Part shown: piece by piece, positions 1-51,515 of the stretch | Position numbering within the stretch: position 1 is the stretch's first letter | Layout of the letters: each line of letters begins with the position of its first letter | DNA from: a virus | Lineage: Duplodnaviria; Heunggongvirae; Uroviricota; Caudoviricetes | Length of the DNA: 51,515 nucleotides | Strand: one strand, 5' to 3' | IMG/VR virus record: IMGVR_UViG_2681813321_000027 | The notes under the pieces: generated by a model | What the model was told of the DNA's origin: nothing | Databases searched by the model: none | The model's input: the letters and a program-made list of their open reading frames with translations, nothing else | Made by a program: the position numbers and the translations under genes

Positions 1-1005
1 TTAATCCCCCGTGGACACTGCGTGGACACTCACGCCACCTTTCAGCGGATTAAGGGCCACCGCATCCTGCAGGTAATCCGGTGCAAAATGTGCATATGCC
101 ATTGTTTGCTGAATGGTTGCGTGGCCAAGAATCTTCTGAAGCGCAATAATGTTTCCTCCGTTCATCACAAAATGGCTGGCGAACGTATGCCGCAGCACAT
201 GTGCAGCCTGGCCTTTTGGTAAATCGGGCTTAACTCTTTTCAGCGCCAAGCAGAATTCCCGGTACTTCACCTCAAACAAGCCGCCTGTTTCTCTGGTTTT
301 GATCGCCTCACAAACTGCCTGCGAAATTGGCACTGTTCTCTTTCGGCCATTTTTGGTTTCAAGAAACGTTACACGGTTATGAACTATCTGTTCACCACGA
401 AGCTTACAAGCTTCACTCCAGCGCGCCCCTGTGCTTAAACACAAAAGCGCAACACGCCAGTAGTCGCCATCCAGTGTATCGAGCAATAGCGCTACTTCCT
501 TCTGGGACAGGAAAGCCATTTCTCGCGGGGATACATAAAGAATGGAGATCCCCCTTACCGGATGTTCTGCATCCCAAAGGCCTATTCTTTTCAGAACAGT
601 AAACATGCCGGATAGTCGGTTCATGTACCTGTTAGCAGATGACGGTTTCAATCCAGCAGCTATCTTTTGAGAACGCCACGCGATAATTTTCAACTTATCA
701 AGATCCACAGCCTGCATATCAGCGCCAAGTTCATTGATTATGTTGCACAGTTGTTTTCGGTCTTCTTCCGCCTTACGCCTGTGTTGACCGTGATACATCC
801 ACCACAACTCAAGCAAATCATTTAGCGTTCGGCGATCACGGTAGCCCTGTATATATTCCCGCTTTTCAGCGTTCGCCATGATGTAGCGTTCAGTGGCCAC
901 CGCTACCGATTTTTTGTCAAATACCTTACGCACGCGCTTTCCCTTGCGTCCGTTCGGCCTGATGTCCAGCAAATAACGACCATCTTCGAGCTTCTTAATT
1001 GACAT
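1..1005 (-). CDS. int: tyrosine integrase (P2 Int family)
   Basis: 334 aa; collinear with P2 Int as recalled (IKKLxDGRY N-terminus, LRHTFA and GHxxIQQTMxYAHFAP catalytic C-terminus); ATG at 1005, TAA at 1-3; first gene in prophage order. Confidence 0.9.
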   Translation of the reverse strand: MSIKKLEDGRYLLDIRPNGRKGKRVRKVFDKKSVAVATERYIMANAEKREYIQGYRDRRTLNDLLELWWMYHGQHRRKAEEDRKQLCNIINELGADMQAVDLDKLKIIAWRSQKIAAGLKPSSANRYMNRLSGMFTVLKRIGLWDAEHPVRGISILYVSPREMAFLSQKEVALLLDTLDGDYWRVALLCLSTGARWSEACKLRGEQIVHNRVTFLETKNGRKRTVPISQAVCEAIKTRETGGLFEVKYREFCLALKRVKPDLPKGQAAHVLRHTFASHFVMNGGNIIALQKILGHATIQQTMAYAHFAPDYLQDAVALNPLKGGVSVHAVSTGD

Positions 1006-1101
1006 TGCGAAGCCCTCCAATGAACCGCCCTACAATTTCTCCAGCCTCTTTCCAGCAATAATCAGACCAGACAAAGAGCAGGTCTAACCAGTTTTCTGGA
1101 C

Positions 1102-1422
1102 TTAGCGGGGTGATTTTTGGTTTGTTTCGGTTGAAACCTGATCGCCCTCCGAATCGAAGAAGCCATCAAGAGAGAGAGGCGGAGCAATCTGCCCCGTCGC
1201 AGCATTAGTTTGATTAAACATCACCCAATCCGAATACTTCCGAAAACGAGGATGATTCAAAATCAGGAGTAACGTTTCTCCAGGTATCATTCTTCCCAAT
1301 ATTTCATAATTTTTGAGATTGTATTGAGATACCCCTGTCACCTCTTCCATCTCTCTACGTGACAATCCCTCTGCCTCTCGAATCAGGCGAAGTTTTTCTC
1401 CAAGGCTTGATTTATGGATCAT
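1102..1422 (-). CDS. C: immunity repressor (P2 C-like)
   Basis: 106 aa from ATG at 1422 (track ORF begins at an upstream GTG); HTH region and FxKYxxWxMxNQxxxxxGQIAP motif resemble P2 C; divergent from cox. Confidence 0.75.
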   Translation of the reverse strand: MIHKSSLGEKLRLIREAEGLSRREMEEVTGVSQYNLKNYEILGRMIPGETLLLILNHPRFRKYSDWVMFNQTNAATGQIAPPLSLDGFFDSEGDQVSTETNQKSPR

Positions 1423-1537
1423 ATGTGATCTAAACTCCACGCTATTGGGTTACATGTAATACAAAACATTCAAATAGCCAAAATAAGCCTATATAAGTCA
1501 TTTTGGGCCATTTGGACGAATTAAGGAGATTACCACA
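1423..1537. promoter_or_regulatory. C/cox divergent promoter-operator (lysis-lysogeny switch) region
   Basis: AT-rich 115-bp gap between divergent repressor and cox; TATA-like hexamers; strong RBS aaggag before cox. Confidence 0.4.
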
Positions 1538-1825
1538 ATGAGCGAATCAGAGCTTGAGGGGTTCATTCAGGTAGCACCATATCCACTTGAAGCGGTGCCA
1601 TATCAACTATTTGCCAAGATGATTGGTCGCAAAGAATCAACCGTCAGAACCATGATTGACGCTGCAAAGTTACCAACGATTGACTTTGTGAAACCAGGTT
1701 CAGTGAAGACGCGAGCATCAGAAAACTGGGTATATCTGCCAGCATTTAACGCAGGTATGCGCAAAGCGTTTTTTGATCAGCCGAAAGAACGCCGCGATGC
1801 ATGGTTGTTGTGGCTGGGGCTTTAA
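1538..1825 (+). CDS. cox: Cox-like excisionase/early regulator
   Basis: 95 aa; YxxFAKxIGxxxxxVRxMID and WVYLPAxN and WLxWLGL motifs match P2 Cox as recalled. Confidence 0.8.
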   Translation: MSESELEGFIQVAPYPLEAVPYQLFAKMIGRKESTVRTMIDAAKLPTIDFVKPGSVKTRASENWVYLPAFNAGMRKAFFDQPKERRDAWLLWLGL

Positions 1826-1831
1826 TCATAA

Positions 1832-2038
1832 ATGACCAGCAATATCACCAGCGCCATTTTGGACCTTGTATTCCTAGAAGTGGGTGTAATAGCGATTTAT
1901 CTGCTTAGCAAGCTAACAGGACAAAAAGAACGCTTTATTGTTCTCAACGTTCATTACCTCGCCGCTTATGCCAGAGGTCTTTTTCCGATCACCATTGGTG
2001 CGGTGCTCATGGCGTTTGTTATTTGGCTCATCGGGTAG
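1832..2038 (+). CDS. small hydrophobic protein (hypothetical)
   Basis: 68-aa ORF with two predicted hydrophobic helices, immediately after cox; no recognisable homology. Confidence 0.35.
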   Translation: MTSNITSAILDLVFLEVGVIAIYLLSKLTGQKERFIVLNVHYLAAYARGLFPITIGAVLMAFVIWLIG

Positions 2039-2049
2039 AGGCACGAAAA

Positions 2050-2508
2050 ATGAATAAGCAACAGCGAAATGGCAAGCCCCATAACACGGGATTTCGTCGC
2101 AATTACTTTGAAAATGGGCGTTATGCCGGGGAAGTAAATAGGTACGGAGTTTTTGACATGAAGCAACAGTGCAATTCTTCACAGCAACGCTTCCGCAACG
2201 GGGAGGAACGCCATGCTAACCGTTTCGCTACCAGTACATCGCGTAGCAACTATCGCTACAGCCTGAGCGAAACACACGCCACACCTGATGGCCATCCCGT
2301 AAAACAAATTGGTGAACACACCTGGCTGATTGAGAAAGCTGGAATCGTGGTTCACAGATGTCCGCACAACCCATTTACCGGAAACCGCATTTTTGCTCTG
2401 AGCAACGGCGACAATCAGTTTGGGCAGGATTTCACATTGTACGAAGCGCTACGCACGGTTGATCGTCTGCTGCGCGGACAGAATTTCATTAAACAGGCTG
2501 ATTTATAA
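2050..2508 (+). CDS. early-region protein (hypothetical; position of P2 B / 186 CII)
   Basis: 152 aa from ATG 2050 with gagg RBS (track ORF starts at TTG 2023); assignment is by synteny only. Confidence 0.45.
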   Translation: MNKQQRNGKPHNTGFRRNYFENGRYAGEVNRYGVFDMKQQCNSSQQRFRNGEERHANRFATSTSRSNYRYSLSETHATPDGHPVKQIGEHTWLIEKAGIVVHRCPHNPFTGNRIFALSNGDNQFGQDFTLYEALRTVDRLLRGQNFIKQADL

Positions 2509-2518
2509 CAGGTGCTTT

Positions 2519-2797
2519 ATGACCAAAGAGCATGCACAAGGTGTATTTATCCGTTTTATTGATTTTCGCGGTGAACTGTTATTACGCGCATCAGCTATTG
2601 ATGGAGTCGTCCCATCAGAAAAAAATGCAGCTACTTACGTTTATCTGAACGGCACGCGCCTGACCGTAGAACTTCCGTACCAGACTGTACACGAAATCAT
2701 TAGCGAAGCTGAAAAAGCACGTAATATTAATGGCGATAAACCCTATATCGAAATTATCTGCATGGATTCAGAAGCTGAAATTCAGAAAGCAGATTAA
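2519..2797 (+). CDS. hypothetical early protein
   Basis: 92 aa from ATG 2519; acidic C-terminus; same operon orientation. Confidence 0.5.
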   Translation: MTKEHAQGVFIRFIDFRGELLLRASAIDGVVPSEKNAATYVYLNGTRLTVELPYQTVHEIISEAEKARNINGDKPYIEIICMDSEAEIQKAD

Positions 2798-2808
2798 AGG
2801 ACGTTGCG

Positions 2809-3051
2809 ATGGGCAAAGAATATAAAACTCTCATTAACAAAGCACTTGAGCGTTTTTATTTTCGCTTAAGTGCATCAGGCGCGCATGCTGAACGTGCAGC
2901 CCGTGACTCATTGACCAGGGCAATCCGGAGTCTGTATGACGTGGCTTTTTACGCTGATGATCTGGATGCACTTAACGAACTTTCCGAGCTGATCTGTGCC
3001 GCAGAATGCGGGGAACATATTGAACCGTATAAGCTGGGGAATATCGCATGA
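2809..3051 (+). CDS. hypothetical early protein
   Basis: 80 aa; RBS present; stop overlaps next start. Confidence 0.5.
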   Translation: MGKEYKTLINKALERFYFRLSASGAHAERAARDSLTRAIRSLYDVAFYADDLDALNELSELICAAECGEHIEPYKLGNIA

Positions 3052-3161
3052 GTATATTTATCTCATGGCTTGTTCTGATTATTTCGGTGGCCTGCGCCAT
3101 TGGGATTATGCGAATTATTAATTCAGTGAAAAATATTGAACGCTTTTTCACTGGCGAATAA
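3048..3161 (+). CDS. small hydrophobic peptide (hypothetical)
   Basis: 37 codons (MSIFISWLVLIISVACAIGIM...), ATGA overlap with upstream stop; not in the ORF track because of size. Confidence 0.3.
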   Translation: MSIFISWLVLIISVACAIGIMRIINSVKNIERFFTGE

Positions 3162-3247
3162 CAGCGCAAATAAAACCACAGGTTAAATAAGAAAATGTAA
3201 AAACAATCCGCATTCGCGGAGGTATTCACACACGCCAAGGAGGCGTA

Positions 3248-3451
3248 ATGGCAATTAAGCATTTTCCTGTCGTTCGTTTTACCTCCAGAGGACGTGAATA
3301 CGAAGTCGACGAACGCCTGATTACCACAATCGACAAACACCGTTCGGAAAAGGATGCACACCACATCTACCTCACTGACGGCACTTACTTCTGCGCCACC
3401 AACGTGGCGCGGGTGAATCTTATCCGACAAGTACAGGAGCCACGCAGATGA
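3248..3451 (+). CDS. hypothetical early protein
   Basis: 67 aa; strong RBS aaggagg; ATGA overlap with next gene. Confidence 0.5.
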   Translation: MAIKHFPVVRFTSRGREYEVDERLITTIDKHRSEKDAHHIYLTDGTYFCATNVARVNLIRQVQEPRR

Positions 3452-3714
3452 CCATTCTGGACTACATCGCTACCCATCCGGGTTGTAGCGGCGGAGAAAT
3501 CGCCGCAGCACTGAATACCCCAACCACAGCCATCAATGCTGAGTTACGCCGACTCTGGCGCGGCGGCTTAGTCATCAGAACAAACCGCAGCACAGGTGGT
3601 CGCGCTCGCAAAGCAGGAGGCCAAGCTTCTTACCACGTAAACCCGATGCCGTTCGGGTGTAGCAATCCACTTACTCACATGTTTAACCAGCTACTGAAGG
3701 AAACCAGAGCATGA
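3448..3714 (+). CDS. hypothetical protein, possible winged-helix DNA binding
   Basis: 88 aa; N-terminal ILDYIATHPGCSGGEIAAAL pattern resembles wHTH regulators; translationally coupled. Confidence 0.45.
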   Translation: MTILDYIATHPGCSGGEIAAALNTPTTAINAELRRLWRGGLVIRTNRSTGGRARKAGGQASYHVNPMPFGCSNPLTHMFNQLLKETRA

Positions 3715-4010
3715 GCACCATCAATCACCAGAAGCTACGCGAACTGGCATTTGCCCTGCAACGAATGGCAACGCCTCAAAAATTACTGGTATTTCGCGCA
3801 ATGCTCTCGCCGTCTGCTGTGCTGGCACTGCTGGATGAGCTGGAGCACGCCAGAACCACGGCTCCTGCCATTCGTCTGACGCTCCATCATGAAATCGCTG
3901 ATTTCTGCGCGACGTTGAAGGCGCCAGGCGAACCGGAAACACCGGAAGTAATACAGCAAGAACTGCTGCAACGCATTGACAAGGTTTTTGATTTTTTTCT
4001 GAACCAGTAA
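3711..4010 (+). CDS. hypothetical early protein
   Basis: 99 aa; ATGA coupling to upstream gene. Confidence 0.5.
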   Translation: MSTINHQKLRELAFALQRMATPQKLLVFRAMLSPSAVLALLDELEHARTTAPAIRLTLHHEIADFCATLKAPGEPETPEVIQQELLQRIDKVFDFFLNQ

Positions 4011-4042
4011 GAAACCAGAACATGCACACACAAAAAAACCGC

Positions 4043-4153
4043 TTGCCATGCCGCAATCAGTCAGGTTACATTTCCGCTGCACCTCACAAAACGGGTGTCG
4101 GGTTTCGCAGCCTGCTGACTACACAAGCGCACAACCGCGCCAGCGGTTTTTTT
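4043..4153 (+). ncRNA. candidate small RNA (promoter to intrinsic terminator)
   Basis: TTGCCA-N17-TACATT at 4043-4071, then stem aaccgc/gcggtt (4133-4148) followed by T5-7; no ORF with RBS inside. Confidence 0.25.
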
Positions 4154-4332
4154 GTGCGTACTGTATTGCCACGTTTTTTTCGCGTCAGAATTATGGCGGG
4201 GCGTACGGGGCCGACTTCGGTCGGGCCGGGTTCTTGTGTAGCCGGTACTGCGAACCTCGTACGTCTCGCCACCCACAGTTTCGCAGCTCTGGATGGTGAG
4301 TTTTCACAACTTACTACACAAGGGGCCACACC

Positions 4333-4563
4333 ATGGCAAACCGCAAACCACACCGCGCTATCGCGGAGAGTCGTCACATCCAGACTGAAATCAACCGCAG
4401 ACTTTCCCGCGCATCACGCGTCGCGCAAATCATGCACATCAATATGCTGCATGAGCGCAGCCACGCACTATCAAACATTTATTCCGCCTCTGTTTTCAGC
4501 TATCTGGCGGATGATCTGCACGAGCTTCAACAGCTCATCCAGCAGCAAAACAAACTCCATTAA
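4333..4563 (+). CDS. hypothetical protein
   Basis: 76 aa; aagggg RBS 9 nt upstream. Confidence 0.4.
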   Translation: MANRKPHRAIAESRHIQTEINRRLSRASRVAQIMHINMLHERSHALSNIYSASVFSYLADDLHELQQLIQQQNKLH

Positions 4564-4635
4564 TTCCTGTTCCGGGCCTTTCCTGCACCTTGCGGCGGGA
4601 GGCCTTCGCACATCTGTAACAAGAGGATTGCCGCA

Positions 4636-5001
4636 ATGATTCTCGCCAACGACTTTCTTGAATACCTGCTCAACACAGAACGTGATCTTGCCGCTCGCGT
4701 GCGTGATCGTTATGACATGTACCTGAAATCCCTGCCTGTACCGCAGCTCGCTGACGGAAAGATTGTTATTGATGGTCGCTACATGATTGACAGCCACGAG
4801 GGAAATTACAGGCTTTACCGCATTGAAGGTGGCACCCCGTCCGTTATTGGCATTTACCAGCGCCCATCCTCTGCAATCGTCGATGTGATTGCCGACAGCA
4901 TCCGCATCACACATCGCCATGCCGACACAGAAGACACCGTGCTGGAAATTCAGCGGCTGGCTACAGTCTGCCGCGACACCCTGAATGGCATGACGAAGTA
5001 A
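4636..5001 (+). CDS. hypothetical protein
   Basis: 121 aa; immediately upstream of A. Confidence 0.5.
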   Translation: MILANDFLEYLLNTERDLAARVRDRYDMYLKSLPVPQLADGKIVIDGRYMIDSHEGNYRLYRIEGGTPSVIGIYQRPSSAIVDVIADSIRITHRHADTEDTVLEIQRLATVCRDTLNGMTK

Positions 5002-5007
5002 ATCACT

Positions 5008-7830
5008 ATGACGGCAGAGTACATCAGGGACTGGCAACAACCGCGCCACGCAGTGGGGCGTGAAGGAACGGGGATCCCCGCTCCTGAATCCGCGCTTTCC
5101 TCCTGGCTGGATGCCTACCGGGCAGAGAACGAGCGCCGCCAGGAAATGGCTGATGCGGCGTTCTCCGCCACGCCGCTGGGCAACCTGATTAATAAAAGCC
5201 TGGACGCACAGGAAAAACAGGACAAAACCATCACACTGGCAGGAGACGCCAGAAAACAGGCACGTGGCGCGGTGGATGAAGCCATGGCCTCGCTGCGCCT
5301 GCTGCCGTCCTATCTGCGCGATCCGCTTATTCGCCACCTCTCCTTCCTGCGCAAAAAACAGGAAGCCGATCGCCGGAAAGGCAAAAAGAGCTGGCAGGCT
5401 GAACGCTACGCGTGCGGAACCCTGCGCAAAATATTCGAACGTCTGGACCGCACCGACCACCGCTGGCTGACACCGGGTTATCGCTCCCTTGCCGGACGCG
5501 AACGCCTGGATGATTTGCTTTACCTGCCGCAGCTCAACAAACACCAGATACAGACGCTGGCCACCATGACGGCGGCGATGTTCAGCAGCACCTTCGAAAA
5601 ACTCTGCGATGGCTTTGGCGCGACTGATGGCGAGCTGACCATGGATGTAACGCTGAAGGCTTATCAGATGCTGGCCCGCATGGCGTTACACCTGCACGCC
5701 ATGCCTCCACATTATGACGCACTGACAACAGACAAAGACCGGAGGAACGAACCGGACACGGAGCTGCTGCCGGGCGCAATCCTTCGCTTGACCTGTGCGG
5801 AATGGTGGAAACGCAAACTATGGCTGTTGCGTTGTGAGTGGCGGGAAGAACAACTCCGCGCCGCCTGTCTGGTTTCCAGAAAAACATCCCCCTATCTGAG
5901 CCAGGACGCGTTAAGCGAGTTTCGCGCACAGCGCGAGAAAACACGCGATTTCCTGAAAAGTTTCATGCTGGAAAATGAAGACGGGTTCACGATTGATCTC
6001 GAGACGGTGTATTACGCGGGAGTAAGTAACCCGGTTCACCGTAAGGCAGAAATGATGGCCACCATGAAGGGACTGGAACTTCTGGCCGAAGCCCGTGGCG
6101 ACAGAGCGGTGTTTCTGACCGTCACCTGCCCGTCAAAATACCACGCAACAACGGAGAACGGTCATCCGAACCCCAAATGGAACGGGGCCACCATGCGCGA
6201 CTCCAGCGATTACCTGGTTAACACGTTTTTTGCGGCGGTCCGCAAAAAACTGAACCGCGACGGCCTGCGCTGGTATGGCATCCGCACGGTGGAGCCTCAC
6301 CATGACGGCACTGTGCACTGGCATATGATGGTCTTTGCACATCCGGACGAGATTGAAACCATCGTGTCCCACGTCTGCGATATTGCCATTCAGGAGGGCC
6401 GCCACGAGCTGGGCGATGACATAACTCCGCGTTTTAAGGCGGAGTATGTCGACGGCTCAAAAGGCACACCAACCAGCTACATCGCCACCTACATCGGAAA
6501 GAACCTGGACAGCCGCGCCGTGGATGGCATCGACCCGAAAACGGGCAAGCCACGCGTTGACCACGAAACCGGAAAATCAATGGCCGAGAGCGTGGAGCGC
6601 GCCATCGGCTGGGCGCGCCTTCACCGGGTCCGTCAGTTCCAGTTCTTTGGCATCCCCTCCCGTCAGGTGTGGCGTGAACTGCGCCGCCTTGCCAGCCAGA
6701 TGGCACGCAATCCGGAAGGCCCGCAACGGCTGAAAGATGATGCAATGGATGCGGTACTCGCTGCCGCCGATGCCGGGTGTTTTGCCACCTACATTGAAAA
6801 ACAGGGTGGCGTGCTTGTTCCACGCAAGGACTACCTGATTCGCACCGCCTACGACCTCGCAGATGAGCTGAACGATTACGGCGAACAGAGCGTACAGATT
6901 TACGGGATCTGGTCACCACTCATCGGGGAATCCTCCCGTGTGTGCACGCATCCGGATAACTGGAAGCTGGTAAGACGTAAACCAGAACCGGAAGACAACG
7001 CCCACGAAAATGGTTTTGACCTTCAGGGCGGCCCTGCCGCCCCTTGGACTCGTGGCAATAACTGTCCCCGTGTACAGGAAACGGACGACAACGGGACAGA
7101 ACAGCCGGAAGAACGGCCAGCACCGTGGCCGCAGCTCCCTGACGGCGTTGAAGTGAACGAATGGATGCGCTCACTGAAACGGCACGAACGCCGGGCGCTG
7201 ATGCGTTCGCTTCGTGACAAACAGGCAAAAAACAGCAGTGATGAAATGCAGAGCTGGACACAGAGCCGCAAACAGCAGCGGCCTTTGCCTGATAACCACG
7301 AATTACTCGCTAAAGAATGGCGGGAGTCTGCTGAATCTCTCGGCCTGCATATCGGTGAACAGCAGATGCAGCACCTGTTACGGGGCGGCAGCCTGTACGT
7401 TGACGGCAGCATCATTGCACCGCAGGGATTTGAAATTGTACGCAAACCGGATACCCGACCGGACAGCCGGATCACGCAGCTCTGGCAGCGCCTGAGCCGT
7501 AACCACGGCGTAAGCAGTACGGAGATCCGCCATAACCCGGTCGCCAGCTATCTGGAACAGCTGGGGGCATCAGACCCCGAAGCCGCCGCACGCCTGGCAT
7601 CCACACTTCAGCAGGACCAGAACACCATGAAAACACCCGTTACCGTGCTTTCTGACATGCTGCGCGCCATCCGCGACGCAGAGCACGCACAGAGAATCAG
7701 TGAAACCACTGAACGCGCCCGCCGCAAAGCAGACCTGCTGCGGGGTAGCCTGACCAGTGGAAACAAAAAACAGACAGAAAAGGGATTCACAAATCCCGTA
7801 AATGAGCAAAAAACGCGCCGCGATATATGA
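5008..7830 (+). CDS. A: rolling-circle replication initiator (P2 gpA family)
   Basis: 940 aa; HUH motif VHWHMMVF (about 6316-6336) and two-tyrosine motif YIATYIGK (about 6475-6501); long charged C-terminal region. Confidence 0.85.
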   Translation: MTAEYIRDWQQPRHAVGREGTGIPAPESALSSWLDAYRAENERRQEMADAAFSATPLGNLINKSLDAQEKQDKTITLAGDARKQARGAVDEAMASLRLLPSYLRDPLIRHLSFLRKKQEADRRKGKKSWQAERYACGTLRKIFERLDRTDHRWLTPGYRSLAGRERLDDLLYLPQLNKHQIQTLATMTAAMFSSTFEKLCDGFGATDGELTMDVTLKAYQMLARMALHLHAMPPHYDALTTDKDRRNEPDTELLPGAILRLTCAEWWKRKLWLLRCEWREEQLRAACLVSRKTSPYLSQDALSEFRAQREKTRDFLKSFMLENEDGFTIDLETVYYAGVSNPVHRKAEMMATMKGLELLAEARGDRAVFLTVTCPSKYHATTENGHPNPKWNGATMRDSSDYLVNTFFAAVRKKLNRDGLRWYGIRTVEPHHDGTVHWHMMVFAHPDEIETIVSHVCDIAIQEGRHELGDDITPRFKAEYVDGSKGTPTSYIATYIGKNLDSRAVDGIDPKTGKPRVDHETGKSMAESVERAIGWARLHRVRQFQFFGIPSRQVWRELRRLASQMARNPEGPQRLKDDAMDAVLAAADAGCFATYIEKQGGVLVPRKDYLIRTAYDLADELNDYGEQSVQIYGIWSPLIGESSRVCTHPDNWKLVRRKPEPEDNAHENGFDLQGGPAAPWTRGNNCPRVQETDDNGTEQPEERPAPWPQLPDGVEVNEWMRSLKRHERRALMRSLRDKQAKNSSDEMQSWTQSRKQQRPLPDNHELLAKEWRESAESLGLHIGEQQMQHLLRGGSLYVDGSIIAPQGFEIVRKPDTRPDSRITQLWQRLSRNHGVSSTEIRHNPVASYLEQLGASDPEAAARLASTLQQDQNTMKTPVTVLSDMLRAIRDAEHAQRISETTERARRKADLLRGSLTSGNKKQTEKGFTNPVNEQKTRRDI

Positions 7831-7875
7831 AGCGCGCATAAAACAGGCAAAAACGGGATTTCAGAATCCCGTAAA
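7782..7875. promoter_or_regulatory. paired palindromic repeats upstream of parM (parC-like centromere/operator candidate)
   Basis: gggattcacaaatcccgtaaa (7782-7802, inside the last codons of A) and gggatttcagaatcccgtaaa (7855-7875); each an inverted repeat gggatt-N4-aatccc; copies in repeat units 2 and 3, absent from unit 4. Confidence 0.4.
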
Positions 7876-7906
7876 CGATTAATTAATCAACATAAGGAAA
7901 AGCGAC

Positions 7907-8866
7907 ATGAAAATTTGTATCGATGACGGCTCCACCAACATCAAGCTGGCATGGACTGAGAAGGGCGAACGCCGCAACGCCATCAGCCCAAACAGCTTCA
8001 AGTCGGAATGGTCTGCGCCGTTCGGTGGCACGCAGCCCGCGAACTACATGCTTGATGGCGTGCGCTATGGTTTTGATCCGGTCAGCGATCGCTTTGTCCA
8101 GACGACCGACACGCAATACCAGTACAGCGATGTGAATGTCATTGCCATTCATCACGCGCTGGTCAAATCAGGCATCACACCACAGGAAGTGGATGTGGTT
8201 GTCACCCTGCCACTGAGCGAATATTTCGACACAAACGCACAGCCGGACATGGCCAACATCAATCGCAAAAAAGCAAACGTCATGCGCCCGGTGGCGTACC
8301 AGAACGGAAAAGCATTCACTATCCGTAACGTACGGGTTATGCCTGAATCCATTCCGGCTGGTTTTAAAGCACTGGCTGACATGAGTCCGTTTGAATCCCT
8401 GCTGATTGTGGATTTAGGCGGAACCACGCTGGATGTGGCAAAGGTTCAGGGACAACTGGCAGGTATCAGCCAGGTGTTTTGCGATCCACACGTAGGCGTT
8501 TCCCTGATGGCCGATGCCGTACTGTCGGTGATGGCCACTAACGGTATGCGTACCAGTCACCACATCGCCAATACCATTATCGAACATCGCCATGATGAAG
8601 CCTGGCTGCGCCAGCACATCCACAATGACGCGCATTACGCCAGCCTGATGGCGGTTATTCGTGAAAAGGAAGAAACACTGAAACAACGCGTGTTCCGCGC
8701 GCTGGCGGGTTTTTCGGGTTACGGGCGGGTGATGGTTGTCGGTGGCGGGGCGGAGATTGTGGCACCCGCTATCCGCGAAGCCTGCGGAGTTAATGCGACT
8801 TTCATCGCGGACGGGGTGCCACAGTTTGCTCTGGTTAATGGGCTGTACGCAATGGACAAGGAGTAA
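7907..8866 (+). CDS. parM: ParM/StbA-like actin-fold ATPase
   Basis: 319 aa; MKICIDDGSTNIKLAW, DLGGTTLDV and VVGGGAEI motifs; collinear with plasmid R1 ParM as recalled. Confidence 0.85.
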   Translation: MKICIDDGSTNIKLAWTEKGERRNAISPNSFKSEWSAPFGGTQPANYMLDGVRYGFDPVSDRFVQTTDTQYQYSDVNVIAIHHALVKSGITPQEVDVVVTLPLSEYFDTNAQPDMANINRKKANVMRPVAYQNGKAFTIRNVRVMPESIPAGFKALADMSPFESLLIVDLGGTTLDVAKVQGQLAGISQVFCDPHVGVSLMADAVLSVMATNGMRTSHHIANTIIEHRHDEAWLRQHIHNDAHYASLMAVIREKEETLKQRVFRALAGFSGYGRVMVVGGGAEIVAPAIREACGVNATFIADGVPQFALVNGLYAMDKE

Positions 8867-8870
8867 ACCA

Positions 8871-9182
8871 ATGACGACACCAACCAGACGGATAAGTTTC
8901 TATCTGAAGCCCGCCGCCGTCAAGAACGAAGGCGAAGCATGCGCCTGGCTGGACAGCCTTACACCAGAAGCCCGCAAAAGTGGTCAACGCGTGGCTTTTC
9001 TGGCCGGGCTGGCACTACTGAAAATGAATCCGGCAGAGGCTTACCGACTGGCTGCATGGGCTGATGATGAGGCGTTATCAGTGACACAAACCAGGACAGA
9101 ACGCCCCGCGTCACAGCCAGTACCAACCGCACAGATAACCAGTCAGATGGCCGGAAATATCCGGGCGTTATTTCCCGAATAA
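8871..9182 (+). CDS. parR: ParR-like adaptor (putative)
   Basis: 103 aa from ATG 8871 with aaggag RBS; AFLAGLALL and IRALFPE resemble R1 ParR; directly downstream of parM. Confidence 0.55.
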   Translation: MTTPTRRISFYLKPAAVKNEGEACAWLDSLTPEARKSGQRVAFLAGLALLKMNPAEAYRLAAWADDEALSVTQTRTERPASQPVPTAQITSQMAGNIRALFPE

Positions 9183-9188
9183 CACAAC

Positions 9189-9210
9189 ATCAGGGCGCAT
9201 CCGCCCTGAT
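9189..9210 (+). other. perfect hairpin between parR and zbd gene
   Basis: atcagggcg-catc-cgccctgat, 9-bp stem, 7 nt after parR stop; no strong T-run. Confidence 0.3.
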
Positions 9211-9245
9211 GACTTTAACCCGGGAGCATAAACAAGGGGGACACA

Positions 9246-9578
9246 ATGCAATACATTGACAGAGAAAAAGCGCAGCGACTGATTGAGCGGATGGAAGCGC
9301 TGGCGAAAGAAGAAAATGTCAACATCCAAAAAATAGCTGAATGTGGCCAGATAGTTCTTCGTCGTGAAAAAGACCTCAAACAACTGATGTCTGGCGAAAC
9401 CAGCAAAACATGGACTTCAGGCGAGAAGACGGTTTATTGCAGTTTCTGCAATAAATCCCAGTACGAAGTCACAAAGGTGATTGCCGGACCGTCTGTTTAC
9501 ATCTGCAATGAGTGTGTGGATTTGTGCAATGAAATTATCAGGAAAGAAGTGACAGACAAAAAGGAAAAAAACGCATGA
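9246..9578 (+). CDS. standalone ClpX zinc-binding-domain (C4 zinc finger) homolog
   Basis: 110 aa; C-terminal [38 protein letters not shown] closely matches the ClpX N-terminal ZBD (CxxC...CxxC); no AAA+ module. Confidence 0.75.
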
Positions 9579-9982
9579 ACAGAAAACAGAAACAAGAGTT
9601 GAAATACTTCTTACGTAAAGAAATTGCCAGGCTTGAAGATGCAGAGTCACAATCATCAGAAATTCCGTTCGGAATGGATATCAACGACGCCCGTATGCTT
9701 CAGGCATACCGTATAGCTCAGGCTGCACTACAGACAAAACCGTTAAATAACATACATGAAAAGTATGATTATTTTACGGATACCGCTTGCTTGCTGACAT
9801 CTGAAGAACAAAAGATAGCCCAACTTTTAGGCGACGCATGGAACCTGTATTTAACATTGCCAGTTGAGCATCCAATGGGTAGAGATGAATTTTGCCGGGC
9901 AATTCATCATTGCCAAAATATGGTGTTGGCACGCCCGGCCATCAGGGCGCTGGCCAGGAAGGGGCAAGGCTATAAAAGATAA
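9575..9982 (+). CDS. hypothetical protein co-translated with zbd
   Basis: 135 aa; ATGA overlap with zbd stop; no recognised domain. Confidence 0.55.
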
Positions 9983-9984
9983 GT

Positions 9985-10014
9985 AAAACGCCCTCCTCCA
10001 GGGCGTTTATTTCA
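9985..10014 (+). terminator. intrinsic terminator of the accessory operon
   Basis: aaacgccct-cctcc-agggcgttt followed by atttc; copies at about 16976, 25492, 33377. Confidence 0.6.
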
Positions 10015-10467
10015 ATGCACAATAGTGCACAAATTTGCACAATTTTTTTGAACGACTGTTTACCCTTCCAGCCCGTATAGCGGCTGGATCCGTCAAGGAT
10101 CCGTGCGTGCACAAAAAAACGCGCTTTTTCTGCGCGCAGGTGACGGGGGAACAGCCCGCGTTTCAGGGGGTAAATAGCATTCCCTGAACGATGTCGCAGA
10201 GACACAACAGAATGGCTGTATTTCTCACTCTGAGCGTGAAAAATACGTGAGGGATTCTGATTTGATGGGGTGAAAGGTAAGGCCGTCAAAATCGCACTGA
10301 GGCGGCGAAGAACATGCAGTCAACGCGGTGGGATTGCGTAAGAGTCTGACCGCCGATGATGGCAATAAGCAGAAAAGCGTCGTGAAATTATCTGATTGAT
10401 ACAGGAGCTGGAGAGCCGGGGCATAAATTTTTTATGCCCCGGCGAAGCAGCAGACAAGCGAAGCGCG
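10015..10467. other. cos / packaging region (candidate)
   Basis: 453-bp non-coding region in the P2 cos position next to the Q stop; three tgcacaa direct repeats (10015-10045), 13-bp-stem hairpin 10415-10443, G-rich tract gaggcggcgaagaacatgc at about 10298-10316. Confidence 0.4.
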
Positions 10468-11514
10468 TCAGGATGTGGGCTGGGTATCTAACAGTGCGTA
10501 AGGGTTAAAGCGGATCACCTCTTCGCCAAGCCAGTCATTGATGTGCTTCATGGCCTCCATGACGGGCATCAGCTCGTTAATTGCGTAAACCCGCGCGGCC
10601 TTCTCCACATCACCAAACGCACTTTTTTCACCCGGCATCGCCCCCATAAGTTGCGGCGGAACGCGGTGCGCAGCCAGCACATCATCACGGGATGCCGCCT
10701 TAACATTCATGAACTCATCCTTTGCGGTGATCTGCTGGAACGGCAAAATTTGCACCCCCTCTTTGCCCCCGTTGGGCGCATGAATGAGCACGTTTTTAAA
10801 CGCACCGCCACCACGTGCACCCTGTAGCGTTTCTTTCAGGGAGTCCATGCTTTCGCGGTTTACCTGCGCTGCACCGATGTAGATGATGCACCCGGCGTGG
10901 GATCCGTTGTCGTAATACAGTTTTCTGAACATGTCCGCCGAATGAGACAGGCTGGCCGAGAGTAATGCGCCGAGATATTCCGGCATGCCGTAGATTTCCT
11001 GGTTAATGTCAGGATTCATCAGGTGGCACACTTTGCCAGGGCGAAACTGGAACGCATCCTTGCCATCCTGCACATACCACCATGATTCAAGATCGCTACC
11101 GCGTCGCATGTATTTCGCCAGGGCGTGCCGTAATTTAAGCGGTTCGCCGAGCATATTGCTTCGAAGCTCAAGGAATGCGTTACCGAACACAAACCAGTCC
11201 AGCGCCAGCGCCGAGAAATCCTGCCGGGAAAGCAGCGGGTGCGGGATGTAGCAACCGAGTAATACATTGCGCTTAAAGTAAAGCGCAGACTGATGCCAGG
11301 ACGTTTGCCGGGCAGCTCTTGCCAGACCGTACCAGTCCACCGGGGTTTCATACCACCGCCCGTTATCAGCACAGTACATATTGTCCAGCAGGTCATGCCC
11401 GGTCAGGCGATAAGGACCATCAAATGTGAATGCACTGAGCGACGATTCTTTCCTGAGCGCATCAGCGAGATCAATGCGTGAACTCATGCGCACTTTTTTA
11501 TTTTTTCTGCTCAT
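10468..11514 (-). CDS. Q: portal protein (P2 gpQ family)
   Basis: 348 aa; size and position match P2 Q; ATGA overlap with P. Confidence 0.85.
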   Translation of the reverse strand: MSRKNKKVRMSSRIDLADALRKESSLSAFTFDGPYRLTGHDLLDNMYCADNGRWYETPVDWYGLARAARQTSWHQSALYFKRNVLLGCYIPHPLLSRQDFSALALDWFVFGNAFLELRSNMLGEPLKLRHALAKYMRRGSDLESWWYVQDGKDAFQFRPGKVCHLMNPDINQEIYGMPEYLGALLSASLSHSADMFRKLYYDNGSHAGCIIYIGAAQVNRESMDSLKETLQGARGGGAFKNVLIHAPNGGKEGVQILPFQQITAKDEFMNVKAASRDDVLAAHRVPPQLMGAMPGEKSAFGDVEKAARVYAINELMPVMEAMKHINDWLGEEVIRFNPYALLDTQPTS

Positions 11515-13229
11515 CAGAACTCCATAACCGTGAAACGCTCGTTTTCTCCTTCGCCGCCAATCGGTTCGTTAATGACAGCAAGCATGGTTGCCCACGCAAG
11601 GTCGCCGTGGCTGATCCCCCTCGCGCGGTCCGTTTCGTAAGTGATAAAGCCGCCCGGTGTTTTCACCTTACGCACGGCGTTAAAGGCCGCGACCAGCTCG
11701 CGTTCGGCGCGATCGTATTCCCACCGCCCGGCACGCATTATTTGCAGCATTTTCAGTACCAGCGACCGTTTTGATGACAGCGTGAAGGTGTACGGAATAG
11801 CAGCAGGGAAAAACCGTTTCACTATCTGATAAACAGCCTCCCCGTTCCCGCCCGTCACATCAATGCCGATGTGTTCCACGTTGTAGCGATACGTGAACTC
11901 TTCAATGACTCTGGCCTGTTCTTCAAACTCCAGCCCCTGAACGCGTCTCGTCTCCACCGTTCGAAAACGGCCACCAGGAACAGCCGGAGGAACCACCACG
12001 GACACAGCGCCGCTGTCGCCGTTGCCACTGCTGCCGTTTGCGTCATACCCAATCCATACCGGACGATTCCCCATCGGGCGGGGAGCAAAAGGTTTCCAGT
12101 CTTTCCAGTCGTCGTATCCGTCAACACCGCAGCCAATCAGGATATTCAGGTTAAATGCCGATTCCCCTTCGCGGACAAACTCACACATATAGAGATTGAG
12201 GAACTCGTCTTCGGTGTTTTCATCACGAATTTCGTCGATATCGGTGTGTTTCCAGCCGTGATTAACCACATCTTCCAGCGTGACAATTTGCCGCCACGTC
12301 CGGTCAGGGCAGATAAGCCCGTTATGCAGCGTTTTCCAGTCCACAGAAAAACGCTGGCGTTTATGCGAGGCCTTTTTCTCGTTCCAGCGGTCGCCGTTCC
12401 AGTAGGCGTATGCCTCGTGCGTTTCGGTGGATGGCGTGGAGAAGTAGGTGCGTCGCAGCCCGCTGAGGGTTGCCATAGCGCCAGCCACCTTGCGCAGTTC
12501 AGCAAAGCGACTGACCCAGAAAAATTCATCAAAATAAAAATTGCCCGTATAGGACTGTGCCGTCGCAGCAGAAGTACCGAGAAAATGCAGTTCTGCGCCG
12601 TTGGAGAGGATGATTTTATCGCCCCCTTTCAGCTCCACATCAACTTCAGCCGCGGCCTTCTGAATAATGCTTTTAAACTGGAACGCCTGACGACGCGACG
12701 CAGACAAAAAAATCTGGTTACGCTGGTAAGGTTGTGCCACATCGTCACGCAGCGCCATCAGCAGTGCTTCCTGTGCAAAATACCAGGTCGCCCCAATCTG
12801 TCGGGATTTCAGGATCATCCTGTTACGTATCCCGGCTTCACTGCAAAGGGTCAGGGAGTCAAACCAGCCCCGCTGATGCCACTCCAGCCTGCTGATGATT
12901 TTTTCCCGCAGTGCGGCAATCTGTTCCGGCGTGAAATGATTTTTGAGTTTTTTCGCCCGGCCTTTCTTTCCTGCGGCCGTCACATCCGGCTGGCCATCAT
13001 GCAGCTTTTTAAGCTGCCGGGTCAGCAGGTCTATTTCCTTAAAGTCACCACCTGTTTTATTCTGTTTTTCAGTAAGCTGGATGAGACGCGCATCGATGGA
13101 CTGCGTGACACGCTGCACGGGTGGCGTTTCATCCCACTGGTCGCGTTTTTTCCACGCATAAATCGTGTTCGGGTTTATTCCCATCAGACGTGATATTTCT
13201 GCGGGCGGATAACCCTGCCAGTAAAGTTG
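11514..13229 (-). pseudogene. P: terminase ATPase subunit gpP, 5'-truncated at junction J1
   Basis: matches full P copies from about residue 13 onward; upstream part of the 605-aa track ORF is antisense A sequence. Confidence 0.7.
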
Positions 13230-13231
13230 AC
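13229..13231. other. junction J1: P 5' region / orphan A / internal A (= 6240)
   Basis: ...gtaaagttg + a + ccgcaaaaaactg...; compared with intact copies at 20220 and 6240. Confidence 0.85.
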
Positions 13232-14821
13232 CGCAAAAAACTGAACCGCGACGGCCTGCGCTGGTATGGCATCCGCACGGTGGAGCCTCACCATGACGGC
13301 ACTGTGCACTGGCATATGATGGTCTTTGCACATCCGGACGAGATTGAAACCATCGTGTCCCACGTCTGCGATATTGCCATTCAGGAGGGCCGCCACGAGC
13401 TGGGCGATGACATAACTCCGCGTTTTAAGGCGGAGTATGTCGACGGCTCAAAAGGCACACCAACCAGCTACATCGCCACCTACATCGGAAAGAACCTGGA
13501 CAGCCGCGCCGTGGATGGCATCGACCCGAAAACGGGCAAGCCACGCGTTGACCACGAAACCGGAAAATCAATGGCCGAGAGCGTGGAGCGCGCCATCGGC
13601 TGGGCGCGCCTTCACCGGGTCCGTCAGTTCCAGTTCTTTGGCATCCCCTCCCGTCAGGTGTGGCGTGAACTGCGCCGCCTTGCCAGCCAGATGGCACGCA
13701 ATCCGGAAGGCCCGCAACGGCTGAAAGATGATGCAATGGATGCGGTACTCGCTGCCGCCGATGCCGGGTGTTTTGCCACCTACATTGAAAAACAGGGTGG
13801 CGTGCTTGTTCCACGCAAGGACTACCTGATTCGCACCGCCTACGACCTCGCAGATGAGCTGAACGATTACGGCGAACAGAGCGTACAGATTTACGGGATC
13901 TGGTCACCACTCATCGGGGAATCCTCCCGTGTGTGCACGCATCCGGATAACTGGAAGCTGGTAAGACGTAAACCAGAACCGGAAGACAACGCCCACGAAA
14001 ATGGTTTTGACCTTCAGGGCGGCCCTGCCGCCCCTTGGACTCGTGGCAATAACTGTCCCCGTGTACAGGAAACGGACGACAACGGGACAGAACAGCCGGA
14101 AGAACGGCCAGCACCGTGGCCGCAGCTCCCTGACGGCGTTGAAGTGAACGAATGGATGCGCTCACTGAAACGGCACGAACGCCGGGCGCTGATGCGTTCG
14201 CTTCGTGACAAACAGGCAAAAAACAGCAGTGATGAAATGCAGAGCTGGACACAGAGCCGCAAACAGCAGCGGCCTTTGCCTGATAACCACGAATTACTCG
14301 CTAAAGAATGGCGGGAGTCTGCTGAATCTCTCGGCCTGCATATCGGTGAACAGCAGATGCAGCACCTGTTACGGGGCGGCAGCCTGTACGTTGACGGCAG
14401 CATCATTGCACCGCAGGGATTTGAAATTGTACGCAAACCGGATACCCGACCGGACAGCCGGATCACGCAGCTCTGGCAGCGCCTGAGCCGTAACCACGGC
14501 GTAAGCAGTACGGAGATCCGCCATAACCCGGTCGCCAGCTATCTGGAACAGCTGGGGGCATCAGACCCCGAAGCCGCCGCACGCCTGGCATCCACACTTC
14601 AGCAGGACCAGAACACCATGAAAACACCCGTTACCGTGCTTTCTGACATGCTGCGCGCCATCCGCGACGCAGAGCACGCACAGAGAATCAGTGAAACCAC
14701 TGAACGCGCCCGCCGCAAAGCAGACCTGCTGCGGGGTAGCCTGACCAGTGGAAACAAAAAACAGACAGAAAAGGGATTCACAAATCCCGTAAATGAGCAA
14801 AAAACGCGCCGCGATATATGA
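13231..14821 (+). pseudogene. A: 3' fragment of A (about residues 412-940), no start
   Basis: identical to 6240-7830. Confidence 0.8.
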
Positions 14822-14897
14822 AGCGCGCATAAAACAGGCAAAAACGGGATTTCAGAATCCCGTAAACGATTAATTAATCAACATAAGGAAAAGCGAC

Positions 14898-15857
14898 ATG
14901 AAAATTTGTATCGATGACGGCTCCACCAACATCAAGCTGGCATGGACTGAGAAGGGCGAACGCCGCAACGCCATCAGCCCAAACAGCTTCAAGTCGGAAT
15001 GGTCTGCGCCGTTCGGTGGCACGCAGCCCGCGAACTACATGCTTGATGGCGTGCGCTATGGTTTTGATCCGGTCAGCGATCGCTTTGTCCAGACGACCGA
15101 CACGCAATACCAGTACAGCGATGTGAATGTCATTGCCATTCATCACGCGCTGGTCAAATCAGGCATCACACCACAGGAAGTGGATGTGGTTGTCACCCTG
15201 CCACTGAGCGAATATTTCGACACAAACGCACAGCCGGACATGGCCAACATCAATCGCAAAAAAGCAAACGTCATGCGCCCGGTGGCGTACCAGAACGGAA
15301 AAGCATTCACTATCCGTAACGTACGGGTTATGCCTGAATCCATTCCGGCTGGTTTTAAAGCACTGGCTGACATGAGTCCGTTTGAATCCCTGCTGATTGT
15401 GGATTTAGGCGGAACCACGCTGGATGTGGCAAAGGTTCAGGGACAACTGGCAGGTATCAGCCAGGTGTTTTGCGATCCACACGTAGGCGTTTCCCTGATG
15501 GCCGATGCCGTACTGTCGGTGATGGCCACTAACGGTATGCGTACCAGTCACCACATCGCCAATACCATTATCGAACATCGCCATGATGAAGCCTGGCTGC
15601 GCCAGCACATCCACAATGACGCGCATTACGCCAGCCTGATGGCGGTTATTCGTGAAAAGGAAGAAACACTGAAACAACGCGTGTTCCGCGCGCTGGCGGG
15701 TTTTTCGGGTTACGGGCGGGTGATGGTTGTCGGTGGCGGGGCGGAGATTGTGGCACCCGCTATCCGCGAAGCCTGCGGAGTTAATGCGACTTTCATCGCG
15801 GACGGGGTGCCACAGTTTGCTCTGGTTAATGGGCTGTACGCAATGGACAAGGAGTAA
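14898..15857 (+). CDS. parM: ParM-like ATPase, copy 2
   Basis: identical protein, offset +6991. Confidence 0.8.
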   Translation: MKICIDDGSTNIKLAWTEKGERRNAISPNSFKSEWSAPFGGTQPANYMLDGVRYGFDPVSDRFVQTTDTQYQYSDVNVIAIHHALVKSGITPQEVDVVVTLPLSEYFDTNAQPDMANINRKKANVMRPVAYQNGKAFTIRNVRVMPESIPAGFKALADMSPFESLLIVDLGGTTLDVAKVQGQLAGISQVFCDPHVGVSLMADAVLSVMATNGMRTSHHIANTIIEHRHDEAWLRQHIHNDAHYASLMAVIREKEETLKQRVFRALAGFSGYGRVMVVGGGAEIVAPAIREACGVNATFIADGVPQFALVNGLYAMDKE

Positions 15858-15861
15858 ACCA

Positions 15862-16173
15862 ATGACGACACCAACCAGACGGATAAGTTTCTATCTGAAG
15901 CCCGCCGCCGTCAAGAACGAAGGCGAAGCATGCGCCTGGCTGGACAGCCTTACACCAGAAGCCCGCAAAAGTGGTCAACGCGTGGCTTTTCTGGCCGGGC
16001 TGGCACTACTGAAAATGAATCCGGCAGAGGCTTACCGACTGGCTGCATGGGCTGATGATGAGGCGTTATCAGTGACACAAACCAGGACAGAACGCCCCGC
16101 GTCACAGCCAGTACCAACCGCACAGATAACCAGTCAGATGGCCGGAAATATCCGGGCGTTATTTCCCGAATAA
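15862..16173 (+). CDS. parR: ParR-like, copy 2
   Basis: offset +6991. Confidence 0.5.
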   Translation: MTTPTRRISFYLKPAAVKNEGEACAWLDSLTPEARKSGQRVAFLAGLALLKMNPAEAYRLAAWADDEALSVTQTRTERPASQPVPTAQITSQMAGNIRALFPE

Positions 16174-16236
16174 CACAACATCAGGGCGCATCCGCCCTGA
16201 TGACTTTAACCCGGGAGCATAAACAAGGGGGACACA

Positions 16237-16569
16237 ATGCAATACATTGACAGAGAAAAAGCGCAGCGACTGATTGAGCGGATGGAAGCGCTGGCGAAAG
16301 AAGAAAATGTCAACATCCAAAAAATAGCTGAATGTGGCCAGATAGTTCTTCGTCGTGAAAAAGACCTCAAACAACTGATGTCTGGCGAAACCAGCAAAAC
16401 ATGGACTTCAGGCGAGAAGACGGTTTATTGCAGTTTCTGCAATAAATCCCAGTACGAAGTCACAAAGGTGATTGCCGGACCGTCTGTTTACATCTGCAAT
16501 GAGTGTGTGGATTTGTGCAATGAAATTATCAGGAAAGAAGTGACAGACAAAAAGGAAAAAAACGCATGA
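16237..16569 (+). CDS. ClpX ZBD homolog, copy 2
   Basis: offset +6991. Confidence 0.7.
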
Positions 16570-16973
16570 ACAGAAAACAGAAACAAGAGTTGAAATACTT
16601 CTTACGTAAAGAAATTGCCAGGCTTGAAGATGCAGAGTCACAATCATCAGAAATTCCGTTCGGAATGGATATCAACGACGCCCGTATGCTTCAGGCATAC
16701 CGTATAGCTCAGGCTGCACTACAGACAAAACCGTTAAATAACATACATGAAAAGTATGATTATTTTACGGATACCGCTTGCTTGCTGACATCTGAAGAAC
16801 AAAAGATAGCCCAACTTTTAGGCGACGCATGGAACCTGTATTTAACATTGCCAGTTGAGCATCCAATGGGTAGAGATGAATTTTGCCGGGCAATTCATCA
16901 TTGCCAAAATATGGTGTTGGCACGCCCGGCCATCAGGGCGCTGGCCAGGAAGGGGCAAGGCTATAAAAGATAA
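16566..16973 (+). CDS. hypothetical 135-aa protein, copy 2
   Basis: offset +6991. Confidence 0.5.
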
Positions 16974-17458
16974 GTAAAACGCCCTCCTCCAGGGCGTTTA
17001 TTTCAATGCACAATAGTGCACAAATTTGCACAATTTTTTTGAACGACTGTTTACCCTTCCAGCCCGTATAGCGGCTGGATCCGTCAAGGATCCGTGCGTG
17101 CACAAAAAAACGCGCTTTTTCTGCGCGCAGGTGACGGGGGAACAGCCCGCGTTTCAGGGGGTAAATAGCATTCCCTGAACGATGTCGCAGAGACACAACA
17201 GAATGGCTGTATTTCTCACTCTGAGCGTGAAAAATACGTGAGGGATTCTGATTTGATGGGGTGAAAGGTAAGGCCGTCAAAATCGCACTGAGGCGGCGAA
17301 GAACATGCAGTCAACGCGGTGGGATTGCGTAAGAGTCTGACTGTCGATGATGGCAATCAGCAGGAAAGCGTCGTGAAATTATCTGACTGATACAGGAGCT
17401 GGAGAGTCGGGGCATAAATTTTTTATGCCCCGGCGAAGCAGCAGACAAGCGAAGCGCG

Positions 17459-18505
17459 TCAGGATGTGGGCTGGGTGTCTAACAGTGCGTAAGGGTTAAA
17501 GCGGATCACCTCTTCGCCAAGCCAGTCATTGATGTGCTTCATGGCCTCCATGACGGGCATCAGCTCGTTAATTGCGTAAACCCGCGCGGCCTTCTCCACA
17601 TCACCAAACGCACTTTTTTCACCCGGCATCGCCCCCATAAGTTGCGGCGGAACGCGGTGCGCAGCCAGCACATCATCACGGGATGCCGCCTTAACATTCA
17701 TGAACTCATCCTTTGCGGTGATCTGCTGGAACGGCAAAATTTGCACCCCCTCTTTGCCCCCGTTGGGCGCATGAATGAGCACGTTTTTAAACGCACCGCC
17801 ACCACGTGCACCCTGTAGCGTTTCTTTCAGGGAGTCCATGCTTTCGCGGTTTACCTGCGCTGCACCGATGTAGATGATGCACCCGGCGTGGGATCCGTTG
17901 TCGTAATACAGTTTTCTGAACATGTCCGCCGAATGAGACAGGCTGGCCGAGAGTAATGCGCCGAGATATTCCGGCATGCCGTAGATTTCCTGGTTAATGT
18001 CAGGATTCATCAGGTGGCACACTTTGCCAGGGCGAAACTGGAACGCATCCTTGCCATCCTGCACATACCACCATGATTCAAGATCGCTACCGCGTCGCAT
18101 GTATTTCGCCAGGGCGTGCCGTAATTTAAGCGGTTCGCCGAGCATATTGCTTCGAAGCTCAAGGAATGCGTTACCGAACACAAACCAGTCCAGCGCCAGC
18201 GCCGAGAAATCCTGCCGGGAAAGCAGCGGGTGCGGGATGTAGCAACCGAGTAATACATTGCGCTTAAAGTAAAGCGCAGACTGATGCCAGGACGTTTGCC
18301 GGGCAGCTCTTGCCAGACCGTACCAGTCCACCGGGGTTTCATACCACCGCCCGTTATCAGCACAGTACATATTGTCCAGCAGGTCATGCCCGGTCAGGCG
18401 ATAAGGACCATCAAATGTGAATGCACTGAGCGACGATTCTTTCCTGAGCGCATCAGCGAGATCAATGCGTGAACTCATGCGCACTTTTTTATTTTTTCTG
18501 CTCAT
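17459..18505 (-). CDS. Q: portal gpQ, copy 2
   Basis: identical protein. Confidence 0.85.
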   Translation of the reverse strand: MSRKNKKVRMSSRIDLADALRKESSLSAFTFDGPYRLTGHDLLDNMYCADNGRWYETPVDWYGLARAARQTSWHQSALYFKRNVLLGCYIPHPLLSRQDFSALALDWFVFGNAFLELRSNMLGEPLKLRHALAKYMRRGSDLESWWYVQDGKDAFQFRPGKVCHLMNPDINQEIYGMPEYLGALLSASLSHSADMFRKLYYDNGSHAGCIIYIGAAQVNRESMDSLKETLQGARGGGAFKNVLIHAPNGGKEGVQILPFQQITAKDEFMNVKAASRDDVLAAHRVPPQLMGAMPGEKSAFGDVEKAARVYAINELMPVMEAMKHINDWLGEEVIRFNPYALLDTQPTS

Positions 18506-20256
18506 CAGAACTCCATAACCGTGAAACGCTCGTTTTCTCCTTCGCCGCCAATCGGTTCGTTAATGACAGCAAGCATGGTTGCCCACGCAAGGTCGCCGTG
18601 GCTGATCCCCCTCGCGCGGTCCGTTTCGTAAGTGATAAAGCCGCCCGGTGTTTTCACCTTACGCACGGCGTTAAAGGCCGCGACCAGCTCGCGTTCGGCG
18701 CGATCGTATTCCCACCGCCCGGCACGCATTATTTGCAGCATTTTCAGTACCAGCGACCGTTTTGATGACAGCGTGAAGGTGTACGGAATAGCAGCAGGGA
18801 AAAACCGTTTCACTATCTGATAAACAGCCTCCCCGTTCCCGCCCGTCACATCAATGCCGATGTGTTCCACGTTGTAGCGATACGTGAACTCTTCAATGAC
18901 TCTGGCCTGTTCTTCAAACTCCAGCCCCTGAACGCGTCTCGTCTCCACCGTTCGAAAACGGCCACCAGGAACAGCCGGAGGAACCACCACGGACACAGCG
19001 CCGCTGTCGCCGTTGCCACTGCTGCCGTTTGCGTCATACCCAATCCATACCGGACGATTCCCCATCGGGCGGGGAGCAAAAGGTTTCCAGTCTTTCCAGT
19101 CGTCGTATCCGTCAACACCGCAGCCAATCAGGATATTCAGGTTAAATGCCGATTCCCCTTCGCGGACAAACTCACACATATAGAGATTGAGGAACTCGTC
19201 TTCGGTGTTTTCATCACGAATTTCGTCGATATCGGTGTGTTTCCAGCCGTGATTAACCACATCTTCCAGCGTGACAATTTGCCGCCACGTCCGGTCAGGG
19301 CAGATAAGCCCGTTATGCAGCGTTTTCCAGTCCACAGAAAAACGCTGGCGTTTATGCGAGGCCTTTTTCTCGTTCCAGCGGTCGCCGTTCCAGTAGGCGT
19401 ATGCCTCGTGCGTTTCGGTGGATGGCGTGGAGAAGTAGGTGCGTCGCAGCCCGCTGAGGGTTGCCATAGCGCCAGCCACCTTGCGCAGTTCAGCAAAGCG
19501 ACTGACCCAGAAAAATTCATCAAAATAAAAATTGCCCGTATAGGACTGTGCCGTCGCAGCAGAAGTACCGAGAAAATGCAGTTCTGCGCCGTTGGAGAGG
19601 ATGATTTTATCGCCCCCTTTCAGCTCCACATCAACTTCAGCCGCGGCCTTCTGAATAATGCTTTTAAACTGGAACGCCTGACGACGCGACGCAGACAAAA
19701 AAATCTGGTTACGCTGGTAAGGTTGTGCCACATCGTCACGCAGCGCCATCAGCAGTGCTTCCTGTGCAAAATACCAGGTCGCCCCAATCTGTCGGGATTT
19801 CAGGATCATCCTGTTACGTATCCCGGCTTCACTGCAAAGGGTCAGGGAGTCAAACCAGCCCCGCTGATGCCACTCCAGCCTGCTGATGATTTTTTCCCGC
19901 AGTGCGGCAATCTGTTCCGGCGTGAAATGATTTTTGAGTTTTTTCGCCCGGCCTTTCTTTCCTGCGGCCGTCACATCCGGCTGGCCATCATGCAGCTTTT
20001 TAAGCTGCCGGGTCAGCAGGTCTATTTCCTTAAAGTCACCACCTGTTTTATTCTGTTTTTCAGTAAGCTGGATGAGACGCGCATCGATGGACTGCGTGAC
20101 ACGCTGCACGGGTGGCGTTTCATCCCACTGGTCGCGTTTTTTCCACGCATAAATCGTGTTCGGGTTTATTCCCATCAGACGTGATATTTCTGCGGGCGGA
20201 TAACCCTGCCAGTAAAGTTGTCGCGCACGCTGGCGTACAAAAGCGTCCTGAATCAT
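18505..20256 (-). CDS. P: terminase ATPase subunit gpP (full length, 583 aa)
   Basis: large conserved ORF divergent from O, overlapping Q start. Confidence 0.85.
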   Translation of the reverse strand: MIQDAFVRQRARQLYWQGYPPAEISRLMGINPNTIYAWKKRDQWDETPPVQRVTQSIDARLIQLTEKQNKTGGDFKEIDLLTRQLKKLHDGQPDVTAAGKKGRAKKLKNHFTPEQIAALREKIISRLEWHQRGWFDSLTLCSEAGIRNRMILKSRQIGATWYFAQEALLMALRDDVAQPYQRNQIFLSASRRQAFQFKSIIQKAAAEVDVELKGGDKIILSNGAELHFLGTSAATAQSYTGNFYFDEFFWVSRFAELRKVAGAMATLSGLRRTYFSTPSTETHEAYAYWNGDRWNEKKASHKRQRFSVDWKTLHNGLICPDRTWRQIVTLEDVVNHGWKHTDIDEIRDENTEDEFLNLYMCEFVREGESAFNLNILIGCGVDGYDDWKDWKPFAPRPMGNRPVWIGYDANGSSGNGDSGAVSVVVPPAVPGGRFRTVETRRVQGLEFEEQARVIEEFTYRYNVEHIGIDVTGGNGEAVYQIVKRFFPAAIPYTFTLSSKRSLVLKMLQIMRAGRWEYDRAERELVAAFNAVRKVKTPGGFITYETDRARGISHGDLAWATMLAVINEPIGGEGENERFTVMEF

Positions 20257-20410
20257 TGCTCCCCCTGAGTAATTACAGGAAGATTACCCGCGCGCGAAAC
20301 CGTTCTCCTTAACCCCCTGTTCTGGCCGTTTTCTTACAACAAAAGCCCTTTGTATCAGCCTGTTACGCTTTGCCATCATGACTGAAGAACCAGTCAGAGG
20401 GGCAAAAACT
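20257..20410. promoter_or_regulatory. divergent late promoter region (P leftward, O rightward)
   Basis: 154-bp gap between divergent P and O; TGT...ACA dyad candidates; copies at 28773-28926 and 36658-36811. Confidence 0.4.
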
Positions 20411-21247
20411 ATGGCTAATGAAAAAAAGACATCCCGCAAAAAGTTTCGCGTGGCTGTCTCCGGATTAACTGTTGATGGACGTGAAATCAGCCCGGTACAT
20501 CTGCGTGAAGCCGCCGAGAACTTCAACCCGGATGTTTACGCTGCCCGCGTGAACGTTGAGCACTATCTCTCGCCATGCCCGTCAAGCGAATTTTCCGCAA
20601 TGGGCGATGTCACCGCGCTGAGTACGGAAGATATTACGGAAGGCCCGCTGGCCGGACGTACTGCGCTGTATGCAGAAATCGAACCGACCGAGCGCATGAA
20701 GCAGCTTGTCGCTGACGGCAAGAAAATCTATTCCAGTATCGAACTGCACCCGCAGTTCTCCGTTAACGGGCGCGCCTATCTGGTCGGGCTGGCGATGACC
20801 GACACCCCGGCAAGCCTGGGCACTGAGCGCCTGAAATTCACGGCACAGCAGCGTCAGGCGGTGATGACGTTCAACAGTATCCAGGGTGAAGCACCGCTTA
20901 TCTCCGAAGCCATCGAGTCTGAAATCATCGAAATGGCAGAACAACGCCAGGAAGAAGGCACCCAGTGGTTTAACCGCGTAATGGGAATTATTGGTCGTGG
21001 CCGCAAAGCGGATGACGCCAGTTTCTCCCGTATTCAGGAAGCGGTGGAAGGCGTCGCAACGTCACAGGCCGACATTATCGACCGTTTTAATGTGCTGGAA
21101 ACCCGCCATCAGCAGGACCGCCAGAAAATCACGTCACTGACCACAGAGCTGACAGCACTGAAGGAAAAACTGCGCACGCAGGACAGCGATCCGCAGAACC
21201 GCTTCACCGCAACGGGCGCAGCCTCCGACCAGCTGGCTGACTTCTGA
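20411..21247 (+). CDS. O: capsid scaffold protein (P2 gpO family)
   Basis: 278 aa from ATG 20411; YLVGLAMTDTPASLGTE matches P2 gpO as recalled. Confidence 0.85.
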   Translation: MANEKKTSRKKFRVAVSGLTVDGREISPVHLREAAENFNPDVYAARVNVEHYLSPCPSSEFSAMGDVTALSTEDITEGPLAGRTALYAEIEPTERMKQLVADGKKIYSSIELHPQFSVNGRAYLVGLAMTDTPASLGTERLKFTAQQRQAVMTFNSIQGEAPLISEAIESEIIEMAEQRQEEGTQWFNRVMGIIGRGRKADDASFSRIQEAVEGVATSQADIIDRFNVLETRHQQDRQKITSLTTELTALKEKLRTQDSDPQNRFTATGAASDQLADF

Positions 21248-21270
21248 TAAGACAAAGGAGCAAATTTTTT

Positions 21271-22323
21271 ATGAATCTGGTGATGTCAGATATTACCCGC
21301 AACAAGCTGGGTTGCTATATGGCGCAGCAGGCGTCGCTTAACAATATCCCGGTTTCCGCACTGGTATCGCGATTTACCGTGGAACCCTCGGTACAGCAGC
21401 GTTTTGAAAACGCCTCAAAGGAAAGCACCGAATTTACAAAAAGAATTAACGTGATCGGCGTGACCGACCAGAAAGGCGAAAAAATCCTCCTGGACACCAC
21501 CGGGCCAATTGCACGCACGAATACCAGTTATGACGGCACAAAACGCCGTAACCCGAATAACGTGGTTGATCTGAAAAACCGCAAATACCAGTGCGAACAG
21601 GTGAACTACGACACGTTTATTTCATATCCGCAGCTTGATGCCTGGGCGGCACATCCTGATTTTCAGTCCCGCATCAGCGCACAGATTGCCCGACAGGTGG
21701 CGCTTGACCGCATCATGATCGGTTTCAACGGCACGTCTCACGCGGATGAGTCCAACTTCAGCACCAACAAGCTGCTTCAGGACGTTAACGTGGGCTGGCT
21801 GGAGCACATCAGAACCGACGCCAGCGAGCGCGTTATGAATGACGTAACGCTGACCTCCCGCAACATGGACAACACCGTGGCGCACGCGGGTAAGTATGCG
21901 AACGCTGATGCACTGGTACAGGACGCACGCTCATCCCTGCTGGATGAATGGCACAAGGAAGCTGACGACCTCGTGGTGATTATGGGGCGCAACCTGTTTA
22001 ACTCGCTGCGTCTGCCCGTGCTGAACAGTATCAGCGGCCAGAATCCCAATGCGGAATTACTTGCCGGGCAGCTCATCCTGTCATCGCGCACCATTGGCGG
22101 GCTGGGCGTGTTCCTTGCGCCGTTCTTCCCGGATGCAACGATGCTGATCACCTCGTTCAACAACCTGTCGATTTACTGGCAGAAAGGTTCAATGCGTCGT
22201 CTGATGAAAGACGAACCGGAATACAACCGCATCGCCACCTACCAGTCCATCAATGACGCTTATGTCGTTGAAGACTATGGCAAGTGCGCGATGGTCACTG
22301 GCCTGAAGTTCGCCGACAGCTAA
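21271..22323 (+). CDS. N: major capsid protein (P2 gpN family)
   Basis: 350 aa; aaggag RBS; FTVEPSV, IMIGFNG, NLSIYW and YVVEDY motifs match P2 gpN. Confidence 0.9.
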   Translation: MNLVMSDITRNKLGCYMAQQASLNNIPVSALVSRFTVEPSVQQRFENASKESTEFTKRINVIGVTDQKGEKILLDTTGPIARTNTSYDGTKRRNPNNVVDLKNRKYQCEQVNYDTFISYPQLDAWAAHPDFQSRISAQIARQVALDRIMIGFNGTSHADESNFSTNKLLQDVNVGWLEHIRTDASERVMNDVTLTSRNMDNTVAHAGKYANADALVQDARSSLLDEWHKEADDLVVIMGRNLFNSLRLPVLNSISGQNPNAELLAGQLILSSRTIGGLGVFLAPFFPDATMLITSFNNLSIYWQKGSMRRLMKDEPEYNRIATYQSINDAYVVEDYGKCAMVTGLKFADS

Positions 22324-22368
22324 TCAACTCACGGCGGGCATCATGCCCGCCTGTAACGGAGAGAAAAA

Positions 22369-22559
22369 ATGATTACTCCTGCACAGCAACACTGGCAGAA
22401 CGTGATGGCACAGCGCGCAGGCCGGGCGAATGAAGGCGTGGACCACGCCGCGCGTACCGCGCATGAAGAGGTGCTGTATCGTCTGCGTCTGGCACAGGCC
22501 CGGCTTAAGGGCGTACAGGCCAGAAGCGCGAAAGCCGCCATCAAAAAAGAGTTATTGCC
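22369..22559 (+). pseudogene. M: terminase small subunit gpM, first 63 codons only (fused to A at J2)
   Basis: identical to start of full M at 38770; track ORF 22369-23337 is an M::A chimera. Confidence 0.8.
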
Positions 22560-22561
22560 AG
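22559..22561. other. junction J2: M / orphan A / internal A (= 7054)
   Basis: ...gagttattgcc + a + ggcaataactgtcccc... Confidence 0.85.
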
Positions 22562-23337
22562 GCAATAACTGTCCCCGTGTACAGGAAACGGACGACAACG
22601 GGACAGAACAGCCGGAAGAACGGCCAGCACCGTGGCCGCAGCTCCCTGACGGCGTTGAAGTGAACGAATGGATGCGCTCACTGAAACGGCACGAACGCCG
22701 GGCGCTGATGCGTTCGCTTCGTGACAAACAGGCAAAAAACAGCAGTGATGAAATGCAGAGCTGGACACAGAGCCGCAAACAGCAGCGGCCTTTGCCTGAT
22801 AACCACGAATTACTCGCTAAAGAATGGCGGGAGTCTGCTGAATCTCTCGGCCTGCATATCGGTGAACAGCAGATGCAGCACCTGTTACGGGGCGGCAGCC
22901 TGTACGTTGACGGCAGCATCATTGCACCGCAGGGATTTGAAATTGTACGCAAACCGGATACCCGACCGGACAGCCGGATCACGCAGCTCTGGCAGCGCCT
23001 GAGCCGTAACCACGGCGTAAGCAGTACGGAGATCCGCCATAACCCGGTCGCCAGCTATCTGGAACAGCTGGGGGCATCAGACCCCGAAGCCGCCGCACGC
23101 CTGGCATCCACACTTCAGCAGGACCAGAACACCATGAAAACACCCGTTACCGTGCTTTCTGACATGCTGCGCGCCATCCGCGACGCAGAGCACGCACAGA
23201 GAATCAGTGAAACCACTGAACGCGCCCGCCGCAAAGCAGACCTGCTGCGGGGTAGCCTGACCAGTGGAAACAAAAAACAGACAGAAAAGGGATTCACAAA
23301 TCCCGTAAATGAGCAAAAAACGCGCCGCGATATATGA
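22561..23337 (+). pseudogene. A: 3' fragment of A (last about 258 codons)
   Basis: identical to 7054-7830. Confidence 0.8.
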
Positions 23338-23413
23338 AGCGCGCATAAAACAGGCAAAAACGGGATTTCAGAATCCCGTAAACGATTAATTAATCAACAT
23401 AAGGAAAAGCGAC

Positions 23414-24373
23414 ATGAAAATTTGTATCGATGACGGCTCCACCAACATCAAGCTGGCATGGACTGAGAAGGGCGAACGCCGCAACGCCATCAGCCCAAAC
23501 AGCTTCAAGTCGGAATGGTCTGCGCCGTTCGGTGGCACGCAGCCCGCGAACTACATGCTTGATGGCGTGCGCTATGGTTTTGATCCGGTCAGCGATCGCT
23601 TTGTCCAGACGACCGACACGCAATACCAGTACAGCGATGTGAATGTCATTGCCATTCATCACGCGCTGGTCAAATCAGGCATCACACCACAGGAAGTGGA
23701 TGTGGTTGTCACCCTGCCACTGAGCGAATATTTCGACACAAACGCACAGCCGGACATGGCCAACATCAATCGCAAAAAAGCAAACGTCATGCGCCCGGTG
23801 GCGTACCAGAACGGAAAAGCATTCACTATCCGTAACGTACGGGTTATGCCTGAATCCATTCCGGCTGGTTTTAAAGCACTGGCTGACATGAGTCCGTTTG
23901 AATCCCTGCTGATTGTGGATTTAGGCGGAACCACGCTGGATGTGGCAAAGGTTCAGGGACAACTGGCAGGTATCAGCCAGGTGTTTTGCGATCCACACGT
24001 AGGCGTTTCCCTGATGGCCGATGCCGTACTGTCGGTGATGGCCACTAACGGTATGCGTACCAGTCACCACATCGCCAATACCATTATCGAACATCGCCAT
24101 GATGAAGCCTGGCTGCGCCAGCACATCCACAATGACGCGCATTACGCCAGCCTGATGGCGGTTATTCGTGAAAAGGAAGAAACACTGAAACAACGCGTGT
24201 TCCGCGCGCTGGCGGGTTTTTCGGGTTACGGGCGGGTGATGGTTGTCGGTGGCGGGGCGGAGATTGTGGCACCCGCTATCCGCGAAGCCTGCGGAGTTAA
24301 TGCGACTTTCATCGCGGACGGGGTGCCACAGTTTGCTCTGGTTAATGGGCTGTACGCAATGGACAAGGAGTAA
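23414..24373 (+). CDS. parM: ParM-like ATPase, copy 3
   Basis: offset +15507. Confidence 0.8.
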   Translation: MKICIDDGSTNIKLAWTEKGERRNAISPNSFKSEWSAPFGGTQPANYMLDGVRYGFDPVSDRFVQTTDTQYQYSDVNVIAIHHALVKSGITPQEVDVVVTLPLSEYFDTNAQPDMANINRKKANVMRPVAYQNGKAFTIRNVRVMPESIPAGFKALADMSPFESLLIVDLGGTTLDVAKVQGQLAGISQVFCDPHVGVSLMADAVLSVMATNGMRTSHHIANTIIEHRHDEAWLRQHIHNDAHYASLMAVIREKEETLKQRVFRALAGFSGYGRVMVVGGGAEIVAPAIREACGVNATFIADGVPQFALVNGLYAMDKE

Positions 24374-24377
24374 ACCA

Positions 24378-24689
24378 ATGACGACACCAACCAGACGGAT
24401 AAGTTTCTATCTGAAGCCCGCCGCCGTCAAGAACGAAGGCGAAGCATGCGCCTGGCTGGACAGCCTTACACCAGAAGCCCGCAAAAGTGGTCAACGCGTG
24501 GCTTTTCTGGCCGGGCTGGCACTACTGAAAATGAATCCGGCAGAGGCTTACCGACTGGCTGCATGGGCTGATGATGAGGCGTTATCAGTGACACAAACCA
24601 GGACAGAACGCCCCGCGTCACAGCCAGTACCAACCGCACAGATAACCAGTCAGATGGCCGGAAATATCCGGGCGTTATTTCCCGAATAA
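24378..24689 (+). CDS. parR: ParR-like, copy 3
   Basis: offset +15507. Confidence 0.5.
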   Translation: MTTPTRRISFYLKPAAVKNEGEACAWLDSLTPEARKSGQRVAFLAGLALLKMNPAEAYRLAAWADDEALSVTQTRTERPASQPVPTAQITSQMAGNIRALFPE

Positions 24690-24752
24690 CACAACATCAG
24701 GGCGCATCCGCCCTGATGACTTTAACCCGGGAGCATAAACAAGGGGGACACA

Positions 24753-25085
24753 ATGCAATACATTGACAGAGAAAAAGCGCAGCGACTGATTGAGCGGATG
24801 GAAGCGCTGGCGAAAGAAGAAAATGTCAACATCCAAAAAATAGCTGAATGTGGCCAGATAGTTCTTCGTCGTGAAAAAGACCTCAAACAACTGATGTCTG
24901 GCGAAACCAGCAAAACATGGACTTCAGGCGAGAAGACGGTTTATTGCAGTTTCTGCAATAAATCCCAGTACGAAGTCACAAAGGTGATTGCCGGACCGTC
25001 TGTTTACATCTGCAATGAGTGTGTGGATTTGTGCAATGAAATTATCAGGAAAGAAGTGACAGACAAAAAGGAAAAAAACGCATGA
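24753..25085 (+). CDS. ClpX ZBD homolog, copy 3
   Basis: offset +15507. Confidence 0.7.
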
Positions 25086-25489
25086 ACAGAAAACAGAAAC
25101 AAGAGTTGAAATACTTCTTACGTAAAGAAATTGCCAGGCTTGAAGATGCAGAGTCACAATCATCAGAAATTCCGTTCGGAATGGATATCAACGACGCCCG
25201 TATGCTTCAGGCATACCGTATAGCTCAGGCTGCACTACAGACAAAACCGTTAAATAACATACATGAAAAGTATGATTATTTTACGGATACCGCTTGCTTG
25301 CTGACATCTGAAGAACAAAAGATAGCCCAACTTTTAGGCGACGCATGGAACCTGTATTTAACATTGCCAGTTGAGCATCCAATGGGTAGAGATGAATTTT
25401 GCCGGGCAATTCATCATTGCCAAAATATGGTGTTGGCACGCCCGGCCATCAGGGCGCTGGCCAGGAAGGGGCAAGGCTATAAAAGATAA
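25082..25489 (+). CDS. hypothetical 135-aa protein, copy 3
   Basis: offset +15507. Confidence 0.5.
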
Positions 25490-25974
25490 GTAAAACGCCC
25501 TCCTCCAGGGCGTTTATTTCAATGCACAATAGTGCACAAATTTGCACAATTTTTTTGAACGACTGTTTACCCTTCCAGCCCGTATAGCGGCTGGATCCGT
25601 CAAGGATCCGTGCGTGCACAAAAAAACGCGCTTTTTCTGCGCGCAGGTGACGGGGGAACAGCCCGCGTTTCAGGGGGTAAATAGCATTCCCTGAACGATG
25701 TCGCAGAGACACAACAGAATGGCTGTATTTCTCACTCTGAGCGTGAAAAATACGTGAGGGATTCTGATTTGATGGGGTGAAAGGTAAGGCCGTCAAAATC
25801 GCACTGAGGCGGCGAAGAACATGCAGTCAACGCGGTGGGATTGCGTAAGAGTCTGACCGCCGATGATGGCAATAAGCAGAAAAGCGTCGTGAAATTATCT
25901 GATTGATACAGGAGCTGGAGAGCCGGGGCATAAATTTTTTATGCCCCGGCGAAGCAGCAGACAAGCGAAGCGCG

Positions 25975-27021
25975 TCAGGATGTGGGCTGGGTATCTAACA
26001 GTGCGTAAGGGTTAAAGCGGATCACCTCTTCGCCAAGCCAGTCATTGATGTGCTTCATGGCCTCCATGACGGGCATCAGCTCGTTAATTGCGTAAACCCG
26101 CGCGGCCTTCTCCACATCACCAAACGCACTTTTTTCACCCGGCATCGCCCCCATAAGTTGCGGCGGAACGCGGTGCGCAGCCAGCACATCATCACGGGAT
26201 GCCGCCTTAACATTCATGAACTCATCCTTTGCGGTGATCTGCTGGAACGGCAAAATTTGCACCCCCTCTTTGCCCCCGTTGGGCGCATGAATGAGCACGT
26301 TTTTAAATGCACCACCACCACGCGCACCCTGTAACGTTTCTTTCAGGGAGTCCATGCTTTCGCGGTTTACCTGCGCTGCACCGATGTAGATGATGCACCC
26401 GGCGTGGGATCCGTTGTCGTAGTACAGTTTTCTGAACATGTCCGCCGAATGAGAAAGGCTGGCCGAGAGTAATGCGCCAAGATATTCCGGCATGCCGTAG
26501 ATTTCCTGGTTAATATCCGGATTCATCAGGTGGCACACTTTGCCAGGGCGAAACTGGAACGCGTCCTTGCCATCCTGCACATACCACCATGATTCAAGAT
26601 CGCTTCCGCGTCGCATGTATTTCGCCAGGGCGTGCCGTAATTTAAGCGGTTCGCCGAGCATATTGCTTCGAAGCTCAAGGAATGCGTTACCGAACACAAA
26701 CCAGTCCAGCGCCAGCGCCGAGAAATCCTGCCGGGAAAGCAGCGGGTGCGGGATGTAGCAACCGAGTAATACATTGCGCTTAAAGTAAAGCGCAGACTGA
26801 TGCCAGGACGTTTGCCGGGCAGCTCTTGCCAGACCGTACCAGTCCACCGGGGTTTCATACCACCGCCCGTTATCAGCACAGTACATATTGTCCAGCAGGT
26901 CATGCCCGGTCAGGCGATAAGGACCATCAAATGTGAATGCACTGAGCGACGATTCTTTCCTGAGCGCATCAGCGAGATCAATGCGTGAACTCATGCGCAC
27001 TTTTTTATTTTTTCTGCTCAT
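25975..27021 (-). CDS. Q: portal gpQ, copy 3 (synonymous variant allele)
   Basis: protein identical to other copies but at least 4 silent differences at 26290-26330. Confidence 0.85.
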   Translation of the reverse strand: MSRKNKKVRMSSRIDLADALRKESSLSAFTFDGPYRLTGHDLLDNMYCADNGRWYETPVDWYGLARAARQTSWHQSALYFKRNVLLGCYIPHPLLSRQDFSALALDWFVFGNAFLELRSNMLGEPLKLRHALAKYMRRGSDLESWWYVQDGKDAFQFRPGKVCHLMNPDINQEIYGMPEYLGALLSASLSHSADMFRKLYYDNGSHAGCIIYIGAAQVNRESMDSLKETLQGARGGGAFKNVLIHAPNGGKEGVQILPFQQITAKDEFMNVKAASRDDVLAAHRVPPQLMGAMPGEKSAFGDVEKAARVYAINELMPVMEAMKHINDWLGEEVIRFNPYALLDTQPTS

Positions 27022-28772
27022 CAGAACTCCATAACCGTGAAACGCTCGTTTTCTCCTTCGCCGCCAATCGGTTCGTTAATGACAGCAAGCATGGTTGCCC
27101 ACGCAAGGTCGCCGTGGCTGATCCCCCTCGCGCGGTCCGTTTCGTAAGTGATAAAGCCGCCCGGTGTTTTCACCTTACGCACGGCGTTAAAGGCCGCGAC
27201 CAGCTCGCGTTCGGCGCGATCGTATTCCCACCGCCCGGCACGCATTATTTGCAGCATTTTCAGTACCAGCGACCGTTTTGATGACAGCGTGAAGGTGTAC
27301 GGAATAGCAGCAGGGAAAAACCGTTTCACTATCTGATAAACAGCCTCCCCGTTCCCGCCCGTCACATCAATGCCGATGTGTTCCACGTTGTAGCGATACG
27401 TGAACTCTTCAATGACTCTGGCCTGTTCTTCAAACTCCAGCCCCTGAACGCGTCTCGTCTCCACCGTTCGAAAACGGCCACCAGGAACAGCCGGAGGAAC
27501 CACCACGGACACAGCGCCGCTGTCGCCGTTGCCACTGCTGCCGTTTGCGTCATACCCAATCCATACCGGACGATTCCCCATCGGGCGGGGAGCAAAAGGT
27601 TTCCAGTCTTTCCAGTCGTCGTATCCGTCAACACCGCAGCCAATCAGGATATTCAGGTTAAATGCCGATTCCCCTTCGCGGACAAACTCACACATATAGA
27701 GATTGAGGAACTCGTCTTCGGTGTTTTCATCACGAATTTCGTCGATATCGGTGTGTTTCCAGCCGTGATTAACCACATCTTCCAGCGTGACAATTTGCCG
27801 CCACGTCCGGTCAGGGCAGATAAGCCCGTTATGCAGCGTTTTCCAGTCCACAGAAAAACGCTGGCGTTTATGCGAGGCCTTTTTCTCGTTCCAGCGGTCG
27901 CCGTTCCAGTAGGCGTATGCCTCGTGCGTTTCGGTGGATGGCGTGGAGAAGTAGGTGCGTCGCAGCCCGCTGAGGGTTGCCATAGCGCCAGCCACCTTGC
28001 GCAGTTCAGCAAAGCGACTGACCCAGAAAAATTCATCAAAATAAAAATTGCCCGTATAGGACTGTGCCGTCGCAGCAGAAGTACCGAGAAAATGCAGTTC
28101 TGCGCCGTTGGAGAGGATGATTTTATCGCCCCCTTTCAGCTCCACATCAACTTCAGCCGCGGCCTTCTGAATAATGCTTTTAAACTGGAACGCCTGACGA
28201 CGCGACGCAGACAAAAAAATCTGGTTACGCTGGTAAGGTTGTGCCACATCGTCACGCAGCGCCATCAGCAGTGCTTCCTGTGCAAAATACCAGGTCGCCC
28301 CAATCTGTCGGGATTTCAGGATCATCCTGTTACGTATCCCGGCTTCACTGCAAAGGGTCAGGGAGTCAAACCAGCCCCGCTGATGCCACTCCAGCCTGCT
28401 GATGATTTTTTCCCGCAGTGCGGCAATCTGTTCCGGCGTGAAATGATTTTTGAGTTTTTTCGCCCGGCCTTTCTTTCCTGCGGCCGTCACATCCGGCTGG
28501 CCATCATGCAGCTTTTTAAGCTGCCGGGTCAGCAGGTCTATTTCCTTAAAGTCACCACCTGTTTTATTCTGTTTTTCAGTAAGCTGGATGAGACGCGCAT
28601 CGATGGACTGCGTGACACGCTGCACGGGTGGCGTTTCATCCCACTGGTCGCGTTTTTTCCACGCATAAATCGTGTTCGGGTTTATTCCCATCAGACGTGA
28701 TATTTCTGCGGGCGGATAACCCTGCCAGTAAAGTTGTCGCGCACGCTGGCGTACAAAAGCGTCCTGAATCAT
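27021..28772 (-). CDS. P: terminase ATPase gpP, copy 3
   Basis: identical 583-aa protein. Confidence 0.85.
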   Translation of the reverse strand: MIQDAFVRQRARQLYWQGYPPAEISRLMGINPNTIYAWKKRDQWDETPPVQRVTQSIDARLIQLTEKQNKTGGDFKEIDLLTRQLKKLHDGQPDVTAAGKKGRAKKLKNHFTPEQIAALREKIISRLEWHQRGWFDSLTLCSEAGIRNRMILKSRQIGATWYFAQEALLMALRDDVAQPYQRNQIFLSASRRQAFQFKSIIQKAAAEVDVELKGGDKIILSNGAELHFLGTSAATAQSYTGNFYFDEFFWVSRFAELRKVAGAMATLSGLRRTYFSTPSTETHEAYAYWNGDRWNEKKASHKRQRFSVDWKTLHNGLICPDRTWRQIVTLEDVVNHGWKHTDIDEIRDENTEDEFLNLYMCEFVREGESAFNLNILIGCGVDGYDDWKDWKPFAPRPMGNRPVWIGYDANGSSGNGDSGAVSVVVPPAVPGGRFRTVETRRVQGLEFEEQARVIEEFTYRYNVEHIGIDVTGGNGEAVYQIVKRFFPAAIPYTFTLSSKRSLVLKMLQIMRAGRWEYDRAERELVAAFNAVRKVKTPGGFITYETDRARGISHGDLAWATMLAVINEPIGGEGENERFTVMEF

Positions 28773-28926
28773 TGCTCCCCCTGAGTAATTACAGGAAGAT
28801 TACCCGCGCGCGAAACCGTTCTCCTTAACCCCCTGTTCTGGCCGTTTTCTTACAACAAAAGCCCTTTGTATCAGCCTGTTACGCTTTGCCATCATGACTG
28901 AAGAACCAGTCAGAGGGGCAAAAACT

Positions 28927-29763
28927 ATGGCTAATGAAAAAAAGACATCCCGCAAAAAGTTTCGCGTGGCTGTCTCCGGATTAACTGTTGATGGACGTGA
29001 AATCAGCCCGGTACATCTGCGTGAAGCCGCCGAGAACTTCAACCCGGATGTTTACGCTGCCCGCGTGAACGTTGAGCACTATCTCTCGCCATGCCCGTCA
29101 AGCGAATTTTCCGCAATGGGCGATGTCACCGCGCTGAGTACGGAAGATATTACGGAAGGCCCGCTGGCCGGACGTACTGCGCTGTATGCAGAAATCGAAC
29201 CGACCGAGCGCATGAAGCAGCTTGTCGCTGACGGCAAGAAAATCTATTCCAGTATCGAACTGCACCCGCAGTTCTCCGTTAACGGGCGCGCCTATCTGGT
29301 CGGGCTGGCGATGACCGACACCCCGGCAAGCCTGGGCACTGAGCGCCTGAAATTCACGGCACAGCAGCGTCAGGCGGTGATGACGTTCAACAGTATCCAG
29401 GGTGAAGCACCGCTTATCTCCGAAGCCATCGAGTCTGAAATCATCGAAATGGCAGAACAACGCCAGGAAGAAGGCACCCAGTGGTTTAACCGCGTAATGG
29501 GAATTATTGGTCGTGGCCGCAAAGCGGATGACGCCAGTTTCTCCCGTATTCAGGAAGCGGTGGAAGGCGTCGCAACGTCACAGGCCGACATTATCGACCG
29601 TTTTAATGTGCTGGAAACCCGCCATCAGCAGGACCGCCAGAAAATCACGTCACTGACCACAGAGCTGACAGCACTGAAGGAAAAACTGCGCACGCAGGAC
29701 AGCGATCCGCAGAACCGCTTCACCGCAACGGGCGCAGCCTCCGACCAGCTGGCTGACTTCTGA
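28927..29763 (+). CDS. O: scaffold gpO, copy 2
   Basis: identical. Confidence 0.85.
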   Translation: MANEKKTSRKKFRVAVSGLTVDGREISPVHLREAAENFNPDVYAARVNVEHYLSPCPSSEFSAMGDVTALSTEDITEGPLAGRTALYAEIEPTERMKQLVADGKKIYSSIELHPQFSVNGRAYLVGLAMTDTPASLGTERLKFTAQQRQAVMTFNSIQGEAPLISEAIESEIIEMAEQRQEEGTQWFNRVMGIIGRGRKADDASFSRIQEAVEGVATSQADIIDRFNVLETRHQQDRQKITSLTTELTALKEKLRTQDSDPQNRFTATGAASDQLADF

Positions 29764-29786
29764 TAAGACAAAGGAGCAAATTTTTT

Positions 29787-30839
29787 ATGAATCTGGTGAT
29801 GTCAGATATTACCCGCAACAAGCTGGGTTGCTATATGGCGCAGCAGGCGTCGCTTAACAATATCCCGGTTTCCGCACTGGTATCGCGATTTACCGTGGAA
29901 CCCTCGGTACAGCAGCGTTTTGAAAACGCCTCAAAGGAAAGCACCGAATTTACAAAAAGAATTAACGTGATCGGCGTGACCGACCAGAAAGGCGAAAAAA
30001 TCCTCCTGGACACCACCGGGCCAATTGCACGCACGAATACCAGTTATGACGGCACAAAACGCCGTAACCCGAATAACGTGGTTGATCTGAAAAACCGCAA
30101 ATACCAGTGCGAACAGGTGAACTACGACACGTTTATTTCATATCCGCAGCTTGATGCCTGGGCGGCACATCCTGATTTTCAGTCCCGCATCAGCGCACAG
30201 ATTGCCCGACAGGTGGCGCTTGACCGCATCATGATCGGTTTCAACGGCACGTCTCACGCGGATGAGTCCAACTTCAGCACCAACAAGCTGCTTCAGGACG
30301 TTAACGTGGGCTGGCTGGAGCACATCAGAACCGACGCCAGCGAGCGCGTTATGAATGACGTAACGCTGACCTCCCGCAACATGGACAACACCGTGGCGCA
30401 CGCGGGTAAGTATGCGAACGCTGATGCACTGGTACAGGACGCACGCTCATCCCTGCTGGATGAATGGCACAAGGAAGCTGACGACCTCGTGGTGATTATG
30501 GGGCGCAACCTGTTTAACTCGCTGCGTCTGCCCGTGCTGAACAGTATCAGCGGCCAGAATCCCAATGCGGAATTACTTGCCGGGCAGCTCATCCTGTCAT
30601 CGCGCACCATTGGCGGGCTGGGCGTGTTCCTTGCGCCGTTCTTCCCGGATGCAACGATGCTGATCACCTCGTTCAACAACCTGTCGATTTACTGGCAGAA
30701 AGGTTCAATGCGTCGTCTGATGAAAGACGAACCGGAATACAACCGCATCGCCACCTACCAGTCCATCAATGACGCTTATGTCGTTGAAGACTATGGCAAG
30801 TGCGCGATGGTCACTGGCCTGAAGTTCGCCGACAGCTAA
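29787..30839 (+). CDS. N: major capsid gpN, copy 2
   Basis: identical. Confidence 0.9.
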   Translation: MNLVMSDITRNKLGCYMAQQASLNNIPVSALVSRFTVEPSVQQRFENASKESTEFTKRINVIGVTDQKGEKILLDTTGPIARTNTSYDGTKRRNPNNVVDLKNRKYQCEQVNYDTFISYPQLDAWAAHPDFQSRISAQIARQVALDRIMIGFNGTSHADESNFSTNKLLQDVNVGWLEHIRTDASERVMNDVTLTSRNMDNTVAHAGKYANADALVQDARSSLLDEWHKEADDLVVIMGRNLFNSLRLPVLNSISGQNPNAELLAGQLILSSRTIGGLGVFLAPFFPDATMLITSFNNLSIYWQKGSMRRLMKDEPEYNRIATYQSINDAYVVEDYGKCAMVTGLKFADS

Positions 30840-30884
30840 TCAACTCACGGCGGGCATCATGCCCGCCTGTAACGGAGAGAAAAA

Positions 30885-31267
30885 ATGATTACTCCTGCAC
30901 AGCAACACTGGCAGAACGTGATGGCACAGCGCGCAGGCCGGGCGAATGAAGGCGTGGACCACGCCGCGCGTACCGCGCATGAAGAGGTGCTGTATCGTCT
31001 GCGTCTGGCACAGGCCCGGCTTAAGGGCGTACAGGCCAGAAGCGCGAAAGCCGCCATCAAAAAAGAGTTATTGCCGGACTTTTCCGGCTGGATTGAGGGA
31101 ACGCTGGAGGCTGACGGCGGGCAGCAGGATGAAGTGATTGCCACGCTGATGGTGTGGGCGATTGACTGCGGCGATCTTCCGCTGGCGCTGCGTATTGGTG
31201 CATATGTGGTCCGTCACAACCTCATCATGCCGGATAACTTTGGCCGTACTGCTGCCACGGTACTGAC
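30885..31267 (+). pseudogene. M: terminase small subunit gpM, truncated after about 127 codons at J3
   Basis: track ORF ends 31274 in junction-derived sequence. Confidence 0.8.
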
Positions 31268-31269
31268 AG
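31267..31269. other. junction J3: M / orphan A / parM upstream (= 7877)
   Basis: ...ggtactgac + a + gattaattaatcaacataagg...; breakpoint lies just 3' of palindromic repeat 2. Confidence 0.85.
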
Positions 31270-31298
31270 ATTAATTAATCAACATAAGGAAAAGCGAC

Positions 31299-32258
31299 AT
31301 GAAAATTTGTATCGATGACGGCTCCACCAACATCAAGCTGGCATGGACTGAGAAGGGCGAACGCCGCAACGCCATCAGCCCAAACAGCTTCAAGTCGGAA
31401 TGGTCTGCGCCGTTCGGTGGCACGCAGCCCGCGAACTACATGCTTGATGGCGTGCGCTATGGTTTTGATCCGGTCAGCGATCGCTTTGTCCAGACGACCG
31501 ACACGCAATACCAGTACAGCGATGTGAATGTCATTGCCATTCATCACGCGCTGGTCAAATCAGGCATCACACCACAGGAAGTGGATGTGGTTGTCACCCT
31601 GCCACTGAGCGAATATTTCGACACAAACGCACAGCCGGACATGGCCAACATCAATCGCAAAAAAGCAAACGTCATGCGCCCGGTGGCGTACCAGAACGGA
31701 AAAGCATTCACTATCCGTAACGTACGGGTTATGCCTGAATCCATTCCGGCTGGTTTTAAAGCACTGGCTGACATGAGTCCGTTTGAATCCCTGCTGATTG
31801 TGGATTTAGGCGGAACCACGCTGGATGTGGCAAAGGTTCAGGGACAACTGGCAGGTATCAGCCAGGTGTTTTGCGATCCACACGTAGGCGTTTCCCTGAT
31901 GGCCGATGCCGTACTGTCGGTGATGGCCACTAACGGTATGCGTACCAGTCACCACATCGCCAATACCATTATCGAACATCGCCATGATGAAGCCTGGCTG
32001 CGCCAGCACATCCACAATGACGCGCATTACGCCAGCCTGATGGCGGTTATTCGTGAAAAGGAAGAAACACTGAAACAACGCGTGTTCCGCGCGCTGGCGG
32101 GTTTTTCGGGTTACGGGCGGGTGATGGTTGTCGGTGGCGGGGCGGAGATTGTGGCACCCGCTATCCGCGAAGCCTGCGGAGTTAATGCGACTTTCATCGC
32201 GGACGGGGTGCCACAGTTTGCTCTGGTTAATGGGCTGTACGCAATGGACAAGGAGTAA
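31299..32258 (+). CDS. parM: ParM-like ATPase, copy 4 (no upstream repeats)
   Basis: offset +23392. Confidence 0.8.
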   Translation: MKICIDDGSTNIKLAWTEKGERRNAISPNSFKSEWSAPFGGTQPANYMLDGVRYGFDPVSDRFVQTTDTQYQYSDVNVIAIHHALVKSGITPQEVDVVVTLPLSEYFDTNAQPDMANINRKKANVMRPVAYQNGKAFTIRNVRVMPESIPAGFKALADMSPFESLLIVDLGGTTLDVAKVQGQLAGISQVFCDPHVGVSLMADAVLSVMATNGMRTSHHIANTIIEHRHDEAWLRQHIHNDAHYASLMAVIREKEETLKQRVFRALAGFSGYGRVMVVGGGAEIVAPAIREACGVNATFIADGVPQFALVNGLYAMDKE

Positions 32259-32262
32259 ACCA

Positions 32263-32574
32263 ATGACGACACCAACCAGACGGATAAGTTTCTATCTGAA
32301 GCCCGCCGCCGTCAAGAACGAAGGCGAAGCATGCGCCTGGCTGGACAGCCTTACACCAGAAGCCCGCAAAAGTGGTCAACGCGTGGCTTTTCTGGCCGGG
32401 CTGGCACTACTGAAAATGAATCCGGCAGAGGCTTACCGACTGGCTGCATGGGCTGATGATGAGGCGTTATCAGTGACACAAACCAGGACAGAACGCCCCG
32501 CGTCACAGCCAGTACCAACCGCACAGATAACCAGTCAGATGGCCGGAAATATCCGGGCGTTATTTCCCGAATAA
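32263..32574 (+). CDS. parR: ParR-like, copy 4
   Basis: offset +23392. Confidence 0.5.
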   Translation: MTTPTRRISFYLKPAAVKNEGEACAWLDSLTPEARKSGQRVAFLAGLALLKMNPAEAYRLAAWADDEALSVTQTRTERPASQPVPTAQITSQMAGNIRALFPE

Positions 32575-32637
32575 CACAACATCAGGGCGCATCCGCCCTG
32601 ATGACTTTAACCCGGGAGCATAAACAAGGGGGACACA

Positions 32638-32970
32638 ATGCAATACATTGACAGAGAAAAAGCGCAGCGACTGATTGAGCGGATGGAAGCGCTGGCGAAA
32701 GAAGAAAATGTCAACATCCAAAAAATAGCTGAATGTGGCCAGATAGTTCTTCGTCGTGAAAAAGACCTCAAACAACTGATGTCTGGCGAAACCAGCAAAA
32801 CATGGACTTCAGGCGAGAAGACGGTTTATTGCAGTTTCTGCAATAAATCCCAGTACGAAGTCACAAAGGTGATTGCCGGACCGTCTGTTTACATCTGCAA
32901 TGAGTGTGTGGATTTGTGCAATGAAATTATCAGGAAAGAAGTGACAGACAAAAAGGAAAAAAACGCATGA
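32638..32970 (+). CDS. ClpX ZBD homolog, copy 4
   Basis: offset +23392. Confidence 0.7.
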
Positions 32971-33374
32971 ACAGAAAACAGAAACAAGAGTTGAAATACT
33001 TCTTACGTAAAGAAATTGCCAGGCTTGAAGATGCAGAGTCACAATCATCAGAAATTCCGTTCGGAATGGATATCAACGACGCCCGTATGCTTCAGGCATA
33101 CCGTATAGCTCAGGCTGCACTACAGACAAAACCGTTAAATAACATACATGAAAAGTATGATTATTTTACGGATACCGCTTGCTTGCTGACATCTGAAGAA
33201 CAAAAGATAGCCCAACTTTTAGGCGACGCATGGAACCTGTATTTAACATTGCCAGTTGAGCATCCAATGGGTAGAGATGAATTTTGCCGGGCAATTCATC
33301 ATTGCCAAAATATGGTGTTGGCACGCCCGGCCATCAGGGCGCTGGCCAGGAAGGGGCAAGGCTATAAAAGATAA
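32967..33374 (+). CDS. hypothetical 135-aa protein, copy 4
   Basis: offset +23392. Confidence 0.5.
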
Positions 33375-33859
33375 GTAAAACGCCCTCCTCCAGGGCGTTT
33401 ATTTCAATGCACAATAGTGCACAAATTTGCACAATTTTTTTGAACGACTGTTTACCCTTCCAGCCCGTATAGCGGCTGGATCCGTCAAGGATCCGTGCGT
33501 GCACAAAAAAACGCGCTTTTTCTGCGCGCAGGTGACGGGGGAACAGCCCGCGTTTCAGGGGGTAAATAGCATTCCCTGAACGATGTCGCAGAGACACAAC
33601 AGAATGGCTGTATTTCTCACTCTGAGCGTGAAAAATACGTGAGGGATTCTGATTTGATGGGGTGAAAGGTAAGGCCGTCAAAATCGCACTGAGGCGGCGA
33701 AGAACATGCAGTCAACGCGGTGGGATTGCGTAAGAGTCTGACCGCCGATGATGGCAATAAGCAGAAAAGCGTCGTGAAATTATCTGATTGATACAGGAGC
33801 TGGAGAGCCGGGGCATAAATTTTTTATGCCCCGGCGAAGCAGCAGACAAGCGAAGCGCG

Positions 33860-34906
33860 TCAGGATGTGGGCTGGGTATCTAACAGTGCGTAAGGGTTAA
33901 AGCGGATCACCTCTTCGCCAAGCCAGTCATTGATGTGCTTCATGGCCTCCATGACGGGCATCAGCTCGTTAATTGCGTAAACCCGCGCGGCCTTCTCCAC
34001 ATCACCAAACGCACTTTTTTCACCCGGCATCGCCCCCATAAGTTGCGGCGGAACGCGGTGCGCAGCCAGCACATCATCACGGGATGCCGCCTTAACATTC
34101 ATGAACTCATCCTTTGCGGTGATCTGCTGGAACGGCAAAATTTGCACCCCCTCTTTGCCCCCGTTGGGCGCATGAATGAGCACGTTTTTAAACGCACCGC
34201 CACCACGTGCACCCTGTAGCGTTTCTTTCAGGGAGTCCATGCTTTCGCGGTTTACCTGCGCTGCACCGATGTAGATGATGCACCCGGCGTGGGATCCGTT
34301 GTCGTAATACAGTTTTCTGAACATGTCCGCCGAATGAGACAGGCTGGCCGAGAGTAATGCGCCGAGATATTCCGGCATGCCGTAGATTTCCTGGTTAATG
34401 TCAGGATTCATCAGGTGGCACACTTTGCCAGGGCGAAACTGGAACGCATCCTTGCCATCCTGCACATACCACCATGATTCAAGATCGCTACCGCGTCGCA
34501 TGTATTTCGCCAGGGCGTGCCGTAATTTAAGCGGTTCGCCGAGCATATTGCTTCGAAGCTCAAGGAATGCGTTACCGAACACAAACCAGTCCAGCGCCAG
34601 CGCCGAGAAATCCTGCCGGGAAAGCAGCGGGTGCGGGATGTAGCAACCGAGTAATACATTGCGCTTAAAGTAAAGCGCAGACTGATGCCAGGACGTTTGC
34701 CGGGCAGCTCTTGCCAGACCGTACCAGTCCACCGGGGTTTCATACCACCGCCCGTTATCAGCACAGTACATATTGTCCAGCAGGTCATGCCCGGTCAGGC
34801 GATAAGGACCATCAAATGTGAATGCACTGAGCGACGATTCTTTCCTGAGCGCATCAGCGAGATCAATGCGTGAACTCATGCGCACTTTTTTATTTTTTCT
34901 GCTCAT
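33860..34906 (-). CDS. Q: portal gpQ, copy 4
   Basis: identical protein. Confidence 0.85.
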   Translation of the reverse strand: MSRKNKKVRMSSRIDLADALRKESSLSAFTFDGPYRLTGHDLLDNMYCADNGRWYETPVDWYGLARAARQTSWHQSALYFKRNVLLGCYIPHPLLSRQDFSALALDWFVFGNAFLELRSNMLGEPLKLRHALAKYMRRGSDLESWWYVQDGKDAFQFRPGKVCHLMNPDINQEIYGMPEYLGALLSASLSHSADMFRKLYYDNGSHAGCIIYIGAAQVNRESMDSLKETLQGARGGGAFKNVLIHAPNGGKEGVQILPFQQITAKDEFMNVKAASRDDVLAAHRVPPQLMGAMPGEKSAFGDVEKAARVYAINELMPVMEAMKHINDWLGEEVIRFNPYALLDTQPTS

Positions 34907-36657
34907 CAGAACTCCATAACCGTGAAACGCTCGTTTTCTCCTTCGCCGCCAATCGGTTCGTTAATGACAGCAAGCATGGTTGCCCACGCAAGGTCGCCGT
35001 GGCTGATCCCCCTCGCGCGGTCCGTTTCGTAAGTGATAAAGCCGCCCGGTGTTTTCACCTTACGCACGGCGTTAAAGGCCGCGACCAGCTCGCGTTCGGC
35101 GCGATCGTATTCCCACCGCCCGGCACGCATTATTTGCAGCATTTTCAGTACCAGCGACCGTTTTGATGACAGCGTGAAGGTGTACGGAATAGCAGCAGGG
35201 AAAAACCGTTTCACTATCTGATAAACAGCCTCCCCGTTCCCGCCCGTCACATCAATGCCGATGTGTTCCACGTTGTAGCGATACGTGAACTCTTCAATGA
35301 CTCTGGCCTGTTCTTCAAACTCCAGCCCCTGAACGCGTCTCGTCTCCACCGTTCGAAAACGGCCACCAGGAACAGCCGGAGGAACCACCACGGACACAGC
35401 GCCGCTGTCGCCGTTGCCACTGCTGCCGTTTGCGTCATACCCAATCCATACCGGACGATTCCCCATCGGGCGGGGAGCAAAAGGTTTCCAGTCTTTCCAG
35501 TCGTCGTATCCGTCAACACCGCAGCCAATCAGGATATTCAGGTTAAATGCCGATTCCCCTTCGCGGACAAACTCACACATATAGAGATTGAGGAACTCGT
35601 CTTCGGTGTTTTCATCACGAATTTCGTCGATATCGGTGTGTTTCCAGCCGTGATTAACCACATCTTCCAGCGTGACAATTTGCCGCCACGTCCGGTCAGG
35701 GCAGATAAGCCCGTTATGCAGCGTTTTCCAGTCCACAGAAAAACGCTGGCGTTTATGCGAGGCCTTTTTCTCGTTCCAGCGGTCGCCGTTCCAGTAGGCG
35801 TATGCCTCGTGCGTTTCGGTGGATGGCGTGGAGAAGTAGGTGCGCCGCAGTCCGCTGAGGGTTGCCATAGCGCCAGCCACCTTGCGCAGTTCAGCAAAGC
35901 GACTGACCCAGAAAAATTCATCAAAATAAAAATTGCCCGTGTAGGACTGTGCCGTCGCAGCAGAAGTACCAAGAAAATGCAGCTCTGCGCCGTTGGAGAG
36001 GATGATTTTATCGCCCCCTTTCAGCTCCACATCAACTTCAGCCGCAGCCTTCTGAATAATGCTTTTAAACTGGAACGCCTGACGACGCGACGCAGACAAA
36101 AAAATCTGGTTACGCTGGTAAGGTTGTGCCACATCGTCACGCAGCGCCATCAGCAGTGCTTCCTGTGCAAAATACCAGGTCGCCCCAATCTGTCGGGATT
36201 TCAGGATCATCCTGTTACGTATCCCGGCTTCACTGCAAAGGGTCAGGGAGTCAAACCAGCCCCGCTGATGCCACTCCAGCCTGCTGATGATTTTTTCCCG
36301 CAGTGCGGCAATCTGTTCCGGCGTGAAATGATTTTTGAGTTTTTTCGCCCGGCCTTTCTTTCCTGCGGCCATCACATCCGGCTGGCCATCATGCAGCTTT
36401 TTAAGCTGCCGGGTCAGCAGGTCTATTTCCTTGAAGTCACCACCTGTTTTATTCTGTTTTTCAGTAAGCTGGATGAGGCGCGCATCGATGGACTGCGTGA
36501 CACGCTGCACGGGTGGCGTTTCATCCCACTGGTCGCGTTTTTTCCACGCATAAATCGTGTTCGGGTTTATTCCCATCAGACGTGATATTTCTGCGGGCGG
36601 ATAACCCTGCCAGTAAAGTTGTCGCGCACGCTGGCGTACAAAAGCGTCCTGAATCAT
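34906..36657 (-). CDS. P: terminase ATPase gpP, copy 4 (variant allele)
   Basis: one aa change (T to M in DVxAAGKK) plus several silent changes between about 35540 and 36480. Confidence 0.85.
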   Translation of the reverse strand: MIQDAFVRQRARQLYWQGYPPAEISRLMGINPNTIYAWKKRDQWDETPPVQRVTQSIDARLIQLTEKQNKTGGDFKEIDLLTRQLKKLHDGQPDVMAAGKKGRAKKLKNHFTPEQIAALREKIISRLEWHQRGWFDSLTLCSEAGIRNRMILKSRQIGATWYFAQEALLMALRDDVAQPYQRNQIFLSASRRQAFQFKSIIQKAAAEVDVELKGGDKIILSNGAELHFLGTSAATAQSYTGNFYFDEFFWVSRFAELRKVAGAMATLSGLRRTYFSTPSTETHEAYAYWNGDRWNEKKASHKRQRFSVDWKTLHNGLICPDRTWRQIVTLEDVVNHGWKHTDIDEIRDENTEDEFLNLYMCEFVREGESAFNLNILIGCGVDGYDDWKDWKPFAPRPMGNRPVWIGYDANGSSGNGDSGAVSVVVPPAVPGGRFRTVETRRVQGLEFEEQARVIEEFTYRYNVEHIGIDVTGGNGEAVYQIVKRFFPAAIPYTFTLSSKRSLVLKMLQIMRAGRWEYDRAERELVAAFNAVRKVKTPGGFITYETDRARGISHGDLAWATMLAVINEPIGGEGENERFTVMEF

Positions 36658-36811
36658 TGCTCCCCCTGAGTAATTACAGGAAGATTACCCGCGCGCGAAA
36701 CCGTTCTCCTTAACCCCCTGTTCTGGCCGTTTTCTTACAACAAAAGCCCTTTGTATCAGCCTGTTACGCTTTGCCATCATGACTGAAGAACCAGTCAGAG
36801 GGGCAAAAACT

Positions 36812-37648
36812 ATGGCTAATGAAAAAAAGACATCCCGCAAAAAGTTTCGCGTGGCTGTCTCCGGATTAACTGTTGATGGACGTGAAATCAGCCCGGTACA
36901 TCTGCGTGAAGCCGCCGAGAACTTCAACCCGGATGTTTACGCTGCCCGCGTGAACGTTGAGCACTATCTCTCGCCATGCCCGTCAAGCGAATTTTCCGCA
37001 ATGGGCGATGTCACCGCGCTGAGTACGGAAGATATTACGGAAGGCCCGCTGGCCGGACGTACTGCGCTGTATGCAGAAATCGAACCGACCGAGCGCATGA
37101 AGCAGCTTGTCGCTGACGGCAAGAAAATCTATTCCAGTATCGAACTGCACCCGCAGTTCTCCGTTAACGGGCGCGCCTATCTGGTCGGGCTGGCGATGAC
37201 CGACACCCCGGCAAGCCTGGGCACTGAGCGCCTGAAATTCACGGCACAGCAGCGTCAGGCGGTGATGACGTTCAACAGTATCCAGGGTGAAGCACCGCTT
37301 ATCTCCGAAGCCATCGAGTCTGAAATCATCGAAATGGCAGAACAACGCCAGGAAGAAGGCACCCAGTGGTTTAACCGCGTAATGGGAATTATTGGTCGTG
37401 GCCGCAAAGCGGATGACGCCAGTTTCTCCCGTATTCAGGAAGCGGTGGAAGGCGTCGCAACGTCACAGGCCGACATTATCGACCGTTTTAATGTGCTGGA
37501 AACCCGCCATCAGCAGGACCGCCAGAAAATCACGTCACTGACCACAGAGCTGACAGCACTGAAGGAAAAACTGCGCACGCAGGACAGCGATCCGCAGAAC
37601 CGCTTCACCGCAACGGGCGCAGCCTCCGACCAGCTGGCTGACTTCTGA
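36812..37648 (+). CDS. O: scaffold gpO, copy 3
   Basis: identical. Confidence 0.85.
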   Translation: MANEKKTSRKKFRVAVSGLTVDGREISPVHLREAAENFNPDVYAARVNVEHYLSPCPSSEFSAMGDVTALSTEDITEGPLAGRTALYAEIEPTERMKQLVADGKKIYSSIELHPQFSVNGRAYLVGLAMTDTPASLGTERLKFTAQQRQAVMTFNSIQGEAPLISEAIESEIIEMAEQRQEEGTQWFNRVMGIIGRGRKADDASFSRIQEAVEGVATSQADIIDRFNVLETRHQQDRQKITSLTTELTALKEKLRTQDSDPQNRFTATGAASDQLADF

Positions 37649-37671
37649 TAAGACAAAGGAGCAAATTTTTT

Positions 37672-38724
37672 ATGAATCTGGTGATGTCAGATATTACCCG
37701 CAACAAGCTGGGTTGCTATATGGCGCAGCAGGCGTCGCTTAACAATATCCCGGTTTCCGCACTGGTATCGCGATTTACCGTGGAACCCTCGGTACAGCAG
37801 CGTTTTGAAAACGCCTCAAAGGAAAGCACCGAATTTACAAAAAGAATTAACGTGATCGGCGTGACCGACCAGAAAGGCGAAAAAATCCTCCTGGACACCA
37901 CCGGGCCAATTGCACGCACGAATACCAGTTATGACGGCACAAAACGCCGTAACCCGAATAACGTGGTTGATCTGAAAAACCGCAAATACCAGTGCGAACA
38001 GGTGAACTACGACACGTTTATTTCATATCCGCAGCTTGATGCCTGGGCGGCACATCCTGATTTTCAGTCCCGCATCAGCGCACAGATTGCCCGACAGGTG
38101 GCGCTTGACCGCATCATGATCGGTTTCAACGGCACGTCTCACGCGGATGAGTCCAACTTCAGCACCAACAAGCTGCTTCAGGACGTTAACGTGGGCTGGC
38201 TGGAGCACATCAGAACCGACGCCAGCGAGCGCGTTATGAATGACGTAACGCTGACCTCCCGCAACATGGACAACACCGTGGCGCACGCGGGTAAGTATGC
38301 GAACGCTGATGCACTGGTACAGGACGCACGCTCATCCCTGCTGGATGAATGGCACAAGGAAGCTGACGACCTCGTGGTGATTATGGGGCGCAACCTGTTT
38401 AACTCGCTGCGTCTGCCCGTGCTGAACAGTATCAGCGGCCAGAATCCCAATGCGGAATTACTTGCCGGGCAGCTCATCCTGTCATCGCGCACCATTGGCG
38501 GGCTGGGCGTGTTCCTTGCGCCGTTCTTCCCGGATGCAACGATGCTGATCACCTCGTTCAACAACCTGTCGATTTACTGGCAGAAAGGTTCAATGCGTCG
38601 TCTGATGAAAGACGAACCGGAATACAACCGCATCGCCACCTACCAGTCCATCAATGACGCTTATGTCGTTGAAGACTATGGCAAGTGCGCGATGGTCACT
38701 GGCCTGAAGTTCGCCGACAGCTAA
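37672..38724 (+). CDS. N: major capsid gpN, copy 3
   Basis: identical. Confidence 0.9.
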   Translation: MNLVMSDITRNKLGCYMAQQASLNNIPVSALVSRFTVEPSVQQRFENASKESTEFTKRINVIGVTDQKGEKILLDTTGPIARTNTSYDGTKRRNPNNVVDLKNRKYQCEQVNYDTFISYPQLDAWAAHPDFQSRISAQIARQVALDRIMIGFNGTSHADESNFSTNKLLQDVNVGWLEHIRTDASERVMNDVTLTSRNMDNTVAHAGKYANADALVQDARSSLLDEWHKEADDLVVIMGRNLFNSLRLPVLNSISGQNPNAELLAGQLILSSRTIGGLGVFLAPFFPDATMLITSFNNLSIYWQKGSMRRLMKDEPEYNRIATYQSINDAYVVEDYGKCAMVTGLKFADS

Positions 38725-38769
38725 TCAACTCACGGCGGGCATCATGCCCGCCTGTAACGGAGAGAAAAA

Positions 38770-39570
38770 ATGATTACTCCTGCACAGCAACACTGGCAGA
38801 ACGTGATGGCACAGCGCGCAGGCCGGGCGAATGAAGGCGTGGACCACGCCGCGCGTACCGCGCATGAAGAGGTGCTGTATCGTCTGCGTCTGGCACAGGC
38901 CCGGCTTAAGGGCGTACAGGCCAGAAGCGCGAAAGCCGCCATCAAAAAAGAGTTATTGCCGGACTTTTCCGGCTGGATTGAGGGAACGCTGGAGGCTGAC
39001 GGCGGGCAGCAGGATGAAGTGATTGCCACGCTGATGGTGTGGGCGATTGACTGCGGCGATCTTCCGCTGGCGCTGCGTATTGGTGCATATGTGGTCCGTC
39101 ACAACCTCATCATGCCGGATAACTTTGGCCGTACTGCTGCCACGGTACTGACCGAAGAAATCTGTAATCCGGTACTGACGCAGGCCGGGACGGATGCCGA
39201 CGCGGATTTGTCCGCCTTTATCGAACCACTGGACACCCTCCGGGAGATTGTCACCGACCAGGACATGCCGGACGAAGTGCGCGCCAAATTATGCAAAGCG
39301 TGCGCCTTTGCCCGCCGTGGCCTGACCGATGCGGACAGCATGGCCTCATCACTGAAGCTGCTGCGCGAAGCGATGCACCTGAACCCGAACGCAGGTGTGA
39401 AACGCGAGATTGCAACCCTTTCCCGCGCCCTGAAAAAAGCCGATTCCGCAGCCGCACCAGAAGATGCCAGCACACCGCAGGCGCAGGACGAAAGCAGCAA
39501 AAGTAAAAAGACAACGCGCAAGCCTGCAACACGAAAAACCACCGCGACGCAGAAGGCGAAGCGCGGTTAA
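38770..39570 (+). CDS. M: terminase small subunit (P2 gpM family), full length
   Basis: 266 aa; RBS ggagag; basic KKTTRKPATRKTT C-terminus; position O-N-M-L. Confidence 0.8.
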   Translation: MITPAQQHWQNVMAQRAGRANEGVDHAARTAHEEVLYRLRLAQARLKGVQARSAKAAIKKELLPDFSGWIEGTLEADGGQQDEVIATLMVWAIDCGDLPLALRIGAYVVRHNLIMPDNFGRTAATVLTEEICNPVLTQAGTDADADLSAFIEPLDTLREIVTDQDMPDEVRAKLCKACAFARRGLTDADSMASSLKLLREAMHLNPNAGVKREIATLSRALKKADSAAAPEDASTPQAQDESSKSKKTTRKPATRKTTATQKAKRG

Positions 39571-39585
39571 CGACTGACCCCGTCA

Positions 39586-39658
39586 GCGGGCGGCGTGCGC
39601 GGTGTTCCGGTTTGACTCCGTGACCGTTTACACCGCGCACCCACCGCCCGATTTTTTC
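39586..39658 (+). terminator. long-stem hairpin plus T-run after M
   Basis: gggcggcgtgcgcggtg ... caccgcgcacccaccgccc inverted repeat followed by gattttttc. Confidence 0.45.
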
Positions 39659-39671
39659 AGGAGTGAACCCC

Positions 39672-40166
39672 ATGAGTATGGTTGCCAGAACCAACCCCGG
39701 ACCCGCAGAGGACGACATCACCGATACCGATGATGGTGATACCCGTATTTCAGCGGGCGCATTCTGGCCGGATATTGTGCTGCGTGAGCTGCGTCTGGCG
39801 ATACGACTGCCGGGCCGTGTAACCACCTCCCGCCTGCTGCATACCGCCACCGGGGCCGTGGCACACGTTACCCGCGAGCTGAAAGCGTGGCAGCAGGAAC
39901 AGCAGGCGGCTGGCCATCAGACGCTGTCCGATGTTCCGGCACCCGTAATTAACGGAGAAAGCGTCAATCTCTGGCACTGGCGCAATGCCGTTTATACCGC
40001 CACACGCGCCCTGATTCTGGAGCGTTACCGCGATGCGGACACAACGGATAAGGGCGACCGCCGGGCGGACGCACTGGATATACAGACATCGGATTTGTGG
40101 CGCGATGTGAGCTGGGCCATCTCTGACATTCTGTGCCGCCCGCGAATCTTTGCGGAGTTGTGCTGA
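39672..40166 (+). CDS. L: head completion/stabilisation protein (P2 gpL family)
   Basis: 164 aa from ATG 39672 with aggag RBS; DLWRDVxWAI C-terminal motif as in P2 L. Confidence 0.8.
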   Translation: MSMVARTNPGPAEDDITDTDDGDTRISAGAFWPDIVLRELRLAIRLPGRVTTSRLLHTATGAVAHVTRELKAWQQEQQAAGHQTLSDVPAPVINGESVNLWHWRNAVYTATRALILERYRDADTTDKGDRRADALDIQTSDLWRDVSWAISDILCRPRIFAELC

Positions 40167-40366
40167 TGAAAGTGAAGGCACTGGAAGGCGACACCGTGGA
40201 TTCGCTCTGTTTCCGGTACTACGGCACGACGCAGGGCGTCACCGAAAAGGTGCTGGATGCCAACCCCGGACTCTGTCAGCAGGTATTTCTGGACGCCGGG
40301 CAGGAAGTGGAGATGCCGGAGCCGGAGAAGAAGAAACGAGAAATGATTCAGTTGTGGGGGGAGTAG
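40166..40366 (+). CDS. X: tail protein X (P2 gpX family)
   Basis: 66 aa; LxGDTxDxxCxRYYG and NPGL motifs match P2 gpX. Confidence 0.8.
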   Translation: MKVKALEGDTVDSLCFRYYGTTQGVTEKVLDANPGLCQQVFLDAGQEVEMPEPEKKKREMIQLWGE

Positions 40367-40368
40367 CA

Positions 40369-40692
40369 GTGAGCACCATTCAAACAGGGATCACAGAGCA
40401 GGTTATTGCGTGGCTCTTTGACCACCTGCCAACGGTGTATGCAGTAGGCGCGGCGGTCAGCATTTCCGCGCTGATGAGTCTTTATGACGGACGAACACTG
40501 GTTCAGACCGTAACGGGATCGCTGGCGTGCGGCGTTCTTGCCATGGCCGTGGCCGGGTCGTTGCGCTTCTTCGGTTTTCCTGAAGATGCCGTGACGTTTA
40601 TCGGCGCATCAATCGGTTTTATGGGGGCAGAGAAAGCACGCGACAAGGTTATTGCGGCCTTTAATCGCAGGGTGAAGGAGAAAGACGAATGA
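40369..40692 (+). CDS. holin (putative)
   Basis: 107 aa from GTG 40369 with gggggag RBS; 2-3 hydrophobic helices, charged C-terminus; just upstream of endolysin. Confidence 0.6.
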   Translation: MSTIQTGITEQVIAWLFDHLPTVYAVGAAVSISALMSLYDGRTLVQTVTGSLACGVLAMAVAGSLRFFGFPEDAVTFIGASIGFMGAEKARDKVIAAFNRRVKEKDE

Positions 40693-41081
40693 GCAACACA
40701 TTTAAATTCAGCAGCCGGAGCGAAAAGAATTTGCAGGGCGTAAATCCTGATCTGGTGAAAGTGACCCGACGGGCACTGGAAATCTCGGAAGTGGATTTTG
40801 GTATCACCGAAGGGTTGCGCAGCCGTTACCGCCAGAAGCAACTTGTGGCCACGGGTAAGAGCCAGACCATGAACAGCCGCCACCTTACGGGGCATGCCGT
40901 GGATGTTGTGGCTTATATCGGCAGCCAGGTGTCATGGGAATGGCCGCTGTACGAAAAAATCGCAGCAGCATTCAGACAGGCCAGCCGGGAACTGAATATT
41001 CCGGTGGAATGGGGCGGCGACTGGAAGACCCTGAAAGACGGACCGCATTTTCAGTTACCACACGGAGCCTGTCCGGCATGA
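40689..41081 (+). CDS. endolysin, peptidase M15 (L-alanyl-D-glutamate peptidase-like)
   Basis: 130 aa; SRHLxGHAVDV zinc-binding signature; sits between holin and spanins. Confidence 0.7.
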   Translation: MSNTFKFSSRSEKNLQGVNPDLVKVTRRALEISEVDFGITEGLRSRYRQKQLVATGKSQTMNSRHLTGHAVDVVAYIGSQVSWEWPLYEKIAAAFRQASRELNIPVEWGGDWKTLKDGPHFQLPHGACPA

Positions 41082-41485
41082 AGCTCTGGCCCACGCTGGG
41101 TGTCGCTTTCCTTCTGATTGCCGCATGGGGAACATCCATGCGTCTGTCATGGTCGCTGGGCCGGGAGAACGCCAGAAACGAAGCACAGGCCAGCACCCTG
41201 AAAAGTACCGCCGACACCCTGAATATTATCAGCGCTGGGGTACAGGATATGCAGCAGGTGCTGGCGCAACTCCGCGTGGAAAATCAGCAACGCAATCAGG
41301 ACGGAGAGGTAAGACGTGAACAGCTACGCAACGATATTGCAAAAGATGAATGCGCCCACGCTTTGCCTGACGCTCGTTTTACTGACAGGCTGCGCAGGCA
41401 CGCAGAACGCGCCACGGCCAGCGCCGTCAGTCCGGCTTATACCGCAGACGCTGACCATACCGGTAACGCCTCCCCCCTTCCCTGA
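41078..41485 (+). CDS. i-spanin (Rz/LysB-like)
   Basis: 135 aa; N-terminal TM LWPTLGVAFLLIAAWG then coiled-coil-like charged region; ATGA overlap with endolysin stop. Confidence 0.6.
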   Translation: MKLWPTLGVAFLLIAAWGTSMRLSWSLGRENARNEAQASTLKSTADTLNIISAGVQDMQQVLAQLRVENQQRNQDGEVRREQLRNDIAKDECAHALPDARFTDRLRRHAERATASAVSPAYTADADHTGNASPLP

Positions 41486-41636
41486 TACTCCCACATGGGG
41501 AAATCTCGGTATATGGGGCGACCGCCTTCTGGATGCACTGGAAACCTGTAACGCGGATAAACGGGCCATTGAATTACTGGAACAGCGCAGGCTGCAACGA
41601 CTGAACAACGAGGATAACAACCATGCTGAAAACTGA
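41346..41636 (+). CDS. o-spanin lipoprotein (Rz1/LysC-like)
   Basis: lipobox LLTGC, proline-rich; starts inside i-spanin in another frame and extends past it. Confidence 0.55.
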   Translation: MNAPTLCLTLVLLTGCAGTQNAPRPAPSVRLIPQTLTIPVTPPPFPDTPTWGNLGIWGDRLLDALETCNADKRAIELLEQRRLQRLNNEDNNHAEN

Positions 41637-42090
41637 TTCCCTGCGTGAAGCCATGACCCGTTCATGCCGATGGTGTCAGGCCAACCCGGAAAAATTCACC
41701 ATTTTCGTGGAGAGCGGCAACATTGAAACGACCGGAGAAACCCCATCGTTTGTTTACCGCTATCAGATGGTGATGTTTGTCATGGATTACGCCGGGGAGC
41801 TGGACGACCTCACGCTGCCGCTGCTGGCGTGGTTATCCAAAAATCAGCCACAGTTGTTGCTCAACCCTGAGCGTAATCAGGACATCAAATTCTCCGCCGT
41901 TATTAATGACGATGACAGCGCCGATCTCCTGTTTACGCTCCCCCTGCGGGAACGCGTTCGCATCACGCGCAGCAGTCAGGGCACACCGCAGGCAGAACAC
42001 CTGCCGGAGCCAAAACCCCGCCTGCCATCTTCCGAAGGCGACTGGTCGCATGTATTCCAGGATGTGACGTGGGGTGAAAGCGATGGATAA
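41623..42090 (+). CDS. R: tail completion protein (P2 gpR family)
   Basis: 155 aa; MLKxDSLR N-terminus and length match P2 gpR. Confidence 0.8.
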   Translation: MLKTDSLREAMTRSCRWCQANPEKFTIFVESGNIETTGETPSFVYRYQMVMFVMDYAGELDDLTLPLLAWLSKNQPQLLLNPERNQDIKFSAVINDDDSADLLFTLPLRERVRITRSSQGTPQAEHLPEPKPRLPSSEGDWSHVFQDVTWGESDG

Positions 42091-42718
42091 GGCATTCACC
42101 CGCGTGGATGAAACCTTTGAGGCCATCCGCGACAGCCTGAATCAGCAGGCCATCAATAACATCGCCAGAAAGCTGGCACAGAATTTACGCCGCGCCCAGC
42201 AGGCGCGTATCCGGTCACAGAAAGCGCCGGACGGGACCGCGTGGACACCACGCAGACGCCGCGTAACCCGGATACAGGAACGCATTCGCTTTATCTGGAA
42301 TAACGAAGCACGCACGCTGAAAAACTGGCATCACGACACGGGGAAATACGGGCGAACCATCACCGGGTGGGATGAGGATAAAAACAACATCCGCACGTTT
42401 TACCGGGATGACATCGACCGCTTTCTGGAAATACGCACCCGGCGCATCAACCAGGACAGCACAAAGCGCGTCCCCATGTTCGTAAAACTGCGCACCGCCC
42501 GCTACCTGAAAGCCCGTGCGGATACTTCCGGTGTGACGGTGGGTTACAGCGGCGTGGCTGCACGTATTGCACGCGTTCATCAGTTCGGTGAGCGCGATCA
42601 GGTTGCGCCGGGCATTTTCACCGATTACCCGGTACGTGAGCTGTTGGGCATCAGTCAGGCAGATGAACGCCTGATTTATAACACGGTGCTGGGCCGGATT
42701 GCGGAGGCTGTACGGTGA
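42083..42718 (+). CDS. S: tail completion protein (P2 gpS family, putative)
   Basis: ATG 42083 overlaps R stop; assignment by synteny. Confidence 0.6.
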   Translation: MDKAFTRVDETFEAIRDSLNQQAINNIARKLAQNLRRAQQARIRSQKAPDGTAWTPRRRRVTRIQERIRFIWNNEARTLKNWHHDTGKYGRTITGWDEDKNNIRTFYRDDIDRFLEIRTRRINQDSTKRVPMFVKLRTARYLKARADTSGVTVGYSGVAARIARVHQFGERDQVAPGIFTDYPVRELLGISQADERLIYNTVLGRIAEAVR

Positions 42719-43296
42719 GCGCAGAACTCATGCGACTGCTGAGCAATATCATCCGCACCGGGATCATCTCTGAAGTTGATGAGAAGTCCTGGCGCGTGCG
42801 CGTTCGCAGCGGCGAACTGGAGACAGGCTGGTTGCGCTGGAACACCACGCGCGCGGGAGCCTTCAATGTGTGGCTGCCGCCATCACCAGGCGAACAGGTG
42901 GTAATTGCCTGCATTGGCGGCAACCCGGAAACCGCCATGATAATTGGCAGCCTGTGGAGTGATGCCAATCCGGCCCCCGGCAAAAGCCTGAAAGAAATCG
43001 TGATCAGCGCGCCGGACGGCGCGGTGTTCCGCTACGACGCGGACGCAGGCGCACTGAGCGCCAGCGGCATGAAAACGGCCACTTTACAGGCATCCGTCAG
43101 CGTGACACTGGACACGCCCGTCGTGGAATGCACAAACCTTCTGAGAACGGCGACGCTTGACGTCACAAAAGGGGGAAAGATGAGCGGCAATATCACGCAC
43201 AGCGGCGGCGATTTCACCTCAAACGGCATTACCGTGCATACGCATAAACACGGTGGCGTGAAAGGCGGCAGCGATTCGACAGGAGGCCCGCATTGA
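42715..43296 (+). CDS. V: baseplate spike/assembly protein (P2 gpV family)
   Basis: 193 aa, GTG start overlapping S stop; position before W. Confidence 0.75.
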   Translation: MSAELMRLLSNIIRTGIISEVDEKSWRVRVRSGELETGWLRWNTTRAGAFNVWLPPSPGEQVVIACIGGNPETAMIIGSLWSDANPAPGKSLKEIVISAPDGAVFRYDADAGALSASGMKTATLQASVSVTLDTPVVECTNLLRTATLDVTKGGKMSGNITHSGGDFTSNGITVHTHKHGGVKGGSDSTGGPH

Positions 43297-43643
43297 CAAC
43301 CCGCTACACAGGAATGAATCCGGACGGGACGGGAAACCTGAACGATATGGAGCACCTGAAACAGTCAGTCAGGGATATCCTGACCACCCCGCTGGCAAGC
43401 CGGGTTATGCGACGGGAATATGGCAGCCTTGTGCCTGATTTGATTGACGAACCCATGAATAACACCACGCGTCTGCAATGCATGAGTGCTGCCGTGATTG
43501 CGCTGACACGATGGGAACCCCGCATTGCCCTGGATGCCATCGACGTTGTCTGGAAAGCGGGAGGCCGCGCCGGGGTGACGCTGTCGGGCACTGTCATGCA
43601 GACCATGCAGAATGTTGAGTTAACCATCACGCTGAGGGAGTAA
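43293..43643 (+). CDS. W: baseplate protein (P2 gpW family)
   Basis: 116 aa, TTG start with aggagg RBS. Confidence 0.75.
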   Translation: MTTRYTGMNPDGTGNLNDMEHLKQSVRDILTTPLASRVMRREYGSLVPDLIDEPMNNTTRLQCMSAAVIALTRWEPRIALDAIDVVWKAGGRAGVTLSGTVMQTMQNVELTITLRE

Positions 43644-43646
43644 ATC

Positions 43647-44543
43647 ATGCCCGCCGTTGACCTTTCCCAATTACCGGAACCCGCCATCATCGCGGAGCCT
43701 GACTTTGAGGCAATTCTGGCTGACACAAAGGCCATGATGATTGCGGCTTATCCCGCCGAACAGCGTGAAGCCGTCTCCGCCGCGCTGGAGCTGGAATCGG
43801 AACCCCTGAACGTTATCGCCCAGACAACAGCGTTTCGTGAAATGCTGTTACGCCAGCGGGTCAATGAGGGGGCACGCGCCTGCATGTTAAGCCACAGCGC
43901 CGGGACAGACCTGGACAACCTCGCGGGCAATATGAACACAAAGCGCCTGACCATCACTCCGGCAACGGATACCACCGACGCAGTGATGGAAAGTGACACC
44001 TCGCTGAGACTGCGGGCGCAGCGGGCGTACGATGGCCTGAGTGTTGCTGGCCCGTCAGGTGCATACGAGTATTTTGCCCGCAGCGCCAGCGGTCTGGTGC
44101 GTGATGCGCGGGCTATCAGTCCGTCTCCGGCAAATGTGACGGTTTCCATCCTGTCCACTGAAGGCGACGGCACAGCAACGGAGGCGTTGCTTAATACCGT
44201 TCGCGCCGTTCTGAATGCAGAGGATACCCGCCCGGTGGCCGACCGCCTGACCGTACAGAGTGCCAGAATCGTGACATGGCGGCTGAATGCAAAACTGTAC
44301 TTTTACCCCGGCCCGGAATCCGAACCTATTCTGGCCGCGGCGGAATCGTCATTCAGGAAGTGGCTGGCTGAACAGGGGCTTATCGGTCAGGACGTGGCGT
44401 TGTCCGCCATTGCTGCCGCACTGCATGTGCACGGTGTGCAACGCGTGGAGATAATCGAACCCACACAGAATATGGCCATCAGCGACATACAGGCGGCGCG
44501 CTGTGAGTCATTCACCATCAGCGAAGGTGGACGCAATGAGTAA
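43647..44543 (+). CDS. J: baseplate protein (P2 gpJ family)
   Basis: 298 aa; size and order match P2 J. Confidence 0.8.
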   Translation: MPAVDLSQLPEPAIIAEPDFEAILADTKAMMIAAYPAEQREAVSAALELESEPLNVIAQTTAFREMLLRQRVNEGARACMLSHSAGTDLDNLAGNMNTKRLTITPATDTTDAVMESDTSLRLRAQRAYDGLSVAGPSGAYEYFARSASGLVRDARAISPSPANVTVSILSTEGDGTATEALLNTVRAVLNAEDTRPVADRLTVQSARIVTWRLNAKLYFYPGPESEPILAAAESSFRKWLAEQGLIGQDVALSAIAAALHVHGVQRVEIIEPTQNMAISDIQAARCESFTISEGGRNE

Positions 44544-45144
44544 TTCGTTGTTACCACCATCAGCCAGCAATTTCATGCGTTGTGCCGAAGCCGTCGGAAC
44601 ACGCATTACAGACATTCCGGTGGACCTCAACACGCTGTGGTCGCCGGACACCTGCCCGGTGCATCTGCTGCCTTATCTCGCCTGGGCGTTTTCCGTTGAC
44701 CGCTGGGATCGCAACTGGCCGGAAGAGACAAAGCGACAGGTGATTCGTGATGCATGGCTGATACACCGACACAAAGGGACCATCAGCGCACTGCGAAGAG
44801 CCGTGGAGCCTCTCGGCTACCTGATTGAAGTAAAGGAGTGGTGGCAACTCAACGAGGAGCCAGGAACATTTCGCATTGTTGTCGGAGTACTTGATCAGGG
44901 CATCACCGATGAAATGTATCAGGAACTTGAGCGCCTTATTGCGGATGCAAAACCAGTAAGTCGCCATCTGACGGGGCTGGCGATCAGCCTGAGTGTGAAC
45001 GGAAAGATTTTCGTTGGTACGGGATGCTATCACGGCGATGCCCTGACGGTTTATCCCTACACCCCGGAGTCCATTATTGTCGAAGGGGATTATTTCCCTG
45101 CCCCGGCCATTCATTTAATTGATAATCTGAGAGTAAACGCATGA
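44536..45144 (+). CDS. I: baseplate/tail protein (P2 gpI family)
   Basis: ATG 44536 overlaps J stop; about 202 aa. Confidence 0.7.
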   Translation: MSNSLLPPSASNFMRCAEAVGTRITDIPVDLNTLWSPDTCPVHLLPYLAWAFSVDRWDRNWPEETKRQVIRDAWLIHRHKGTISALRRAVEPLGYLIEVKEWWQLNEEPGTFRIVVGVLDQGITDEMYQELERLIADAKPVSRHLTGLAISLSVNGKIFVGTGCYHGDALTVYPYTPESIIVEGDYFPAPAIHLIDNLRVNA

Positions 45145-46658
45145 CAGTGAAATACTACGCCATTCTGACTAATCAGGGCGCGGCACGACTGGCTAACGCG
45201 ACGATGCTCGGCAGTAAGCTGGATCTGACGCAAATGGCCGTTGGTGATGCAAATGGTGTGTTACCAACACCAGACCCTGCACAAACAAAACTGATTAACC
45301 AGAAACGCATTGCACCGCTGAATCTTCTGAGTGTTGACCCTAACAATCAGAGCCAGATTATTGCGGAGCAAATCATCCCTGAAAACGAGGGAGGATTCTG
45401 GATCCGTGAGATTGGTCTTTATGATGATGAAGGTGTACTCATTGCGGTGGCAAACTGCCCGGAAACGTACAAACCGCAGTTGCAGGAAGGCAGTGGACGC
45501 ACCCAGACTATCCGCATGATTCTGGTTGTCACGAACACCGAAGCCATCACGCTGAAAATCGACCCGTCTGTGGTTCTGGCAACCCGCAAATATGTGGATG
45601 ATAAAATCTCAGAGCACGAACAGTCACGACGTCACCCGGACGCCTCGCTGACCGTAAAAGGTTTTACTCAGTTAAGCAGTGCAATTAACAGTGAATCAGA
45701 AACACTGGCCGCAACACCGAAAGCGGTTAAGGCTGCATATGACCTGGCTAACGAGAAATATACCGCCCAGAACGCCACCACTACACAAAAAGGGATTGTT
45801 CAGCTCAGTAGCGCCACGAACAGCACGTCTGAAACACTGGCAGCGACACCAAAAGCTGTTAAGGCGGTAATGGATGAAACGAACAAGAAAGCACCATTAA
45901 ACAGCCCGGCACTGACCGGAACGCCAACAACACCAACAGCGCCACAGGGGACTAATAGTACCCAGATCGCAAGCACGGCTTTCGTTATGGCCGCGATTGC
46001 CGCACTTGTAGATTCGTCACCTGATGCACTGAACACGCTGAACGAACTGGCTGCGGCGCTGGGCAATGACCCGAATTTTGCGACCACCATGACTAACGCG
46101 CTTGCGGGTAAGCAACCGAAGGATGCCACCCTGACGGCGCTGGCAGAGCTTGCTACATCAGCAGATAAACTCCCATATTTTACAGGGGCAGATCGTGCCG
46201 CGTTAACCGCGTTGACAAGTGTTGGACGTGCCATTCTTGGTAAAACCAGCACTCAGGGAGTTCTTGATTACCTTGGTTTGGGAGAAGGCTCTGCATTACC
46301 GGTTGGGGTGCCTGTTCCGTGGCCTTCAGCCACTCCGCCAACAGGCTGGCTGAAATGCAACGGTGCCGCTTTTTCTGCTGAAGAATACCCGGAACTGGCA
46401 AAGGCTTATCCGACAAATAAATTGCCTGATTTACGCGGTGAGTTTATTAGGGGCTGGGATGACGGGCGTGGTATTGATGCTGTACGTGCCTTGCTAAGTC
46501 TTCAGAATGGAGGAGTGGAATCACACACCCACCAAGGGCAGCTCTTCAGAGTTAGTGATTATCGTACAAAAGAAATACCAGCATCAGAAGTTATGGGAAG
46601 AGGATATATTGCAAGCCTGACGCCGGGTCCTGATAGCCCACTTGATTTTGATGATTAT
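45141..46658 (+). pseudogene. H: tail fiber gpH, first about 506 codons; fused at J4 to the 3' end of S
   Basis: identical to the full H copy up to DFDDY; track ORF 45141-46943 ends with the S C-terminus. Confidence 0.8.
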
Positions 46659-46660
46659 AG
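46658..46660. other. junction J4: H / orphan A / internal S (= 42435)
   Basis: ...gatgattat + a + gcacccggcgcatcaacc... Confidence 0.85.
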
Positions 46661-46943
46661 CACCCGGCGCATCAACCAGGACAGCACAAAGCGCGTCCCC
46701 ATGTTCGTAAAACTGCGCACCGCCCGCTACCTGAAAGCCCGTGCGGATACTTCCGGTGTGACGGTGGGTTACAGCGGCGTGGCTGCACGTATTGCACGCG
46801 TTCATCAGTTCGGTGAGCGCGATCAGGTTGCGCCGGGCATTTTCACCGATTACCCGGTACGTGAGCTGTTGGGCATCAGTCAGGCAGATGAACGCCTGAT
46901 TTATAACACGGTGCTGGGCCGGATTGCGGAGGCTGTACGGTGA
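46660..46943 (+). pseudogene. S: 3' fragment of S
   Basis: identical to 42435-42718. Confidence 0.75.
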
Positions 46944-47521
46944 GCGCAGAACTCATGCGACTGCTGAGCAATATCATCCGCACCGGGATCATCTCTGAAG
47001 TTGATGAGAAGTCCTGGCGCGTGCGCGTTCGCAGCGGCGAACTGGAGACAGGCTGGTTGCGCTGGAACACCACGCGCGCGGGAGCCTTCAATGTGTGGCT
47101 GCCGCCATCACCAGGCGAACAGGTGGTAATTGCCTGCATTGGCGGCAACCCGGAAACCGCCATGATAATTGGCAGCCTGTGGAGTGATGCCAATCCGGCC
47201 CCCGGCAAAAGCCTGAAAGAAATCGTGATCAGCGCGCCGGACGGCGCGGTGTTCCGCTACGACGCGGACGCAGGCGCACTGAGCGCCAGCGGCATGAAAA
47301 CGGCCACTTTACAGGCATCCGTCAGCGTGACACTGGACACGCCCGTCGTGGAATGCACAAACCTTCTGAGAACGGCGACGCTTGACGTCACAAAAGGGGG
47401 AAAGATGAGCGGCAATATCACGCACAGCGGCGGCGATTTCACCTCAAACGGCATTACCGTGCATACGCATAAACACGGTGGCGTGAAAGGCGGCAGCGAT
47501 TCGACAGGAGGCCCGCATTGA
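46940..47521 (+). CDS. V: gpV, copy 2
   Basis: identical. Confidence 0.75.
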   Translation: MSAELMRLLSNIIRTGIISEVDEKSWRVRVRSGELETGWLRWNTTRAGAFNVWLPPSPGEQVVIACIGGNPETAMIIGSLWSDANPAPGKSLKEIVISAPDGAVFRYDADAGALSASGMKTATLQASVSVTLDTPVVECTNLLRTATLDVTKGGKMSGNITHSGGDFTSNGITVHTHKHGGVKGGSDSTGGPH

Positions 47522-47868
47522 CAACCCGCTACACAGGAATGAATCCGGACGGGACGGGAAACCTGAACGATATGGAGCACCTGAAACAGTCAGTCAGGGA
47601 TATCCTGACCACCCCGCTGGCAAGCCGGGTTATGCGACGGGAATATGGCAGCCTTGTGCCTGATTTGATTGACGAACCCATGAATAACACCACGCGTCTG
47701 CAATGCATGAGTGCTGCCGTGATTGCGCTGACACGATGGGAACCCCGCATTGCCCTGGATGCCATCGACGTTGTCTGGAAAGCGGGAGGCCGCGCCGGGG
47801 TGACGCTGTCGGGCACTGTCATGCAGACCATGCAGAATGTTGAGTTAACCATCACGCTGAGGGAGTAA
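47518..47868 (+). CDS. W: gpW, copy 2
   Basis: identical. Confidence 0.75.
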   Translation: MTTRYTGMNPDGTGNLNDMEHLKQSVRDILTTPLASRVMRREYGSLVPDLIDEPMNNTTRLQCMSAAVIALTRWEPRIALDAIDVVWKAGGRAGVTLSGTVMQTMQNVELTITLRE

Positions 47869-47871
47869 ATC

Positions 47872-48768
47872 ATGCCCGCCGTTGACCTTTCCCAATTACC
47901 GGAACCCGCCATCATCGCGGAGCCTGACTTTGAGGCAATTCTGGCTGACACAAAGGCCATGATGATTGCGGCTTATCCCGCCGAACAGCGTGAAGCCGTC
48001 TCCGCCGCGCTGGAGCTGGAATCGGAACCCCTGAACGTTATCGCCCAGACAACAGCGTTTCGTGAAATGCTGTTACGCCAGCGGGTCAATGAGGGGGCAC
48101 GCGCCTGCATGTTAAGCCACAGCGCCGGGACAGACCTGGACAACCTCGCGGGCAATATGAACACAAAGCGCCTGACCATCACTCCGGCAACGGATACCAC
48201 CGACGCAGTGATGGAAAGTGACACCTCGCTGAGACTGCGGGCGCAGCGGGCGTACGATGGCCTGAGTGTTGCTGGCCCGTCAGGTGCATACGAGTATTTT
48301 GCCCGCAGCGCCAGCGGTCTGGTGCGTGATGCGCGGGCTATCAGTCCGTCTCCGGCAAATGTGACGGTTTCCATCCTGTCCACTGAAGGCGACGGCACAG
48401 CAACGGAGGCGTTGCTTAATACCGTTCGCGCCGTTCTGAATGCAGAGGATACCCGCCCGGTGGCCGACCGCCTGACCGTACAGAGTGCCAGAATCGTGAC
48501 ATGGCGGCTGAATGCAAAACTGTACTTTTACCCCGGCCCGGAATCCGAACCTATTCTGGCCGCGGCGGAATCGTCATTCAGGAAGTGGCTGGCTGAACAG
48601 GGGCTTATCGGTCAGGACGTGGCGTTGTCCGCCATTGCTGCCGCACTGCATGTGCACGGTGTGCAACGCGTGGAGATAATCGAACCCACACAGAATATGG
48701 CCATCAGCGACATACAGGCGGCGCGCTGTGAGTCATTCACCATCAGCGAAGGTGGACGCAATGAGTAA
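47872..48768 (+). CDS. J: gpJ, copy 2
   Basis: identical. Confidence 0.8.
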   Translation: MPAVDLSQLPEPAIIAEPDFEAILADTKAMMIAAYPAEQREAVSAALELESEPLNVIAQTTAFREMLLRQRVNEGARACMLSHSAGTDLDNLAGNMNTKRLTITPATDTTDAVMESDTSLRLRAQRAYDGLSVAGPSGAYEYFARSASGLVRDARAISPSPANVTVSILSTEGDGTATEALLNTVRAVLNAEDTRPVADRLTVQSARIVTWRLNAKLYFYPGPESEPILAAAESSFRKWLAEQGLIGQDVALSAIAAALHVHGVQRVEIIEPTQNMAISDIQAARCESFTISEGGRNE

Positions 48769-49369
48769 TTCGTTGTTACCACCATCAGCCAGCAATTTCA
48801 TGCGTTGTGCCGAAGCCGTCGGAACACGCATTACAGACATTCCGGTGGACCTCAACACGCTGTGGTCGCCGGACACCTGCCCGGTGCATCTGCTGCCTTA
48901 TCTCGCCTGGGCGTTTTCCGTTGACCGCTGGGATCGCAACTGGCCGGAAGAGACAAAGCGACAGGTGATTCGTGATGCATGGCTGATACACCGACACAAA
49001 GGGACCATCAGCGCACTGCGAAGAGCCGTGGAGCCTCTCGGCTACCTGATTGAAGTAAAGGAGTGGTGGCAACTCAACGAGGAGCCAGGAACATTTCGCA
49101 TTGTTGTCGGAGTACTTGATCAGGGCATCACCGATGAAATGTATCAGGAACTTGAGCGCCTTATTGCGGATGCAAAACCAGTAAGTCGCCATCTGACGGG
49201 GCTGGCGATCAGCCTGAGTGTGAACGGAAAGATTTTCGTTGGTACGGGATGCTATCACGGCGATGCCCTGACGGTTTATCCCTACACCCCGGAGTCCATT
49301 ATTGTCGAAGGGGATTATTTCCCTGCCCCGGCCATTCATTTAATTGATAATCTGAGAGTAAACGCATGA
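48761..49369 (+). CDS. I: gpI, copy 2
   Basis: identical. Confidence 0.7.
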   Translation: MSNSLLPPSASNFMRCAEAVGTRITDIPVDLNTLWSPDTCPVHLLPYLAWAFSVDRWDRNWPEETKRQVIRDAWLIHRHKGTISALRRAVEPLGYLIEVKEWWQLNEEPGTFRIVVGVLDQGITDEMYQELERLIADAKPVSRHLTGLAISLSVNGKIFVGTGCYHGDALTVYPYTPESIIVEGDYFPAPAIHLIDNLRVNA

Positions 49370-51000
49370 CAGTGAAATACTACGCCATTCTGACTAATCA
49401 GGGCGCGGCACGACTGGCTAACGCGACGATGCTCGGCAGTAAGCTGGATCTGACGCAAATGGCCGTTGGTGATGCAAATGGTGTGTTACCAACACCAGAC
49501 CCTGCACAAACAAAACTGATTAACCAGAAACGCATTGCACCGCTGAATCTTCTGAGTGTTGACCCTAACAATCAGAGCCAGATTATTGCGGAGCAAATCA
49601 TCCCTGAAAACGAGGGAGGATTCTGGATCCGTGAGATTGGTCTTTATGATGATGAAGGTGTACTCATTGCGGTGGCAAACTGCCCGGAAACGTACAAACC
49701 GCAGTTGCAGGAAGGCAGTGGACGCACCCAGACTATCCGCATGATTCTGGTTGTCACGAACACCGAAGCCATCACGCTGAAAATCGACCCGTCTGTGGTT
49801 CTGGCAACCCGCAAATATGTGGATGATAAAATCTCAGAGCACGAACAGTCACGACGTCACCCGGACGCCTCGCTGACCGTAAAAGGTTTTACTCAGTTAA
49901 GCAGTGCAATTAACAGTGAATCAGAAACACTGGCCGCAACACCGAAAGCGGTTAAGGCTGCATATGACCTGGCTAACGGGAAATATACCGCCCAGAACGC
50001 CACCACTACACAAAAAGGGATTGTTCAGCTCAGTAGCGCCACAAACAGCACGTCTGAAACGCTGGCAGCGACACCAAAAGCTGTTAAGGCGGTAATGGAT
50101 GAAACGAACAAGAAAGCACCATTAAACAGCCCGGCACTGACCGGAACGCCAACAACACCAACAGCGCCACAGGGGACTAATAGTACCCAGATCGCAAGCA
50201 CGGCTTTCGTTATGGCCGCGATTGCCGCACTTGTAGATTCGTCACCTGATGCACTGAACACGCTGAACGAACTGGCTGCGGCGCTGGGCAATGACCCGAA
50301 TTTTGCGACCACCATGACTAACGCGCTTGCGGGTAAGCAACCGAAGGATGCCACCCTGACGGCGCTGGCAGAGCTTGCTACATCAGCAGATAAACTCCCA
50401 TATTTTACAGGGGCAGATCGTGCCGCGTTAACCGCGTTGACAAGTGTTGGACGTGCCATTCTTGGTAAAACCAGCACTCAGGGAGTTCTTGATTACCTTG
50501 GTTTGGGAGAAGGCTCTGCATTACCGGTTGGGGTGCCTGTTCCGTGGCCTTCAGCCACTCCGCCAACAGGCTGGCTGAAATGCAACGGTGCCGCTTTTTC
50601 TGCTGAAGAATACCCGGAACTGGCAAAGGCTTATCCGACAAATAAATTGCCTGATTTACGCGGTGAGTTTATTAGGGGCTGGGATGACGGGCGTGGTATT
50701 GATGCTGTACGTGCCTTGCTAAGTCTTCAGAATGGAGGAGTGGAATCACACACCCACCAAGGGCAGCTCTTCAGAGTTAGTGATTATCGTACAAAAGAAA
50801 TACCAGCATCAGAAGTTATGGGAAGAGGATATATTGCAAGCCTGACGCCGGGTCCTGATAGCCCACTTGATTTTGATGATTATCCTGTATCTTCTAATCC
50901 AAATGGATATTTTGTCGGGAATCAGAGAACAACAGCATATGGGATAAATGAAACCCGTCCACGGAATATTGCATTTAACTATATCGTGAGGGCTGCATAA
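49366..51000 (+). CDS. H: tail fiber protein (P2 gpH family), full length
   Basis: 544 aa; two SxxSETLAATPKAVKA fibre repeats; conserved GWLKCNGAAFSAEEYPELA region. Confidence 0.85.
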   Translation: MTVKYYAILTNQGAARLANATMLGSKLDLTQMAVGDANGVLPTPDPAQTKLINQKRIAPLNLLSVDPNNQSQIIAEQIIPENEGGFWIREIGLYDDEGVLIAVANCPETYKPQLQEGSGRTQTIRMILVVTNTEAITLKIDPSVVLATRKYVDDKISEHEQSRRHPDASLTVKGFTQLSSAINSESETLAATPKAVKAAYDLANGKYTAQNATTTQKGIVQLSSATNSTSETLAATPKAVKAVMDETNKKAPLNSPALTGTPTTPTAPQGTNSTQIASTAFVMAAIAALVDSSPDALNTLNELAAALGNDPNFATTMTNALAGKQPKDATLTALAELATSADKLPYFTGADRAALTALTSVGRAILGKTSTQGVLDYLGLGEGSALPVGVPVPWPSATPPTGWLKCNGAAFSAEEYPELAKAYPTNKLPDLRGEFIRGWDDGRGIDAVRALLSLQNGGVESHTHQGQLFRVSDYRTKEIPASEVMGRGYIASLTPGPDSPLDFDDYPVSSNPNGYFVGNQRTTAYGINETRPRNIAFNYIVRAA

Positions 51001-51515
51001 TGGATAACGCTGTATTAAATAGCGAGTTTATTGCTACAAAGGCGGGGAATATTACCGTCTATAACTATGATGGCGAAACACGGGAATATATTTCCACATC
51101 AACTGAATATCTTGCTGTGGGTGTCGGTATCCCTGCATATTCCTGTTTAGATGCCCCTGGCACATACAAAGCTGGTTATGCAATCTGCCGATCTGTAGAT
51201 TTTAACTCATGGGAATATGTGCCAGACCATCGCGGTGAAATCGTCTTTAGCACCGAAACAGGAGAATCAAAAGAAATCACAGCTCCGGGTGATTACCCTG
51301 ATAATACAACCACTATCGCCCCGTTAACGCCATACGATAAATGGGATGGTGAGAAATGGGTGACGGATACCGAAGCACAGCATAGCGCCGCAGTAGATGC
51401 AGCAGAAGCACAGCGCCAGTCACTGATTGATACTGCAATGGCTTCAATCAGTCTGATTCAGCTGAAATTGCAGGCCGGACGTAAACTGACGCAGGCAGAA
51501 ACAACCAGCCTTAAC
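51000..51515 (+). CDS. G: tail fiber assembly chaperone (P2 gpG family), 3'-incomplete at window end
   Basis: ATG 51000 overlaps H stop (TAATG); 172 codons with no stop before the window ends. Confidence 0.7.
   Translation, partial: MDNAVLNSEFIATKAGNITVYNYDGETREYISTSTEYLAVGVGIPAYSCLDAPGTYKAGYAICRSVDFNSWEYVPDHRGEIVFSTETGESKEITAPGDYPDNTTTIAPLTPYDKWDGEKWVTDTEAQHSAAVDAAEAQRQSLIDTAMASISLIQLKLQAGRKLTQAETTSLN

Follow-up and report, generated by a model that had tools for sequence, protein, structure and literature searches.

The four chimeric or truncated open reading frames (ORFs) that cross sequence junctions in this P2-like prophage, along with a fifth one at 13121-14821, are almost certainly artefacts of draft assembly, produced by scaffold or gap joins between blocks, and are not real features of the element. 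The window (the whole stretch of 51,515 nt analysed here) is the last 51.5 kb of the E. coli whole-genome shotgun contig CYBF01000001.1, and the deposited record has an N at every junction. Therefore, no contiguous sequence backs any of the fusions. The initial annotation had cautioned that these ORFs are chimeras created by the junctions and should not be given functions without evidence; the Ns in the record support this caution. It had also called them in-frame fusions. The reading frames do continue, but the real DNA junctions that the term implies are best read as scaffold or gap joins. Similarly, the repeats around the junctions are most likely false duplications and not rearrangements of the element.

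Source record and junctions

The window was compared with the record through the overlapping loci L013, L001, L015 and L007, which jointly span it entirely. It was observed that bases 229410-280924 of CYBF01000001.1 (E. coli draft assembly GCA_001285025.1) equal the window at all but four positions: 13230, 22560, 31268 and 46659 each read N in the record and A in the window. There is no other N in the record within these 51.5 kb, and the four discontinuities revealed by self-alignment of the window are exactly the four N positions. In the window, the A fits neither parent sequence at any of the four junctions, which are as follows.

13230 (J1): placeholder base at the end of block 1 and start of block 2; on the left, block 1 stops 12 codons into P (minus strand), and on the right, block 2 begins inside A, at the equivalent of 6240
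22560 (J2): placeholder base, from M codon 64 to A codon 683
31268 (J3): placeholder base, from M codon 128 to the intergenic palindrome GATTAATTAATC downstream of A
46659 (J4): placeholder base, from H codon 506 to S codon 121/122

No shared bases, in the sense of direct homology, were found between the partners at any of the four joins. Only J2 has a 10-mer in common between its flanks, and this is an inverted repeat (AGTTATTGCC / GGCAATAACT), which is thus unable to mediate a direct join. A lone N in a record can also be an ambiguous base call instead of a gap.

The underlying prophage

The element is recognisable from its sequence as an ordinary P88/P2-like prophage integrated beside pdxB. 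It can be placed among the P2-like phages (Peduoviridae) by the order of its genes, by hallmark Pfam families and because it is nearly identical to named phages. The hallmark families are GPA, portal, GpP terminase, GPO, P2 capsid, small terminase, GpR/S, V, W, J, I and tail fibre. The genes follow the P2 order, which runs int, C, cox, A, parM-like cargo, Q, P, O, N, M, L and X, and then holin, lysin, R, S, V, W, J, I, H and G. Escherichia phage P88, PhiR44_2 and Shae_phiSM (Xuanwuvirus, P2-like Peduoviridae) are 96-97% identical to it over most of its length. The repeated blocks and fusion ORFs are present neither in the records of these three phages nor in the related prophages of other assemblies (L002-L006, L012, L014). 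The intact genes that served as reference parents, with the further copies of P, are listed below.

5008-7830, plus strand: A, replication endonuclease, 940 aa
18505-20256, minus strand: P, large terminase, 583 aa
27021-28772 and 34906-36657: further copies of P
38770-39570, plus strand: M, small terminase, 266 aa
42074-42718, plus strand: S, Phage_tail_S, 214 aa
49366-51000, plus strand: H, tail fibre, 544 aa

A protein identical to the intact H occurs in a single-copy context in many other assemblies. The 339-aa int ORF was not found by exact look-up in the protein collection, probably owing to a different start call.

Repeated blocks and allele patches

In the record, this stretch consists of five separately built blocks with a single N between each. 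The blocks overlap one another, with 4.2-8.5 kb of phage sequence in common, so that their concatenation resembles a tandem duplication. Blocks 2 to 5 are as follows.

13231-22559: block 2, 9,329 nt, repeat of A-3' through M-5'
22561-31267: block 3, 8,707 nt, repeat of A-3' through mid-M
31269-46658: block 4, 15,390 nt, from downstream of A to H codon 506
46660-51515: block 5, 4,856 nt, repeat of S-3' through H to partial G

The sister assembly GCA_001285125.1 has this prophage too, likewise at pdxB and with 100% identity to block 1; in it, A, parM, Q, P (583 aa), O, N and M (266 aa) are each present in a single copy. Block 2 departs from this single-copy prophage by 7 private substitutions only, which lie at 17342-17477 in the cos/Q-end region. 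Block 3 has 11 private substitutions in Q (26308-26605), all of them synonymous, and this patch is 100% identical to the portal alleles of other E. coli prophages. In block 4, private patches lie at 35845-36478 (in P), 41805-42241 and 45754-45836. The P patch, with 9 substitutions (8 synonymous and 1 non-synonymous), is 99.8% identical to the same other prophages that match the Q patch. Block 5, which stops at the end of the deposited contig, has no mismatches against the sister strain. The blocks differ from one another by clustered private substitutions only, and from their sequence, the patches can be identified as natural alleles of another P2-like lineage. Sequencing error was rejected as the source of the copy differences because they are clustered, mostly transitions, nearly all synonymous and exact matches to natural alleles. 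The first three patch groups each lie 3.7-5.1 kb from block ends, and the order of the patches along the phage follows the order of the blocks.

The block ends themselves are informative. Six of the eight stop exactly at a sequence of at least 10 nt that recurs in the prophage, with 9.9% expected (binomial tail 2e-5). These repeats are 10-12 nt long and mostly not common to the two partners of a junction. Such placement fits extension stalling at ambiguity, as described in the GapFiller paper. As would be expected of an artefact, the breakpoints track algorithmic ambiguity, in the form of short repeats and variant bubbles, over recombination substrates.

Junction-crossing ORFs

The coordinates and lengths of the four ORFs first listed are as the initial annotation gave them, and their translations and Pfam content agree with its description. 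A fifth, which it did not list, also crosses a junction.

11514-13331, minus strand: artefact ORF P::antisense-A, 605 aa; P residues 13-583 after a 34-residue leader
13121-14821, plus strand: fifth ORF, 566 aa by a mechanical ORF rule; antisense-P leader joined to A 412-940
22369-23337, plus strand: artefact ORF M::A, 322 aa; M 1-63, Pro (CCN), then A 683-940 in the frame of A
30885-31274, plus strand: artefact ORF truncated M, 129 aa; M 1-127, Thr (ACN), Asp and stop
45141-46943, plus strand: artefact ORF H::S, 600 aa; H 1-506, NGC, then S 122-214 in the frame of S

When a gene caller reads through a lone N, chimeric or truncated coding sequences (CDSs) are the result. The 34-residue leader of P::antisense-A has no homology; it is read from the antisense of A and includes the junction codon GGN. 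The record has an internal start here and a CDS of 556 aa at 11514-13184 (CTT22192.1 / WP_261289330.1). Within the fifth ORF, its CDS is 13190-14821, of 543 aa with an X. The M::A protein is found in NCBI as CTT22460.1, named ‘phage replication protein’, and truncated M as CTT22674.1, under a small terminase name. Each deposited artefact protein comes from one contig only, among about 15 billion proteins.

H::S is an annotated CDS of 600 aa in the record. A look-up of its exact sequence in the protein collection found no entry, probably because of the X into which the N codon translates. Its Pfam domains are Phage_tail_fib, Fiber_2 and Collar, followed by profile positions 57-144 of Phage_tail_S. 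It was earlier held that this fusion replaces the receptor-binding C-terminus of the fibre with the tail of a tail-completion protein. The S tail is indeed at the C-terminus, but the loss of the fibre end was overstated, as it amounts to the last 38 of the 544 H residues and the Collar is retained.

Both sense-to-sense junctions are in frame, which would happen by chance alone in 1 of 9 cases. The frame of every fusion results from the gap being taken as exactly 1 nt, according to the 1-N placeholder convention.

Junctions in other assemblies

For each junction, a junction-spanning query of 401 nt was searched against 5,426 complete E. coli genomes, and in none of them did a match reach at least 80% coverage. 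The queries did match 1,173-1,405 genomes, only over about half of the query length. The 30-mer across J2 (M/A) did not occur in the viral, GTDB-genome and metagenome contig collections. Non-reproduction in independent assemblies is a further sign of an artefact. In the sister assembly GCA_001285125.1, there is a 1-N restart of its own elsewhere, in the tail region, and so the artefact recurs within that batch.

Alternative explanations

The same sequence can be read as a real tandem amplification in the prophage, in which four successive duplications (three nested from A to M and one from S to H) left A-3'/parM/cos/Q/P/O/N four-fold and the baseplate genes two-fold. Each N would then be an uncalled base, and a second resident P2-like prophage would have given rise to the allele patches through gene conversion. 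Genuine bacterial tandem duplications, whether RecA-dependent or microhomology-mediated, likewise give direct, head-to-tail, kb-scale segments with novel joins inside genes; all the blocks here are direct, collinear and in phage order, as in such duplications. The two in-frame sense-to-sense junctions also speak for this reading, and the natural-allele patches are possible conversion tracts in principle. It is nevertheless very improbable. Real duplication junctions have a defined sequence, and their partners are usually linked by direct (micro)homology or an IS element; recent copies are identical. In this record, on the contrary, no contiguous base-resolved sequence is found at any junction, as each has an N, the partners at the four joins share neither direct (micro)homology nor a mobile element, and the copies carry foreign allele patches. 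It is also against an amplification that every one of the four Ns in 51.5 kb coincides exactly with one of the four discontinuities, that the ends of blocks tend to fall at short repeats bearing no relation to the partners, and that the patches lie at similar distances from block ends. The identical prophage is single-copy in the sister strain, the junctions occur in no other genome searched, and there is another 1-N restart in the same batch. If the amplification were true, M::A and H::S would be genuine chimeric genes, probably inert or non-functional.

It could also be that the blocks stem from several distinct P2-like prophages at other places in the chromosome, or from a mixed or contaminated culture, and that a scaffolder mis-chained them without any over-extension by a gap filler. 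The fusions would still be artefacts, while each block would be the true sequence of another locus. Each of blocks 2-4 does have its own natural allele patch, and several such prophages are common in E. coli, with up to 6 matching places per genome. Outside the patches, however, blocks 2-4 match both block 1 and the sister strain at 100% identity over many kb. Independent prophages would seldom agree so closely, given that even the nearest ones in complete genomes reach an identity of only about 97%. Moreover, a short-read assembler would collapse identical stretches and not output them three times. This explanation is given just as little probability as a real amplification.

A few other candidates were considered and rejected. 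An origin of the junction A in library preparation (dA-tailing, chimeric ligation or non-templated addition) does not hold, as the source record has N. A synthetic or planted rearrangement was set aside because the sequence is that of the deposited NCBI record. Site-specific joining by the A (HUH) nickase at ori-like sites was dropped since the breakpoints have no common motif, and microhomology-mediated duplication since the partners have no direct homology.

Proposed origin of the artefact

The assembly artefact most likely arose in the following way. The strain or sample would have contained a second, closely related P2-like sequence (posited, not observed), as well as a tail-fibre segment in two orientations, and it is proposed that the two together led to short variant contigs. 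A paired-read scaffolder would have chained these contigs behind the main one, and an iterative k-mer gap filler would have extended each gap edge by several kb through the shared sequence. The gaps may have been left unclosed, with one N each, because the inserted length was at odds with the estimated gap.

A literature search with the accession numbers gave nothing relevant, and the assembler was, therefore, inferred from annotation style. The specific software chain is inferred to be Velvet/SSPACE/GapFiller/Prokka. Product names in the record contain the GFF3 escape ‘%2C’, which hints at the Prokka-to-GFF3toEMBL route, as in the Sanger pipeline. The Sanger prokaryote pipeline runs SSPACE and then 120 GapFiller iterations; the pipeline papers describe the tools as greedy and false joins as likely, with gaps remaining where extension meets equal alternatives (PMC5320598, PMC3446322). 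Under the -d rule of GapFiller, extension normally halts about 50 nt beyond the estimated gap, and multi-kb over-extension, thus, requires mis-estimated gaps or repeated global iterations.

Short-read false duplications at unclosed scaffold gaps share with this case a residual N flanked by the same sequence, and they too end at ambiguous short repeats in repeat regions. The repeat-type region affected here comprises related prophages and an invertible segment. The spans duplicated here (4.2-8.5 kb), on the other hand, far exceed those of typical gap-edge duplications.

Significance

Biologically, the finding matters little, since the underlying element is an ordinary P88-like prophage; the practical lesson is one of data hygiene. 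Replacement of N by A in the window made gap placeholders look like real junction bases, and the artefact CDSs stand in public protein databases under normal names (CTT22460.1, CTT22674.1 and, for the terminase, CTT22192.1 / WP_261289330.1). Positions that are N in the source need to be masked in scans for gene fusions, domain shuffling and host-range swaps of tail fibres. Repeats around a lone N should be presumed false duplications unless reads show otherwise.

Junctions and the source record

Self-alignment of the window reveals four discontinuities, at 13230, 22560, 31268 and 46659 (junctions J1 to J4), which divide it into blocks 1 to 5. The result is the appearance of tandem repeats:

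6240-13229, again at 13231-20220
14045-22559, again at 22561-31075
23384-31267, again at 31269-39152
42435-46658, again at 46660-50883

At each junction lies a single 'A' that neither parent sequence carries. By exact look-up, the product of the open reading frame (ORF) fusing the small terminase M to the replication endonuclease A was found on one public contig, CYBF01000001.1 of NCBI assembly GCA_001285025.1 (280,924 nt). The comparison was made through four overlapping loci from this record, jointly spanning the whole window, which corresponds to CYBF01000001.1:229410-280924, the last 51,515 nt of the contig. The two differ only at the four junction positions, where the record has N and the window A. 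The junctions are, therefore, single-N joins of separately built sequence blocks, the 'A' of the window standing in for N, and features relying on these four bases are unreliable. The contig ends within gene G, and the window stops there too.

Reading frames across the junctions

Four ORFs had been described in the initial annotation as chimeras made by the junctions. All four are present with the coordinates and lengths listed here, and their make-up is borne out by the translations and Pfam content (P, large terminase; H, tail fibre; S, tail-completion protein). A fifth ORF, across J1, was missing from that list.

11514-13331 (605 aa), P::antisense-A: 34 unrelated residues, then P 13-583
22369-23337 (322 aa), M::A: M 1-63, Pro, A 683-940, in the frame of A
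30885-31274 (129 aa), truncated M: M 1-127, then Thr, Asp
45141-46943 (600 aa), H::S: H 1-506, one junction residue, S 122-214, in the frame of S
13121-14821, + strand, fifth ORF: antisense-P leader in frame with A 412-940 (in the source record a 543-aa CDS, 13190-14821)

The reading as junction-made chimeras is supported by the N that the source record holds at every junction. At three junctions the codon (CCN, ACN or GGN) is translatable irrespective of the N base; the fourth junction codon is NGC. Frame continuity at all the junctions hinges on a gap of exactly 1 nucleotide, which is a placeholder and no measurement. The advice against annotating the fusions as functional was correct, and the case is stronger than was stated, as the fusions have zero support from determined DNA sequence. 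Three of these artefact ORFs are nevertheless in NCBI under ordinary names, namely CTT22460.1 ('phage replication protein'), CTT22674.1 (small terminase) and CTT22192.1 / WP_261289330.1 (terminase). They are present in nr, one also in RefSeq, and each is confined to the CYBF01000001.1 contig.

The underlying prophage

The element belongs to the P88/P2-like prophages and shares 96-97% identity with Escherichia phages PhiR44_2 and P88 and with Citrobacter phage Shae_phiSM. Its genes are arranged in the customary order (int, C, cox, A, parM-like cargo, Q, P, O, N, M, L, X, holin, lysin, R, S, V, W, J, I, H, G), and the chromosomal flank accD-dedA-truA-usg-pdxB shows 100% identity with E. coli. 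In gene A (5008-7830, +; 940 aa), the Pfam GPA domain is confined to residues 179-503, and the C-terminal part, some 437 aa long, matches no Pfam family; this explains why the M::A chimera lacks a family match.

Between A and cos/Q (Q being the portal) lies a plasmid-type partition cassette within this integrating phage, at 7907-9982 and repeated at 14898, 23414 and 31299. It encodes a ParM-like actin ATPase (319 aa), Plasmid_stab_B (103 aa), a ClpX-type zinc-finger protein (110 aa) and a 135-aa protein that matches no Pfam family; in P88, the cargo at this place carries the same annotation. A hairpin in gene A (6225-6250; perfect 11-bp stem, GTTTTTTGCGG-CGGT-CCGCAAAAAAC) and the 12-nt palindrome GATTAATTAATC (7877-7888), 18 nt upstream of the parM-like gene, are possibly regulatory or origin-related sites.

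Other genomes and the sister assembly

With a 401-nt query spanning each junction, 0 of 5,426 complete E. coli genomes reached at least 80% coverage; the queries matched 1,173-1,405 complete E. coli genomes, never beyond about half the query length. The J2 30-mer did not occur in the viral, GTDB-genome or metagenome contig collections. GCA_001285125.1 (CYAN01000002.1), a sister assembly in the same accession series as the source record, carries the same prophage at the same pdxB site. Its sequence matches block 1 at 100% identity, and in it A, the parM-like gene, Q, P (583 aa), O, N and M (266 aa) each occur once.

In its tail region, the sister has its own single-N restart, where the sequence resumes about 5.7 kb upstream and carries the invertible tail-fibre segment in the opposite orientation. 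The artefact thus recurs in the batch, at sites of sequence heterogeneity. The two fibre versions are H of 544 aa and H' of 494 aa. At 12209-19466 of the sister locus, the tail-fibre region occurs twice, with the H C-terminus and G chaperone genes oppositely oriented. In relatives, a Resolvase/HTH_7 invertase lies immediately downstream of this region (13090-13689 of L002, a related prophage in another assembly). The region is an invertible host-range segment, both orientations apparently being present in culture, and the source contig terminates within it (window end 51000-51515).

Allele patches and block ends

The blocks are identical to each other and to the sister strain, apart from clustered private substitutions:

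17342-17477, block 2: 7 substitutions
26308-26605, block 3: 11 substitutions, in Q
35845-36478, block 4: 9 substitutions, in P
41805-42241 and 45754-45836, block 4: two smaller patches

The substitutions are synonymous in 11 of 11 cases in Q and in 8 of 9 in P. The same other P2-like E. coli prophages (e.g., CP024278.1) carry alleles that match the Q patch at 100% and the P patch at 99.8% identity, and the variant P protein is also found on an unrelated metagenome contig. The substitutions are natural alleles and not errors, and such private patches would imply that the sequenced sample contained a second related prophage or a mixed template. Their sequence along the phage, cos to Q to P, parallels blocks 2, 3 and 4, and these three patches sit 3.7-5.1 kb from their own block ends.

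Six of the eight block ends (13231, 22559/22561, 31267/31269 and 46660) halt exactly at a 10-12-nt sequence recurring in the prophage, direct or inverted:

an arm of the 11-bp hairpin in A
the 10-mer AGTTATTGCC and its reverse complement, flanking J2
a 10-mer in M, with a second copy 27 nt downstream
a 12-nt palindrome
a 10-mer found in Q as well

At random positions, such recurrence is 9.9% (binomial tail 2e-5 for 6/8; by estimate about 1e-4 with both J2 ends taken as one). At J2, a palindrome, GTTATTGCC-N-GGCAATAAC, is made by the junction. The only block-end repeat common to junction partners is this inverted 10-mer at J2; none is shared directly, which rules out recombination via these repeats. 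We read them as a probable signature of stalled greedy k-mer extension.

Proposed origin of the artefact

The deposited product names contain the GFF3 escape '%2C', which we take to be typical of Prokka output passed through GFF3toEMBL, the route taken by the Sanger Institute pipeline. A Velvet/SSPACE/GapFiller/Prokka-type software chain behind the record is a supported guess. That pipeline uses Velvet assembly, SSPACE scaffolding and then 120 iterations of GapFiller, the latter two being, according to its authors, greedy and liable to false joins (PMC5320598). GapFiller extends by k-mer overlap from both gap edges, closes a gap only when the two extensions share an overlap of 10 nt or more and the inserted sequence fits the estimated gap size, and leaves it open when extension faces equal alternatives (PMC3446322). 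Short variant contigs would have been produced by a second P2-like sequence and the flipped tail-fibre segment, and chained behind the main contig by the scaffolder. The gap filler would then have extended each several kb both ways through shared sequence, with the gaps staying open, and the gene caller would have read through the lone Ns.

Alternative explanations and significance

A real tandem amplification with one uncalled base per junction is very improbable, as all the Ns fall on all the junctions, the junction partners lack direct homology and the sister prophage is single-copy; the statistics of the block ends and the geometry of the patches also conflict with it. It is equally hard to credit that pieces of several distinct prophages were mis-scaffolded without over-extension, which fits poorly with the multi-kb 100% identity among blocks; even then, the ORFs would still be artefacts. 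The artefact status follows from the junction Ns, the absence of the junctions from complete E. coli genomes together with the single-copy sister, the allele patches and the block-end repeats, the software chain being no part of this basis. Independent evidence says that the tandem repeats in the window are not real. The fusion ORFs represent no real feature, and their biological interest is very low.

Follow-up and report, generated by a model that had tools for sequence, protein, structure and literature searches.

There are five overlapping stretches of a single P2-like phage genome in the 51,515-nucleotide DNA analysed here (the window), and the question is how they came to follow one another with a single A at each of the four joins. 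The initial annotation, made from the letters alone, attributed this X + A + Y arrangement to the ligation of dA-tailed fragments or to an engineered concatenation. We conclude, with a probability of roughly 93%, that the window is the end of a draft contig within a P88-like prophage, wherein the junctions are single-N scaffold joins, the segments (tiles) are redundant contigs, and the array as a whole is an assembly artefact. It records neither a biological nor a ligation event and is not a real feature.

The starts and ends of the tiles were mapped by self-BLAST and exact-word mapping of the window (Table 1). These searches confirmed five collinear segments on one strand and in native order, with four junctions that each hold a single A. 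Both the starts and the ends of the tiles rise monotonically in native coordinates, and adjacent tiles are redundant copies that overlap by 4.2-8.5 kb. At J1 to J4, the base that natively follows the left-hand sequence (X) is T, G, C and C, and the base that natively precedes the right-hand sequence (Y) is T, T, C and C. Because these neighbours all differ from A, the junction base is foreign to both parents and direct microhomology is lacking, as had been proposed. The genes named at the four junctions were likewise correctly assigned, judging by Pfam. When the repeats are collapsed, the remaining 23,898 nucleotides run collinear to those of a sister prophage, which bears out the earlier claim that removing the repeats restores a normal P2-like gene order.

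Table 1. Tiles, junctions, allele patches and artefactual reading frames, in window coordinates unless a record locus (L) is given.
Feature	Position	Strand	Description
S0	1..13229	+	Left part of prophage: int, C, cox, early genes, A, parM module, Q, most of P
S1	13231..22559	+	Native 6240 (mid-A) to native 15568 (in M)
S2	22561..31267	+	Native 7054 (in A) to native 15760 (in M)
S3	31269..46658	+	Native 7877 (just upstream of parM) to native 23266 (in H)
S4	46660..51515	+	Native 19043 (in S) to contig end
J1	13230	.	P 5' end (X) // mid-A (Y); N in record, A in window
J2	22560	.	M // A; N in record, A in window
J3	31268	.	M // spacer just upstream of parM; N in record, A in window
J4	46659	.	H // S; N in record, A in window
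J1 N in record loci	L002:862 and L014:18223
J2 N in record locus	L002:10192
J3 N in record locus	L002:18900
J4 N in record locus	L007:14586
S1 private patch	17342..17477	.	7 SNPs in 136 bp, contiguous haplotype-B run
S2 private patch	26308..26605	.	11 SNPs in 298 bp, portal gene, haplotype-B alleles
S3 private patch	35845..36478	.	9 SNPs in 634 bp, terminase-large gene, haplotype-B alleles
Further S3 variant patch, against sister prophage	41805..42241	.	8 SNPs in 437 bp, single-copy part
S3 versus S4 difference patch	45754..45836	.	3 transitions; S4 has sister (haplotype-A) allele
Terminase-large P, 5'-truncated, artefactual	11514..13184	-	556 aa in record, 583 aa native
M-A fusion ORF, in-frame, artefactual	22369..23337	+	In nr as CTT22460.1, 'phage replication protein'
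Truncated M, artefactual	30885..31274	+	129 aa; deposited as CTT22674.1
H-S fusion ORF, in-frame, artefactual	45141..46943	+	600 aa

The decisive evidence comes from the deposited sequence. The window corresponds to the 3'-terminal 51,515 bases of the Escherichia coli draft contig CYBF01000001.1 (GCA_001285025.1), and its last base is record position 280924, which is also the contig end. Three record loci together span the whole window (L014 covering 1-17830, L002 covering 12369-33337 and L007 covering 32074-51515). Window and record differ only at the four junctions, which lie at record positions 242639, 251969, 260677 and 276068 and are each an N in the record, and across 56.5 kb of the record N occurs at exactly these four joins and nowhere else. 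Thus, the four A's are single-N scaffold gaps that have been rendered as A in the window data set. Since the record has N at all four positions, and since these are the only differences between the two sequences, the joins are computational scaffold joins. The dA-tailing proposal relied on a real A and falls with it, while the suspicion of an artefact that accompanied it was right. A literature search on the CYBF01, CYAN01 and GCA accessions returned nothing relevant and no citing paper.

The junctions do not recur in separately assembled genomes that are closely related. The sister assembly CYAN01000002.1 carries the same prophage at the same site and has the native order across the positions of J1 to J3; a related isolate, assembled independently in Logan, has the native order too. 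None of the four junctions occurs in any of 5,426 complete E. coli genomes, in which each junction half on its own is found about 1,170-1,400 times. A 34-mer across J1 that included the A had no match in viral, genome and metagenome contig collections, a search that is uninformative because the record has N at that position and because this E. coli assembly is not the species representative. The sister assembly also has a single-N join of its own, with a 5.7-kb restart, at another place. There, the two tiles end in opposite orientations of an invertible tail-fibre segment. In the window, the end of S3 in gene H lies 207 nucleotides inside the inverted-repeat region of the tail-fibre segment.

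The copies in different tiles are identical apart from private clusters of SNPs, with one clustered patch per tile. These patches are contiguous allele runs of a widespread second P2-like haplotype (haplotype B), and each is bordered on both sides by about 3.3-5.1 kb of the dominant haplotype A. S0 is haplotype A throughout, with two mismatches against the sister prophage (L013; 99.98% identity). Many other E. coli genomes have prophages that match the S1 patch at 100% identity. Transitions account for 26 of the 30 changes in the patches, and nearly all changes are synonymous in the portal gene of S2 (11 of 11) and in the terminase-large gene of S3 (8 of 9). Sequencing error was rejected as the source of these differences, given SNPs that are clustered, free of indels, mostly synonymous transitions and known as alleles in other genomes. 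DGR-like mutagenesis was also rejected, as the changes are not A-specific. A metagenome contig (L019) that encodes the S3-type terminase protein is only 98.5% identical at the nucleotide level and lacks the S3 mosaic, so that the comparison is uninformative. A point against the scaffolding account given below is that S3 holds three B-like patches in one tile, for which the contig must have been longer at the outset or some merges must have succeeded.

A further signature lies at the tile ends, six of eight of which coincide exactly with a word, 10 or more nucleotides long, that the phage contains more than once. Against a background rate of 0.087 per end, this gives a binomial p of about 1e-5; the two exceptions are the ends X1 and X4. 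The pattern suggests that the ends were set by software and not by DNA breakage. We sought a GapFiller rule that halts extension at a recurring 10-mer and derived none. In addition, a perfect 10-nucleotide inverted repeat flanks J2 (AGTTATTGCC / GGCAATAACT), and the Y side of J3 begins exactly on the 12-nucleotide palindrome GATTAATTAATC. The word-bound ends, the J2 inverted repeat, the private SNP clusters and the N's of the record were all absent from the initial annotation.

A likely sequence of events is the following. The source is an E. coli isolate with a scaffolded draft contig of Illumina type, built from reads that would have carried the dominant haplotype A together with minority alleles of haplotype B. 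The latter probably was a minority, as is needed for extension along haplotype A, and its alleles might stem from another prophage, from a sub-population or from reads carried over. Near J4, the invertible tail-fibre segment may have contributed additional heterogeneity. Read pairs would have linked short minor-allele contigs in genome order with estimated gaps of zero or negative length. An iterative gap filler would then have pushed both edges of each false gap several kilobases along the majority haplotype. Such gaps would be unclosable, since the length filled in did not fit the estimated gap, and one N would be left in each. The outcome would be X + N + Y with 4.2-8.5 kb duplicated on either side, and presumably no read spans a junction.

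The known behaviour of one program is compatible with these steps. GapFiller closes a gap when the edges overlap by at least 10 nucleotides and the size matches within 50 nucleotides, and otherwise continues to extend; its authors note that edge extension inflates assemblies (PMC3446322). In a widely used pipeline, 16 rounds of SSPACE are followed by 120 GapFiller iterations and contigs are renamed by size (PMC5320598). Flanks of 3.3-5.9 kb would equal 28-49 nucleotides per GapFiller iteration. Other negative-gap or unclosable scaffold joins, as left by SSPACE followed by GapFiller or IMAGE, share with the window a single N, redundant flanks, and genome order and orientation. They also share ends set by a word-length threshold and joins that fall at read heterogeneity, whether allelic patches or an invertible segment. 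Compared with typical joins of this kind, the overlaps in the window are unusually long and require very many extension rounds. The circumstantial evidence thus points to a pipeline of the Velvet, SSPACE and 120 x GapFiller type, and the attribution to SSPACE and GapFiller is to be read accordingly.

The same class of artefact might also have arisen through other software. Contigs from several assemblies or haplotypes could have been ordered on a reference, in the manner of ABACAS or scaffold-builder, and concatenated with a single N wherever an overlap could not be merged. We regard this as unlikely, though deserving of consideration. Tiles whose starts and ends are strictly sorted on one strand are just what sorting by reference start would yield, and single-N joins are present. 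However, reference-ordering alone leaves unexplained why each tile has a short minor-allele patch centred in majority sequence and why tile ends coincide with words of at least 10 nucleotides. Moreover, the record contains a product name with '%2C' and has size-ordered contig numbers, which instead fit a Prokka/SSPACE/GapFiller production pipeline.

Processes acting on DNA fare much worse. A real, staggered partial tandem amplification in the prophage, with the N's as unresolved single bases at true junctions, would account for direct and collinear segments and for the two in-frame fusion ORFs, and the differing allele patches of the copies could in principle be gene-conversion tracts. It is nevertheless very improbable, given N's that fall exactly and solely at the joins, a sister prophage and complete genomes that lack the junctions, and a sister assembly that repeats the single-N-and-restart pattern at a different place. 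The four junctions are also all different and each has an undefined base, in place of the recurrent defined junction of amplified units, and the combination of unlike junctions without microhomology and recurring 10-mer ends again suggests software. Equally far-fetched is the more specific version in which A-to-M and S-to-H amplification was staggered and the copies received separate gene-conversion tracts from a co-resident P2-like prophage. Perhaps only the allele patches are real, reflecting a pair of almost identical prophages in one host or a sub-population that recombines; this is more likely than the amplification version and, if true, would be of little interest. Concatemers formed at cos and tandem polylysogeny predict full-length units bounded by cos or att, whereas the observed units are partial, with boundaries that cut P, A, M, H and S or fall in the spacer immediately before parM. 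The initial annotation was right to set aside both cos-based concatemers and recombination-driven amplification. A physical chimera of dA-tailed fragments, or an engineered concatenation, is hardly credible. Exactly one extra A, found in neither parent, does stand at every junction of the window, but the deposited base is N, and two dA-tailed ends cannot be ligated to each other. Random ligation should also give random order and orientation, whereas the five fragments here all point the same way, which has a chance of 1 in 16, and follow one another by start coordinate, and neither tile ends on recurring words nor a minor-allele patch in mid-segment would be expected. The resemblance to chimeras from A-tailed library ligation is thus a superficial one, confined to how X + A + Y looks in the window, from which the different alleles of the tiles, the N and the non-random order all depart. 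A synthetic or planted construct was likewise set aside, since the sequence comes from a public NCBI record.

Read as unclosed scaffold gaps, the array has no biological significance, and its value is that of a data-quality warning. An N of a source record can appear as A in this data set, and anyone who meets a lone, apparently non-templated A at a breakpoint should look at the record before interpreting it. Production draft assemblies can surround a single-N gap with multi-kilobase redundant tiles, above all in prophages whose reads differ in alleles or in the orientation of an invertible segment. In the present case, the tiles inflate the prophage from 23.9 kb (collapsed) to 51.5 kb and mimic a tandem amplification.

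The underlying prophage is an ordinary one. Its gene order is int-C-cox-...-A-parM-...-Q-P-O-N-M-L-X-holin-lysis-R-S-V-W-J-I-H, and the Pfam families found are GPA, portal, Terminase_6, GPO, cap_P2, term_smal, GPL, tail_X, GpR, tail_S, base_V, GPW, Baseplate_J, Tail_P2_I and tail fibre. S3 is 96.7% identical to Escherichia phage P88 over 92% of its length. By gene set, gene order and nucleotide identity to P88, it belongs among the P2-like (P88-like Xuanwuvirus) prophages of the Peduoviridae, and its collapsed form does not stand out from them. Position 1 of the window is the integrase stop codon, and the host genes accD-dedA-truA-usg-pdxB lie upstream of it. The integration site adjoins pdxB, as it does in E. 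coli WS3294A and ATCC 43896. We considered WS3294A as the native reference or source and rejected it, as it is 99.8% identical over the left 6.2 kb but 95-97% identical elsewhere. The end of the contig cuts the prophage off in the tail-fibre region. PADLOC gave no match among the ORFs of the parM module and cargo.

Exact look-ups of the fusion proteins behave as expected for N. The N at J2 occupies the third position of a CCN codon and so leaves the M-A fusion protein unchanged, and this protein was found by exact look-up. The N at J4 takes the first position of its codon, and this accounts for the failure of an exact look-up to return the H-S fusion protein. Through this artefact, chimeric proteins such as the M-A fusion have entered the public databases.

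The array of four junctions (J1 to J4) is not a real feature of the phage. An exact-protein look-up of the M-A fusion open reading frame (ORF) identified the source as contig CYBF01000001.1 (280,924 bp) of NCBI assembly GCA_001285025.1, three loci of which cover the whole window (L014, 1-17830; L002, 12369-33337; L007, 32074-51515). There are exactly four differences between window and record, and they fall on the four junctions, where an N in the record corresponds to an A in the window. Thus, the "orphan A" is a single-N gap character that was changed to A somewhere between record and window. The outcomes of the look-ups fit this assignment: at J2 the N occupies the third position of a proline codon (CCN), which left the M-A fusion findable, and at J4 it occupies the first position of a codon, which is why an exact sequence look-up gave no match for the H-S fusion. 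The N is preserved in loci retrieved from the record, whereas the window shows A; a lone "non-templated A" in any window of this data set may likewise stand for a gap. The right end of the window is the contig end, and position 1 is the integrase stop codon, with the host genes accD-dedA-truA-usg-pdxB upstream.

The initial annotation described the window itself accurately. Five collinear same-strand segments (tiles S0 to S4) and their repeat structure are recovered by self-BLAST and exact-word mapping, and gene calls agree with the labels it gave to all four junctions. Native tile starts rise monotonically (6240, 7054, 7877, 19043), as do native tile ends (13229, 15568, 15760, 23266). Removal of the repeats restores the normal order as claimed, giving a collapsed sequence of 23,898 nt that is collinear with the sister prophage in CYAN01000002.1. 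The native bases that follow X, the tile end before a junction, and precede Y, the tile start after it, are listed in the table, and thus the reported presence of an A in neither parent, with no direct microhomology, holds within the window.

Coordinates of tiles, junctions and associated features (window positions; segments from self-BLAST and exact-word mapping, junction genes from gene calls)
Feature	Position	Strand	Detail
S0	1-13229	+	
S1	13231-22559	+	restart at sequence of 6240
S2	22561-31267	+	restart at 7054
S3	31269-46658	+	restart at 7877
S4	46660-51515	+	restart at 42435
J1	13230		5' end of terminase-large P to mid-A; record N 242639; X next T, Y previous T
J2	22560		M to A; record N 251969; X next G, Y previous T
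J3	31268		M to spacer immediately before parM; record N 260677; X next C, Y previous C
J4	46659		tail-fibre H to S; record N 276068; X next C, Y previous C
Y1	13231-13241		3' arm of 11-bp hairpin
X2 / Y2	22550-22559 / 22561-22570		perfect 10-nt reverse complements of each other
X3	31258-31267		10-nt direct repeat
Y3	31269-31280		12-nt palindrome
Y4	46660-46669		10-nt direct repeat
S1 patch	17342-17477		7 SNPs in 136 bp
S2 patch	26308-26605		11 SNPs in 298 bp
S3 patch	35845-36478		9 SNPs in 634 bp
S3 further patch	41805-42241		8 SNPs relative to sister prophage; single-copy part, lysis/R region
S3 further patch	45754-45836		relative to sister or to S4
Join-made fusion or truncated ORFs	22369-23337; 30885-31274; 45141-46943; 11514-13184		annotated, deposited
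Gene A hairpin	6225-6250		perfect 11-bp stem, GTTTTTTGCGG cggt CCGCAAAAAAC
A-parM spacer	7851-7888		terminator-like hairpin, then 12-nt palindrome GATTAATTAATC
A-to-Q interval	7907-9982		copies 14898-16973, 23414-25489, 31299-33374

The four joins are without support elsewhere. Across 5,426 complete E. coli genomes no junction was found, while each junction half is present in about 1,170-1,400 of these genomes. The prophage also lies at this chromosomal site in a sister assembly from the same accession series (GCA_001285125.1, contig CYAN01000002.1), where it matches S0 at 99.98% identity and keeps plain native order through the J1-J3 positions. A related isolate, in an independent Logan assembly, likewise shows native order.

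At six of the eight tile ends, the boundary coincides exactly with a word of 10 nt or more (10-12 nt) that occurs again in the collapsed phage. The chance of this at a random position is 0.087, giving p = 1e-5 for six or more of eight, and the restart point in the sister assembly also coincides with such a word, exactly 10 nt long. Breakage and ligation would be indifferent to 10-mers separated by kilobases and found on either strand; the pattern is software-like and suggests an algorithm whose threshold is 10 nt. The suspicion of an artefact was justified, but the physical mechanism proposed for it, the joining of dA-tailed fragments, was wrong, since the junction base is N in the record. The defining features of a dA-tail ligation product, a cos concatemer, a polylysogen and an amplification were each looked for and not found, and all four are rejected. 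The palindrome GATTAATTAATC between A and parM might be an operator or parC-like site.

Tile copies differ by one private clustered patch in each of S1, S2 and S3; elsewhere, as many as four copies agree at every base, with zero indels. The differences are natural alleles rather than noise: 26 of the 30 changes are transitions, those in the portal gene (11/11) and the terminase gene (8/9) are synonymous, and the S1 patch is 100% identical to prophages of many other genomes. Alignment with three other prophages shows that each patch is a contiguous run of widespread alleles (haplotype B), which differ from the dominant alleles of the isolate (haplotype A) at about 55 sites in 2.85 kb. Each tile therefore consists of a short B run with 3.3-5.1 kb of haplotype A on either side. 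Evidently the reads held a minority of a second P2-like sequence, possibly from a second prophage, a sub-population or carry-over. The single-copy part of the scaffold, with its SNP cluster in S3, may itself be a mosaic of the two haplotypes.

GapFiller lengthens the two sides of a scaffold gap through overlapping k-mers, and closure needs an extension overlap of at least 10 nt and an inserted length within 50 nt of the estimate; otherwise the gap passes to the next iteration (PMC3446322). One widely used production pipeline runs Velvet, 16 rounds of SSPACE and 120 iterations of GapFiller, and then sorts and renames contigs by size (PMC5320598). We infer that a Velvet/SSPACE/GapFiller-type scheme is the likely mechanism. 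Read pairs would join short haplotype-B contigs to adjacent contigs in genome order, and every false gap would then be lengthened from both sides along the majority haplotype; over 120 rounds, flanks of 3.3-5.9 kb would correspond to 28-49 nt per round. Because the length test would fail, the gap could never be closed and one N would be left at the join. Circumstantial support for such a pipeline comes from the ENA-assigned WGS prefix, from contigs that appear to be numbered by size, and from the deposited product name "Phage terminase%2C endonuclease small subunit M", as Prokka output converted from GFF to EMBL typically carries such a URL-escaped comma. Another program for ordering and concatenating contigs may instead have made the joins. 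A literature search found no papers citing the accessions.

The cause of J4 is related to that of the other joins and involves the invertible tail-fibre segment, since S3 ends 207 nt into its inverted-repeat region. A separate single-N join occurs in the sister assembly at L005:12377, with a 5.7-kb restart, and the tiles flanking it end in opposite orientations of this segment, so that culture contained the segment in both inversion states. The inverted match there (L005 11312-12376 versus 18725-19789, about 1.06 kb, 99.5%) is the invertible segment, which adjoins a resolvase-type invertase.

The case carries practical warnings about N rendered as A, about draft assemblies that contain redundant tiles, and about chimeric proteins that have entered nr. 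Two such entries, a minor pollution of the database, are CTT22460.1, the M-A chimera labelled "phage replication protein", and CTT22674.1, a truncated M.

The underlying biology is that of an ordinary P88-like prophage adjoining pdxB, a Xuanwuvirus of E. coli (96.7% identity over 92% of S3); a location beside pdxB is also seen in E. coli WS3294A and ATCC 43896. Relatives have a hok/gef-type toxin gene directly after ogr at the right prophage end (L003 21051-21191, L001 37455-37595), and this region is absent from the window because the contig stops in the tail-fibre genes. The A-to-Q interval, which is the position of tin/old in P2, encodes a ParM/StbA-type actin-like ATPase, a Plasmid_stab_B protein, a 110-aa ClpX-type zinc-finger protein and a family-less 135-aa protein; PADLOC gave zero hits on this cargo. 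The relatives differ here, with three other genes in ATCC 43896 and an 89-aa ORF in WS3294A.

Follow-up and report, generated by a model that had tools for sequence, protein, structure and literature searches.

Apparent repeats in a P88/P2-like Escherichia coli prophage sequence: a probable stack of redundant contigs carrying natural, mostly synonymous alleles

The analyses presented here indicate that the repeated arrangement of this viral sequence is an ordinary assembly artefact and not a real feature, and that the minority alleles distinguishing its copies are natural. We assign a probability of roughly 0.85 to this combined reading. The window, that is, the whole stretch of DNA analysed (51,515 nt; positions carry the prefix w), corresponded to 229410-280924 of the WGS contig CYBF01000001.1 (GCA_001285025.1) and constituted the last 51.5 kb of that contig. 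Self-BLAST and a position-by-position comparison revealed that it was made up of five collinear segments, S1 to S5, all on the plus strand, which we located in deduplicated coordinates, defined as positions in the prophage sequence with the stacked overlaps written once (~24 kb, 23.9 kb). This sequence joins w1-13229, w20221-22559, w31076-31267, w39153-46658 and w50884-51515. S1 (contig 1, w1-13229) carried int, the early genes, the replication gene A, the ParM/StbB cargo, Q, and P without its first 12 codons. S2 (w13231-22559, deduplicated 6240-15568) began within gene A and stopped within M, the small terminase gene, and S3 occupied w22561-31267 (deduplicated 7054-15760). S4 (w31269-46658, deduplicated 7877-23266) started at the ParM cargo, took in Q, P, O, N and M together with the lysis and baseplate genes, and broke off midway through H, while S5 (w46660-51515, deduplicated 19043-23898) contained the baseplate genes V, W, J and I followed by a full-length H (w49366-51000) and reached the contig end. 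In this layout the A-to-M region was written four times and the baseplate/H region twice, with self-overlaps of 4-7 kb between segments left unmerged. The copies were 99.73-99.93% identical and aligned without gaps, differing by substitutions only and showing no indels. Every segment began upstream of the point at which the preceding one ended, and both the starts (1, 6240, 7054, 7877 and 19043) and the ends (13229, 15568, 15760, 23266 and at least 23898) ascended as in a tiling path. The whole stack presented only one left end, on the int side, and one right end.

Comparison of the window with the deposited CYBF01000001.1 sequence showed mismatches only at w13230, w22560, w31268 and w46659, where the record reads N and the window reads A. 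These positions were the four joints between segments: J1 (w13230) connected deduplicated position 13229 to 6240, J2 (w22560) 15568 to 7054, J3 (w31268) 15760 to 7877, and J4 (w46659) 23266 to 19043. Since every joint is an N in the record, no junction was sequenced and the repetition is an assembly-level duplication in which overlapping contigs were concatenated. The initial annotation had discarded an in-silico duplication; this held for the differences, which are not random in-silico mutations, but not for the copies themselves. The joint base matched neither flank at any of the four joints (at J1, for instance, it was neither the next base of P nor the one that precedes the restart point in gene A), and a search for microhomology or direct repeats at all four found none. 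The A in place of N arose during preparation of the window. Explanations of this A as an A-tailing/ligation chimera, or as a 2-bit encoding of N as A by the assembler, were rejected because the record itself reads N. As a separate observation, the flanks of J2 formed a perfect 10-nt inverted repeat (AGTTATTGCC / GGCAATAACT), whose origin is unexplained.

Further support came from a sibling assembly of the same batch, GCA_001285125.1, in which the prophage was single-copy across this region. The deduplicated 23.9 kb aligned to the sibling prophage without gaps and with 99.95% identity, and at each of the 27 multi-copy sites the sibling had the majority allele. Its contig CYAN01000002.1 had a single-N joint of its own, after which came a 5.7 kb duplicate that showed zero mismatches beyond the joint, indicating that the artefact belongs to the pipeline. 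Apart from its short tract or tracts, each copy in the window reproduced the haplotype of the sibling, hereafter X, and S1 agreed with X at every variable site.

The differences between the copies were concentrated in a few short tracts of 83-634 nt. Tract 1, private to S2 (w17342-17477), comprised seven substitutions, six of them in non-coding sequence past the Q stop codon, between Q and the cargo, and one in a synonymous Q codon (D343). This region had been described as a differing copy of the cos region; the difference was real, while the cos label was unsupported, as the P2 cos 19-mer had no match in the window with up to 3 mismatches allowed. Tract 2, private to S3 (w26308-26605, minus strand), was separated from tract 1 by 315 nt and consisted of 11 substitutions in Q (portal), all 11 synonymous; the CTA/TTA, GCA/GCG, GGC/GGT and GCG/GCA codons first noticed in the third Q copy were among them. 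Tract 3, private to S4 (w35845-36478, minus strand), affected P (large terminase) with nine substitutions, eight synonymous plus T96M, in agreement with the single amino-acid change initially reported for the fourth P copy. Tract 4 (w41805-42241, plus strand), which lies outside the coordinates of the original observation, was found in the single-copy part of S4, where the R-like and S-like tail genes departed from the sibling assembly at eight sites (6/8 synonymous). Tract 5 (w45754-45836, plus strand) comprised three sites at which H (tail fibre) of S4 differed from both S5 and the sibling, two synonymous and one E205G; the disagreement noted between the two H copies is thus placed at the pairs w45754/45818/45836 (S4) and w49979/50043/50061 (S5).

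Outside these clusters the copies were 100% identical across 5-9 kb, so that the clustering is far beyond chance. Within a copy, the differences from the other copies lay close together in a single cluster. The synonymous bias noticed at the outset was confirmed: of the 24 coding differences 22 were synonymous, against an expectation of 22-32% for random substitutions (P = 9e-12 with p=0.25; P = 2e-7 with p=0.40). Transitions outnumbered transversions by 26:4. The pN/pS values of Q, P and H were 0, 0.04 and 0.16, respectively, a dN/dS-type result which, together with the synonymous excess, bears out the purifying selection suggested at first sight. This signature is real, yet it comes from the history of the phage population and not from the "repeats".

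Every minority allele was present in independent complete E. coli genomes, confirming the earlier view that they are not sequencing errors. E. coli ATCC 43896 carried 35/35 of the minority alleles of tracts 1-4 and lacked the H alleles, strain 300709 carried 27/27 of those of tracts 1-3, and WS3294A carried 34/38, the three H alleles among them. Exact matches in natural genomes covered 171 nt for tract 1, 331 nt for tract 2 and 201 nt for tract 5, the last including WS3294A. These relatives differed from the window at 416-664 further sites of the late region, none of which was adopted by any copy. Deduplicated positions 10630, 10648, 10759 and 11161 are examples of further Y-type sites, and the Y-type gpO is diverged at 13470-14000. 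The absence of these hundreds of other differences indicates that each copy is X plus a short tract of a second type, Y. Consequently, the proposal that the copies represent distinct phage haplotypes was not supported, as each was haplotype X with an 83-634 nt tract.

Altogether, these results are best accounted for by a draft assembly that would have held redundant, overlapping contigs of one P88/P2-like prophage. A scaffolding or ordering step would then have set five contigs by their start positions and, being unable to merge them, would have left a one-base N gap at each joint; the display of N as A in the window hid these gaps. The sequenced material would also have included reads of another P88-like lineage. 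That lineage, whose late region is of the Y type, is ~96% identical to X and known from E. coli ATCC 43896, 300709 and WS3294A. Most likely these reads came from a second prophage of the same genome, possibly from a mixed culture; we regard a second related prophage in the source genome as likely. The Y tracts, one to each redundant contig, may have entered otherwise X-type contigs in an assembly where a Y-specific part of the graph served as the seed of every redundant contig, which then grew outward into sequence common to both types. We somewhat favour the specific version in which a single co-resident Y-type phage combined with chimeric contigs. X and Y are naturally occurring alleles of portal, terminase and tail genes, which are essential, and this explains why nearly all differences between them are synonymous.

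We only infer which software step was responsible for the stack. Redundant contigs processed by a minimal-gap scaffolder likewise give one-base N joints, position-ordered contigs and unmerged overlaps, and SSPACE puts a single 'n' where contigs are predicted to overlap but the end overlap is not found. The GapFiller paper makes no statement regarding single-N gaps. Contigs with 5-7 kb overlaps are not the usual output of a plain de Bruijn assembler, and overlaps of this length are beyond the reach of a short-insert scaffolder, which implies an extra step of contig extension or repeat resolution. When contig ends were compared with the X/Y polymorphic sites, as expected for de Bruijn branch points, they coincided only at the end of S1, which weakens a simple "graph branch" account. 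In addition, S4 has three Y-type tracts, and one seed per contig fits S2 and S3 better.

Several other explanations were weighed. It is unlikely, though not negligibly so, that the contigs truly represent parts of several real, near-identical prophages or haplotypes (X, X plus tract 1, X plus tract 2, and X plus tracts 3-5) and that only their end-to-end placement is wrong; this corresponds to the initial suggestion of several related haplotypes or prophages. Such a situation would be in line with the natural origin of all the minority alleles and with the existence of fine-scale natural mosaics, partial combinations being found in the natural relatives L008 (5/7 tract-1 alleles) and L010 (5/9 tract-3 alleles). 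The S4-type P protein was also encoded exactly by a metagenome contig, and E. coli genomes contained up to 5 related prophage places. Nevertheless, this explanation requires that a single isolate harbour 3-4 haplotypes that match at 100% across 5-9 kb outside one private tract apiece, whereas two haplotypes and a phase-blind assembly account for the same data. The single left and right ends of the stack also speak against it. Moreover, the redundant 5.7 kb copy of the sibling had zero variation, so redundancy is no evidence for separate copies. We give only a small chance to a polylysogen with X- and Y-type P88-like prophages in which at least some Y tracts arose by recent gene conversion between the two and were present in sub-populations of the culture, each being emitted as its own redundant contig.

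It seems distinctly improbable that the tracts were absent from the reads of the sample and were introduced from a genome with a Y-type prophage by a reference-guided step, whether contig extension, gap filling or padding of the consensus. The order of the segments does resemble a reference-based tiling and the tracts are exact matches to known genomes. However, reference-guided extension tools draw sequence from the reads and not from the bases of the reference. No reference examined had all 38 alleles, as ATCC 43896 lacked those of H and WS3294A lacked four, and in this region the sibling assembly was free of such tracts. There is a precedent in an E. coli pipeline of the same period that used a reference-guided extender after a scaffolder and a gap filler (PMC5343136), although its link to this assembly is unproven. 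The aEPEC/GEMS project (ERP001141) is a candidate origin of the assembly and no more than a lead.

A chromosomal prophage that genuinely carries nested, tandem partial duplications, patched later through gene conversion with a related prophage as donor, would correspond to the literal order of the deposited sequence and could yield different natural tracts in each copy. We consider this very improbable. In addition to the unsequenced junctions, with N at every joint, and to the N-joined duplicate that the same pipeline produced in the sibling, the four joints linked four different position pairs, unlike the amplification of a single unit. They also destroyed P, M (cut twice) and H, generating false fusion and truncated genes in the form of P-A, M-A and H-V chimeras. 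None of the complete E. coli genomes in which matches were found contained a place spanning J1 (0 of 1,380) or J2 (0 of 1,370), and the J1 sequence was absent from IMG/VR. Finally, an origin of the differences in sequencing error, consensus error or random artificial mutation, favoured by nothing other than their low number, was refuted by the synonymous and transition excess (22/24 coding, P <= 2e-7; 26:4), the zero indels, the close clustering and the identity of each allele to one in independent genomes.

The main value of these observations is as a quality flag for CYBF01000001.1 and for one or more sibling assemblies of the same batch, in each of which N-joined redundant stacks occur. In the window, the stack inflates the prophage to 51 kb, compared with ~24 kb once deduplicated, and such stacks are open to being misread as tandem amplification, polylysogeny or concatemers. 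The replacement of N by A erases the sole visible sign of the gaps, and sequence scans should therefore keep or mark the N's.

With respect to the prophage itself, gene order and hallmark proteins identified the window as a P88/P2-like prophage of E. coli. Escherichia phage P88 showed 96.7% nucleotide identity over 92% of a 15.4 kb query; one P88 relative is filed as Xuanwuvirus. The genes followed the P2-type order, with int, cox and A, then Q and P leftward and O, N, M, L, lysis, R, S, V, W, J, I and H rightward, and the Pfam families Phage_portal, Terminase_5/6N/6C, Phage_GPA and Phage_tail_fib were found. A search for defence-system matches among the cargo genes between A and Q returned none, and in relatives the integrase adjoins pdxB. 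The deduplicated element is an ordinary P88-like member, with no biological difference from the group. Mosaicism through homologous recombination is established in P2-like phages, and the X and Y late regions likewise differ mainly at synonymous sites; in contrast to that mosaicism, the tracts described here lie in artefactual copies and are only candidates for real recombinants. Biologically, the data add only a restatement, namely that P2-like late genes form close lineages with mostly silent differences.

Self-comparison ruled out a simple repeat array for the 51.5 kb window and resolved it into five collinear segments (S1-S5), every next one restarting upstream of its predecessor's end. 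Removal of the overlaps gave a deduplicated sequence of 23,898 nt, on which S1 (w1-13229; w, window position) occupies 1-13229, S2 (w13231-22559) 6240-15568, S3 (w22561-31267) 7054-15760, S4 (w31269-46658) 7877-23266 and S5 (w46660-51515) 19043-23898. Along this sequence, segment starts and ends alike increase in order, the pattern of a tiling path. Lookup of the intact P protein traced the window to the last 51,515 bases of the NCBI WGS contig CYBF01000001.1 (GCA_001285025.1; record position = window position + 229,409). When compared over w8505-50521, record and window mismatched at exactly w13230, w22560, w31268 and w46659, the four joints (J1-J4), and all four positions were 'N' in the record and 'A' in the window. 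Each joint is thus a scaffold gap of a single base, across which no junction was ever sequenced, and the 'A' is a replacement of N introduced during window preparation. At all four joints it differs both from the base with which the left segment would normally continue and from the one that precedes the right segment, and no microhomology was found. The joints truncate or fuse the genes P (large terminase), M (small terminase, twice) and H (tail fibre); the N-to-A replacement conceals the gaps and makes fake fusion-ORF codons (e.g. w11514-13331 on the minus strand and w45141-46943). In searches with J1- and J2-spanning queries, about 1,380 and about 1,370 complete E. coli genomes, respectively, matched the two halves, none had them joined, and the J1 sequence was not in IMG/VR. 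At J2, the 10 nt that close S2 (AGTTATTGCC) are the exact reverse complement of the 10 nt that open S3 (GGCAATAACT). This inverted repeat, symmetric about the N (w22550-22570) and with both arms being authentic phage sequence, has a chance expectation of about 5e-6 per random position pair and may hint at the way in which contigs are cut or joined by the pipeline.

The unstacked form of this prophage is present in a sibling assembly from the same accession series, GCA_001285125.1 (CYAN01000002.1), which aligned gap-free to the deduplicated sequence (99.95%) and presented the majority allele at 27/27 sites of the four-fold region. Its tail region has its own single-N joint (position 858 of the locus at 1689-8270 of the record), followed by a 5.7 kb duplicate from the lysis gene to the tail fibre with zero mismatches beyond the joint; the extra copy closes with a different C-terminus of the tail fibre (494 aa, Gp53-like_C, in place of the 544-aa Collar type). 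This mismatch-free, N-joined duplicate indicates that the artefact is pipeline behaviour of this batch, which outputs overlapping contigs joined by single Ns even without sequence variation, and redundancy alone is no evidence for separate copies. The repeat thus arose when a public draft genome was assembled and scaffolded, and the N-to-A substitution in the window kept this artefact from view. The repeat copies hold no novelty, and the worth of the result is that of a data-quality warning.

The 30 differences between copies (joint positions excluded) were all substitutions, with zero indels, and S1 had no private ones. They fell into tract 1 (S2, w17342-17477; seven sites, six non-coding and one synonymous in the portal gene Q), tract 2 (S3, w26308-26605; 11/11 synonymous in Q), tract 3 (S4, w35845-36478; nine sites, eight synonymous plus T96M in P) and tract 5 (S4 versus S5, w45754-45836; three sites, two synonymous plus E205G in H). 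Tract 4 (w41805-42241), with eight sites (6/8 synonymous) in R-like and S-like tail genes of single-copy S4, was visible only against the sibling assembly and lay beyond the coordinates of the initial annotation, whose positions, codons and counts for the copy differences were all correct. The synonymous bias it had described was also borne out: 22/24 coding differences were silent, when 22-32% would be expected under random substitution in these genes (P = 9e-12 to 2e-7), and the dN/dS check it proposed gave pN/pS values of 0 (Q), 0.04 (P) and 0.16 (H). Together with 26 transitions versus 4 transversions, this excess refutes random error as the source of the differences.

The tracts were matched exactly in complete E. 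coli genomes, except for the P tract, which was matched at 99.8-99.9%. Three tract-carrying prophages were aligned. That of ATCC 43896 carried 27/27 minority alleles in tracts 1-3 and 8/8 in tract 4, that of 300709 carried 27/27 in tracts 1-3, and that of WS3294A carried 34 of the 38 minority alleles, including 3/3 in H. The late regions of these relatives, belonging to a second P88-like lineage (Y-type), showed only about 96% identity to the window, and each relative differed from it at 416-664 further sites, some of them between tracts. Because no window copy adopted any of these further sites, each copy is built of the main haplotype, X, with a single unbroken Y-type stretch in it; the stretches span at least 136, 298, 634, 437 and 83 nt for tracts 1-5, respectively. 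The synonymous bias simply reflects how two natural lineages normally differ in essential phage genes. The initial annotation was therefore right in taking the differences as natural alleles and not errors, but its view of the copies as distinct haplotypes and real repeats did not hold, since the joints are Ns and the copies are X with short Y stretches.

Most likely, we infer, the sequenced material held both X-type and Y-type reads, the simplest source being two related prophages in the strain; polylysogeny is frequent for this group (up to 5 places per genome). Each Y-specific piece of the assembly graph would have been extended through shared sequence into a multi-kb contig following the X path elsewhere, so that several overlapping, near-identical contigs arose, every one with a Y tract of its own. 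They would then have been placed by estimated position in a scaffolding or ordering step, which inserted a minimal gap when no end-to-end overlap was found. SSPACE writes a single 'n' between contigs that are predicted to overlap but show no shared ends. A contemporaneous E. coli pipeline combined an assembler with SSPACE, GapFiller and a reference-guided extender (PMC5343136). No paper tied to accession CYBF01000001.1 was found. Three observations sit less neatly with this mechanism: contig ends lie off X/Y polymorphic sites (S1 end excepted), S4 holds three tracts and not one, and the perfect inverted repeat around J2 has no explanation in it. An unlikely reading is that the contigs correctly represent parts of three or four real haplotypes and were merely mis-scaffolded; fine-scale mosaics occur naturally and the S4-type P protein is encoded on a metagenome contig, but two haplotypes and phase-blind assembly are the more parsimonious account. 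Import of the tracts from a reference genome is more doubtful still, as no single relative carries 38/38 alleles. With Ns at the joints, it is highly improbable that a nested tandem duplication really exists.

Under the stack lies a P88-type prophage of the P2 family; 92% of a 15.4 kb query aligned to Escherichia phage P88, at 96.7% identity. Its genes run int, cox, A and a ParM/StbB cargo, then Q and P leftward, followed rightward by O, N, M, L, lysis, R, S, V, W, J, I and H, with Pfam support for portal, large terminase, gpA and tail fibre. The P2 cos 19-mer GGCGAGGCGGGGAAAGCAC was absent from w9990-10470 even at 3 mismatches and the cos site of the P88-like phage was not located; the 'cos region' label initially given to w17330-17470 is putative. 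The cargo between A and Q (w7907-9982, repeated at w14898-16973, w23414-25489 and w31299-33374) encodes ParM/StbA-like (319 aa) and Plasmid_stab_B (103 aa) proteins, a 110-aa protein with a ClpX-type C4 zinc finger and a 135-aa protein without Pfam match; none of the four genes had a PADLOC match. Relatives carry different genes there (DUF4760 plus a 280-aa protein; AAA ATPase plus D12-class methyltransferase, MethyltransfD12; Ead/Ea22; S8 peptidase plus AAA ATPase), and variable content at this position is typical of the P2-like phage variable hotspot. The integrase adjoins pdxB in relatives. In the WS3294A prophage (NZ_CP035819.1), the early region from int to mid-A showed ~99.8% identity to w1-7000 and the late region only 96.3%, a clear example of modular early-late exchange in this group. 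In relatives, the region past the right end of the window (ATCC 43896 locus, 1227-3933; 300709, 22044-24086; WS3294A, 23775-25800) includes a recombinase-family gene, possibly encoding a DNA invertase. The gene adjoins alternative, oppositely oriented genes for the tail fibre and its assembly. This arrangement is suggestive of an invertible segment for host range in the relatives, like Mu G or P1 C, and such a segment is probably why the assembly broke at the end of the contig and formed the H-region stack.
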